The translations under genes were made by a program, and so were the position numbers. The notes below the pieces were generated by a model that was given only the letters and a program-made list of their open reading frames with translations, was not told the DNA's origin and did not search any database. A DNA stretch of 64,000 nt from Eledone cirrhosa (lineage: Eukaryota): positions 186,744,001 through 186,808,000 of the forward strand of contig OZ024740.1 of NCBI GenBank assembly GCA_964016885.1, written 5' to 3'. Each line of letters begins with the position of its first letter. The stretch's first letter is position 1. Below are positions 1-64,000 of this stretch, in pieces.

Positions 1-732
1 AACAGGTAGTTCAGTACGAAAATTGTTTTTGTGATCCTTGAGATTTATCCTCGGAGTCCTTGGGAGGAATGGTTCGGTCTTTTTTCCGATGCCAAGTTTT
101 GACATAATCTCAGAAGCCTCAAAGTTTATGGATTCTAAATTATCATGGTTGGTTTTTCGATATTTTTTCCTAAGTTCCTTTAGGATAAGGTTGTTATAGT
201 TATTCTTGGAAATACCATATAAATTATTGGTTTTGAGGAATTTAGGTTTGAAATTGTGTTCTTGAGATTTACAAGGTGCTCTTGTCCTTTGTAAGGGTAT
301 CTCTTGAATTTAAGATTTTTTATAATTTTTGTTAAGTCTTCCTCGAATTGCACTAGATTTTTGTTGGAAGGAGGATTTCTTCTAGAATTAAATAGATGAT
401 CGAGGAAGTTATGTTCCTTGGTATAGAAGTTCCCTTTTAGATGCTGGTCATAGAAATAAGCTATCCATCTAAGCCTTCTTACAAAGGAGTCAGTTTTTTC
501 AATTAGAAGTTTGGTGAATTCAGATTTACCAGGTATAGGAATGTCTTTAGTTGAATTGGTTATGTTGTAATAATCCATGTTGTAGAAGAAAAAGATAAAG
601 GACCATCAAAAGGTATCCAATATGATATCCAATTGATCTTATATATTATGTATACTCCAGTCCTACAAATTGTAGAGTGCTTCTTATCCGATATCTGCAT
701 TGCTTTATTGTACTACAATAAAACTCACCTCC

Positions 733-735
<3 letters not shown>
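1..735 (-). mobile_element. Penelope-like retroelement (family A): 5' part of the ORF, with an inverted copy of the element's 3' tip at 635-735
   Basis: ORF 180-578(-) has the PLE N-terminal motif 'STKDIPIPGKSEFTKLLIEKTDSFVRRLRWIAYF'. After a frameshift, 1-60(-) reads RTPRINLKDHKNNFRTELPV, the PLE RT 'LKDHK.NF' motif. 635-735 is the reverse complement of 936-1034. Confidence 0.85.
180..578 (-). pseudogene. PLE reverse transcriptase ORF, N-terminal region (frameshifted)
   Basis: N-terminal motif as above; the reading frame is broken near 180-230 and continues off the left edge of the window. Confidence 0.8.
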
Positions 736-828
<93 letters not shown>

Positions 829-871
829 TATATATAAATATATAATATATATATACATATATATGTATATG

Positions 872-935
<64 letters not shown>
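736..935. repeat. (TA)n microsatellite between two PLE 3' tips
   Basis: Read directly; the IYIY ORFs here are artefacts. Confidence 0.95.
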
Positions 936-939
<4 letters not shown>

Positions 940-1656
940 AGGTGAGTTTTATTGTAGTACAATAAAACAATACATATATCGGATAAGTAGCACTCTACAG
1001 TTTGTAGGACTGGAGTATAAATAATATATAAGATTCTAAGATGGTTAAAAGAGTTCCAAGTATTTTATTATGCGCATTTCAAAAACAAATATCATCATGA
1101 GATGATATCTGCGTTTTCATCAGATAAAATAGGGATACATGATATGAAGCTTAAAAAACACTTGTGAATAGTGAAGTTTTAAATCAACATATGAAAAATA
1201 ATTTAAGATTGATGTATGATATTGGGAAAAAGTGAGGGGGGTTTGGAAAGGGTGAGAAAGAGGAGGAGATGAGAATAGAGAATGGTGGGGGAGGAATATA
1301 AGAAGGAAGGATGAGAGAGGAAATAGAGAGAGAGAGAGAGATAGCCTTTACAACTGAGAAAAATAAATATTGTCTCACAGAAAGAAGTTAAAAAGCCGTT
1401 GGAAGATAATAGATAATTTAAAAGAATTTGAAATTAAAAGTTGATGAAGAGAAAAAGGGGGGTTAAGAATAATATTAAATTAAGGTTTGTATATTGAAGG
1501 GTTTAATAATCTGTTCTAGGAAAAGAAATTGTTAATATGTATTATTAAAATAAAAATATTAATGTTTTTAAGGATATACTGTGAAAAGAAGTAGAAGAGT
1601 GGATGAGTTATGAATTTAGAGGAATTATTTAGTGTTTAAGTTTGTTTTTATGTAAT
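936..1656 (-). mobile_element. PLE family A 3' UTR, hammerhead and 3' tip (inverted arm)
   Basis: About 1270-1656 is the reverse complement of about 2614-3011, the 3' UTR following the GIY-YIG ORF. Contains a hammerhead and ends in (TA)n. Confidence 0.85.
1061..1131 (-). ncRNA. Type I hammerhead ribozyme (family A)
   Basis: Minus strand reads tattttat-CTGATGA-[aaacgcagatatcatc tcat gatgatatttgttttt]-GAAA-tgcgca-TA/ataaaata: 8-bp stem I, long stem II, palindromic minimal stem III, AUA cleavage triplet. Confidence 0.85.
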
Positions 1657-3011
1657 ACCTATTTCGGTTCCACTTCCACCTCATTCAAGGTGAGATTTTA
1701 TAATCACAATTCTTCTTTTAAATACCAACTTAAAAGAACTAACACGGCACTCTCAGAACTCATATGGTCCTTGAAAGACAAAAATATTAACTATAACATC
1801 TCTTGTTGGAAAGTTTGTTCTGCCTCTCCCTACTTGAATGCCTCCCTATCTAGAACGTGTAATCTTTGTTTATCTGAGAAATTTACCATTATATCTAATT
1901 TAGATTCTATAATAAATAGACGCACTGATTTATTTTCTCTCTGCTTGCATAAATTCCACAGAACATTCCATAAAGTATACAGCTAATATCTAATACTTTA
2001 CTAGTTTAAAATCCTTTTTCTCAAAGGTTTATATATATATTTCTTTTAAAATATACCCATCTTTCTACCTTATTTCAATATTATTTATTATACATTATAT
2101 AATACTAGTTACTCATTCTATATCATTCCTCTTTATAACTTTCCTTTCTTCCCCTTTTCTTTCTTCTTTTTTCTTTTTAATTTCTAACCTCTAATCTGTA
2201 CTTTTCTTCCTAACCACTTCTCAAATCTTATTATTACTCACCACAACATATCCATCTTTCTTCGTATCATTGGCCATAAAAATTATTATTACCTTTTAAA
2301 TACATTATAGTATGACCTTTAATAATCCTTCGTAAACCCAAACATTTTTTTTTACGTTAGATTTTTCCTCCTTATTTCATTATATTTGTGTTCCTTTCAT
2401 GCTCGTCTGACTTTTACATATTACATACTACAATACATAAAAACGAACCCTAACTAATCTCCTTTATTATATTATATTATTACCATTAGAAAATATTTCG
2501 TAAACATATATATTTTGATGTTAGATATTTTTCTTTCTTAAACATTATTATCTTCTTTGTTTTCTGCGTTCATTTGTAAACAAACTATTTACATATATAA
2601 CGCACACATATTACATTACATAAAAACAAACTTAAACACTAAATAATTCCTCTAAATTCATAATTCATCCACTCTTCTACTTCTTTTCACAGTATATCCT
2701 TAATAACATTAATATTTTTATTTTAATAATACATATTAACAATTTCTTTTCCTCGCACATATTATTAAACCCTTCTATATACAAACCTTAATTTAATATT
2801 ATTCTTAACCCCCCTTTTTCTCTTCATCAACTTTTAATTTCAAATTCTTTTAAATTATCTATTATCTTCCAACGGCTTTTTAACATCTCTCTGTGAGACA
2901 ATATATATTTTTCTCAGTTGTAAAGGCTATCTCTCTCTCTCTATCACCCATCTCTCCTCCTCTCTCATCCCTCCTTCTTATACTCCACCCCCACCATTCT
3001 CTATTCTCATC
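1657..3011 (+). mobile_element. PLE family A: C-terminal half of the GIY-YIG endonuclease (to 1986) and 3' UTR, 5'-truncated
   Basis: ORF 1642-1986: YFGSTSTSFKVRFYNH...TALSELIWSLK...CNLCLSEK...INRRTD..CLH. Confidence 0.85.
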
Positions 3012-3019
3012 ATATATAT

Positions 3020-3350
3020 ATAATATATAAGATCAAAAGATGGTTAAAAGAGTTCCAAGTATTTTATTATGCGAATTTCAAAAACAAATATCATTATGAG
3101 ATGATATCTACGTTTTCATCAGATAAAATAGGGATACATGATATGAAGGTTAAAAAACACTTGTGAATAGTGAAGTTTTAAATCAACATATGAAAAATAA
3201 TTTAAGATTGATGTATGATATTGGGAAAAGTGAGGGGTGGGTGGGTGGAATGGGTGAGAAAGAGGAGGAGATGAGAATAGAGAATGGTGGGGGTGGAGTA
3301 TAAGAAGGAGGGATGAGAGAGGAGGAGAGATGGGTGATAGAGAGAGAGAG
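3020..3350 (-). mobile_element. PLE family A, second 3' UTR fragment
   Basis: Direct repeat of about 1022-1340. Its right part (about 3270-3350) is the reverse complement of about 2930-3011. Confidence 0.85.
3060..3130 (-). ncRNA. Hammerhead ribozyme (family A, copy 2)
   Basis: Same fold as 1061-1131, but stem III reads ttcgca, which breaks the palindrome. Confidence 0.75.
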
Positions 3351-3425
<75 letters not shown>

Positions 3426-3538
3426 TATGCTAGTGTGGAAGATAGACATTAAACGATATATATATATATATATTGTTATACTTGGGGAGGGTCATATTGT
3501 TGTTAGACAATATATATGTGTTTATATCTATATTATAT

Positions 3539-4041
3539 CTGTAACTATATATATATATATATCATCATCATCATCATCATCGTTTAACGTCTATCTTCCA
3601 CACTAGCATGGGTTAGACTATATATATATATATTTGTTTTGCGAGGTTTTTGATATGAAATCGTGTGTCAAAACAAATATTGTTATACTTGGGGAGGGTC
3701 ATATTGTTGTTACACAATATATATGTGTTTATATCTGTATTATATCTGTATTTTTGCCCGTCGGTCAGTCAATGGTAAACATTGAGGACTGAATGAATTA
3801 ACTGATATAAAAGATACAGAAGCGAAAACCAAACAAACAGTGAGTGTTTTCTGTTATTATTTCTGGCAATAGTATTACAACAATATGACCCTCCCCAAGT
3901 ATAACAATATTTGTTTTGACACACGATTTCAAAAACCTCGCAAAACAAATATATATATATAGTCTAACCCATGCTAGTGTGGAAGATAGACGTTAAACGA
4001 TGATGATGATGATGATGATATATATATATATATAGTTACAG
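3539..4041. repeat. Inverted repeat (3539-3711 / 3878-4041) including an RTE tail, TA tracts and the end of an unclassified element
   Basis: Arms are reverse complements apart from a short indel and repeat-length differences; 3471-3543 also duplicates 3678-3750. Confidence 0.9.
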
Positions 4042-4899
4042 GTTGTTTACAAACCAAAGAATTTAAGCGTTTAAGCCATTTAATAACTGACAATTGTTCT
4101 TACCCAGGTTATGCTACGTGTAGCAAATCATTTTATTCAACAATTTGCCATTAGTGAGTATAGACCGTTGGTGTCATCAGAGTTTAATTAAGATACCAAT
4201 ACAAGTCAACCAGGAAAAAATTAGAACAGAAAATTTATATATCACACATCATATTATCATGATAAAAATTTACAGTTAGAAATACTGTTAAAAAGAAATC
4301 GTAGTCAGAAAATTATAGTGTTAGTTATGTTTCTTAGTGAATTGGAGTTTATAGCTCAAAATATGGTGTCATTTGTATTAAAAGCTTTCCTAAATTTTTG
4401 GGATACATTCTATTATGCCATCAGCAATGAGAGGCTGTCTGTTGGGAATTAAGAGTCCTCTCTAACCCGTGTCAGATTTTATACACATACACACTTATAC
4501 ATATAAATACATACACTTGTACACACAGACACACACATACACATACTTATATGCAAAAATGTAATCTAAATATGATTTAACTGTATATTTGAAAAAAGAT
4601 TTGTTCCTTTGGTCATTATAACTAACAATTTGTAAACCAGTGAAAACACATAATTTTTTTATTGATAAGTCCAGTGTTAGTACAGAAGAATTATTACCAG
4701 TTTGTGTCACAGTTCAAAATTTGGTACTACTATATTTTCAAATAACAATCATCAACATCCCATCCATCACTGTGAACAGAAATATCTGATCAGAATTTTA
4801 TGAGGCTGGTAGAGTAGAATGGTGAGACAAACAAAAATATTTTAACCATCTTCTTTCTGTACTCTGTCCTCCATAATGGACTACATGCACTTTAATCTC

Positions 4900-5228
4900 T
4901 GTAGTATGTTGACATACAATCATGAGGTTGTGAATTTGATTCCCAGACTGAGTGATGCATTGTATCCTTTAGCAAGACACTTTATTTCATATTGTTTCCA
5001 TTTACACAGCTTAGATATGAGTTGCGATGTCACTGGTACCAAGCCGTATCAGCCATTGTCTTTCCCTTGATCAACATCGGTGGTGTGGAGAGGGAATGCT
5101 GGTATGCATGGACAACTACAGGTCTTCCTCAGAAAACCTTGCCTGGAATTGTGCCTCAGAGGGGAACTTTCTAGGTACAAAAAATTCCATGGTCATTCAT
5201 GGCAGAAACGGATCTTTATCCTTTACCC
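4900..5228 (+). mobile_element. tRNA-derived SINE, second family (CORE-like), decayed
   Basis: B-box-like 'gaatttgattccc' followed by 'ttgtatcctttagcaagacacttt'. Related pieces at about 49335-49430(+), 58270-58360(+), 61040-61160(-) and 62720-62845(-). Confidence 0.65.
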
Positions 5229-5750
5229 TTTTAATCTATGTAGTAAACTAGTATCATTATAGGCCAAAAAGGGAGAAATCTATGAGGTTGGTCATTCTGT
5301 AACTAAATCTCACACTTACTCCACCGTTATCAAAATGAAAACTAATTGGATAATGTGGTTCAAAATATAGGAGGTCTAAAATAGAAAATAATCATAGAAT
5401 TATTAAGACTTGGAAAATGTTTAATCATATGGCTGTGCAGCCATGGCTGGCTTATGGACAAACAGCAATAACAACAACTACTACAGTTGTAATACTGTGT
5501 TCCTGAGAAAAGCACATGAGTTGGCTCAGTCAGAGCTAATCTGGAGCTAAACTATAAGTAGAGGTGTAATGTTGTGCTCCTTAACAAGCCACATAGATCT
5601 GCTTGATCATAGCTGACCTGGGGCTAAATAGCAACTACAACCCCATAGCTGAAATATTGTACTCTTTAGCAATGAATATTTGCACAGTCAGAGCTGCCTT
5701 GAGGCTAAACAAAATTATCAATTACAGACATAATATAATGCCTTAGCAAA

Positions 5751-5798
<48 letters not shown>

Positions 5799-6535
5799 TA
5801 GGTCAGAGTTGGCCTAGGGGCCAACAACCATAATGTTTTCATTCTCAACAAGTTACAAAAGTCTACTTCCTCCTTTTTCTATGACTTTGAAATGAAAAAA
5901 GAAAAGAAGGTTTCATCCTTTCTGCTTTATATTAAAATAGTTAGCAGAACGAACAGCATGTAGCTTCTGAAATAATTATTCCAACAAAAACTATCCAACC
6001 CCAGTAAGGATGTGAGAATGCAATTAAAACAGTAAAACATTATTTGTATGTGTGTGTATGAGTGTATTATTTATAAGGTGATTTATTATTCTTCAAGAGT
6101 TTATAGAAAACCTAAGATGAAGGTATATTATAGGTGGTATGTATGATATATATATATATGTGTTTTTATATGGTACTAGATTTACATAAATATCTTATTC
6201 AGGTAAAAATCAAGTTCTCTATACTCCTTTGGCTTTTCCATCTACCACAGATCCGTATGTGTGTGTATACATATATATATATGTTTGCACCTGAGCACAG
6301 TACACAATAATTTCATTATTATATACATATATGTGTGTATACAGATATGTGTTAACATGTAGACATGAGTATATGATGTAACACTTATTCTTTGTTCCCT
6401 TATATATCATTATTATTGAGACTCTACCCCCCCCCCCCCCACGAGCAACGAGTGCTCATATCGGCAAACTGCCTATGGATGCAAATAGTTTGCACCTTTA
6501 ATACCTATATATATATATATATGACATATATATTT

Positions 6536-6975
6536 AAGAATTGACCCCAGAAACCTGGAAAGTCTGGCATTCAGAAATATGGGATGGTGGGAAACCTTTG
6601 AGCAAATCAGGCTAATGCAATTAAAAATTAAGAAGAATATAAGAAAAAACTAGCCACTAAAGGAATATGAAATTCAAGCACCTTTTTCTACTTGCACAAT
6701 TTGTGACAGAATCTGTATGTCAAAAACTGGATTTCAGTCTCACATAAAAGCACACATTAGGGCACTTCTCTCTGACTATAGAACATACAAACCCTTATCA
6801 TTGCCACATGTACCACAAGATCTACAAGATCTCAAGGAGGTCTAAAGAGACATTTCAAAATCCATCAAGATACACAGACAGTCTAAACTGCAGCCAAACT
6901 AATAGGTAATTTATGTGGACGACCTTTTAAAAGTATGTTTGGTATAAAAAGCCACATTAAGTCCTTATGCCTGAA
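6536..6975 (+). mobile_element. Decayed 3' end of an RTE-type LINE with three C2H2 zinc-finger remnants
   Basis: Manual translation: IDPRNLESLAFRNMGW; CTICDRICMSKTGFQSHIKAH; CHMYHKIYK/SQGGLKRHFKIH; NLCGRPFKSMFGIKSHIKS. Frameshifts and stops are present. Confidence 0.6.
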
Positions 6976-7739
6976 CTAAGCATCATGTACACTGAAGAGG
7001 CCAAGTTTTGATTTGAGTAAACAACCAATATATATGTATATATATATGTATATACATATATATATATACCACATAACACACACTCACCCACGCACACACA
7101 CACACTTATATATATACAAGTATCTACATGCACTGTATACTATGTATACATTACAAATCTTACTCTTTCTCTCCCTGCTCTGATTTTAACATTGAATTCT
7201 TTCATCGTTGATTACAATGATGAGTCAATCAAAATTATATATATATATGATGATCATCATCCTCATTTTACGTCTGCTTTTCCCTGCTTGCATATATATA
7301 TATATATATGCTAGCGTGGAAGAACGGACGTAAAACGGTGATAATGATGATGATGATGGAGAGAGAGTGAGAAACATGTATGCATACACACACTTGCACA
7401 CACGCGCACACACATGCACACACGGACACACACACACACACACAAAGATTATGTGTGATGTATTTTGTATCTGCTTTAGAATTAGATTTGGAGTGCTACT
7501 TAATTTTGATAAATGACTACCAGAGCATAGCTGTGTGTGCATAATTTGAGTACTAAGTTTAAGCCAAAAAAAATCAATCCAGCATTACAACTGTGATTTT
7601 AATTGAACTTAGTTATGGTGGGTGTTAGTACCCTCAAGACAGATAATCAATTGATGTCAATCACTGTGAGACTGATCCTGAATTATTAAGTAATTTCTGT
7701 GTCTGTGTGTGTATATGTACACAGACACATATATATATA

Positions 7740-7778
<39 letters not shown>

Positions 7779-8266
7779 GCTGGGGAGAGAGAGGTAGAAT
7801 CCATGATATACTGTATAATGTATGAGAAAGAATTCTAAATTAATTGAAATTTGCAGAATGAAAGCAAAATCCTAGTGGCAATTATTACCAATTCTCAACC
7901 TACGTTAAGAGGAGAATATATAAAGAAATTAAGCTTTAAATTCACAGAAAATTACTTAGGAGAAAAACTGCTGCTTTGGTTTAAAGACCTCAACAGATGA
8001 GGATAATATTTTTAAGCCTGCTTTCTCTTAACCTCTCTCATATGAACTTATTTATACATCTTTTTCACATTTCACTAGGATGTATATGCTCCCTCATTTG
8101 AATTACTGCTTAGAAAGCCATCTCTATCTCTTAACATTCTTATAATAAATATATTACTCAGAATTTTACGTAGCATTATATTCCGTTAAACATTCACCTT
8201 TTAAACATTTAAGAACACATTAATATATAGGTATGCATTTATATGTGTGTGTACACATAACAAATT

Positions 8267-8395
<129 letters not shown>

Positions 8396-8702
8396 GGCAG
8401 ATAAATATGCTAACAGACTTTGAAATGTATACTTGGGTTGATATGATTAACTCAACTTTTAAAGGCAGTGCTTCAGAATAACTGAATTCATATTTACAAA
8501 AGAATGAGCCCTCAATAATAGTGCATATGTATATATAGAGTCTTGCAGTCTAAATATGGTAAGTGGGAAAAAGTTTCAATCACCTGACACTATAGTCATT
8601 TGCTGGTGATATATATGTGCGTTTGTTGGTATGTATGCATTTATATATATATATACACACCCCCAACACACACACATACACACACACATACACACACACA
8701 TG

Positions 8703-8766
<64 letters not shown>

Positions 8767-9519
8767 TATATATATACATATTTATATATATATATATATA
8801 TACATACCAACACATACACATATATATATATATATATATGCAACATATATATCCCCACAAAAATCAAAACCACTCTACGAACGAACAAATGAGCATAGTG
8901 TCAGATGATTGAACAATGTGTTTATATATATATATACATATATATATATATTTATATAAACACATTGTTCAGAAATAAAATTGGATAAAAATGGTAATAA
9001 TGTAACATTTTTATTTCATTTTCCCCTGTCAAACTGAAGTGTTTGGAACTACAATAAAACTCAAGCTGTGTTAAATAAATGCTTTCTAAGTTAACGATTT
9101 TTATGATGTCTTAAAAAACTATCTTTATGTTGTTTCATTTATATATTCTTATTTATTTAATTATCATTTCAATGTTGATGTTCTATATTTATTTGTTCCA
9201 TGCAAGTAGTTTTACATTGAATAACACTTGTGATATTTTTCTCCTTGCCAAAATTGTAACTATATTTCCTGTCACCTTATTATAAACTTGTAATAACTGA
9301 AACAATTTAAGTAATATGGTGTGTGGTATCACTTCAGACATCTTTTGTGTAGTGTAAAAACACATTGGATGCTCAGCTGTAACAAAATATGCAGACAAAT
9401 GCACATGAACTCATCACTTCAAATTAGTATATGAGACAAGTTAGTGAATATATATATATATCACATTTTGAAAACATCCATGCAGTTTCATTTATTTAAG
9501 CACTAAAATATGGACATTA

Positions 9520-9688
9520 GGGTCTGACGCGATGCGTTGCAGCAAAGAGTTACGGCCCTTTGTAGACCGAGTTCAAATCCCACCAAGGTTAACTTTGCCT
9601 TTCATCCTTACGGGGTCAATAAAATAAAGCACCAGTAATACACTGGAATAATTGCTGGCCTTGTGCCAAAAGTAGAAACAATTATTAT
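9520..9688 (+). mobile_element. tRNA-derived SINE (main family)
   Basis: B box 'gagttcaaatccc', core 'aactttgcctttcatccttacggggtc', tail 'gctggccttgtgccaaaagtagaaacaattatt'. Confidence 0.85.
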
Positions 9689-9915
9689 ATCTGAAATAGA
9701 AAGGTAGACCAAAATTCAATCACCAGTTTAATATTAAGAACGTTAGTTTATATGAGCCCCTCATATTTTCGATTACTTTCAAAATTATTTGAAAATCATA
9801 GATAGTATATTATTAGAAATTTGTAACAAAAGTATTAAAAATGTAAATGAATCATAAAATTTCTAAATGAGTAAAAAAATTATACACATTCCCTCAATTA
9901 CATACTGAGTATCAT

Positions 9916-10230
9916 CTTCATCATTATCATCATCATCATCATCATCATACGGTTTTTCATACAGGCATGGATTAGATATCTGCTTCTCCATGTTGGCATG
10001 TGTTGGACAGGGTCTTTTAGCACAATGATATATGGCCAGATGCTGTTCTTGTGACAACCCTTTTAGCCTCCTCCTATGATATGCAGGAAAACTGTATATA
10101 TATTCTAAGACTGGAATACAAATTACAAAAGGGAATATTGGTGTTTCCCTAGAAAAACTTTTGGGGCAATCCCAAATTTCCATAGCATTACTGAAATAGC
10201 CAAGCCCCCTCATAATCATTACTTGCTACT
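9916..10230 (-). mobile_element. Decayed RTE 3' fragment
   Basis: (ATC)n tail and similarity to the reverse complement of the RTE 3' end at 31.0-31.4 kb. Confidence 0.6.
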
Positions 10231-10581
10231 TCTGTACAATAAGTTCATCATCTAGGTTTCTATCTTTCTCTATGGCTCTATGACATAGTTCTTGCGCTGC
10301 CATCTTCAGAGCTGTTTAGAAGATGACTCTGAAAGAGACACTGAAATTGACAAGAAAGACCTACAAAGCCTTGTTGGGAAACAGAAACTGTTGGTGTGAA
10401 GTTGTGATTGCTGTCTTGCTAAAAGGCAATGAATTAAGTATAAGATAAGATACCAATAATGACAGAAACCTTGTAGTCAATAAGATCAGCTCCCCAAACC
10501 ATTTCAAATGCAAATGGTTGAATTGTGTAATTCACTGAGGAATTATTTTACATATTTGCTTATGGTTATTCATTTTCAAGA

Positions 10582-10800
10582 AGGGTGGTAGATTGGTAGA
10601 ATTGGTTGAGCGTCGGACATGTTTTACAGCATATATTTACATCCCTTTACATTCTGAGTTTAAATCCCACCAAGGTTAGCTTTGCCTTTCATCCTTACAG
10701 GGTTGATTAAATGAAGTACTAGTAATTCACTGGGGTCAATTTAATCGACTTTTCCCCTCCTCCAAAATGGTTGCTCTTCTGCCTATATCAGAAGCCATTA
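10582..10800 (+). mobile_element. tRNA-derived SINE (main family)
   Basis: A-box-like 'tggtagaattggttgagcg', B box and the conserved core. Confidence 0.8.
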
Positions 10801-11164
10801 TTCATCTTCAAGAAACTTAATAACCTTTTTGTTTTCTTTTTTCTTTTCTGTTTTATTTTCATTGGATTATTTATTCATGGAACATATTTTCCCAATAGTG
10901 CAGGAGAAAAAATTCAGGCTTTAAAAGCAACAGGTTTTAATAATGTAGAGTGGAACTCATCTTCCATTTTAACAGTACTATAATTTGAAAGAGAGAGAGA
11001 GAGCAGGGCGGTGGTAAGCAGAAAAGAAAAGAAAATGATATTCTATGTTGTAAACATGTAACAATAGTTGGAGATGATTATATCTGCATTCAATAATGTT
11101 ATTTAATTTATGACCTTTTACCAACTAAGCCAAAGATGTCATTTTACTAATTTTGAAAATTTCT

Positions 11165-11182
11165 AACAACATTTCCACCACC

Positions 11183-11214
<32 letters not shown>

Positions 11215-11480
11215 CAATGCAATCACTAACAATGCCATCACCAGCACCTCCAACAACAACACAATCACCAGCAACAACACTACCACCAGCACTGCCATCA
11301 CCACAACCAACAACAGAATCGTTATCAATATCACCACCAATAACATAATCACTAACAATGCCATCCCCACCACCACCACCACTACCACCACTATCACCAA
11401 CACATCCACCAGCACCACCAACACAATCACTAAAAATACTACCACCACTACCACAGCCATCACCAACACAGACATCACAA
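11165..11480. repeat. Degenerate (CAC/AAC/CAT)n trinucleotide tract
   Basis: Read directly; produces spurious Thr/Asn- and Val-rich ORFs. Confidence 0.85.
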
Positions 11481-13281
11481 ATCATTCCCCACTGCTACAA
11501 CCATCCCATTTCTCACTTGGAATGATTTTTATATTCTTGTTCTGATAATATATAATATTTCTATTTTATGTTATTGTGCTAGTATATACATTACAAAAGT
11601 CAATCTAATTCCATTTTAGCTATCATTCTTCATATAAATGATACAGCTTTAATTATCTACTGTTTTTCGATTTTTAAACTCTTTTCCTCTTCCCTCCCCA
11701 ATTATCTCTTCTTTACATCATGACGTTTTGTTTTATTATTTTAGTTTGTTTATTCATATTGTGGATTGCTTCTGAGATCGTATTATTTACGATCTTAACA
11801 AGCAGTGGTGTTAGAACTTAATTTTCCATTATTTTAAATAATACCCCTAAAATCAGTAAACTGTAGCAATTCAATTTCATCATTCAATAGATAGTTATTT
11901 ATAGATTTAACTTAAAAAACAAATAACTCCTTGTTTTTAATCATACAAATCTTCAAATATTTAGGAAAATGAAATATGTTCTTTCTCTTTCAATTTTTCA
12001 TAAAAAATAAGTTTAAAAATGAATATGTGTGGGATGAGGAAATTAATATTCTTACTGTAATAACTGAGTTATGTAATTGAAGATTCATCTTAAAGAACTG
12101 ATATGAAATTAATTAATTAAAATAAATTATATTAGAATGAAGAACATTATGAATTCAAATTATTTTTATTAATTATTTTCTTGCCCCTACTATTTTACTG
12201 TTTAGTTGACAATGGAAGAGGCAGTGCATCTAGAAATTCTTATGCCCCCCCCCCCCCTCCCAGATTGATAGGAGTGAGAGAGGAAAGTATCCTCAGATCA
12301 AAGATCTGGTTTGAAAGCTTGCAAGAAAACGGTATCTTCTAATGACACCCAACGACCATATTGCGGTGTTAAGTTTGGTGACAGATTAAATGCAAACAAC
12401 TGAAACAAACTCATTTAATGTTCTAAAAATCTGTCTAACAACCATTCTGGACTAATTATTTTATTGAACTCTCAAAAAAAGGCAAAATTGACCTTAGTGG
12501 AATTTGAACTCAGTGTATAAAAAGCCAGAACAAACGTTGCATGGCATTTCGTCCTATGCTCTAGAAAAAAAGCCAATTCGTCACCTGATAATTACTTCTG
12601 GGAGAAATTTAATTTTTGTGCCTGAAGCAATCATCAGTTCTAGCCTTAATCAATACCAATATATCTTTCTAACTTCCTTGCTTCGGCTAGTAAAGATGAA
12701 CTATTTGCTATATTGAACAAGCTACAACACTTAATATTTTTCACCTGTGACCATGACTGCTTCCTGACACATCCACTCCACTCTGCATTGTCTATATTGT
12801 CCGATTTCTCTGAAAGATACCTCCCATGCTTGTTGTTTCTAGATTTGAAACACTTCTAGAATGAATTTCTCTCTACTAATTGCTGTCAGAATATCAGTTT
12901 ATCAACGTTTTTCAACTCACGTTTTTCAACTCAAATGGAAGTATTACATATTCCCATTTCCTTCTCACGTGACTGCACAGAATTTACAAAGGCACATCAT
13001 GGCAGTAGTTCCTAAAATATTTTGTTATTTCTTCCTTACTAGAAGAAAATTCTTTCACCTCAATCTCATCCACAGCTTCATAAATATTTATGATGCTTCA
13101 GAAATATCCAATTAGTCAGATCTCAGGAAATTTCTCAGTCAATTATCAACAGAGAAAAATTGCTTCACTCTTGATCCATCAAAACCTATTATTTGTTTCA
13201 GATGAGCTTTCAAATTCCTCACCTCATTAAATTTTTCAGTCTTTCCTAATAAGGAGTTTGTTAAAGATTATGCTGCTGTTG

Positions 13282-13340
<59 letters not shown>

Positions 13341-13624
13341 CTTCCCCTCTCTCTCTCTTTTCTCTCCCTCTATCTATGTGTCTATCTATCTGTATATATA
13401 TAAATAATATATATATGTATATATATATATATCTGGGAATGTATCTTACATTGCCCATGGAGTGCGCTGAGATACAACTGGTACTGGCATTGATAAATAC
13501 GGTGAGTCCGTCAACCCTTATTATTATATATATATATATATATATACACACACATATATATATATATTGTATGAATATATATATATATCATTCTTTGATA
13601 TACTCATTGAATCTTGTTTAACTC

Positions 13625-13690
<66 letters not shown>

Positions 13691-13694
<4 letters not shown>

Positions 13695-13749
13695 ATAATA
13701 ATAAATTTGAAGACTAAAATCCAAAGAGGGCTCGATAAGGATAAATATA
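13691..13749 (-). mobile_element. PLE family B extreme 3' tip, separated from its body by the Helitron-like insertion
   Basis: Matches 50698-50756 and joins seamlessly to 17287 onward. Confidence 0.85.
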
Positions 13750-14705
13750 CTAGACATGAAAAATGCGCAAGCTCAAAAGTGCCACAGAATGTTATAATAA
13801 ACCTTCAAAAGTGTGGGACTAGAGTTGTTGCTAAAAAATATTGTAATCATTATATATCGTACATTCTGTGGCATCCTTTATAAAAATAGCTTAAACCAAC
13901 GAAGCCTTTATTTTTACGCTATTTCACTTAGTTAATTCTTAGAGTGTAACATATAAAAATATGATTTACAACTATAAAATAAATTAATTAATATAATAAC
14001 AGAGCTGCGGAGCTGAAATTTAGGAAATAATGGAGTATCGGATCCTGAGTTGGAGCCAGTCAATTTTTGGCCGACTCCGCAGCCCTGTATAATACATTTC
14101 ATATTAAAGTTATTAATAAACCTATTTTACACTTCATGCAAATTACCACGAGATATTGATATTAGATATAAGATACAGCGCAATATCTACAGCTGTAAAA
14201 GTACGAAAGCGAAGTAATAATAAGTGGCTTAAGGTAATTCCAATATGAAAGTTTGTAGTGATAAAAATTTGATAATGCAATACGATTGTTAATATTATAG
14301 TTCTATGAAAATGTAACAATAGATAACTAAATTATTTTACTATTAGTATATTTAAGAAATTATCATTATAGATTTGATCGTTCATATAAGCATCATATTA
14401 AGTTTCAACACAATTATTTTGTTACTATGAGTATATGATAATAATATTACGTAATTATTTATAGCTGTTATTACATTAAACATAGATGTATTTATTTTTA
14501 TATGTTACACTCTAAGAATTAACTAAGTGAAATAGCGTAAAAATAAAGGCTTCGTTGGTTTAAGCTATTTTTATAAAGGATGCCACAGAATGTACGATAT
14601 ATAATGATTACAATATTTTTTAGCAACAACTCTAGTCCCACACATTTGAAGGTTTATTATAACATTCTGTGGCACATTTGAGCTTGCGCATTTTTCATGT
14701 CTAGT
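13749..14705. repeat. 213-bp inverted repeat (13749-13961 / 14493-14705)
   Basis: Two mismatches found by eye. Confidence 0.95.
14000..14087. mobile_element. 88-bp hAT-type MITE remnant
   Basis: Termini cagagctgcggag / ctccgcagccctg; 8-bp flanks tataataa / tataatac (TSD with one mismatch). Confidence 0.7.
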
Positions 14706-15295
14706 TTAATATTTTTTTAAGGCAACGCTTGTAATAACTCTAGTTAAACAGGATATATATTAATAATAAATTATCGTTGTAATGTAATTAGATTATGTAA
14801 TTGTTATTATAAATTATCTTATAAATATTAGTGTAAGATGTATAAAAATATTTTCAGACTTTTAATATAAACAACTACAAAAAACAATCAATATTAAATC
14901 AATATATTATACATAATAGAAAACATAAAATATACAATACAAAAACAAAATATTTACATACAATTGCAATTATCAGTGTATATACATTTTCTTTATATTC
15001 CCTGAGCAAATTAATAAGATTTGTTTTTATTGTACATAATTTGATGACTTGTTGGAGTGTATTAAAAGATAGCAACAATTTGTGATTAAATTGTTATCTT
15101 AAGCAACTCACTTTTTAATAGTTGTTGGCTGAGCGAAATTGTAAAAGCCTATGAGCAAATATAAAAAAAAATACACAAACAACATTTCCTTGTGTTATTA
15201 CAACATTAGATAAAATAATTGAGCAATGTCGTTATATTTTGCTCTTATTGCACATTAATAGTGTTTCTATTTTTCGGCACAAATCCATTACGGCA

Positions 15296-15428
15296 GTCCA
15301 TTACTGGTACTTTATTTTATCGAATTAGTAAGTATGAAAGTCGAAGTTAACCTCGGCAGGATTTGAACTTAGAATGCAAAGGACCATAACAATACTGCAA
15401 AGCATGGTGTCTGACGCTCTACCAATAC
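15296..15428 (-). mobile_element. SINE (main family) inside the Helitron-like element
   Basis: Reverse complement of the core and B box. A shorter piece lies at about 16245-16292. Confidence 0.75.
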
Positions 15429-15822
15429 TTGTGTTGAGCTGGTCATTAATTTATGGTGGTCGTGCGTGGAGTAGAGCAATCGGTAGTTGAAATATTATGA
15501 ACAAAACATTTTTATTTGCCGAAGAACATATTTTCAATACTGTTTGTGAATGTGACGAAGGAAATACATTCTGATATGGAACAGTGTACAAAGTGTGTCT
15601 GTGAATAACATAATGTTACCTCATGTTGTTGTCAAGACATAATGAATTTCGTATATCCAGTTAGAAGATGAAACCTAGCCATCTCGGATTAGTTATATTT
15701 CATGCCATGTGTAAACGTGTTTGAGGATAGCAAAATATGCGCGTTAATTATAATAATTAGTTAATAATATTACAAAATATACCTAATTAAACTCTTTGCT
15801 TGAAATTTTATCATTCTTCGTT

Positions 15823-15881
<59 letters not shown>

Positions 15882-16655
15882 TTATCTAGTCCTTCGCTCA
15901 AGATTAATCTATAAGTTTAGATGTTTGCCTTCGTTTAAGTAAATATTACAGTAAGATTTTTAATATAAACAACTACAAAAAACAATTAATATTAAAACGA
16001 AAAAATTATCAATGATAAAAGAAGCGGATGCAACTTTTTTTTTTATAAAGTTATATTCCTGTTTCTTTAAAGAACATTTCATTTTTGTTCTATTGTAGGC
16101 GAAATAATGCAATGGTTTAATAGGGAAGATATAACTTACGAATTATGTCTCTAACCGTGTAACGCTTTTTAAGTAGATAACTACAATTGAAAATACTAAA
16201 GAAATGGAACCAACAATTCAATTTGAAAGTCGTCTAGTGACAGTGTATTACTGGTACTTTATTTTATCGACCCCGTAACGATGAAAGGCAAAAATGCAAA
16301 TGCTTAAAATTTAAATTGCCTTAATTCTATCGTCTGCTGTTTCATTAAAGGGAGATTATCGTCTGTATTTAATTCTATCGTCTACTGTTCCACTAAACAG
16401 ATATACCTCCACTATCGTCTCTATTTATACATTTTAACTTATAACTTATACACATTTGATTTGAAATATTTTATCTAGTCCCCCCCTCTCAATATTATGA
16501 TGATTTCTTTCGAATGAAACAGTTCTAGTCCTGTAGAAGCCATTTATATATATAATTGAACTGAGTTAAAAATTCACAATATTTATAATTAAATAAGCTC
16601 ATATATATATGTGTGTATTTATCTGTTTATTGTATTATATATAATGTGTGTATAT

Positions 16656-16745
16656 ACAGGATGTCCCCCAAAAATATATACACACTTTAACAGCATTCTA
16701 ATAACTATTGCCTGTACAGGTAATCAAAGTGTCAATCGAATGTTA
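16656..16745 (+). mobile_element. Possible Tc1/mariner MITE end
   Basis: ta|caggatgtcccc resembles the TA-CAGGGTGTCCC terminus; partner end not found. Confidence 0.35.
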
Positions 16746-17332
16746 GTTTCGTGTTTTAACAGTACAAATTTACAATACACACATAAAACCAGTGTATATA
16801 CATACATGAGTGTGTATACACATACATGAATGTGTATATACAATATATATGTATATATATATAGACACATATATTCACGGTGCAACGGTACATTAAAATA
16901 TAGATGCGGGAGAGGGGGGGTGTATATATAGGGGCGCTGGGGATAAAGGAGTGTAAAGCGTGTGTAATTGATATATTGAAGGAGAGGAGCGTGCAGCGAT
17001 AGAGTAACAAATATATAGAGAGGGGGAGAGATGGTATTGAAGGGGAGGAGTGCAAACCGAAAGAGTAAGAGATATATATAGAGACGGAACAGATAGAGAG
17101 AAACAGGCGTAAGTAACAGTGGAAGAGATATAGAGAGAGGTACTCTGATTGGTTGAAAATTAGCCAATGACATACGATCACCACCACCACGGCTATCCCC
17201 GAAAAATTTTTATAGAAGCTAGGCATATATGTTAGAACACGAAAAGTGAACATTCTGTTGTTTCACACTTTTCGTGTTCTAACAGATATCAAATATATAA
17301 GAACCGTAGAGCAAATATTTATTAAAATAACA

Positions 17333-17402
17333 GATTAAAGTTTAAGCAAAGAATCGCTGCTTTCACCCTTAACGGGATCTTCTGAAACTAACAAAGTCAA
17401 TA
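17333..17402 (-). ncRNA. Variant hammerhead (family B, CAGAAGA core)
   Basis: Reverse complement of 20231-20300. Confidence 0.65.
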
Positions 17403-17567
17403 TGTAAACGCAGAACTGGATATTTCAAAAAACGTTGCAACCGGAAGAAGACAGGAAGACGATACTTTGGTTCGTGGAAACGTTCGCTATGCAAATAAGT
17501 AAAGGTATAAACAATACATATACTTAGCTCCCACATCAAGACGTAAAATATCCACGTATAGATCGTA

Positions 17568-18506
17568 CTATCCGTTAGGGTATAACGTGGGGCTGTAATA
17601 CAGGAAAGTTTTGTGCAATTTATGTTTACAAGCCGAAATTGCCTCAGATTTTTTGTTTAAGATGTGGTCTGTGGCGTAGTGTATTTCCAGGACCTCAGCG
17701 GCGCAGAGGTCACATGGTCTTTTATTTCCGTTATACGATCTAGCCCTAGCTAGGATCTCCCAGTGTAACTTATATTGGGTGTGGTTGTCTTTTAGACTCC
17801 TGATATAAGCTGAAAGTGACGTCATATTCCTTCTTAGAGGGTAACGAAAAGAATGGGTATGCATGTAAAGACGCTGCTTGAAACTATTGGCGGTTAACCC
17901 TATGTAAGTCCTACGGGACGTGGGTGTTACAACCTTACATTTGTAGACAATGTTACTAGAGAGGCATTTCCCGGATAGGGGGCAATCAGCCCGATTCCTA
18001 CAATTACAGTTAGTACTAACTACAGGGTTGCACGTGTTCCTACGGCTAGGTAGTTTAGCTAAATTTGAAGTTGTGATGTTATGTGCGAGGTTAGGATTCG
18101 TAGAGTAAGAAATATTAATAGTATTTCTATTAAAAATTTTACTATATTTATGTGTAGGGGGAAAATGCTTCGTAATAAGGGAAAGAAAGATCTTAGCTAA
18201 TGGTGTGGCCACTTCCGTATTATATGGTGGGTTATACCAACAAATGCGACGGGGTCTATTACTTCTAGGTCTATTTTCGTACTCTGTATATGCTGTTACC
18301 TTATCGACAAATCCACTTCGAGCAAGAGCTTCGTTGTAATAAGTGGAATGGTCGTTGAAAATACGCTCGTTGGTGGAAAGACGGAAAAGCCTCAGCGAAA
18401 CGTTTCTTACCAGGTTCTTGGTTATGCTGGCAGGATGGTTGGAATGCTTACTTATGTAATTAAGCGTATCATTCGGCTTTCTATACGGGTAATACACCCC
18501 ATTCAA
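17568..18506 (-). CDS. PLE polyprotein C-terminal fragment: RT thumb, Cys-rich linker and GIY-YIG endonuclease (5'-truncated)
   Basis: YRKPND..YISKHSNHP, WYNPPY, KHFP, IFNRNTINISYS, CNCRNRADCPLSGKC, IVY...YIG...FKQR, CDLCAAE, LNKKSE, CKH. Confidence 0.85.
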   Translation of the reverse strand: MNGVYYPYRKPNDTLNYISKHSNHPASITKNLVRNVSLRLFRLSTNERIFNDHSTYYNEALARSGFVDKVTAYTEYENRPRSNRPRRICWYNPPYNTEVATPLAKIFLSLITKHFPPTHKYSKIFNRNTINISYSTNPNLAHNITTSNLAKLPSRRNTCNPVVSTNCNCRNRADCPLSGKCLSSNIVYKCKVVTPTSRRTYIGLTANSFKQRLYMHTHSFRYPLRRNMTSLSAYIRSLKDNHTQYKLHWEILARARSYNGNKRPCDLCAAEVLEIHYATDHILNKKSEAISACKHKLHKTFLYYSPTLYPNG

Positions 18507-18581
18507 AAAATTGAGGGTAACGTCGAGGTAATAAACGACCGAAAGATTGGCCTCAACCTGTATAGAGAGGTTGAAGCCTTT

Positions 18582-20314
18582 TTTCCGAACAATCCAATTT
18601 TCCGAACAACCCCTCTATTCGGCTTATTAACCCTACGAAGTCCGATTTAGGTAGACTTAGTAAAACGATTCTTGATAGAATTATACCTGAAATTAGAAGT
18701 TTGGCCCCTCTTGCACTGTGGAACAATCCTTTCGCGGTGATTGATTGGTTCAACGGCATATGTAACAAGGAGCATTGCCGTTTTATCCAATTCGCATCAA
18801 CAATTATTACTCCTCCATCACTTTACCACTTCTCCTTAGAGCTATCAATTTCGCTAAAACACTGACTGTGGTTAAGGATTTCGAAATTGATGTCATCCTC
18901 AATGCCCGAAAGTCGGTGATTAATTTCGACGACTCTATTTGGATTAAAAAATCCAATAGTACCCCATTAGACGTGAGTATGGGCGGCAGTGATTTTGCGG
19001 AGGTTACTGATCTTATTGGCCTTTCCCTCTTTTCTCTATCAAGGATGAATTCCCCAACTCGGGCGGTGGTTTGTACCGTGACAATGGTCTTTTGACCATG
19101 ACTAAGTGCAGACCTCGTGCTTGCGACAGGTTCAGAAAAGAACGCACAGCCTTCTTTAAAGGCTTCAACCTCTCTATACAGGTTGAGGCCAATCTCTCGG
19201 TCGTTAATTACCTCGACGTTACCCTCAATTTATTGAATGGGTTGTATTACCCGTATAGAAAGCCGAATGATACGCTTAATTACATAAGTAAGCATTCCAA
19301 CCATCCTGCCAGCATAACAGAGAACCTGGTAAGAAACGTTTCGTTGAGGCTTTCCCGTCTTTCCACCAACGAGCGTATTTTCAACGACCATTCCACTTAT
19401 TACAACGAAGCTCTTGCTCGAAGTGGATTTGTCGATCAGGTAGCATATTCAGAGTACGAACATAGACCTAGAAGTAATAGACCCCGTCGCATTTGTTGGT
19501 ATAACCCATCATATAATATGGAGGTGGCCACACCATTAGCTAAGATCTTTCTTTCCATTATTACGAAGCATTTTCCCCCTACACATAAATATAGTAAAAA
19601 TGTTAATAGAAATACTATTAAAATTTTTTACTCTACGACTCCTAACCTTGCCCCCTATCCGGGAAATGCCTCTCTAGTAACATTGTCTACAAATGTAAGG
19701 TTGTAACACCTACGTCCCGTAGGGCCTACATAGGTTTAACCGCCAATAGTTTCAAGCAGCGTCTTTACATGCATACCCATTCTTTTCGTTACCCTCTAAG
19801 AAGGAATATGACGTCACTTTAAGCTTATATCTGGAGTCTAAAAGACAACCACATCCAATATAAGTTACACTGGGAGATCCTAGCTAGGGCTAGATCGTAT
19901 AACGGAAATAAAAGACCATGTGACCTCTGCGCCGCTGAGGTCCTGGAAATACTCTACGCCACAGACCACATCTTAAACAAAAAATCTGAGGCAATTTCGG
20001 CTTGTAAACATAAATTGCACAAAACTTTCCTGTATTACAGCCCCACGTTATACCCTAACGGATAGTACGATCTATACGTGGATATTTTACGTCTTGATGT
20101 GGGAGCTAAGTATATGTTTTGTTTATACCTTTACTTATTTGCATAGCGAACGTTTCCACGAACCATAGTATCGTCTTCCTGTCTTCGTCCGGTTGCAACG
20201 TTTTTTGAAATATCCAGTTCTGCGTTTACAGATTGACTTTGTTAGTTTCAGAAGATCCCGTTAAGGGTGAAAGCAGCGATTCTTTGCTTAAACTTTAATC
20301 TGTTATTTTAATAA

Positions 20315-20318
<4 letters not shown>
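18582..20318 (+). mobile_element. PLE family B, right arm (RT core to 3' UTR), frameshifted, with an approximately 100-bp deletion near 19648
   Basis: NFPNNPSIRLINPTKSDLGRLSKTILD; LDVSMGGSDFAEVTDLIGL; GLYRDNGL (YRDD motif with D>N); VNYLDVTLNL. Ends in (TA)n. Confidence 0.92.
20231..20300 (+). ncRNA. Variant type I hammerhead (family B)
   Basis: gattga-ctttgtt-agttt-CAGAAGA-t-ccc-gttaa-ggg-t-GAAA-gcagcgattctttgc-TT/aaact-ttaatc: bulged stem I, stem II, stem III and a CUU triplet. Core U4 is replaced by A. Confidence 0.7.
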
Positions 20319-20391
<73 letters not shown>

Positions 20392-20774
20392 CTATTAACA
20401 GCTATTAACAGAGAACAATGGACAGAGAAATGAACTACCTTCTCTGAATGAACATGTATATGGAAATTCCTTTTTCTTCCCCTTTTTATTATTATTTTTA
20501 TCACTTTTTGTACAAATATGCAACTTAACAATATTCTGTATATCCGCAATTGACAATGCATATAATGCTGAAACCGGTATTGTAAATAAATTAATGCTTT
20601 GATATTTCACTGAAAGAATCTTTTCAACATTCTCTACTGAAAAAATCTTCTTCCTTTCTACTATTTATTTTTATATATATCAACTCGTGTGTTTCTTTTC
20701 TACATTCGATATATTTATATATAACATATTGAGTGGCTTTTTTAACTGTGGTCACTTCCCAATATACATCAGAA

Positions 20775-20826
<52 letters not shown>

Positions 20827-20898
20827 GTGTAACATCATCATCATCATTATCTATTTTAATGTCATATATATATATATATATTATTATTATTATAGAAA

Positions 20899-21297
20899 GG
20901 GCGGTGGATTGGCAGTATCGGTAGAGGGCCGGACGCCATGCTTTGACGCATAAAGTTACGGTCCTTGCCATTCTGAGTTCAAATCCCGCCGAGGTTAACT
21001 TTGCCTTTCATCCTTACGGGGTCGATAAAATAAAGTACCAGTAATGTACTGGAATAATTGCTGGCCTTGTGCCAAAAGTAGAAACAATTATTATTATAGA
21101 AAGGCGGTGGATTGGCAGTATCGGTAGAGGGTCGGACGCCATGCTTTCCAGCATAGTTACGTCCCTTTACGATCTGAGTTCAAATCCCGCCGAAGTTGAC
21201 TTTGCCTTTCATCCTTACGGGGTCGATAAAATAAAGTACCAGTAATACACTCGGTAATTGCTGGCCTTGTGCCTAACGTAGAAACAATTATTATTAT
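20899..21297 (+). mobile_element. Head-to-tail dimer of the main tRNA-derived SINE
   Basis: Two full units (about 20899-21097 and 21103-21297) with A box 'tggcagtatcggtag' and B box 'gagttcaaatccc'; 'ttattattatagaaa' occurs before, between and after the units. Confidence 0.9.
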
Positions 21298-21654
21298 AGA
21301 AATAATACTACATGACTAGGACTGTTTCATTTATAACTCATCATCATTATGAATGAAAATGTTCTAGTGCTGTAGAAGTTATTTCTATAATACAATACAT
21401 ATGCATATACTCTACTAACATATTGAGTGGCTTTTTTAACTGTGGTCACCTCCCAATATACATCAGAAACACACACACACACATATATATATGTGCGTGA
21501 GTGTATGTAGCAAATGCTTGTTGATTTTAACAAACATATACTCCAGTGCTCAATTGACTACATAATCACTGAATTAAGTAACAAACTTTATATTATGGTG
21601 AGATGTCAGAGTTGTTATAGTGTAGGACAAAATAGCTGATGTTATTTGTTCTAG

Positions 21655-21848
21655 AGGTCGGTGGATTGGCAGTATCAGTAGGGGGTCGGACGCCATGCTT
21701 TGATGCATAGAGTTACGGCCCTTGCCATTCTGAGTTCAAATCCCGCCGAGGTTAACTTTACCTTTCATCCTTACGGGGTCGATAAAATAAAGTACCAGTA
21801 ATGTACTGGGTAATTGCTGGCCTTGTGCCAAAAGTAGAAACAGTTATT
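21655..21848 (+). mobile_element. SINE (main family), full length
   Basis: Closely similar to 20899-21097. Confidence 0.9.
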
Positions 21849-24704
21849 TGTTCTAGCTCTATACACTCTGTGTTTAAATCCTATCAAGGACATGGGCAGG
21901 AGATTGACATAATAGTTAGTGTTGGATTCTGAGTTTAAATCTCACTGATGGCCTATATAGAATTAGACTTAATACATTGCTCAGTTGAATGTCATTAACA
22001 GAGTCCACTCTGTTGCAAGATTTTGGACAAAGTCTCCAGTTTAAAGGATACTATCTTGCCCCCTCTCTCTCATCAGTTTCAGAAGTTCTGAAAAGGTTAG
22101 AAAGGCTGTTTAGTGTCCTCCACTCCCTACTACCAGGCTAAACAATACGATATAACATATAAACTTCTACTACTAAATTCATCCACTTTTTTGTGGTGAC
22201 ATGATAAAACCTTTCCATCACACATGATCCAACATTAACTGCCTCATTTCTTCACTGGATAATTCCGTGTCTTCCTGAATGACTCTCTTTATTGCCTTGA
22301 GAGATCTTTTGCATTTCCCATTGCATTTCACTTTAATGGGGCCCATAATAAAAGTCATCAACATCATACACTTCTATTTTATTGCAATCTTCAGAAAAAG
22401 CAGCACAACACTGTTACAAACTGTGCACATGAAACACAAGTATAATCCATCTACCAGGTTTCCATTTAGTTTCTGTTACAATGTTTTAGTTAATCTGAGG
22501 CTATGGTAAAAGACATTCAAAGTACCACCCAGTTGGATAGTACACAAAACTATTTAATTGCAAAGGGGACCACTTAGTACCCATGGCCATACTCACGTAT
22601 TATGCCTGTGTGTGTGTGTTTGTATGTATGTTTGTCCCTATGAGTTATCATACCAGTACAATTTGCTAAACATGGGTGATATATACCATACTTAGAGTTA
22701 TATTATGGGTTGACATCAGGAAGGGCATCCAGCCAAAGAAAGACAACCTCAAAAAATGTCTGGTCCCACCTAAGTTAACATGTAAAGGTGGATGTAAAAA
22801 CAATAATGATGACGAGAAGGAGAACATATGTAGTGGCACTTAAGTCTCATAAATGTTTTAAACAAAATAATGTTTTGTAGAATTACAAAGACTTAAAATA
22901 AGAAAATATTTCAATATGGAAGCATAAAATAAAATAAATAAATAATCAAATATTGTAATTTTGCCAAAGATCTTTTATTTGAAAAAAACATTTACAAGAA
23001 CTAACATTCTTGTGTATAAACTATATCTGCTTTGTTTTGTTTTATTTTGTTTATGTGTGAGCATTTGTATGTGTGTGTGGTTTGTCATAGTTGTGTTTTA
23101 TCATTCTATGAAAATTTTCAACTTTCTTGTTTATTCAACCAGTACAAGTATTAGAAGTTTGGTTCACAATGAAAAGAAAGTTGAAAAGTTAAATCCATAG
23201 CTACATTATATAAGACATATATCAACTTAATAAAAAAAGACACAAGAGACCATGTATTTCACAAGCTAAGAATTTATGGCCATTTCATAGCCTTTTAGCT
23301 AGGTTCAAAGTGTTATGTCACGTTATTTTAGTACTGATACAGACTTTCATGTATATTGAATGTATCAGTAAAACAAGTCATTATGATAGACTTTTTAACA
23401 TCCAACACTCTTCAGGTACCAAATATGTTCTCTATATCAACCACTCATTATGACATCAGTGAATTTTGGTGCAAGTTATTAACTCAATGAAATGTAATCA
23501 ACAATTGATGTAGGCATACAGCATCATGATTTAATAATGGCCATAAGTGTAAAACATCAAGAAACTACTTTTCATTATATAAAAATATATATATAATAAT
23601 TAGATAATAATTTAGAAAATTCTCTACTTTCAATCACCTTCAACTCTGAGGTAGTCAAAGCAATGATGTTTTGGGGATATACATTGTTGCAAGAAAAAGC
23701 ATGAAAAGAGAGAAAATAGATTATTTTTGTTATTACCAGCAATAAGTAGTTTGGCTAACTGAGATAAGTGGTATTATGAGAACCTGAGAAAAAATTAGAA
23801 TAAAATCAAGACCAATGATTTGAGTAACAGAAGCTCTCTGTCTCATTGGTTACAAGTGTGAAGATCTATACAGTACTTTAAAAAAAAACATGTGAGCATT
23901 GGCATTGGAAAGGGCATCTAGTGGTAGAATTCTGTATTATAAAATCTTGTTTCACCCAATCGCTGTCAGCATGGAAAAATGAATGTAAAAATGATGATCA
24001 TCATGATAATAACTCTAGTAATTTTCTTATAACTTCCAATGTCATGCTATACTTAGCAAAATTCTGAACTGCAGGTGTTCAAAGTGTGAGCAATGCAAAG
24101 GGAACTTACACAAAGCAGCACAGACAGCCTATTTTATTTAAAATATTTAAAGTATGATAAATTGATCTTTATAACATTGCTATCTCAAAATTTCATTTAT
24201 CTTAATGGAACTTCAACGAATGACATTAATTACACAGCCAACAAAAAATAATCAAATTAATTACTCGTACATAATTAACAAGAATTAATATAATATCAAC
24301 CACATGCTCAACTAAAATTCACATGTCTAAAACGAAAGTATCATAAGTTTCCCTTTAGACATATCCTACAGCTCATATTTTTCTAAATGTAATTCCATTT
24401 TCCTAATAGGTGGATTCGAAGTTAATCACTGAATCATGACTTTGTATTTTGCATGCCATAAGCATTGCATGATACTTGATTCTGTTTGTCTTGTAACAGT
24501 TTCATGTCTAATTACAAATTTATTATTATGAATTTTTATTTAACATGTCGAAATTCATTTTAAATTAATACTTGATGATTAATTCTTAATACTAGGTGTT
24601 AAATAACTTTTTTTTATAACATAAATATATAAACTATATTAGAAAAATCTGTAATTATGTTTCACATACACATACACACATATGCACACATGCACACAAT
24701 GATG

Positions 24705-24791
<87 letters not shown>

Positions 24792-25006
24792 ATACATATA
24801 CATATATATATATATATGTAATACATATACATATATATATAAATATATAGACCATGCATACAAAAATGATTTAAGGAAAAATATTTCAACCAAGCTTGGA
24901 TTAAGATAAATCAAGTAAAAGTGACGTATGCAAAATATTCTTAATAGATTCAAATGTGCATTGTATTTGTAAAAAGAAAAAAAAGCAACAGTTGTGAGCA
25001 ATCATT

Positions 25007-25300
25007 GTCATCATCGTCATTTTACTTGTGCTTTTCCATGCTTGCATGTGTTGGATAAGTCTTTTCAGTACAGTATCCCTCCACTCTTGGCAGACTTCCA
25101 TAATTTCCTTTGTTACCTTTAGTGATTTGAACTCAGCTCTCACAAACTTTGCCCAGGTCTTCTTTGATCTCCTTCTACTGCAGCTACGTTCCATTTGGAT
25201 TTCCTTGCAGTTCTTCACCCAGTGATTATCATTCATATGTATCACATGTCCATACCAGTAAAGTCTTCTCTCCTGCATATTACGTCTGTTTGTTCTTATA
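25007..25300 (-). mobile_element. RTE 3' fragment
   Basis: ORF 24901-25278: QERRLYWYGHVIHM...KKTW. Confidence 0.8.
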
Positions 25301-25594
25301 CCCAGCTTTCACACACAATTGACAATGGAACAACAGCATGTATTTTAGGGCCATTTTTCCCTGCTAAAGTAAGGGTGAGTCATGTAGCTTCCAAGACAGA
25401 TATTGCAATCTCATCATGAGACCAAGTAGTGCTATGAAACTGTGTGACAGGTTACATACTTCAGTATTTACCTCTAATATATTTATTTAAGCTGTTAGAT
25501 TTGTCTGTCGAGTTTGTTGCTGATCATTCAACTGTTTCATCCAAACATTTGTATAATGAACCACTTCCAGCTGAAAGAAATATTGACTTTTAAT

Positions 25595-25760
25595 TTAGGC
25601 ACAAGGCCTGCAAACTTTGGAGAAGAGTAAAGTTGATTAAATGAGTCCAACTACTTGACAGATACTGTATTTTATCGATTCTGAAAGAATGAAAGGCAAA
25701 GGTGACCTCAGCAAAATTTGAATTTTATCCAATGCTCTACGAATTCTGCCATTCCACCAT
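25595..25760 (-). mobile_element. SINE (main family), decayed
   Basis: Reverse complement of the tail and core. Confidence 0.7.
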
Positions 25761-27425
25761 TCAGATTTGGTAGTAGAGGGTGGGGTGGAACTGTTGTTTA
25801 ATACCAACTGCATAAAGTTGAAAGGCAAATTTGAAACTGTCTCAGAACAGCAAGAGAAAGATTTTCTGAAGTGATATTTTATGAAAGTTAAAAGAAGTAT
25901 AGATTAAATATTCTAAATATGGAAGAATGGAAAACCAAGGAGGATTTCACCTCGTATCCTAAAGGGATATAACACTCTGCATAGCAATATAAATAAAACA
26001 GCATGTTTGTCTGTTTCCATATTTCTAGTGTAATACATATAACACAAAGTACTTTTTCTGACACTCAACTGATTCTGTCATGCATAAGTGTTTCTTTTAT
26101 TTTTGACAGTATGGATATTCAAATTTTACATTATAACAAAGTCCACTATCTCTAGACTTTCAATTTTAATTTAATTTTTGTTGGTTTAAGAGAATTTTAA
26201 ATTTCATGTAAATGAAAATTTATTGATTTTTATTATGAATAAATAAACAAGAACTGAAGTTAAACTGCAAAATTATATCAATACTCTAAAACTTGATCAT
26301 TTATGACAATGTCTCGATGTAAAAGAATTTTCAAGTAAACAGCAGAAAAGACTTTGCAATTATCAATAGAGAATTTGTTACTTTGTATCTGTTTGTCATA
26401 TATGTATGCTGTATTATTTCTTCTGTTGTTCCATCTTATAAGAAAAGATAAGAATTTCTTTCTTATCATAAACAATAGTGTCATATGTGATATTGAAATG
26501 TGGCTTTATTGAACACAGTTTGTTACAAAATTTAATAATACAGGTAATAATACACTTAGCATTAAAAGATAAAAACGGTACTACTAATTTATAGAATCAA
26601 TTGGTGATTTTCAAACACAGAAAAGAATGTAGTGCAGAAACTGAGAGACATGATATATAGGTCCCCTATTTTTTTCTGCAAAGATGTCTCCATTTTCTTC
26701 TTCTTGATCCTTTTCCTACATTAGTCTAGTCTTCTTCCAGATGTTTGCTATCTAGATAAAGATGATGCTCACACAAACATATAAAGAAGGGTATGGAGCA
26801 ACTAACTTTATAGATTTACCACCATTCTCTCAACCGAGACTGAGTTGCCAGTCACTCAATCAATTAAAGGTGGCCCCCATGCCCTAATACTTATTATTTT
26901 ATCCTTCTTGTGGTTTTGGTAACTAGACTGCAGACAAGCTAGGGCTCTGCCTCAATTTAGACAATTATCGACAGTCGATCGACTTTCGTCAAATCAGACC
27001 GAGGAAACGATGTTTCCATCGGTCTTTCCAATTGCTAAAAATTATATCAACACATAAAATTAATTTTTTCAAGTCTGGTATGTAATTTATCTATCTTCTT
27101 TTTGTTGAACCATTGGGTGACAGGAGATAAGCACAGACAAACATAATATAGATATATATATATATAAGACAACTCACACAAAGACACATACAAAATATAT
27201 GTTAATGAAAAATAATGTTTTTTTTTTACAGGCTAACCACTAGTTCTCTTTTGATGGTGTGAGTGACAAGGGAACTACTATCTCAAGGGATTTTGTCGGT
27301 AATATATCTGTTTCTTTATTTTATTGTTGATTCTATGTCTTACATCTATATATATATATATCACCAAAACCTATAGGCAAACACACACACACACACATAC
27401 ACTCACACACACCGAAATATATATA

Positions 27426-28002
27426 TACATGGCTCGCGAGTTTCGTGGATGATCATTTGTCCGGGTACCTAAAGGTCGACTGATGGTTCAGGAAGCGTTC
27501 CTTAAATCAGCCCTCCGCCATGCCCACATAGTATTTGACCTCAAGGACTCAAGTATAGATTACTCCATTCAATGGAAAGGCATCACTAAGTCCAAGCCAT
27601 ACGCAAGGGGCAATCCGTCTTGTGGACTGTATATTGATGAACAGATAAATATTCTAAGGAGATTACTCAATAGCGATTGCCTAAATTCAAGAAATGAAAT
27701 ATTCACATGTTGTCCACATGTCTGGAAACACCTCTTACATGACTACAAATCTCTGGATTGAATAACAACAACATTCTAATTTTCTTATCAACTCAAACTA
27801 CTTCTCGGACTTTCGCAGTTAATTCCATTACACCTATCATCCATGGCATTGTATCGCTTGGGTGAAGTAACCGTTTTTGCACATGCAAGTTCATACGCTT
27901 GTTTTTCCTATTCCGTATAACCATGACGAGTACGAGCTGAGGATCCGCTTAGGTGAAACAGTTGTTCTCGGTATGGTGAACTAACTGTTGTGTTACCACT
28001 TC
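27426..28002 (+). mobile_element. PLE family C 3' fragment with an inverted 5' segment (27426-27532)
   Basis: Minus 27532-27426 reads YVGMAEG*FKERFLNHQSTFRYPDK*SSTKLASHV. Plus from 27531 reads VFDLKDSSIDYSIQW...CGLYIDE...LNSRNE...CPH. Flanked by TA tracts. Confidence 0.85.
27920..27977 (+). ncRNA. Type I hammerhead (family C)
   Basis: accat..cgag-CTGAGGA-t-cc-gctta-gg-t-GAAA-cagttg-TT/ctcg-gt-atggt; GUU triplet and near-palindromic minimal stem III. Confidence 0.75.
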
Positions 28003-28072
<70 letters not shown>

Positions 28073-28609
28073 TAAATGTGACCGGTGCTTTAAGAAAACA
28101 ACACCAAACTTCAGCACTCAGCATATCAAAAATCGAAATAATAGAAGTAAATTTTATTCCATTGTTAAGTTTTTCTTTTTTTTCTGTTCATATTCTGTCA
28201 TATCTGATGCATAATGGTTATCACCGAAATATATATAACAGTGAATATGAATAAACGAAGTTAATTTTAACCTGTTGACTTACACTTCTTGTATATATAC
28301 AACCCATGCTAGCGTGGAAGATGGACGTTAATCCATGGTGATGATATATAAAGTAAACAGAAATAACAAAACAAACAACACAGTACAATGAAGAAATATA
28401 TTAGTTTAATTCTTGATACAACAGGAAAAGAGTCTTAAAGTTTCAGAAATAGAAAGATAGAGCAGGCGAAGAGGAAGGAACAGAAACATATTTCTTTAGA
28501 ACATACTAGTGTGCATTCAGTCAGCCATTTTGAAAATATACATGTACGTATATATATATATATATATATGGGGGGGGGGGGGGGGGTAAAGCAGAAGATA
28601 AAAAATAAT

Positions 28610-28752
28610 AAATTTCAGGCATTTTTTGCAGCATCACGAACAGAAACATTAGGTGTTCAGTATTGCGAGGTAGTGCATTAGGGAAAATTGTGATGTCATT
28701 GGTGAGAAGTGTGTCCATGATGATAAAGGTGCACTTGCCCTCACAGGCATCA
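28610..28752 (+). mobile_element. Decayed internal RTE fragment
   Basis: Translates VFSIAR*CIRENCDVIGEKCVHDDKGALALT, matching the 55.0-kb part of the intact RTE. Confidence 0.7.
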
Positions 28753-30263
28753 CTTGATATGTGATATCTTTTGTATTGCATAGCATGGCTAACCATAGCT
28801 GAAAAAACAATACCATATTGCAACACCTATTGTGAAAGGCCCCCATTGTTGCAACAATGTGCAAGTCCCTAACAAGACTAAAAATCCACAGCTGTGCTGC
28901 CCATTCTTAAGTATCAAGCAATAGCATTACTCGAAACCAAGTTGCAGTCATCATATATGTATGTATATTTATCAAATGATGTAAGTTAGCCACAGTGATT
29001 ACTTCTTAATTATTGGAACTGTTACAATTATGTGACTTAGGATTTTCAATTATTTTCATTTAATATTGCAATTTGAAAATAAAGCTTTATTCTGTTACAA
29101 CATTTATGAATTGGCTAGAAGCGATGGTTCACAATCATTATTCTTGAACAAATACAGGATTTGAGAGTTCAAGTTTTATGATTGCAAGATACTGTACTCC
29201 TCCTGTCCCCTCTTCCCATACTCACACACACTCTTCATCCCCAAATTATATAAAACTAGATATTCAATACCTTTCAACAATTGCAAAAAAATGATATCAA
29301 GAGACAAGCAATAAATAGGATTGCAACAACAAATAGTGAAATAAATTTCATCACTAACAAGAGAGCTATTTCAATGAAATGAAGAACCTTTTCAAGAAAT
29401 AAATGCTTGTTTCCTCGACATGGCAAATAACCTCAATTTACAGCTGAATAATATTTTTTTTAAAAATAAACTAGAGAAATAAATAAATGAAATTATAATA
29501 AATTTGCACTTGTACATTGAAAAAGATATTTCAAACTGGCTCAGCAAATGTACAATGCCAAATTGCATAGTAATGATTTCATGCATTTTCTTCTTTTAAA
29601 TTTATTTATTTCATTGCTAACTGAAATTCATACAACATCAAAGGACCATTCTGAATAACAAAATGGAATTTTAGATAGAATTCCTTTAAATTTTGGTGAT
29701 AATTAAGTTACTTTCTATATTGAAATATTCTTTTACTAACTTAGCAATTAAGGTACACTTGTCAGCTGACCTAAATGTGGTTTTCTATGATATCAGTGGC
29801 TATGGATTTTCAAAGTGTTTCATCAATTAGCTTCACATACCCCAATCTATTCAGCTTAACTATATGATGTGTGAAAGTTGAAATCCACAGAGCCAATCAG
29901 TAAGATTTCTCAAAGTCACAGTAACCTTTTGAAAAAAGATTTAGCATAGAGTACTGAAAAATAACATTTTAATACCATTTCCCTTACAGGAAAACTCCAA
30001 CACTGAAACTACATACCAACACTTCAATTACAAACCTTGTACCTTTGATTTTTCTATTTCACCAGAGTCAAAGTATTTTCAAAGTTCCTCAACTTCTATT
30101 GATAATACACAGTTTATATGAACTAGCTAACTCTTAAAATCCTGTAATGATTTAACAGAGAATATATAAAATTGGATCTGTTAATTCAAATGTTTATGGT
30201 ATCTTTACTAGTAAGCAAATTGTTGTGTAAGTTAGCAGCATAATAAAGTATAATTAAGGATTT

Positions 30264-30365
30264 ACCATATATACTCAAATATAATCCGATCCAAATATAA
30301 GCTGACTCCTTATTTTATGTCTGAGAAATGGGCAAAAATCCAAACCCCATTTATAAGCCGAGGCA
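30264..30365 (+). mobile_element. pogo/Tc2-like DNA transposon end, decayed
   Basis: ta|ccatatatactcaaatataatccga with repeated tataagc(t/c)ga motifs resembles CCGTATATACTCGAGTATAAGCCG termini. Confidence 0.45.
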
Positions 30366-30774
30366 GGTATACAACACATTATGTTTAGATAATATGGTTT
30401 TGAAATTCTCATGAGTGGAGTATATATTTATGACATTTTAATATTTTGATATTTAAAATGTTTTAAGTGTCATTTAGAGTATAGTTTTTGTTGCACAACT
30501 CTATTATGTAATGATTTTTTAAACAATTTCCGACCATTTTTAAGGCGATATTCATTCAAAACATATCGAAAACAATAAGAAATGTGAATGTCATGTCGAA
30601 AGTGAAACTGGTGAAATATTCAACTGAGCAGTTGCACACCCAATTTCTTAACTACACAGCCATGTCTAGAATGGCTTTCTATATTCTTTGAAAATATTCA
30701 TAGAAACATTGCAAGCAGGGAAAGTGAATGTAAAAAAGGCTGATGATGATGATGAGGATGATATATATATATAT

Positions 30775-31368
30775 AGCATGGGAGGGGGGTGTTCCGAGGC
30801 CATAGTATCTAGAATAAGGACGGGTTGGAAGAAGTTTAGGGAGCTGCTTCCTTTGTTGACAAAGAAGGGTTTCTCCCTGCATACAAAAGGATGGTTATAT
30901 GATGCCTGTGTGAGATGCGCGATACTGCATGGTAGTGAGACATGGGTGGCAACTGCAGAGGATATGTGACAGCTGGAGAGAAATGAAGCAAGTATGCTCC
31001 GTTGGATGTGCAATGTCAATGTGCATGAATAATCAATTATGGACGAGTTGAGAAAGAAACTGGGTATAAGAGGATTAAGTTGTGGTGTGCAGGAGAGAAG
31101 GCTGAGATGGTATGGACATGTGATGTGTATGGAGGATGACCACTGGGTAAAGAAGTGCCAAGAAATCCCAGTAGAAGGAAGATGCAGTAGAGGTAGACCA
31201 CGTAAAACATGGGCGGAGGTGGTGAGAGCAGACCTCAGATTGCTGAAACTCACCAAGGAGATGACGAAGGACCGTGACAGGTGGAGAGATGCTGTGCTGA
31301 ATAGGACCCGTCCAACCCTTGCAAGCAGGGAAAAGCGGACGTAAAATGATGATGATGATGATGATGAT
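30775..31368 (+). mobile_element. RTE 3' fragment, short-3'UTR subfamily
   Basis: GGGCSEAIVSRIRTGWKKFRELLPLL...HGSETW...RRLRWYGHV...GRPRKTW; two stops; (GAT)n tail; TA tracts on both sides. Confidence 0.92.
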
Positions 31369-32316
31369 ATATATATATTGTTATATTTGGGGATCATCAT
31401 GTTGTCAATATTGCCAATGGAATGAAACACACACCATATAATTTTCACTTCATATGTTGTTTGTTATTTATTTTTTTATCAAACTGCTTTCATCACACTT
31501 TCAATGACCTTCCCAAAGATTATCTGTTTTGTCCCTCCTCTTTTTCCTGGTCTTTAACTTCTACTCTATGTTGTCTTGTGGTATGTTTTTCGTTTTGTGT
31601 CTGTGCATGCGTTTGCACCTGTGTCTTTGTGTGTGTGTATGTGTTTTTGTGTTTGTCATGTTTATGTTACTGAAAGATGAAGGGGAAGGAGTGAGAGGAG
31701 TTGTATGACTGGAAATCAACAAGCTTAAACTCAATATGTAACTTATGAAGAAACCTTAGTGTTGAAATCAAAAATATTTATATCAATAATTTCATGTTTT
31801 ACCAAATATAATTTCATAATATCTATTTCCTTATATAATCCAATCGTGTGAAATTATTGTGGCTAAAAATTTGTTTGTACTGCTGTATGCAGTGCTTCAA
31901 ATACTCCAGATGATTTAGGTTGCAAAATGAAGTTATCCAATTAAACAAAGTATTAAGGAATCATTTATATAATAAAATAACATACGCCCCCGCCCCCTTT
32001 CACACACACACACATACACATATATATGTATTTATACATGTGTGTGTGAGAGAGAGAGATGTATTTTAATAATATAAGTAAACAGGCCTTTAAAAATGTT
32101 GAATTAAATAATTGAATTTAATATATATGACACAAAACATTTTAAATGGAAATCTACAATATTTGGAATTTGATGAATTTATTTGTAGTTTGTTGTAGAT
32201 AGATTACAGGGAGAGTAGATAAAAAATACTCATATGTCTATCTGTTACAGCATACTCACACATGTATACATAAATACACACATGTAGGTTATACTATACG
32301 TACATATATATATATA

Positions 32317-34150
32317 TCATCATCATCATCGTTTTTACATCTGTTTTTCCATGCTCGCATGGGTTGCACACATCCTTAGTACAGTATCTCTCTACTTGTC
32401 TCATTCCTTTGTCATCTCCTCTGCCAGTCTTAGCTACTTGAGGTCAGCTCTTACAACCTCTGCCCTGGACTTTCTTAGTTTTCCCCTACTGCAGCTTCCT
32501 TACACTGGGATTTCCTGGCAATTTTTTATCCATAAATCATTGTCCATGCACATCACATGTCCATACCTACACAGTTTTCTCTCTTGCACACCACCTCAGA
32601 TTCCTCTTAAAATCAGCTTTTCCCACAGCTCGTCCAAACTCTGCCTTCCTCTCACACTTACATTGCACATCCAACGAAGCATGCTTGTTTCATTTCCTTC
32701 CAGTCAATCAAGTAATCTGCAGTTACAGCTAATGAGCCCATGTTTCACTACCATCCAGCATCATACTCCGTACACAGGCATCACACAGCCTTTTTTTTGT
32801 ATGTAGGGAGAAACCATCCTATCCTTATTCTAGCTATGATACTCTCAATGCACCATCCACCACTTCTAATTAAGTTAACTAGAGAGCAGAAGCTATTAAC
32901 CACATCTGTGACTGGAAGAGGTTTATATCATTGGCACTCTTCTTCTCAATTACTCTTGTGCATTTCTACATGCAAACCTCCCTTCCAGTTAGTCTACTTA
33001 TTATCCTACTACATGTTTTGTGTACCCAAGATTTACATTGTGTACATTGAATGGAGTTTATGCCTACTAATTTTCTACATATTGAGCATGGCCACAGCCC
33101 TGGGGGAATCAATCTGGGTCCTATCTTCTTTCCTACTAACTAGCACTTTAGTCCTTGCTAAGTTTACTCTCAGACCTTTGGATTCCAAATTTAGTTTCCA
33201 TAATCAGAATTTATTTTCAAGTTATTTTTTGGTTTCAGCTATAAGGACCAAATCATCTTCATTAAGAAGCTTCCATAGCATGAAGAACAATGATTAACAG
33301 AATTGAAACTTAATGAACTCTTAACTGTACCTTGAATTCCTCACGAAACTTACTTCCTACTTTCATTTTATTGATACCTCCTCTGTGCATAGCTTGCACT
33401 GCTTTCCCAAGCCATTCTTCTACTACTAATTTCCTTAAGAACTACCAGAAAATAGATGAAATTACTCTGTCAAAGGTCTTCTCTCGAATCAACAAAAGCT
33501 AAATAAAGTGGTTCATTTTTGGCTAGGAACTTCTCTTGTAGTTGCCTCACTAAGAAGAGGGCATCTATAGTAATTTCCCCAGACATGAAACCAAACTGCA
33601 TCTCATCTATTTTGATTCTTTCCCTAATTAGCTGCACTATAACTCTTTCTGTCACTTTCATAAATTGGTCCATTAGTTTTATTACTCTATAGTTGCTGCT
33701 TTCTTGAGCATCGCCTTTGCTCTTGTAGCAATTTATGATGGTACTGCTGCACCAGTCATTGGGTATACCTCCATTATGTATTATTTGATTTACTGTATGG
33801 GTTATTAGTTTGACTCCTACCACTCCCGATACTTTTAGCATATCAGCAACTATTTCTGATAGTCCTGCAGCTTTACCACTCTTCATGTTTTGATTGAGTC
33901 TTTGACCCTAAAACTGTCAACTTCAATAGCTGCTCCTTCCTTTGGGTAAGTTGAGAGTAGTTTCTCTTCCTCACACTCATTCTCTGCATTCATCAGTCTC
34001 TCATAGTAACATTTCCAGGTTTTATTTCTAACACATCTTTCCCCAACAACATCTCAATTTACACTAACATACTGCCTTCCAATATGGAACACTTCATGTC
34101 TCTGGTCCTTACATCTCAAGACATTGGCAAATTTACTTTCTTCAACCTCA
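32317..34150 (-). mobile_element. Older decayed RTE copy
   Basis: ORF 33470-33886 (MKSGKAAG...QFGF...LAFVD); (ATC)n tail at 32317. Confidence 0.85.
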
Positions 34151-34330
34151 TCATCAAAGTTTCACATACATTTTTCCATTTGTGCATGGGTTAGATGGGT
34201 CGTCCACCTTATGAGACAAGTCTTGATTGTTGGCCACACTGTACCTTAGTGGGACCATATTTTGACTGAATTTGTATGGCTGCTGGATGCCCTTTCTAAC
34301 ACCAACCACATTTACAGTATATATATATAT

Positions 34331-37042
34331 ATCATCATCATCATCATCATCATCACCGTTTTACGTCTGTTCTTCCACGCTAGCATGGGTTAGACGGGTT
34401 GTTCTGTTGTGGGCAGTGTCCGGTCGGCTGACCTTATCGTGCTCATACAGGAACTGATTCTGGCTTGATTTCTACAGCTGGATGCCCTTCCTAACACCAA
34501 CTTCATTTACAGTAAGCGCTGGGAGCTTTTTTTCTGTGGCACCTCCACGACCACATTGCAGTGGGAGGGTGTGGGGGCATATTGTCTATATGCTTCAGCT
34601 TCAGCTTGTACCCATGAGGGGTCGGGTATTCTGTATTACTGTGTGAAGCCAGAGGTTACGGTAATGTGTCATCACCTTTGAGAGGTGTAATTGGGTACGG
34701 TCGGCTTTTATCACCTCATCCCAGGTCTTCTTGGATCTCCCCACTCCGGTTTCCATTGACTTCTAATGCTCTGCACCTTTTTATGCAGCTGTCATCCTTC
34801 ATACGCCTCACATATCCATACTAACGCAACCGCCTCTCTTGCCCACAGCATTTGATTCCTCTTATGCTCAGTCTCTCTCTCAATTCATTTATGCTTTGCC
34901 ATTCGCGTATATTACTATTACACATCCATCGAAGCATGCAGGCTTTGTTTCTTTCTAATCTACGCAAGTCTTCCACATTCAGTGCCAACGTCTCACTACC
35001 ATGTGACATTGCTGTTCGTATACACACATCATACAGTCTGCCTTTCATTTTGAGGGAAAAGCCTTTTGCAGTTAGCAGTGGCAGTAGCTCCCTGAACTTC
35101 TTCCATCCCGTTCTTACCCTAGTTATTGTACTTTCTGAACACCCACCTCTGCTGCTAATTCGGTCACCTAGGTAGCAGAAGCTGTCTACTGTTTCTACAG
35201 AGCCCTCCCAGAGATTGGTGGTACTTGTTTCCTGTGGCTGTTTGCTGCTTGCTGTCCCATCACAGCTGCTACATGTGAAGCCTACATTCTTAGTTAAGCT
35301 TCCTGAGATCCCGGTTACATCTCTTGTGTACCTATTGTTTGCATTTGGGGCAGAGAAGGGAGTTCCTACCTACACCTTTCCTACATACTGAGCAAGGCCA
35401 TTTCCCTGCCTGAGGGGATCTGGGTTCTGTTTTCTCGTCTACTTACTAGGACCTTAGTCTTTGTCAGGTTGATTTTGAGACCCTTTCTTTCTAGACCCTG
35501 CTTCCAAGTTTGGAATTTCTTCTCTAGTTCTACCATAGATTCAGCTATAAGTGCGAGGTCATCTGCATACAGGAGTTTCCATGGGCATCCGGTCTTAAAC
35601 TCCTCCATTATTGCCTGCAGGACTATGATGAACAGGAGATGGCTAAAAACAGAGCCCTGGTGGACACCGACCTGTATGCTAAATTCCTTGCTATACTCAT
35701 TGCTAATCCTAACTTTGCTGACTGCTCCCCTATACATGGCTTGTACAGCTTTCACAAGCCATTCATCTACTCCTAGCTTTCTAGGAGCCCATCAGATTAT
35801 AGCACAGGGAACTCTGTCAAAGGCTTTCTCGAGATCAACGAATGCCAGGTAGAGTGGCTTACTTTTAGCTATGTACTTTTCCTGTAACTGCCTCACAAGG
35901 AAGAGAGCATCAGTGGTGCCTCTTCCTGGTACAAACCCAAACTGCATCTCATCTAGTTTCACCCGGTCCCTAATCAACTGTGCTATAACTCTTTCTGTTA
36001 CTTTCATGACCTGGTCCATCAGCTTTATACCACTATAGTTTCCTCTATCTAGTGCATCACCTTTAGCTTTGTAGCAGTTGACAATGATGCTACTGCACCA
36101 ATCCTTTGGTATGACACCTTCTAGTATTACCTGGTTAACAATACGTGTGGTTATAGTGTGACCTACAGACCCAGATGCCTTCAGCATCTTGGCAATTATA
36201 CCCGATGGACCGGTTGCCTTCCCCGTCGTCATATCTTTGATTGCCTTAATTACTACACTGCTGCTGACTTGTACTGCCGGCCCCTCTATAGGGTCTAGTT
36301 GGGGTAGGGTCTATTCTTCCCATGCATTCTCCTCCTTTAGTAATCTATCATAATGGTTCTTCCACGCATCTTTCTTCTCAGCACTTGTGAGGGCAAGCTT
36401 ACCTTTATAATTCCGGATACACTTCTCTCCAATGACATCACAATTCTCTCTGACACACTGCCTCGCAATTTTGAACACCTCCTGTTTCTGGTCCTCACGT
36501 TGCAAATCATGGTTGAATTTTCTATCCTCTGCTTCCCTCCTAGCTAAGTATACTTGTCACCTAGCTTCCCTCCTGGTCTCTATGTAATGTACCCTGCTTC
36601 CCCCATTCTTCCATTCTTTTCATGCATGTCTCTTGGCTTTCACTGCCTCATCTACCTTATTGTTCTACCACCAAGTCACTCTCCTCCTGCCTGTGGTCTT
36701 ACTCCAGCCACAGATCTCATCCGTTGCCTCTAGTAAGTTATTTTTTAGGAACTCCCAGTGCTCTTCTACATTGAATGTCTGTATCTGTTCTTCTTTACTG
36801 TCGTAGGCGTTTAGTAAAATATCTTTAAATCTGTTACTGGCTAAGGGGTCTTTCAGCTTCCAGAGCTTTCTTCTCCAGGTTGGTCTCTGTTTCCAGGTTC
36901 GTCTAGTTCTGACTCTGAGGTTGCTGACAACTAAGCTGTTGGGAGGTATATTCCTCACTAGGGAAGGCTTTTGTGTTTAAGACCGTCCATCGGTCACGTC
37001 CTCTGATGAGGATAAAATCTATCTGACTAGAATGCTATAGGT
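34331..37042 (-). mobile_element. 5'-truncated, frameshifted RTE copy with long 3' UTR
   Basis: ORF pieces at 34821-36958 are collinear with the intact RTE (FVDLEKAFDRV, GVHQGS, YADD); (ATC)n tail; TA tracts at both ends. Confidence 0.95.
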
Positions 37043-37083
37043 ATATATTTATTTATATGTGTGCGTGTATATATATATATATG

Positions 37084-37130
<47 letters not shown>

Positions 37131-37136
37131 TAAGCG

Positions 37137-37177
<41 letters not shown>

Positions 37178-38665
37178 TAAGCGTCAGTCATACAAAAGTG
37201 AGTTACAAACGAAACGAAATTTAATTTCGTTTCGTTATTTGTTTTTATATATATATATGTTATATATATATAATTAAATTTAATATAATTTGTACAAGTC
37301 TCATAGATTTATAGTAAGCTCCAAATCTACAATCCAAGATATTGCAAGGTGATAACATGTCCACTGCTTTAATGAAATTATTGCTCTTAAGAAAAATTTT
37401 AAATTCCACAAACCCCTTTTTTTACACTACCTGTACAAATTTTGGCTCCTTTTATACCTCTATAACAGGCAATAGGAACCCACTACAGATTGATCCCTTC
37501 CCTTTTGTTTACGATATGATATAATGAACATAAGATCTTTTTTTACATCTGTATTGGAAGAAGTGATCTGTCGTTTATCTTTGAGACTGATGAGAGATGG
37601 AGTTGCTGCAGTAGAAAGCAACTCCTCAAAATAGCCCAGCACCTATGCCAAGTCTGGCGACCTTGTCTGAAAGTCTGCAATAGAATGGACTCTTCTAAAG
37701 TTACCAAGTCTCTGAAGTGGTGTTAAATTAGGTGAACCACCCAAAACAGATTTTCTACTTTTCTTCAGTTAAAGATTAAATAAAGCAGTGTTTGGTGTTA
37801 TACCACTGAATCTTGAATGCTGTGTATTAACCTTTCAGCTGACAAATCTGTCATATTTGGACAACATAACATGATTTCTCAAGAAACAAGAATTTATCTT
37901 CTCACTTTATCAGTTGTGAATGAAAAGCCAGAGAAATGAAATTTGTAAATCAATTTCACGATACAAGTTATGGTTTAACCTTCAATTCAAACCAATGTAG
38001 TAAATCAGCAAAAGAAAACTTTACTTGTAATTTGCTAAAGTTTTTGGTAATTGACCAAGGATTGACAATTCTCTTAAGGATATGGTAGATAGTTACAAAT
38101 GATTATTGTTACTTTTGATTTAAAATATTGTTTGATCATGCATGAAATAGAATGTTCAGAGTAATTGCAACTAAAGTGAAAATGGTATTATAAAGAGTGA
38201 TATTCTAGCAAGTGATAAGTTGGCCATAAATAAGAAAGTGTGTGTGTCTATAAGTTGTCTTTATTTATTTTTTTTTTATTAGATTAACATCAATATGAAT
38301 GTTAGAATGCTATGTGGTCTGCAATTGTGAATTTATTATTATTGATGTTGGTTCTTCATGATTTTGAGTTTGATTTAGTTATTTATTTCCATTTTACAAA
38401 TCTGTATTTCCATATTTGTGTGAGTTGGTTGGTTAAGAAAGTAACTTTCAATGTTTCCATTTGGGGGGATGGGGAGGCAGGGTTCAAGAACTGCAAGATT
38501 CTTTTTTTTTGTTTTTCATAATAAGATGTCACAGGTGCTTGACATAAAAGTGACTTCTATATGAGTCGGTTGCACTATAGTTAAATGTTTCATGTTTGTC
38601 TATCACACTGGCAATTTAATCATATCAACAGCATATGCTTTTAACTCTCATATGATTTGGTACTA

Positions 38666-38717
<52 letters not shown>

Positions 38718-38756
38718 ATGTATGTGTGTGTGTGAGAGTGTGAGTGAGTGTGTGTG

Positions 38757-38803
<47 letters not shown>

Positions 38804-39960
38804 ATGGATTTTAGTCTTGCAATATACTATGATATGAATATTATTGATCATTATATTTTATGAGCTGGCAGTTTATCTGAGTCCAATATTATGGCTCCCA
38901 CAAGAGATGACTATTTTTTTCTTTTAGCAATAAAAAAGTGAAAATTCAAGTATACTGGAAAGTGATAATAAGAAACTATTTCTAACATTAAGCTATTTCT
39001 TCTCTTGATACACCAATTTACATCACTTTTCAGCTTTCATTGGAATTGTGTCTTGTTGACAAAGATAATCTAAAATTCTCATTGACCTCTTGTGGTTATT
39101 TCTCAAATTCAATCTGTAGTAGTTTTACAATCCCCATAAAGTATTGGATCTAAAGTCTCTTGAGTAAAGCAATAGTGTAAGTTGGTATTGTTCAGCTTGC
39201 AAGCCATCTAATAGAATATACCTATGATAAAATTGCATTTAAATCATGACTATACCATTCATTTTGTTTTTCAAAGTATCTAGTATCTAGGGTCCCCTGA
39301 TTCAATTGGATCTTTTATTGAGCCCCCCCCCCCCCCCATCCGCAAAAAATCTAAAGTCTCTCTTGAGCTTGAGGCTCATCAGGCCATTGCTTAACTAAGT
39401 ATCTGGGGCATTAATCAACTGAGAGTACAAGACTTGCCCCCTGGACAGGATGCCAGTTCATCACATGGTTAAACCCCCAATTATTGCTACTGGTGCTCAT
39501 ATACACAGTATACTGGAGCAACATGAAATGAAGAATTTTGCTCAAGCCTAGTCCAATAATCAAAACTAGGACATTATGATCATAATGCAATAGTTTATTT
39601 TCTTTGAGAAAGATTTGGCTACCAATTCTAACAGGTCTCATAACAATATAGAAACTCTCTCATTTGCCTGAATCATATGAATGTTTCACATTATAAACCT
39701 TAAAACATGAATTTTCTGCAAAATTCTCTTAAATTGAATAAATGTATTCACTATCATTTAAATGATGTGAAAGCTTTCCCTTCATATATAAACACACATA
39801 TAAAGACACAATTTAAATTGTTATTTCACATCCATCACAAATGCAGCAGAAATAATAAAGTTTGATTCTTCATAGTCAAAATAGAAGAATAAAAAGAAAA
39901 TAAATGAAATATGTTTTAAAAAATTATAAAGCAAATTTTTGGGGAAAATTTTAGCAAAAC

Positions 39961-40566
39961 GAAAAATGGAAAAAATGAAATTCCATTTCTCACTCTTAGT
40001 ACGGCTGATACTTAAATATAAGTATGTATACGTACATACATATATGTATACAGACGTACAGTAGTATGTATATTCATACATACATGCACACATATATATA
40101 TATGTACGTATGGGTTTACCGAACATTTATTATAATGCCCGGTTTGTTTGTAGACAAACAGCCTGAATTATTAGCCATATAGTGTTCGGCAACCATCATT
40201 GCCCTTCTGTTCAACACTGACAAAGGAACAATGAACTAGTTTCTAGCTTATTAACTGTCATCAGCATCGTATACCTTCCTGTTAGTTGATTGAACGTTTG
40301 AAAGTATATACTTTCCTTATGCATATTAACGGCTGAGCAGCATAATTTGCATATCGAGGGAGTTAGTCGGCCGGGCGTACCGAAAACGATAAATGGAAAA
40401 AATGATATTTCATTTCTCACACTTAGTACAGCTAATACTTAAATATAAGTATGTATACAGTAAACCCATACGTACATATATATATATATGTGTGCATGTA
40501 TGATTGTATATACATACTACTGTACGTCTGTATATATATATATGTATGTACGTATACATACTTATA
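39961..40566 (-). mobile_element. Non-coding hammerhead-bearing retroelement (family D; retrozyme-like or non-autonomous PLE), 427-nt unit
   Basis: Direct repeats 39956-40031 / 40383-40458; inverted segment 40460-40570 matches the reverse complement of 40013-40119; TSD tttagcaaaac at 39950-39960 and 40567-40577; internal hammerhead. Confidence 0.7.
40223..40277 (-). ncRNA. Minimal type I hammerhead (family D)
   Basis: Minus strand: aagg-tata-cgatg-CTGATGA-c-agtt-aata-agct-a-GAAA-ctag-TT/cattg-tt-cctt; palindromic AACTAGTT stem III, GUU triplet. Confidence 0.75.
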
Positions 40567-40635
40567 TTTAGCAAAACCAAAAACTATCAATATTATATTG
40601 TGATAATTCTTTCTAACATTGGCACAAGGACAGCA

Positions 40636-40768
40636 CGAGGAGGAGGAGGAGGAGGAGGAGGAGGAGGAGGAGGAGGAGGAGGAGGAGAAGTAGGAGGAGG
40701 AGGAGGAGGGGGGGGGGAGAAGAAGAAGAAGAAGAAGAAGAAGAAGAAGAAGAAGAAGAAGAAGAAGA
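40636..40768. repeat. (GGA)n-(GAA)n purine tract
   Basis: Read directly; follows an inverted SINE tail at about 40600-40635. Confidence 0.95.
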
Positions 40769-43399
40769 ATGAACAGCTACAAAACTCATGAAATATGATT
40801 TGTGGCTGTTTCAACCAGCTACTAAACACATGATCAGTAATTTTATAAAATCTTTATGGTGTTTAAAAGTTCCTCGGCACAGCAATCTATTTGAACCAAA
40901 AATCTGAACTGAAGAAATGAGTGGACTGTAAGTAATTTAAGATGAATACAAATAATGAAGCCAAGATGAATTGCAAAAGATTCCATATTTCTTTTCAGAA
41001 CAAACTTTTTCAATAGAGCACTTCTTATCATATAGTTTCATTGCAAACAATATCAACGTATTTATATATTGCTGCGAGAAAAGAATTAAACTATCAAGAA
41101 ACCCTTAAAATAACTTGTCAACAAAGCCTGGCTCTCTACAATATTTGACAGATCATTGTTGCTATGATTAAAACTTATCTTAAGAGACGTTTATCTATGC
41201 AGGCAATCTTTTTTATAAGCTGGAAAAAAAAGAACATTACAATGAAATCCTTTTTGCTGAAAACAACATTTATTAAGAGTGGAGATACTCCTCTCCTAAT
41301 AAATAAAAAGGACTTCAATATCAATGAACAGGCTCCTATAACATTATCAAAATAGCTTAAAGGAATACAATGAAAAAACAAAATGAAGTAATATTTTAAT
41401 AAATGGTTGAGTGGATTTAATTTTCGTTTACTGTAAAAATAGAGAGTATGTCAGAAATTTGTTGATTGTAAACATAATCATTCAGCTTTATCAATTTCAT
41501 TCTAGATTGTTGTTGTTTTTTTTCAATCTGAATGGGTTATAAATTGAGGGGTTATAGTCTATGGTGGGAAGAAGCAAAAACATCTGTTTTTAGATTATAA
41601 TAATGTTTGATATTAAAAAATGCCTTTGCATATTAAACACAAGACCATATTTGTAAGGTTTAGTTATAAAGAACTACATCGTATAAGAAATTAAATATCA
41701 ATGAGAACATTTAAGAGAAATTAAATGTTATTTAGATTTACTATTTTATTTTCAATGGTTTTTGTTTTTGCATTTCAAAAATACTTAGGATATAAAGAAA
41801 ACAGACTGTTTTTTTAAAAATATCCCTCTTAATATATTCTTTACTAGAATAATCATATTAGATTCAAAAGGAGGATTATGTCCAGTGAGGATGATATACA
41901 ATAGCAATATAAATGAAGTCATTTTCATGGAAGAGTAAACTTGCTAGTTTTTATCTATATACTTCATTCATAAATCATATTAGTGTTTGTGTGGGTGCAT
42001 GTGTGTGAGTGTGTGTGCATGTGAGTGTGTGTGTGCCTGTGTAAAGAAAATGGATCCCAATGAGGGTGCAGAAAGGGGAAGAAGCTATTCAACAATAAAT
42101 AAATGCTTTATCCATATTCTACAACTATGTATATAGGTGGTGGTTGTGGTGGAATGTCAAGATTGATAACAGACTAGATGGACTATGCATAACTGTATAT
42201 AATTGTGTTCCTTTGCATCCTAAGTTAAAATAGCAGAAAGTTGACTTTGGTTTCCAAAACCCTATGGTCCAAATAATTTAGTATAAAACGTGTGTTGGAA
42301 TTTACCTCTATCCCTTCTCTATAAATGTGTCTAGTCTTCTGCCAAAGAAATATATCCATATTTTACTATTATAAAAGAGGCTAGCATATTAATAGAAACA
42401 TTCCAATCCAACCCAGGGTCTTCTCAGTCCCATAGAAGGAACTCCTCCCTTGTTAACTTTCATTGCTTCTGTTTGATTTTGGTCATATCAGGGGTGTAGC
42501 CACACCAAGCTTGGTTCATTACTGTTGGTGAAGCTATTTAACCCATAGCTGTGTTGGATGGCCATTGACTTGGAAAATTTCATCAGAACTTGTTTTTGTG
42601 CTGCTGCTGAGGTTCCACTTACACTGACCACTCAACAATGAAGCAGGTTGTATTAAGTTACATGGTACCTGTAACAGGCAGAACACAGACCTGACAATAG
42701 AAACATTTCAGAGTAAGATTCAAAAGGCTTTCAGTATTTATTTACATCCTCAGTTCTAATACTAGCAGTGTTCATATGATAAGTGCTAATGAGTCAATGA
42801 AGGATCATCTATATGGTGATTTGATCTGGTTCAAATAACTAGCAAATTAACCCCTTTCAAATCACACCCCATTGTCTTACTATGTGAAAGATTCTTCAGG
42901 TTACCCACTAAAAAGACAGTCTTTTATTTTAAGTTTGCTCAATAAGAGCTGAGTGGAGGTGGGTAATATACTACCACTACTACTAATTAAATAAGTTATA
43001 CATATTCCAAACAAATGTTTACCCACATCATATGACCAGTCATGATATCTTGATGTGCTATTTCCTACTGCGGCAATGCAGAAGTTTTGGCTTCTTAATT
43101 TCTCCACCCCTACCTAGTTATGCAGGCCTTTAACAAGTCATGAAGACAACCCTTTCACAACTATATTGAATCTAAAAAATGTTTGGATTTAAAAAAAAAA
43201 AAAAACACTTTAAAAGAATAGATAGAAAAACTTTCAATGGCATTGCCTCAGCATGGACTCAGCCTGTTGATGAGAACACTCAAAAGAGTAAGCATACCTG
43301 AATAAACCCAGTTGTTGTTGTTATTATATAGCACCCAGGCTAGCAAATAGGAAAAATCCATAAGACATCAGGCTAGATATTTTATGGCATTTAATTATG

Positions 43400-43560
43400 A
43401 TCCTTTATGTTTTAAGTTCAAATCTTGCCGAGGTTTGCTTTACCTTTCATCATTATGTGGTTGATAAAATTAAGTTCCAGTCTCACACTAGAGTTGATTT
43501 AATCGACTTTCCCCTCCCCACAAAATTGTTGGCCTTGTGCCTGAATCAGAAACCATTATT
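43400..43560 (+). mobile_element. SINE (main family), decayed
   Basis: B box, core and tail recognisable. Confidence 0.7.
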
Positions 43561-43696
43561 TAGCCCCATAGTCCCAAGTGAACCCAGATTGAGTTAACTT
43601 ATTATCAAAGGAATTCTCTTATATTTCTGTCTTTTTAGGGATATGTATAAACTTCGTTTAATGATCCCTTTCTTACTTCAGACACTAAATTATGCT

Positions 43697-43925
43697 TTAA
43701 CCCTTTAGCATTCAAACCAGCTGTATCCAACCAGAATTCTCTCACCTATTTCTGTTCAAACTGGCTGTAACTGGCCATCCATACCAACGTTAAGTTATTG
43801 TTATCAAAATAAATAATATCAAAATCTCATAGATTCGACATTATGTGAGATAATTATGTGAGGCAAAGCCTCTTACCATAAATATTATAATGTATATAGA
43901 ACAATGTTAATAGCTAAATGATTAA
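43697..43925. mobile_element. piggyBac-type MITE, decayed
   Basis: TTAA|ccctttagc ... gctaaatga|TTAA. Confidence 0.55.
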
Positions 43926-44399
43926 AAGAGATTTCGCTGCTATTTCTTGTAAATCGAAAACTATAAAGAAGCAGCTTATTTGACTCATGAAACCTAGTTC
44001 ATTTTGAAAGTGTCACAATTTAATTAGTTAAGTGATGAACAGTTATTATCATTGGGACAAAGTGATTATACTAAAAAAAATGACTAAAGCCTTAATTTTT
44101 AAATTTCACACAAGGCAAATTTTTGTTTTGACATTTTAATATTCAGCTGTAGTAGAATTAATTTTTACGTTTTTCTTTATAAGCAAAGCTTCTTTGATAT
44201 CTCCATATGTGATAGTGTTGTTTAACCCCCAGAACCACGACAAGATATAGATCTTGGGAGGCCCAGAGTAGTTCATATTTGGTGGGCACCTCATATAACA
44301 TCACCCATATATATATATATATATATATATACATGCACACATAATTAGGAAAAGAGAGAGAAGAAAGGGTTCTCTGTGAATTAACAAGGTCATTAGAAT

Positions 44400-44548
44400 A
44401 TGGGCGGAGGTGGTGAAAGCAGACCTCAGATCGCTGAAACTCACCGAGGGGATGATGAAGGTCCGTGAAAAGTGGAAAGATGCTGCCAGTCCTACCCTTG
44501 CAAGCAGGGAAAAGTGGACGTAAAATGATGATGATGATGATGATGATT
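44400..44548 (+). mobile_element. RTE extreme 3' end
   Basis: Closely similar to 31209-31368. Confidence 0.85.
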
Positions 44549-44559
44549 AGAACATTGGC

Positions 44560-45175
44560 TAGAGTGCTTTGTGGATTTCGCTTTGACTCTGTGCTCTCCG
44601 AGTTCAAATACCTCCAAGGTCAACTTTGCCTTTCATCCTTTTGAGGTTTATAAAAGAGTCTCAATCTTATACTGGGTTTCATTCTTCCACCATGACTCTT
44701 TTGCTCTTCCTCTCTCTCTTTCATTTCCTATTCTTCTCTGGAAGAAATTTGTTTTTATTCACACTTGGAGAGGGAAAAGTCAATTAAATCAGCTGCAATG
44801 TGTTATTGGTACTTTATTTTATTGACACCATATGAATGAAAGGCAAAGCTAACCACAGTGGGATTTGATATCAGAACGCAAAGGGACATAACTATATGCT
44901 GCTAAGCGTATTGTCTGATGATCCACTGATGCTGCCAATCCAACGCCCATTGCATGGCAATAATAATAATCACACATGGGTACAAGACCAGAAATTTAGT
45001 TGGGAGGGGGCATTCATTTAGATTGACCCCAGGGCTTGAATGATACTTAACAATTCTAGAAGGATCAAAGGCAATGCTAAAATAGGTGGGATTTGAAATT
45101 ATGAAATAGAGGGCTGAAAGTAAATACTAAAATGCATTTCGTCAGACATTTTACCAATTCAGCCAATCCACCACT
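44560..45175. mobile_element. Cluster of three decayed SINEs (one plus, two minus)
   Basis: Cores at about 44600-44660(+), 44800-44950(-) and 44970-45175(-). Confidence 0.65.
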
Positions 45176-45423
45176 AGCACCACTACAGCCTCTGCCATGA
45201 TGATAACGATGATGATGAAACAGAGCTGTAAGCTATTTTTCCTAATAAATGGTTTTACTGACTAGAACACATTGTCTAAAGACTCAATACAACGCCAGCT
45301 ATGGACATTACATTCAATATCTAAATTATAGATTTGGTATTGTTATTACATTCATCTAATGTTTAATAAGTTTTATTTATTAAATTAACCTGCAAGGATA
45401 CCACCATTGATATATTGTCTGTA

Positions 45424-45487
<64 letters not shown>

Positions 45488-45923
45488 ATGTGTAAACCAG
45501 TGTTTCTTATATCTATATTTAATTTCCGAGTTCTCACCTACATGCAATCAATATAATACTCTCTATTCATTTTCCTATATACACCAGTAATTTTGTAATC
45601 AGCAATAAGAATGACAGTGTCCTCAACACTTAAAGTAAGAATAGGAATAAAATGCATTGAATTTCTTCGGCCATCGCTTATTATTGTCTGGTCTCAGAGG
45701 ATTAATGGATTTCAGTAATAACCGATTGGTGTGGTTAGCTAAAAGCCTGTCATATTCTACTTTTAAGATATTAACTAGTTTCTACTACTCTTCATCTTTA
45801 GCAAGGATTTAACAAACAGGCTGTGAATAAATCACATAGAAATGGTTAGTTTCTCAGTGAATACTTTGAATAAACTTGAGCTTTACCAATATTAGGGAGC
45901 ACAACTTGTAAATTACAGAGCAA

Positions 45924-46105
45924 AATAATTGTTTCTATTTAGGCACAAGGCCAGCAAATACCCAGTACATTACTGGTACTTTATTTTATCGACCCCGTAA
46001 GGATGAAAGGCAAAGTTAACCTCGGCAGGATTTGAACTCAGATCGTAAAGGGACGTAACTATGCTGAAAAGCATGTCCGACCCTCTACCGATACTGCCAA
46101 TTCAC
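45924..46105 (-). mobile_element. SINE (main family), young copy
   Basis: Close reverse complement of 21103-21297. Confidence 0.9.
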
Positions 46106-46329
46106 AAAATAATGGTTGCCTTTTGTTTACTTTTCTTTCTGGATTCATAGTTATTCAACCACTTACAAACACATAATTCTCACTGAAATACGATAAATAG
46201 ATTGAATATATATATATATATTGTGTGCGTGTGTGCATGTGTGGGAGTATATATATATATATATATATTTGGTGTTGAATGCTGAAAGCGTCCGTATGAG
46301 CACTCAATGCGCTCATAGAGCAGAGTATG

Positions 46330-46723
46330 ATATCACAGAAAAAGAGAGAATCAGTGTTACGACGAATGGAATTTATTGGACATATTACAATCGTCTCTCT
46401 GGCGACCAGCTCGAGACACAATCGATGATCGTACCTGACTCTGAAAATCGCAAGGTCGTCATGTACGTCTTGATTTTACGAAGCAGATTTTCCTAGGTCC
46501 TTTTACATCGATATATTTCACTTGTCGGCGAAGTATATCGATATAAAAGGACATAGGAAAATCTGCTTCGTAGAATCAAGACGTATGTGAGGACCTTGCG
46601 ATTTTCAGAGTCAGGTACGATCATCACATCGATCGTTCCTCGAGCAGGTTGCCAGAGAAACGATTGTAATATGTCCAATAAATTCCATTCATCGCAACAC
46701 TGATTCTCTTTTTTCTGTGATAT
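46330..46723. repeat. About 395-bp fold-back hairpin with a very small loop
   Basis: Arms about 46330-46520 / 46528-46723, roughly 90% complementary by manual comparison. Confidence 0.95.
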
Positions 46724-46727
46724 ATAT

Positions 46728-46976
46728 AGCCACTGTGTCGATGACACAACTGTCCACACTGTAAGGGGGTTGTGTAGGAGACACAGTAAAAAGGCTCCCA
46801 GTCGACACTGTAAATGCGGTTGGTGTTAGGAAGGGCATCCAGCTGTAAAAAACCTGCCCGAGACACATCTGTATGTGCGAGACATGGTCTCCCGACTATT
46901 CCCGCATCAAATACAGCAAAACCGTCTAACCCATGCTAGCGTAGAAGATGGATATTAAACGTGATGATAATGATGA
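46728..46976 (+). mobile_element. RTE 3' UTR fragment
   Basis: 'ggttggtgttaggaagggcatccagctgtaaaa...aacccatgctagc...taaacg(atg)n', shared with 57060-57218. Confidence 0.8.
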
Positions 46977-47008
46977 TATATATATATATATATATAATAT
47001 ATATATAT

Positions 47009-47690
47009 ATATTTATTAAAATAACAGAAGATTAAAGTTTAAGCTAAGAATCGCTGCTTTCACCCTTAACGGGATCTTCTGAAACTAAAAAAGTCAATAT
47101 GTGAACGCAGAAGTAAATATTTCAAAAAACGATGCAACCGAAGGAAGACAGGAAGACGATACTTTGGTTCGTGGAAACGGTCCCTTGCAAAGAACGGGAA
47201 AAAACGAAGATAATACGTCATCATTTGGAACATGAAAACAATTACACGCAAAGACAAAACTACGTTTATGGTATAAATGAAGTCGTAGGCTAATTTTCTA
47301 TTAGGTGGTTCATGGAGACCTCTCTGGCAATGAACGAAAAAAACGAAGATAATACGTCATTATGTGGGGCGATGAGAACAATTATACGCAAATACAAAAC
47401 CACGTAAATGGTATAACAGGAGTCGTAGACTTAATTCTAGTTAGGAAACCGAATGATTCTCGGCTTCAGAGTTAAGAATAAAGTAAATAAATAAAATACA
47501 AAGGTAATTGAAATTAAATATATACATACACGCATCCATATACGTACGTACACAAGCATACGCGAAAATATTCGCCATGGGTATGCAACTACAAGCACGT
47601 ACACGAAAATAAAACCACCCACGCACTTATAGAATCCACGCAACGCCTGTACCCGCACACATACGAACGTATACACAAATACACATAAAC

Positions 47691-47722
<32 letters not shown>

Positions 47723-48836
47723 ATACATAATATATATAAATATACACACATAAATACGTATATAACGCGCGCACACACATACCTACATGTAAATACACAT
47801 ATGTTCGCGGACGTACATCAACCAAAACACAGAGTACACATATACGCACACCCTACATACGTACGAACCCGCATACTCACACAGACGCAAACTCACGTAT
47901 ACACATAACCAAAAGCACATGTACCAGTATATATAAAATATACGCCATAACATATACAAGCAAATATACGTGCCTTCACAAAACATACAGGTAATATATA
48001 CTTACCTATACAAATAAGTAATGGTATAAACATAACAAACACTTAGCTACCACATGAAGACGTAAAATATCCGCGTATAGTTCGTACTATCCGTTAGAGT
48101 ATAATGTGGGGCTGTAATACAGGAAAGTTTTGTGCAATTTATGTTTACAAGCCGAAATTGCCTCAGATTTTTTGTTTAAGATGTGGTCTTTGGCGGAGAG
48201 TATTTCCAAGGCCTCAGCGGCGCAGAAGTCACATGGTCTTTTATTTCCGTTATACGATCTAGCCCTAGCTAGGATCTCCCAGTGTAACTTATATTGGGTG
48301 TGGTTGTCTTTTAGACTACAGATATAAGCTGAAAGTGAGGTCATATTCCTTCTTAAAGCGTTAAGAAAAGAATGGGTATGCATGTAAATAAGTTGCTTGA
48401 ATCTATTGGCGGTTAACCCTAAGTAGGCCCTACAGGACGTGGGTGTTCAACATTACATTTGTAGACAATGTTACTAGAGAGGCATTTCCCGGATAGGGGG
48501 CAGTCAACCCGATTCCTACAATTACAGTTAGTACTAACTACAGGGTTGCACGTGTTCCTACGGCTAGGTAATTTAGCTAAATTTGAAGCTGTGATGTTAT
48601 GTGCAAGGTTAGGAGTCGTAGAATAAGACATTTTAATGGTATTTCTATTAAAAAGTGTTACTATATTTATGTGCTGGAGGGAAATGATTCATAATAAGGG
48701 AGAGAAAGATCTTAGCTAATGGTGTGGCCACCTCCTTATTATATGGTACGTTATACCATATAATGCGTCGGGATCTATTTTTCCTAGGTCTATTCTCGTA
48801 CTCTGGATTTTAGTCTTCAAATTTATTATCATTACT
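47009..48836 (-). mobile_element. PLE family B, third copy (GIY-YIG region, long 3' UTR) with an inverted 3' tip at 48804-48836
   Basis: ORFs 48087-48383 and 48419-48631 match 17568-18506; 48804-48836 is the reverse complement of 13691-13723. Confidence 0.92.
47030..47099 (-). ncRNA. Variant hammerhead (family B, copy 3)
   Basis: Same CAGAAGA...GAAA core and stems as 20231-20300. Confidence 0.65.
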
Positions 48837-48868
48837 ATATATATATATATATATATTTCATCATCATC

Positions 48869-49288
48869 ATGGAGTATGTGCTGCTGTACGGGTCTGAGAC
48901 TTGGACACTGACCAAGAAACTTACTCAGATGGTGGATGGGTGCTACAGGAGAATGCTGAGGATGGCTCTGAATATTAATCAGTATACACTGAGGATGAAG
49001 AACTCAGAGCTGTACGGGAGCCTCCCAAAAGTCAGCTCGAAAGTAGCACAGAGGAGACTGAGGTTAGCTGGACATGCTCACTGACATCCAGAGTTGACAC
49101 TACCCCCAGTGCTCCTGTGGGAGCCCCTGCATGGACACACTGCAAGAGGAAGACCAAGGTTAATGTATGTTGATGCCCTAAGGACAGACACTGGTCTGTT
49201 GGAGACGCAGGACATGACAGCGATAATGAGGGACAGAGACTGCTGGAGAGAACTCGTTTATGGATCTCGGGAATTTTACCCACGCTAG
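48869..49288 (+). mobile_element. 3' fragment of a different RTE-clade family
   Basis: VLLYGSETWTLTKKL...DGCYRRMLRMALNI...RRLRLAGH...LLWEP...RGRPR...DTGL; one internal stop. Confidence 0.85.
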
Positions 49289-50361
49289 ATAGATATATAT
49301 AATATATATATATACATATATATATATATGTTTAGAGAATTGGATTCCCAATCGTGAGGTTGCCAGTGTGATTCCCAGGCTGGGCAATACATTATGTCCT
49401 TAAGCAAGACATTTTATTTCACATTGCTTCTGGAATGAATTGGACAATACTTTTAAAGGCAGTTTTTCTATCGCTTCAAAGCCTTTCTTGTTGCCAAGTC
49501 ATTCTTTATGGCATAAACAGCTGATGTTCATAAAACTGCTCTCATACATATACACACATGCATACACAAATGGGGTTGGCATTAGGAAGGGCATCCAGCT
49601 GTACAAACCAAGCCAGAAACAGTTCTGTATGAGCAAAACACAGTCACCTGATGAAACTTGTCTTACAACGGGATAACTCATCTAACCTACACTAGCATAA
49701 ATAAATGGACATTAAAGAATGATGATGATGATGATGATATATATATATATATTTATGAACCAAATCCACTTTGGACAGCGTGAGCCTATAATAGAATTGC
49801 TCATGTTCCTACTCAGCAGGATTGAACTTGGAGCTAAAACAAACTTCATAACCAGACATCCTTTCCTGTGACAACCACATTTTTCTGTGTACGTGTGTGT
49901 GTGTGGGGGGGGGTATGTTTGTGTGTGTGGGTCTGTGTGTGTGTCTGTATGTGTATGTGTGAGTGTGCATATGTGTGTGTCTTTAAATGCACATGAGTAA
50001 TGAGAAAGATAGATTCCAATACATTGGTACTAAACAAATATGTCGCAGAAATATGTTGCAGAAAATGTCTTATGCACTTCTGTTGGAATTGCCAAGTGAA
50101 CACTGCAGCTCAATTTCCCAGTTCAGCTTTAAATATTATAACTTCACTATTTCGAGTGGGACTGTAAATGAATCAGTGTTTATCCCTGGTATTAATAGCA
50201 AAACTGAAAACTCGTTCTTTCACATACACATGCACACACACACACATGCACACACACACATACACACATGCACACACATACACACACACACACACATACA
50301 TATATGATATTATTCCACAATAGAATATACTTTTGAAGTAAAGACAAGCACTGTATATACT

Positions 50362-50452
<91 letters not shown>

Positions 50453-50637
50453 TACATGAATCAAAGTTCTGTTTAAATCATTTATTTGCTTACAATTGTT
50501 TCTTCCAATTACATTGAGCTATTCATCTTACTGGTAATAAGATAGTAATAAATTACTGTCTTTCACTATTTAGGGTTTAAAATATATATAACTATAAAAG
50601 GGTTTAGTATATACACAACCATAAATAGTATCCTTAA

Positions 50638-50697
<60 letters not shown>

Positions 50698-50701
<4 letters not shown>

Positions 50702-50808
50702 ATAATAATAAATTTGAAGACTAAAATCCAAAGATGGCTCGATAAGGATAAATATATATCAAATATATAAGAACCGTAGAGCAAATAATCTGTTATTTTA
50801 ATAAATAT
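50698..50808. mobile_element. 110-bp PLE family B mini-insertion (3' tip plus inverted adjacent segment)
   Basis: 50698-50787 matches 13691-13749 joined to 17287-17317; 50787-50808 matches 20297-20318 in the opposite element orientation. Confidence 0.85.
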
Positions 50809-50820
50809 ATATATATATAT

Positions 50821-51132
50821 AAACGGAAAAAATGAAACGAAATTTCATTTCCCACTCTTAGTACGGCTGTTACTTAAATATAAGTATGTACACGTACATA
50901 CTTACATATATATATGTGTGCATGTATGTATATATATATATACATACTACTGTACGTCTGTATACATATATGTATGTACGTGTACATACTTATATTTTTA
51001 TATATATATATATAAATATAAGTATGTACACGTACATACATATATGTATACAGACGTACAGTAGTATGTATATATATATATACATACATGCACACATATA
51101 TATATATGTAAGTATGTACGTGTACATACTTA

Positions 51133-51170
<38 letters not shown>

Positions 51171-52138
51171 TAAATTTAGTGAGAATCGCATTTCGGCGAG
51201 TAGAAATTAGCGAAACGGAACTTCCGATTTGTGTTGGCAAGCGCTCAATGGATACAAAGATACCAGAGCAATAAACATAAGTTAAAACGGCCATACAAAG
51301 CTGAAGCGATGGTTAAGAAGACATAACCACCTAAGCCAAATAAGCGAGCAAGCTAAGTGAGCAAGCAAAATAAGATATGATTGAAATATTTACCCGGACC
51401 TTTGGAAATGATGGTAAAATCCGATACATGGTTTCTGCGATACCTAAATCAATAATACTGTCTGCTTAAAAAAATAATAAGCTTTTGGTATAATGATCAA
51501 AAAAGGATATCACTTTCTCAACAGGCATTTTGTTCTGCGCGAGGATCTCACAGTGTTTTGAAAGCACATGTGAACTCCAAAAGGGAAAAAATCCCTAGTT
51601 TTGGCAAATGAATTCAGTATGTTTTGTCTTTGCAAAATTTGCAAAAATAGCACAAAACTAATTAAGCTCTCGACCGAGTAGTTTTTAAAATAAACTTAAG
51701 CGATTAATCAGTCAATAGAATTAACTAAAAAAATCAAAAAAATTAACTGGTTAATTGCTAGACTTGGGAGATTAATACAAATATAAAGTTAGCGAGAATC
51801 GCATTTCGGCGAGTAGAAATTAGCGAAAGCAACTTCCGATTTGTGTTGGCAAGCGCTCAATGGATACGAAGATACCAGAGCAATAAACATAAGTTAAAAA
51901 GGCCAAAGAAAACTGAGACAATGGTTAAGAAACCATTAACCACCTAAGCCAAAAAAGTGAGCAAGCTAAGCAGGTCAAACAAAATAAGATATGATTGAAA
52001 TATTTACCCGGACCTTTGGAAATGATGGTAAAATCCGATACAGGGTTTCTGCAACACCTAAATCAATAATACTGTCTACTTAAAAAAAATAATAAGCTTT
52101 TGGTATAATGATCGAACAAGGATAACACTTTCTCAACA

Positions 52139-52189
<51 letters not shown>

Positions 52190-52227
52190 GTAAGAGTGAG
52201 AAATGAAATTTCGTTTCATTCTATTCC

Positions 52228-52231
<4 letters not shown>
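50821..52231. mobile_element. Scrambled family D fragments (50821-51137 and 52191-52231) enclosing a 613-bp-period repeat
   Basis: 50821-50900 matches 39961-40040; 52191-52220 is the reverse complement of 50831-50860. Confidence 0.75.
51166..52138. repeat. Partial tandem (about 1.6 units) of an unknown 613-bp unit
   Basis: 51166-51523 is repeated at 51779-52138 with scattered substitutions; TA tracts on both sides. Confidence 0.9.
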
Positions 52232-52265
<34 letters not shown>

Positions 52266-52762
52266 TAATTAATATAGAAATCTGCAGGACAAGAACTGTT
52301 TCATTCAAAAGAAATCATAAAGTACCAGGCAGTGGCTACACAGAATTGTTAAACTGTCATATGAGAGGGCTTGTGTTATTTGTTCCAGCTCTTTGCATTC
52401 TGGATTGAGATCCTACTGCAACCTATTTGGATGGTAGACATCACCCATCTTATTTGGTGGCTTTAGCAGAACCATTTTGTTGCAAGTATTTGGACTAGGT
52501 GTTTGGTTCAAGAATACTTTACCCCTTTCCTCACTACTACCAGTCTCTGAGGCCCTGAAAAAAGCAACAGGCACTTTCCTTCCTTCTAAAAATAAAACGA
52601 AAATACATCATTTATGCTTCGTTAATTAGTTGAGTATTCATAATATTTATAAAAAATATTGTAAGCTCCATTCTTCTATAAATATATGTGGCTTTTCGCC
52701 CCCAATCTCAAGACATTAGAAGAGCAGGTGCTTACAGGCACATTAACACACACAATAGTAGC

Positions 52763-53026
52763 TTAACCTTTATTCTATTATATTTTTAATTAAAGACACT
52801 GTCAATATTTTCAACTCAATTATGAAAATAATCAAAAATTTGGGGACATTTAGTAAAATAATTTACTTTTTAATTATTATGCTTGTGCTTAGAAAATAGC
52901 TTAACAAGTATTCTTGCATAAAATTATGATGGAATTTTTCTAGATAAGTATAAACACTTGAAAGTAAACAGCTTTATATAATAAAACCAAGTTCAGTTTC
53001 AAGCAGTTTGATAACAAAAGGGTTAT
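52763..53026. mobile_element. Decayed piggyBac-type MITE
   Basis: ttaacctttatt ... aacaaaagggttat termini; a related decayed piece lies at about 61200-61418. Confidence 0.4.
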
Positions 53027-53553
53027 GGTAACATTATCAAAGTTTGAAATCAAATAATTTTGTTTCATCTGCTGACAAGAACGTTGTCTTTAAAGCCTCT
53101 TTATTTCAATCATTATTTGGAAGAAGTTTTCTGTCTTGGGAACTATTTGGGAATTAATTTAGAGAACTTATCAAATCAGCATAATAGCTTTCACAGGTAA
53201 CGAGCCAAGAATGTTTCATCAACTCTATTTCTGATGAAAATATCAGTAAAGATGTGTCTAATTGATAGAGAATGAACTAATTGTTTAACCTCCCATTAAT
53301 GTCACATGATTCTGAAGAAGATTCACTTAATAGATTAATCAGCAATGATTGTAATTAAGTGTGAATAAAATTAGTCAATGGCATTGAAAATCACCATTGA
53401 GATTCTAGCCTGAAGCTTAATCTCAGAGTGTGTAATTTATCTAAGCCTTTTTTTTCTTTTTCATAAAAAAGGATATTGCCTTTGTGTTTGAGCATATATA
53501 TATATATATGAATGTATGTGTGTGTGCATGTGTATGTGTGTGTATATATATAT

Positions 53554-56500
53554 AAAGTCAAATTCACCTCGTGGACGAGAATGCGAGCACTCCTCTTTGT
53601 TTCGTCCGCGGATGGCTAACATAACCCTATCTCCTCCCGCCCCCCACCACCCCCACCCTCCAAACGCAACCCAAAACTTCAGAGTTGGTACCATAAATGT
53701 AGGCACCCTAAAGGGTCGCGCTAACGAGGTTGTAGAAATGCTTGAACGTAAGGAGGTCGATGTTTGTTGTATTCAAGAGACCAGGTGGAGGGGTGGGTCT
53801 GCTAGATTCATTGAGGGTAAAAAACGATGTTATAAGCTTTTCTGGGTGGGAAACGACGATGGGCTGGGTGGAGTAGGAATCATGGTAGCAGAAAAGTGGG
53901 CAGATAAGGTAATAGACGTAAATAGAGTGAACGACAGAATAATTAGATTCATTGAGGGTAAAAAACGATGTTATAAGCTTTTCTGGGTGAGAAACGACGA
54001 TGGGCTGGGTGGAGTAGGAATCATGGTAGCAGAAAAGTGGGCAGATAAGATAATAGACGTAAATAGAGTGAACGACAGAATAATTAAAATAAGACTTGTC
54101 CTCAATAGAACTACGGTGACAGTAATATCTGCGTACGCACCCCAATCCGGACTGCCCGGCACTATAAAAGACAGATTCTATGAGACACTGTTGCTAACTA
54201 CCTCCCAAATATCTGACAGTGACTATATAATTATTGCAGGCGACCTAAATGGTCACGTTGGACAACATTGTGACGGCTATGACGAAATCCATGGAGGCTA
54301 TGGGTTTGGTACTAGAAATGAGGAAGGCTCCAGAATTCTGGAATACTGTGATGCAAATAACCTAACTATCTGTAACACTAACTTCAAAAAACGTGACAAT
54401 CACCTGATTACCTATAGATCCGGGGAACACACAAGCCAGGTAGATTATATCCTTACCAGAAGACGTGACAGAATGTCTGTTGTAAACACTAAATCCCTCC
54501 CCCATGAAGAATGCACCTCCCAACATAGACTGATAATTAGCGACCTCATAGTCAGGACGAGACGCACCCGACAGCAGAAGAGGACTATCCTCAGGAGGAA
54601 AATATGGAAACTAAAGGACCCCACAGCCAGAAATAAATTTCAAAGCATATTACTTGATGCTTTCGACAGTAAGGAAGAGCATCTAGAATCGGACAATATA
54701 GAGGGACAGTGGAAATTTCTGAAAGCAAACCTGCTGTTGGCGACAGACGAAGTCTGTGGCTGGAGCAGGCCTGTAGGCAGGAGGAGAGTAACATGGTGGT
54801 GGAACAATAGGGTGGAGGGGTCAATTAAGGCCAAAAAGCAGGCTTGGAAAGTATGGCGGGATGGGGGAAGTAGAGTAGACTATCAAGTGGCCAGGAGGGA
54901 AGCTAGGAGAGAAGTGTACTTAGCAAGAAGGGAAGCTGAGGAAAGAAAGTTCAAGCATGTTCTACAACGCGATGACCAAAAACGTGAGGTGTTCAGGATT
55001 GCCAGGCAATGCGTCAAGGAAAACCGTGATATTGTCGGGGAGAAGTGTGTACTTAACGATGATGGCATACTTGCCATCACCGACACTGATAAGAAGGTAG
55101 CTTGGAAGTGTCACTATGAAAGGCTACTAAATGAGGAGAATAAATGGGAGAAAGACAGTCTCCCCCTTATCGACCCGATAGAGGGACCAGCAGTGTTAGT
55201 CGAGGGGAGTATAATAAGTAAGGCAATCAAGGATATGAAGACTGGTAAGGCGGCTGGGCCTTCGGAAATAGTTGCTGAGATGCTGAAGGCATCTGGCACG
55301 GTGGGACACACCATGGTCACCCGCATAGTTAACCAAGTCGTACAGAATGGGGTTGTTCCGAAGGACTGGCATAGCAGCATTATCGTTAACTGTTATAAGG
55401 GTAAAGGAGACGCCCTAGATAGGAGTAACTATAGAGGCATTAAATTAATCGACCAGGTCATGAAGGTCACGGAAAAAGTAATAGCGCAACTAATCAGAGA
55501 GAGAATTGATCTAGATGAAATGCAGTTCGGGTTTGTGTCAGGCAAAAGCACCACAGACGCTCTTTTCATAGTACGACAACTACAGGAGAAGTACCTAGCT
55601 AAAGGTAAACCCCTCTACTTAGCTTTTGTCGACCTGGAGAAAGCCTTCGACAGAGTCCCCCGCTCCATTATCTGGTGGGCTCTTAGAAAACTAGGCGTTG
55701 ACGAATGGCTTGTGAGGGCTATACAAGCCATGTATAAAGAAACAGTCAGCAAGGTTAGAATTAACAACGAATATAGTGAAGAGTTTAGCGTAAAAGTTGG
55801 CGTCCATCAGGGCTCTGTTCTCAGCCCCCTACTATTTATTATTGCCCTTCAGGCTATAACAGAGGAGTTCAAGACAGGCTGCCCATGGGAACTCCTATAC
55901 GCAGACGACCTGACACTCATAGCGGAATCAATGGCCGAGCTAGAGAAGAAATTCCAAACATGGAAGCACGGCCTAGAGTCAAAAGGACTTAAAATTAACC
56001 TGGCTAAGACCAAAGTTCTAGTTTGTAGGAAAGAAAACAAGGCGGTGGTCCCTTCTGGGAAATGGTCGTGCTCGGTATGTAGGAAAGGCGTAGGTAGAAA
56101 CTCCATCTTATGTCCTAAATGCAAAGTATGGGTGCATAAAAGATGTAGTGGGATCACAGGTAAGCTAACTAAGAACATAGACTTTACATGTGGCCGGTGT
56201 TCTGGTGCAATAAGTAGCAGCAAGTGCCCACAAAATACTAGCTCTTTCAATTGCGCAGAGGGTTCTATAGAAATAGTGGACAGCTTCCGTTACCTGGGCG
56301 ATAAAATCAGCAGTGGGGGAGGGTGCTCTGAAAGTACTGTAGCTAGAGTCAGGACTGGTTGGAAAAAGTTCAGAGAGCTTATACCACTATTAGCTGCTAA
56401 AGGGTTCTCCCTAAAAATGAAAGGCAGGTTGTACGATGCCTGCATACGAACAGCAATGTTGCATGATAGTGAGACCTGGGCATTGTGTGCAGAGGATATA

Positions 56501-57216
56501 CGCAGACTAGAGAGGAACGAAGCTTGCATGCTCCGCTGGATGTGTAACAGTAATATACGTGAACGGCAAAGCATAAACGAACTAAGGAAAAAATTAGAGA
56601 TAAGAGGGATCAGATGTTGTTTACTCGAGAGAAGGCTGTGTTGGTATGGACACGTGATGCGCATGAAAGTCGATAGCTGTATTACAAAGTGCAGGGCAAT
56701 AAAGATAGACGGTAGCCACGGAATAGGCAGACCTAGAAAAACATGGGATGAGCTGATAAACTCCGACCTCACACACTTACACCTCTCCAAGACAATGTCA
56801 CTGGACCGTGACCTTTGGCGGTACTCAGTAACAGAGAAGACCCGCCTTGCCAGTAGGCATCTCTAACAAAATACACCCCTCCCGCCGCCACCCCCACCCC
56901 ATCCACACCACCCCGTTCTATGTAAAGTTATGTTGGTGCCGCGCCATCCAGGCCGAAACAAATGAGATCGTGTAGGTGTCACGACAAAAAACACACAGTC
57001 CACGCTGTAATGTGGCCGTGTAGGCAACACGGTAAAAACCTCCCAGACCCACACTGTAAATGTGGTTGGTGTTAGGAAGGGCATCCAACTGTAGAAAACC
57101 TGCCAGACAGTCCTATGCGAGCAAGACAATCACTCTTGCCTCAAGTGGGACTACCTCCGTCCAAACCCATGCAAGCGTGGAACACGGACGTTAAACGTTG
57201 ATGATGATGATGATGA

Positions 57217-57218
<2 letters not shown>
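53554..57218 (+). mobile_element. RTE-clade LINE, near full length, inserted in a TA tract
   Basis: Single long ORF, about 350-nt 3' region ending in (GAT)n, TA tracts on both sides. Confidence 0.97.
53612..56866 (+). CDS. RTE polyprotein: APE endonuclease, reverse transcriptase, PHD-finger insertion
   Basis: GTINVGTL, IQETRW, SAYAPQ, GDLNGHVG, QVDYIL, SQHRLI (APE); NYRGIKL, FVDLEKAFDRV, GVHQGSVLSPLLF, YADD, FRYLG (RT). The first in-element ATG is at 53612; the frame is open back to the junction, so the true start may be lost. Confidence 0.93.
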   Translation: MANITLSPPAPHHPHPPNATQNFRVGTINVGTLKGRANEVVEMLERKEVDVCCIQETRWRGGSARFIEGKKRCYKLFWVGNDDGLGGVGIMVAEKWADKVIDVNRVNDRIIRFIEGKKRCYKLFWVRNDDGLGGVGIMVAEKWADKIIDVNRVNDRIIKIRLVLNRTTVTVISAYAPQSGLPGTIKDRFYETLLLTTSQISDSDYIIIAGDLNGHVGQHCDGYDEIHGGYGFGTRNEEGSRILEYCDANNLTICNTNFKKRDNHLITYRSGEHTSQVDYILTRRRDRMSVVNTKSLPHEECTSQHRLIISDLIVRTRRTRQQKRTILRRKIWKLKDPTARNKFQSILLDAFDSKEEHLESDNIEGQWKFLKANLLLATDEVCGWSRPVGRRRVTWWWNNRVEGSIKAKKQAWKVWRDGGSRVDYQVARREARREVYLARREAEERKFKHVLQRDDQKREVFRIARQCVKENRDIVGEKCVLNDDGILAITDTDKKVAWKCHYERLLNEENKWEKDSLPLIDPIEGPAVLVEGSIISKAIKDMKTGKAAGPSEIVAEMLKASGTVGHTMVTRIVNQVVQNGVVPKDWHSSIIVNCYKGKGDALDRSNYRGIKLIDQVMKVTEKVIAQLIRERIDLDEMQFGFVSGKSTTDALFIVRQLQEKYLAKGKPLYLAFVDLEKAFDRVPRSIIWWALRKLGVDEWLVRAIQAMYKETVSKVRINNEYSEEFSVKVGVHQGSVLSPLLFIIALQAITEEFKTGCPWELLYADDLTLIAESMAELEKKFQTWKHGLESKGLKINLAKTKVLVCRKENKAVVPSGKWSCSVCRKGVGRNSILCPKCKVWVHKRCSGITGKLTKNIDFTCGRCSGAISSSKCPQNTSSFNCAEGSIEIVDSFRYLGDKISSGGGCSESTVARVRTGWKKFRELIPLLAAKGFSLKMKGRLYDACIRTAMLHDSETWALCAEDIRRLERNEACMLRWMCNSNIRERQSINELRKKLEIRGIRCCLLERRLCWYGHVMRMKVDSCITKCRAIKIDGSHGIGRPRKTWDELINSDLTHLHLSKTMSLDRDLWRYSVTEKTRLASRHL

Positions 57219-57268
<50 letters not shown>

Positions 57269-57621
57269 ATGTTTGTGTACATGTGTGTGTGTGTGTATAT
57301 ATATATATGCATATACATTACACATATATTATTTCTATGTATCAAGCTATTTCCATGATAAAAATTAGAATTGTATTTTCCCCATATATCTTGGCAGCTA
57401 GACTTCCATATTTTCAATATTATTTTTCATAAAAAATAGTTTTGGTTTCAAGATTCTAACACTTAGTTCTTAATGGATTACAGAAAATATCTGAATCTAA
57501 ATTACCTCCTGTCTAGTAATATAATATTGTAGAAACCAGAATCTTTAAACGAAACCCAAATCATCATCATCATCATCACCATTTAACATCTGTTTTAGTT
57601 GCTAATAAGGGTTAGACTTTA

Positions 57622-57692
<71 letters not shown>

Positions 57693-57837
57693 GTGTGGGT
57701 GTGTAGTGTATGTACACACACATACCATACACTCACACTCATACCCACACACAAATGCGCAAATATACATGTATATAAAATTGGTAAATAGGTTCAATAG
57801 ATGTGGGTGACATTCTTCGATTGCCAAGATTACCTAA

Positions 57838-58220
57838 TCAGCTGTGGGGGAGGATGCTCTAAAAGTGTGGTTGCCATAGTAAGAACTGCCTGGAGCTACT
57901 ACCATTGCTAACAACTAAGGGCTTCTCTCTCAGAGTAAAAGGTAGACTGTCTGATGACTGCATGTGCACTGTAATTCTACATGGCAGTGAGACATTGGCT
58001 TTGACTGCAGAAGGCATTTGAAGGCTAGAAATAAATAGTGTGTGCATTTTTCAGTAGATGTGTAATTGTAAAGTGCATGACTGACATAGCAAAAGCAAGC
58101 TGAAAGAAAATGCTCTATGTATAAGAGGAATCCAATGTAGTGTGTAAGAAAGAAGACTGCAATAGTATGAACATGTGATACATATGGAACATGATAGATG
58201 GATAAAGAAGTGCAAAGAAA
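57838..58220 (+). mobile_element. Decayed RTE fragment
   Basis: Translates ELLPLLTTKGFSLRVKGRLSDDCMCTVILHGSETLAL. Confidence 0.75.
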
Positions 58221-58914
58221 TCTCAGTGGATGCATCTCATGAAAGAGATAAATATAGGAAAATATATGATGGATAGGCGACTGCTGATCTTCCACAAAAG
58301 TACCTTGCCTTGTGAGGGGAACTTTCTAGGTGCAAATCCCATTATTATTTATGGGGTCTTTATATATAAATATTGGCACATTTGTGTATCAGGGTTACAT
58401 TTTCAGATGTGACCTTACATTTTTAAGACTTTGGCACATGTGATTTGGGAAAGATTTGGCTGCTATTTGCAGCTGTTCAATCCAGAGACTCTAATTGGCT
58501 CCTGCACAGATATTCAGTTAGTTGTTGCTGTTCAGCTCTAGGTTAGGTATAATCAAGCAGACTTATAATAAACATTTTATTTATTTGTCTGGAGAAAGAG
58601 CAGTGTCCATGACTCTTTGCAGATTTTAGTGGGAAGTAGGGAAAAGGTATCCTCAAACTAGAAAATTAGCCCAAAGTTATCCTGGTTGTGCTAAACCAGG
58701 CAATAGATTAAGTCTGCCACTCAAAACAGCCACTGCATGGTTTGATCTCAGATCACAAAGAACTAGAACAAATATAGCAAGGCACTCTCACATGCACTAA
58801 TGATTCCACCCAACCAATTCCCCAGGATGGTATTTTCTTTATGGACCCCAGAAAAAGAAACACAATGTTGACCATGGCAGTATTTGAACCCAGAATGCAT
58901 GTAGCCAGAATAAA

Positions 58915-59110
58915 TATGGGTTTATGATTTAGACACAAAGCTAACAATTTTTAGGGAAAGGGAAAGTCAATTAAATCTCCCCCAGTGTATTGTGGTACTT
59001 TATTTTATCGACCCTGTAAGGATGTAAGGCAAAGTTAATCTTGGTGGGATTTGAACCCAGAACATAAGGAGTCATAACTTATACTGTGAAGCAGGTATCT
59101 GGTGCTTTAG
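58915..59110 (-). mobile_element. SINE (main family)
   Basis: Reverse complement of tail, core and B box. Confidence 0.75.
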
Positions 59111-59699
59111 TGCAAATAGTACTGCCTGGGGATCTAACACTTTAGCTAATTTACTGCTTTACACCCTTACACATACATGTTTAGACAAACAGTTTTTAAC
59201 ATCAGGAATTAGCCAAATTCACCAATGTTACATAAATACAGAGGAGCTTGTAGATGTTTTAGCTTCTAGGGATGTTCTTATTATGAATCAATTTGCTTTA
59301 CTTCACTAAAACAGTGTTTAAATAGGTTTTTAACAATGATTATATTTAATGTAAACAATCTAGAGACATGCACTGTCATTATATGTTAAATACTACACTG
59401 CCTATAACCAAAACATATAACATTATATTACCACTATTATTTCAAATGATTAGCTGAAAAGAATACAATATTGCTATTGAATACACCTCATTGAAATCCT
59501 TTCCATCTTTTTGCTTTTAGTTTCGGCCATCCTTCAAACATATATTCTCTTTAAATGCTTACAATTCTAATTTTCTTTCTTTCAAATAACAAGTCAACGA
59601 TTAACTGGATATGAAATCAAGAGCAATGGCCTATAAATTTATTACCTAATCTACTCAAATATTAAACATTATGAACCCTTCTTTTCTTCTTATTCACCC

Positions 59700-60085
59700 A
59701 CTTATTTCTGGAAAGGTTATGGAGGGTGAGCAGGTTCCTCAAATAATTCTTCCAGTGGGCCCTGTCAAAAGCAACCATCTTTGGCTGAATTTGAACTTAG
59801 ACTGTAAAGATCCAGAACAAATATCCCAAAGCATTTTGTCCAACACTGTAATGATTCTGCCGGTCTGGAAAATTATTTTTTCAAACATTGGCAAAAAGCC
59901 AGCTATTTGTGGGAAGGGGAATGTTGATTATATCGACCCCCAGGACTTAACTGGTACTTTATTTTATCGACCCTGATAGAACGAAAAGCAAAGTTGACGT
60001 TGGTAGGATTTGAACTCAGAAATGTGTAACTAAATAACACAAATCATTTTGTCCACTGCTCTACCAATACTGCCAATCCACTGGA
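59700..60085 (-). mobile_element. Two adjacent decayed SINEs
   Basis: Cores at about 59760-59865 and 59885-60082. Confidence 0.65.
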
Positions 60086-62521
60086 AAGAACACAGCAGAG
60101 ATGGAATCATGAAGGAATGTTAGTTCTATTACAGGTATAATGATACTGATATTAACTCAGAACTAAATTGTCTAAAATGGAATTAAAGCATACCAAATAT
60201 CTGTAATGGAAATTTCATGGAAAACTTGAAAAATGATTGTAGAGGACAATGAAAGCTTATTTTCATTGTTTTTGTCTGATTAAGTAGTCTCATAGCATCC
60301 CTAAAAACTGAATAGATAATGGATATATCAGGTGATAAATGTAAAGTTCTGAAATATAAAACTATTATAGCGCTGCTAAACTTAGATCAGTTAGGCACTG
60401 TAATATAGCTGATTTATTCTGGTATTGAACTTTAAATATCTGTCTCAACCACTACCATTAACATATTAACAGCCTAAACATTCTCTGAACAAAATTTACT
60501 ACCTATCTCAACGATTCACTCATCACTATTTCAGCAAATGTAATGTAGTCTATGTTTCTTCTTCTTAACCAACTTATTCTTGGGAGGGTCAATGGTGGCA
60601 CAGTCATCAAGCCCACCTTCCAGCAGGTCCTCTCTGAAGTAACTGTCTCCACTTGATCTGTCTTGATCCCAAGTGAAATTATCCAGCACTCTTGCTTGGG
60701 GTCCAACCCTGCATATCCTGCCAGTTTGCTATGCCCAGAAAATCTGTCTAGTGGTTCCATTTTTAGACATTCTGACCACACATTCATAGTATCAGAGTTG
60801 TGTTATTTCAGTTTGGAGAAATAGTGGCTCTACCTAGAGGTACTCCCTGTTCGGATAAATGGTTACTAATCTATGTTTCACTGATGACATTATAAGAATG
60901 AAATAAGTCCAAAGTTATCTCTTGGTCTAGTACCAATGATCCAAATAGATAACATCCCAGATTTTATTCACTTACCGTGGGCTGGAACTCATCAGATTGG
61001 GCCAAGGAAACAATGTTTTCATTGATCACAACTCCTGGAAAAAGGAGCAGTGTGAAATAAAGTGTCTTACTGGAGGGCACAACACATCAATCATTCTGGG
61101 AATCAGACTTCCAACCTCACAATTGAGAATCCAACTCTCTAGTCATTAAGTCATGTACCGTCACTAGCAACAATAATTAAAATGATATTAATCAATGACT
61201 GTTTTTATTTTCACTGCATAATAATACTTCTAGTTAACTTGTTGTTAATCTCTGTAATACATATGGTAACACAAATTTGATTTGGAATATAACTTAAATG
61301 ATTACTGAATAAAATTACAAGGGAATGTTCCTAATTTAAATTAAAAACTCTTTAAAATGTGTGTTTCATATCAAAGGACCAGAAGCAGTCTCAGGTGGGT
61401 TGGTATCCAAAACATTTAAATCATTTTCGTAATGGTTCACAGAATATTAAAACAGGAAACATTCTATTAATAGGATTCTAATTTATTTTCACTTTCCAAA
61501 AGGAATACCTCTTATGGACTCTATTGTAGTGAGGACTGTGCAAAGTTGGGAAAGCTGGTAATAGCTACACACCAGATGTAAAATGTAGGTTACTGAAGCT
61601 GGTAATAGGTCCAGGCAAAGTGTGAGATGTAAGCCTCACTTCAAAATACTACAGTGATTTAGTAATCAATGGTAAATACATATTATTTTTATATGAGTAA
61701 ATTGGTGGGAGGCCCTGAATAGCTGTGGTGTCATGGTAGAAGGGGCCAAAACACCTACTCACGGGTCCCAAATAATAGGTGGGGTTGGACATTTGCTTAA
61801 ATTCTTATAAGGGAGAAGGCAATCGGTAATTGTATAGTGTGCATTTGTAAATATGTGATTTTTTGTAATGTCCTTTTTTTCATCATATATAATGTTTTTT
61901 AATGTAAAATAAAATAATTGTTAGATTCTCCAGCTTCTATTTCAATATGAATCACTTACAATAAAATTTCACTGGAGATAGATTAGAAAAATTTGATAAG
62001 CAGTGGAGTTTGGAAAAATCTAAAAAATGTATAAGCACAGGAGCGGGGATGATTATTCAAGACCTGTGAGTACAAAATTACTTCACTGCCTTATGAGACA
62101 CCAGTTCCTGCATTCGGAGATGGAATATAGCATCAACCTCAGCACACATCTGTGTTTATCAAGCATGTACACTGTGTACATGATGTACTTACAAGTAACA
62201 GAAGAGAATAAAAGAACTATGAGGAAAGTAGGCCCATGCAAATCGCCCACATAAACCATTCCCCACTTCTGCTTGGCTGGATTGTAGCTAAAAATGATTT
62301 CTTCTATTGGTGTAGTTAATTAGGTTGACATTAGTATAAGACTGGAACTGATCATATATACTTGTGTATAGGTCAAATCTTACATAAAAATATGAGATGA
62401 AAAATAAGGATGAGACATATTTACTGAGCTTACTTCAAAATAAATGGCACATTGTAAATGTTCTCTAAAACGGAGGTGTAAATTATACTCAAGTATATAT
62501 ATCATCATTTCATCATAATTT

Positions 62522-62670
62522 CATTTTACGTCCACTTTTTCCCTGCTTGCAAGGGTGGGACGGGAACTGATTCTGGCTTGATTTTTACAGCTGGATACCT
62601 TCCTAACACCAACCTCATTTACAGTGAGTGCTGGGTGCTTTTGTACCATGTCACCTCCACAACCACTTTG
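62522..62670 (-). mobile_element. RTE tail / 3' UTR fragment
   Basis: Reverse complement of 'cccttgcaagcagggaaaaagtggacgtaaaatga' and the shared 3' UTR motif. Confidence 0.75.
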
Positions 62671-63003
62671 CACTGGAATGATATGGACCCCAGTCCCTAT
62701 CATCTCATTTCTACAGCTGAGTAAACTGGAGCAATGTGAAATAAAGTGTCTTGCTCAAGGAAACAACACATCACCCAGTCTGACAATTGAACTCACAACC
62801 TTTCGATTGCAAGGCCAATGCTCTAACCACTAAGCCATGTGCCTCCATATATATATGTGCATGTGTGTGTGTGTGTATATATATTTATATTGACACTTCA
62901 TTCCTGCTCCTTATTATTATCATTATTAACACAGCTTCTTAAGGATAGCAAATGTGGAATGCCAAATGTGGAATACAGGATCAGAAATTGGATTTATATT
63001 GGC

Positions 63004-63175
63004 ATTGAGTGCTCAAACTGATGAACTAATAGTAACTAAATATTACACACTAATAGACTATATATATTATACATATATATATATATGTAACAATATATGT
63101 ATATATGTATAATATATATAGTCGATTAGTGTGTAAGATTTAGGTACTATTAGTTCATCAGTTTGAGCACTCAAT
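63004..63175. repeat. 57-bp inverted repeat around a TA tract
   Basis: 63004-63060 / 63119-63175, three mismatches. Confidence 0.9.
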
Positions 63176-63840
63176 ATGAGTTAGTAACTCTGTATTTTAT
63201 TTGTATATATATATATATATATATGAATATATATATATATATATATATACGCACACACACACACGCATACATAAGGTTATTTTATACATAGGTTTATTTA
63301 TGGACCCAGAATGAATTCACATTGGAATTGGATTTGAATAAAGAGAAGTTAGAAAACAAGGAGTAAAGTGATAATGTTGAAACTCTAGTTCCGTTTTCTA
63401 GCATTTCTAGCTTGAACAACTTCCTTCATTCTAACATATAAGCTTAAATGGTAAATGGAAGAAATTATAGTTTATCTGAGAAGAAAGTAGTTTTTATCGT
63501 TGTCATTTATACCAACTCATCCTGCTTGCAGCAAGTCTTGGTGTCTCTCCACAGGATGATATTTAATGTCTTATCTTAAAAGCAACATTTCATACTTCCA
63601 ATTCTCTGATGACATTTTAACACCTCAATGTTCTCAATCTGATATTTGGTATCAACAATGATACTGTATCGAATGTTTAAAAATGAAGTTTTTCAAATAA
63701 GTCCACAAAAGGATAAAACAGGAAACATTATATATCCATGGCAATTCAGTACACCTCAGACTTTAAATGAATATGGCCATCTTAAAATATTGGCACACTA
63801 AAACTAATATGTATTTCTCTCTCTCTCTATATATATATAT

Positions 63841-64000
63841 ATCATCATCATCATCATCATCAACGTTTAACGTCCGTGTTCCACGCTTGCATGGGTTTGG
63901 ACGGGGGTAGTCCCACTTGAGGCAAGAGTGATTGTCTTGCTCGCATAGGACTGTCTGGCAGGTTTTCTACAGTTGGATGCCCTTCCTAACACCAACCACA
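63841..64000 (-). mobile_element. 3' end of a young RTE copy running off the window
   Basis: Reverse complement of 57061-57218 with one mismatch found by eye. Confidence 0.92.

What the first reader, a model, noticed from the sequence alone, without database searches (positions are those of the whole stretch)
13691..50808. Fixed two-end rule: three PLE family B insertions each use the same 3' tip on one side and the same internal site on the other
Seen: the element's sense 3' end reads HHR..aatctgttattttaataaatat(site 1)ttgctctacgg..ttattattact(site 2). Insertion 13691-20318 ends at site 2 on the left and site 1 on the right. Insertion 47009-48836 ends at site 1 on the left and site 2 on the right. 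Insertion 50698-50808 ends at site 2 on the left and site 1 on the right. All six ends face outward into (TA)n, while the internal junctions differ. Established: inverted ends are known in Penelope elements and twin priming is known in L1, where the internal priming position varies. Inference: a stereotyped twin-priming mode in which both strands of a cut TA tract prime at two defined AU-rich sites about 90 nt apart.
Basis: partly seen in the sequence, partly recalled or inferred. Interest (0 to 1): 0.75.

Follow-up and report, generated by a model that had tools for sequence, protein, structure and literature searches.

The report
Penelope insertions primed at twin hairpins
These insertions are copies of an abundant Penelope-like jumping gene whose lopsided ends (one short, one with an extra "tail") are a known signature; the two end types are about equally common across the genome, almost always pair one of each, and each sits just before the same small predicted RNA hairpin, which likely means both cut DNA strands start copying at two marked points of one RNA.

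Summary
The element is a Hydra-type Penelope-like retrotransposon. Exact site-1 ends into (TA)n number 13,343 and site-2 ends 12,682; better TA matches inside the 87-nt tail are used 10-138 times. Of 60 ends taken by position, 31 distinct two-armed insertions were all 1+2 and 22 were single-armed or unresolved; one true 1+1 case was found elsewhere. Two other families obey the same rule. This is the published PLE "tail at one end" feature, and a lizard PLE is already known to extend both target strands from two internal RNA sites. Corrections: site 2 is not the RNA's 3' tip (the element reads on to the ATG), TA-likeness does not pick the sites, and arms mostly overlap, unlike L1 twin priming. 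What I did not find in print: strict one-of-each pairing, arm geometry that excludes simple fold-back (20 of 31), and a bulged RCTC/GAGY hairpin 2-6 nt after all six sites in three families. Coupled twin priming on one RNA is inferred. This scan noted twin priming and the twin hairpins before, on other pieces of this genome and on another genome.

The parts
13691..13749 (-). Insertion 1, site-2 arm: distal tail (+87 to +29), site 2 at 13691 facing (TA)n 13629-13690
13750..17286 (-). Later Helitron-like element (5' TC, 3' CTAG, between A and T, no duplication) inserted in the tail; not part of the PLE event
   Evidence: 7 of 8 long copies elsewhere have the same ends, about 99% identical
17287..18581 (-). 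Insertion 1, rest of the site-2 arm: proximal tail, read-through of site 1 (17315), hammerhead-like motif, deleted 3' UTR, GIY-YIG endonuclease and RT thumb (open frame 17568-18614)
18591..20318 (+). Insertion 1, site-1 arm: RT fragment, endonuclease with a 100-nt deletion, same 3' UTR deletion, ends at site 1; reaches further 5' than the other arm
   Evidence: arms 97.2% identical over 1164 positions
20244..20294 (+). Hammerhead-like motif with non-canonical core (A at the U4 position); its first base (-74 from site 1) is where many inner arm ends stop
   Evidence: sequence; no Rfam hammerhead match
47009..48808 (-). Insertion 2, site-1 arm with full 3' UTR and endonuclease
48801..48836 (+). 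Insertion 2, site-2 arm (+52 to +87 only)
50698..50787 (-). Insertion 3, site-2 arm: the whole 87-nt tail, stopping at site 1
50737..50782 (-). Predicted hairpin 1 (GCTC ... 2-nt bulge GAGC), 2 nt after site 1
50786..50808 (+). Insertion 3, site-1 arm (-22 to 0)
636..735 (+). Family A tail ending at its site 2 into (TA)n; a divergent family (36-42% protein identity to family B in the N-terminal part) with the same rule

Best explanation
These are insertions of a Hydra-type Penelope-like retrotransposon whose two outer ends are fixed at the end of the pseudo-LTR (site 1) and 87 nt further on (site 2), likely because both strands of a cut (TA)n tract prime reverse transcription, one at each of two RNA start points that a repeated bulged hairpin is predicted to mark. 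Shown: the two end peaks, their near 1:1 numbers, one-of-each pairing, outward orientation into (TA)n, read-through of both sites in longer copies, the hairpin motif after each site in three families. Inferred: the protein (predicted in print to be a dimer for a related PLE) binds the two hairpins of one RNA, each copy stops at a variable point or at the RNA's likely 5' end (-74), and the two cDNAs are joined head to head with 0-2 nt of overlap. Overlapping arms would need the site-2 polymerase to displace the site-1 copy or to use a second, like RNA in the same particle. Because hairpin 2 lies beyond site 2, long arms would need a tandem or circular template.
For: 13,343 site-1 and 12,682 site-2 ends against 138, 38 and 10 at better TA matches. 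60 ends taken by position on contig C1: 31 distinct two-armed insertions, all 1+2; independent choice of sites would give half. Coordinates alone, C1 0-47 Mb: 27 of 29 outward pairs mixed. Family A: 23 of 30 site-2 anchors had site 1 at the other end, none site 2, 7 unresolved. Third family, met as bystanders: 18 of 18 called pairs mixed. 20 of 31 insertions, and all three in the window, have a site-1 arm with sequence the site-2 arm lacks. Each site also occurs alone as a single arm (12 site-1, 10 site-2 anchors single or unresolved). Arms more alike than the family mean in 18 of 20, and than every other copy in 6 of 20. Strict hairpin motif exactly twice in each of 5 natural copies from 3 families, only after the two sites, shuffle mean about 0.1; the RCTC...GAGY stem after site 2 of the third family was expected before one search showed it. 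PMC11167929: a PLE protein nicks and extends both strands, starts at two internal RNA sites that match the genomic tail ends, in a stem-loop.
Against: No biochemical or RNA data for this family. The strict motif was defined after seeing the six sites; the loose motif (stem only) is not enriched over shuffles and the tail region folds no better than shuffles (z -0.8; z 0.0). 20 of 31 arms overlap, which simple twin priming on one RNA does not give without strand displacement. 22 of 60 anchors have no partner end. One true 1+1 insertion (L145). One of the 27 mixed coordinate pairs proved to be two separate insertions when fetched (L286); the others beyond the first 30 anchors were not all fetched. 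Arm likeness could come from gene conversion or few source copies; 2 of 20 were below the mean. PMC11167929 saw no difference in start site between strands and did not test pairing.
Confidence: 0.7

Rival explanations
1. One cDNA starts at site 2, folds back or switches template (for example onto antisense RNA), and the endonuclease then cuts the intermediate at site 1, leaving the tail on one side only.
For: Published suggestions: tail from endonuclease-mediated resolution (PMC8557442, passage); self-priming on an antisense template (PMC3846280 Discussion). It gives one-of-each pairing directly. 11 of 31 insertions have nested arms, some with palindromic centres.
Against: Simple fold-back cannot make 20 of 31 insertions or any of the three in the window. 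Site 1 occurs on single-armed insertions. The same sense-strand hairpin follows both sites. Both sites were start sites in vitro for a lizard PLE. A switch onto a separate antisense template is not excluded.
Confidence: 0.17
2. Two separate RNA-protein particles prime the two strands independently, and some asymmetry of the cut target or of the protein dimer makes them use different sites.
For: Explains long overlapping arms without strand displacement; arms differ by 0.3-11%.
Against: Fully independent choice predicts half same-type pairs; seen 0 of 31 and 0 of 18. Long arms are closer to each other than to any other copy in 6 of 20 cases. It needs an added coupling, which makes it a variant of the best explanation.
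Confidence: 0.1
3. The sites are simply the best base-pairing spots for a (TA)n primer, or ends trimmed after insertion by slippage into TA tracts.
For: Both sites end in a 3-4-nt match to (TA)n.
Against: Longer matches in the tail are used about 100 to 1000 times less; trimming would not give one-of-each pairing.
Confidence: 0.03

Closest known systems
One-sided 'tail' of EN+ Penelope-like elements (PMC8557442 Fig. 2 legend and text; PMC3846280)
   Same: Inverted 5'-truncated copy, pseudo-LTRs facing outward, an extension present at only one end that runs toward or into the ORF start.
   Different: Tail here is 87 nt (about 88 and 80 in two other families) rather than 30-40; the papers' passages I saw call it optional or often one-sided and give no pair counts; they suggest endonuclease resolution or self-priming.
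Poseidon element of Anolis carolinensis in vitro (PMC11167929)
   Same: Two internal RT start sites that equal the genomic tail ends; both target strands nicked and extended; AT-rich target; start not set by homology; stem-loop at the start; predicted dimer.
   Different: Different clade; starts lie in an AC-rich stem-loop inside the ORF, here 44 and 131 nt before the ATG and just 5' of a repeated hairpin; pairing of the sites within one insertion was not reported in the text I read.
Hydra clade of C-terminal EN+ PLEs (PMC8557442 section 11)
   Same: RW-basic motif, DKT, CxCX5C linker, CxxC and CxH at the endonuclease end, no CCHH, (TA)n target.
   Different: Unit about 3.26 kb (paper: generally under 3 kb); family B's hammerhead core is non-canonical; no tree was built.
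L1 twin priming (passages of PMC12016303; the 2001 model seen only as a reference)
   Same: Two cDNAs primed by opposite target strands, joined in inverted orientation.
   Different: L1: about 18-22% of insertions, one primer on poly(A), internal site variable with peaks, overlap median 12 bp. Here: the majority outcome, both sites internal and fixed, overlaps up to kilobases.

Membership tests
EN+ Penelope-like elements | Single ORF with RT and C-terminal GIY-YIG endonuclease | tested here: met
   Read by eye from natural ORFs (RT motifs, Y-I-G core); Pfam gave no hit for the two window fragments
EN+ Penelope-like elements | Pseudo-LTR from partial tandem, inverted 5'-truncated copy, one-sided tail | tested here: met
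   L050, L137, L140 and others
EN+ Penelope-like elements | Hammerhead ribozyme in the pseudo-LTR | tested here: inconclusive
   Family B has hammerhead layout with a non-canonical core, family A a canonical core, none found in the third family's copy; no Rfam match
Hydra clade | RWK-type motif, DKT, CxCX5C linker, CxxC/CxH, no CCHH | tested here: met
   By eye in L137 and L032 ORFs against PMC8557442 section 11; RWR rather than RWK
Hydra clade | Insertion into (TA)n | tested here: met
Hydra clade | Phylogenetic placement of RT | not tested
L1-type twin priming | Two oppositely oriented cDNAs, one per target strand | tested here: inconclusive
   Geometry fits; priming itself is inferred
L1-type twin priming | Arms abut or overlap by a few bases at a variable internal site; one primer at the RNA 3' end | tested here: not met
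   20 of 31 overlap by 8 nt to kilobases; both sites fixed and internal
Helitron (nested element only) | 5' TC, 3' CTAG, insertion between A and T without duplication | tested here: met
   no RepHel protein was sought

The most novel reading that the evidence does not exclude
Coupled twin priming is the default integration route of Hydra-type Penelope elements: a protein dimer loads one subunit on each of two tandem bulged RCTC/GAGY hairpins of a single RNA, and each primes one strand of the cut (TA)n target a few bases upstream. The PLE 'tail' is then simply the distance between the two hairpins, and the inverted repeat is the join of the two cDNAs.
Probability: 0.45. Interest if true: 0.7.

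Novelty: new variant of a known kind. Interest (0 to 1): 0.47.

Why it matters
How Penelope-like elements make inverted repeats and one-sided tails is named as open in PMC8557442 and PMC11167929. Strict one-of-each pairing and a short repeated RNA motif turn it into a direct test: mutate one hairpin and one class of end should vanish. It also tells annotators how to call the ends of more than ten thousand insertions in this genome. The end rule itself is already described qualitatively.

Tried and rejected
Third end site at +37: an alignment over-extension of site-1 ends into the TA flank; only 10 exact genome-wide cases, most of them paired with site 1 and possibly later deletions. Segmental duplication of the three loci: no shared flanks. 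Long hairpin joining site 1 to site 2: in the minimum-energy fold but not better than shuffles. Microhomology at the ribozyme palindrome as the general joining rule: 33 of 73 junctions overlap by only 0-2 nt (mixed sampling). Pfam and Rfam: no hits. Sequencing runs: no RNA holder listed; no reads were laid. A genome-wide count of end pairs was not obtained, so pairing rests on samples from contig C1 and on fetched loci. The first 30 loci were selected for having a full tail and were left out of the pair counts.

Full report
Observation. The flanks share nothing. Insertion 13691-20318 is a single event interrupted later by a 3,537-bp Helitron-like element at 13750-17286, placed between A and T of the tail without duplication; 7 of 8 other copies fetched at length show the same ends.

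The element. A natural near-full copy (L050) reads: pseudo-LTR, tail, site 2, ATG 44 nt later, RT, C-terminal GIY-YIG endonuclease, long 3' UTR, hammerhead-like motif, site 1. Its protein has the motifs listed for the Hydra clade (read by eye, no tree). So the tail is the start of the next unit, not the RNA's tip: 13,581 exact copies read through site 1 and 430 through site 2.

The rule genome-wide. Exact ends into a TA run: 13,343 at site 1, 12,682 at site 2 (exact matches, so lower bounds). Longer TA matches inside the tail give 138 (+33), 38 (+23) and 10 (+37) under equal or looser patterns. From the first listed places on contig C1 (100 site-1, 90 site-2 ends in 0-47 Mb), 27 of 29 adjacent outward pairs within 7 kb are mixed. 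On fetching, the 2+2 pair resolved into two mixed insertions, the 1+1 pair was real (L145) and one mixed pair was two separate insertions (L286). Curating by hand the first 30 ends of each kind: 18 site-1 and 20 site-2 anchors had a partner of the other kind (31 distinct insertions), none had a partner of the same kind, 22 were single-armed or unresolved. Family A: 23 of 30 site-2 anchors had site 1 opposite, none site 2, 7 unresolved. A third family met as bystanders: 18 of 18 pattern-called pairs mixed.

Geometry. Among the 31, the site-2 arm stops at or before site 1 in 11 and passes it in 20. In 9 of those 20 the site-1 arm reaches further 5' than the site-2 arm. So 20 of 31, and all three window insertions, cannot be one cDNA folding back on itself. 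Where arms overlap by 100 nt or more they are more alike than the family mean in 18 of 20 and closer than any other copy in 6 of 20, which fits a shared template but also gene conversion. Junction overlap is 0-2 nt in 33 of 73. Inner ends pile up near -74, the first base of the ribozyme-like motif (21 of 94 arms within -80 to -61); two junctions carry extra bases including G there.

What marks the sites. After each of six sites in three families, 2-6 nt on, stands RCTC, an inner helix, a 2-nt bulge beginning with U, and GAGY; the first pair is G-C at four sites and A-U at two. The strict motif occurs twice in each of five natural copies, only there, against about 0.1 in shuffles. It was defined after the fact, except that the stem after site 2 of the third family was expected before it was fetched. 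The loose motif and whole-region folding are not significant. The lead came partly from note e1-9518699.

Mechanism. Most likely (0.7) the endonuclease nicks both strands of a (TA)n tract and each 3' end primes reverse transcription at one of the two hairpin-marked sites of one RNA; the cDNAs end variably or at the RNA's 5' end and are joined head to head. Shown are the ends, pairing, geometry and motif; priming, dimer use, strand displacement and template form are inferred. Rivals: template switch plus endonuclease resolution (0.17), two coupled particles (0.10), base-pairing or trimming alone (0.03).

What is known. PMC8557442 (abstract, passages, section 11, two supplement searches) describes a 30-40-bp tail often present at only one end. 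PMC3846280 (passages and Discussion) describes a 31-bp tail on one inverted pseudo-LTR and proposes self-priming. PMC11167929 (main text and start of Methods, parts 1-2 of 4; supplement text search without hits; figures not seen) shows both strands nicked and extended from two internal sites equal to the tail ends. PMC12016303 (passages) gives the L1 comparison. Five searches showed no paper with pair counts, a twin-priming model for PLEs or the repeated hairpin; the library lacks most subscription papers, including the earlier PLE reviews that first described the tail, and supplementary figures of PMC11167929 could bear on this.

Verdict. Real and very sharp, but the rule is the known PLE tail asymmetry. 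The additions are its strictness, the longer tail, the exclusion of simple fold-back and a candidate cis signal. This scan reached similar readings before on other DNA. New variant of a known kind; interest 0.47.

Noticed in passing
window 13750-17286 (-): Young, high-copy 3.5-kb Helitron-like element (copies about 99% identical) with a 216-bp inverted repeat at its 3' end and a hairpin at its 5' end.
   Followed up: partly
L278-L283 (G000 C1:437.2 Mb, C1:91.48 Mb, C2:51.28 Mb): A third Hydra-type family forms head-to-tail arrays of full 3.53-kb units, 99.8-100% alike within an array; in one array alternate units are the more alike (period two). Fits a tandem or circular RNA template or local duplication.
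   Followed up: partly
L084, L104, L134, L285 and others: A roughly 180-bp short element recurs inserted in family B, at about -204 of the pseudo-LTR and at about -1677; another element recurs at about -289 (L117, L140).
   Followed up: no
window 17487/20146 junctions; L046, L071, L079: A family B subfamily lacks most of the 3' UTR (about -183 to -830) and was mobile in that form.
   Followed up: partly
window 20244-20294: Family B's hammerhead has A in place of the conserved U4 in the copies viewed, while family A's core is canonical.
   Followed up: partly
window 736-936; many loci: PLE insertions of several families stack in the same TA tracts, often tip to tip.
   Followed up: no
window 53492-56866 (+): Intact-looking 1124-aa ORF of a non-LTR retrotransposon (AP endonuclease and RT, by eye), with decayed relatives at 33470-36874.
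   Followed up: no
L145 (G000 C1:25.24 Mb): A real exception with site 1 at both ends.
   Followed up: yes
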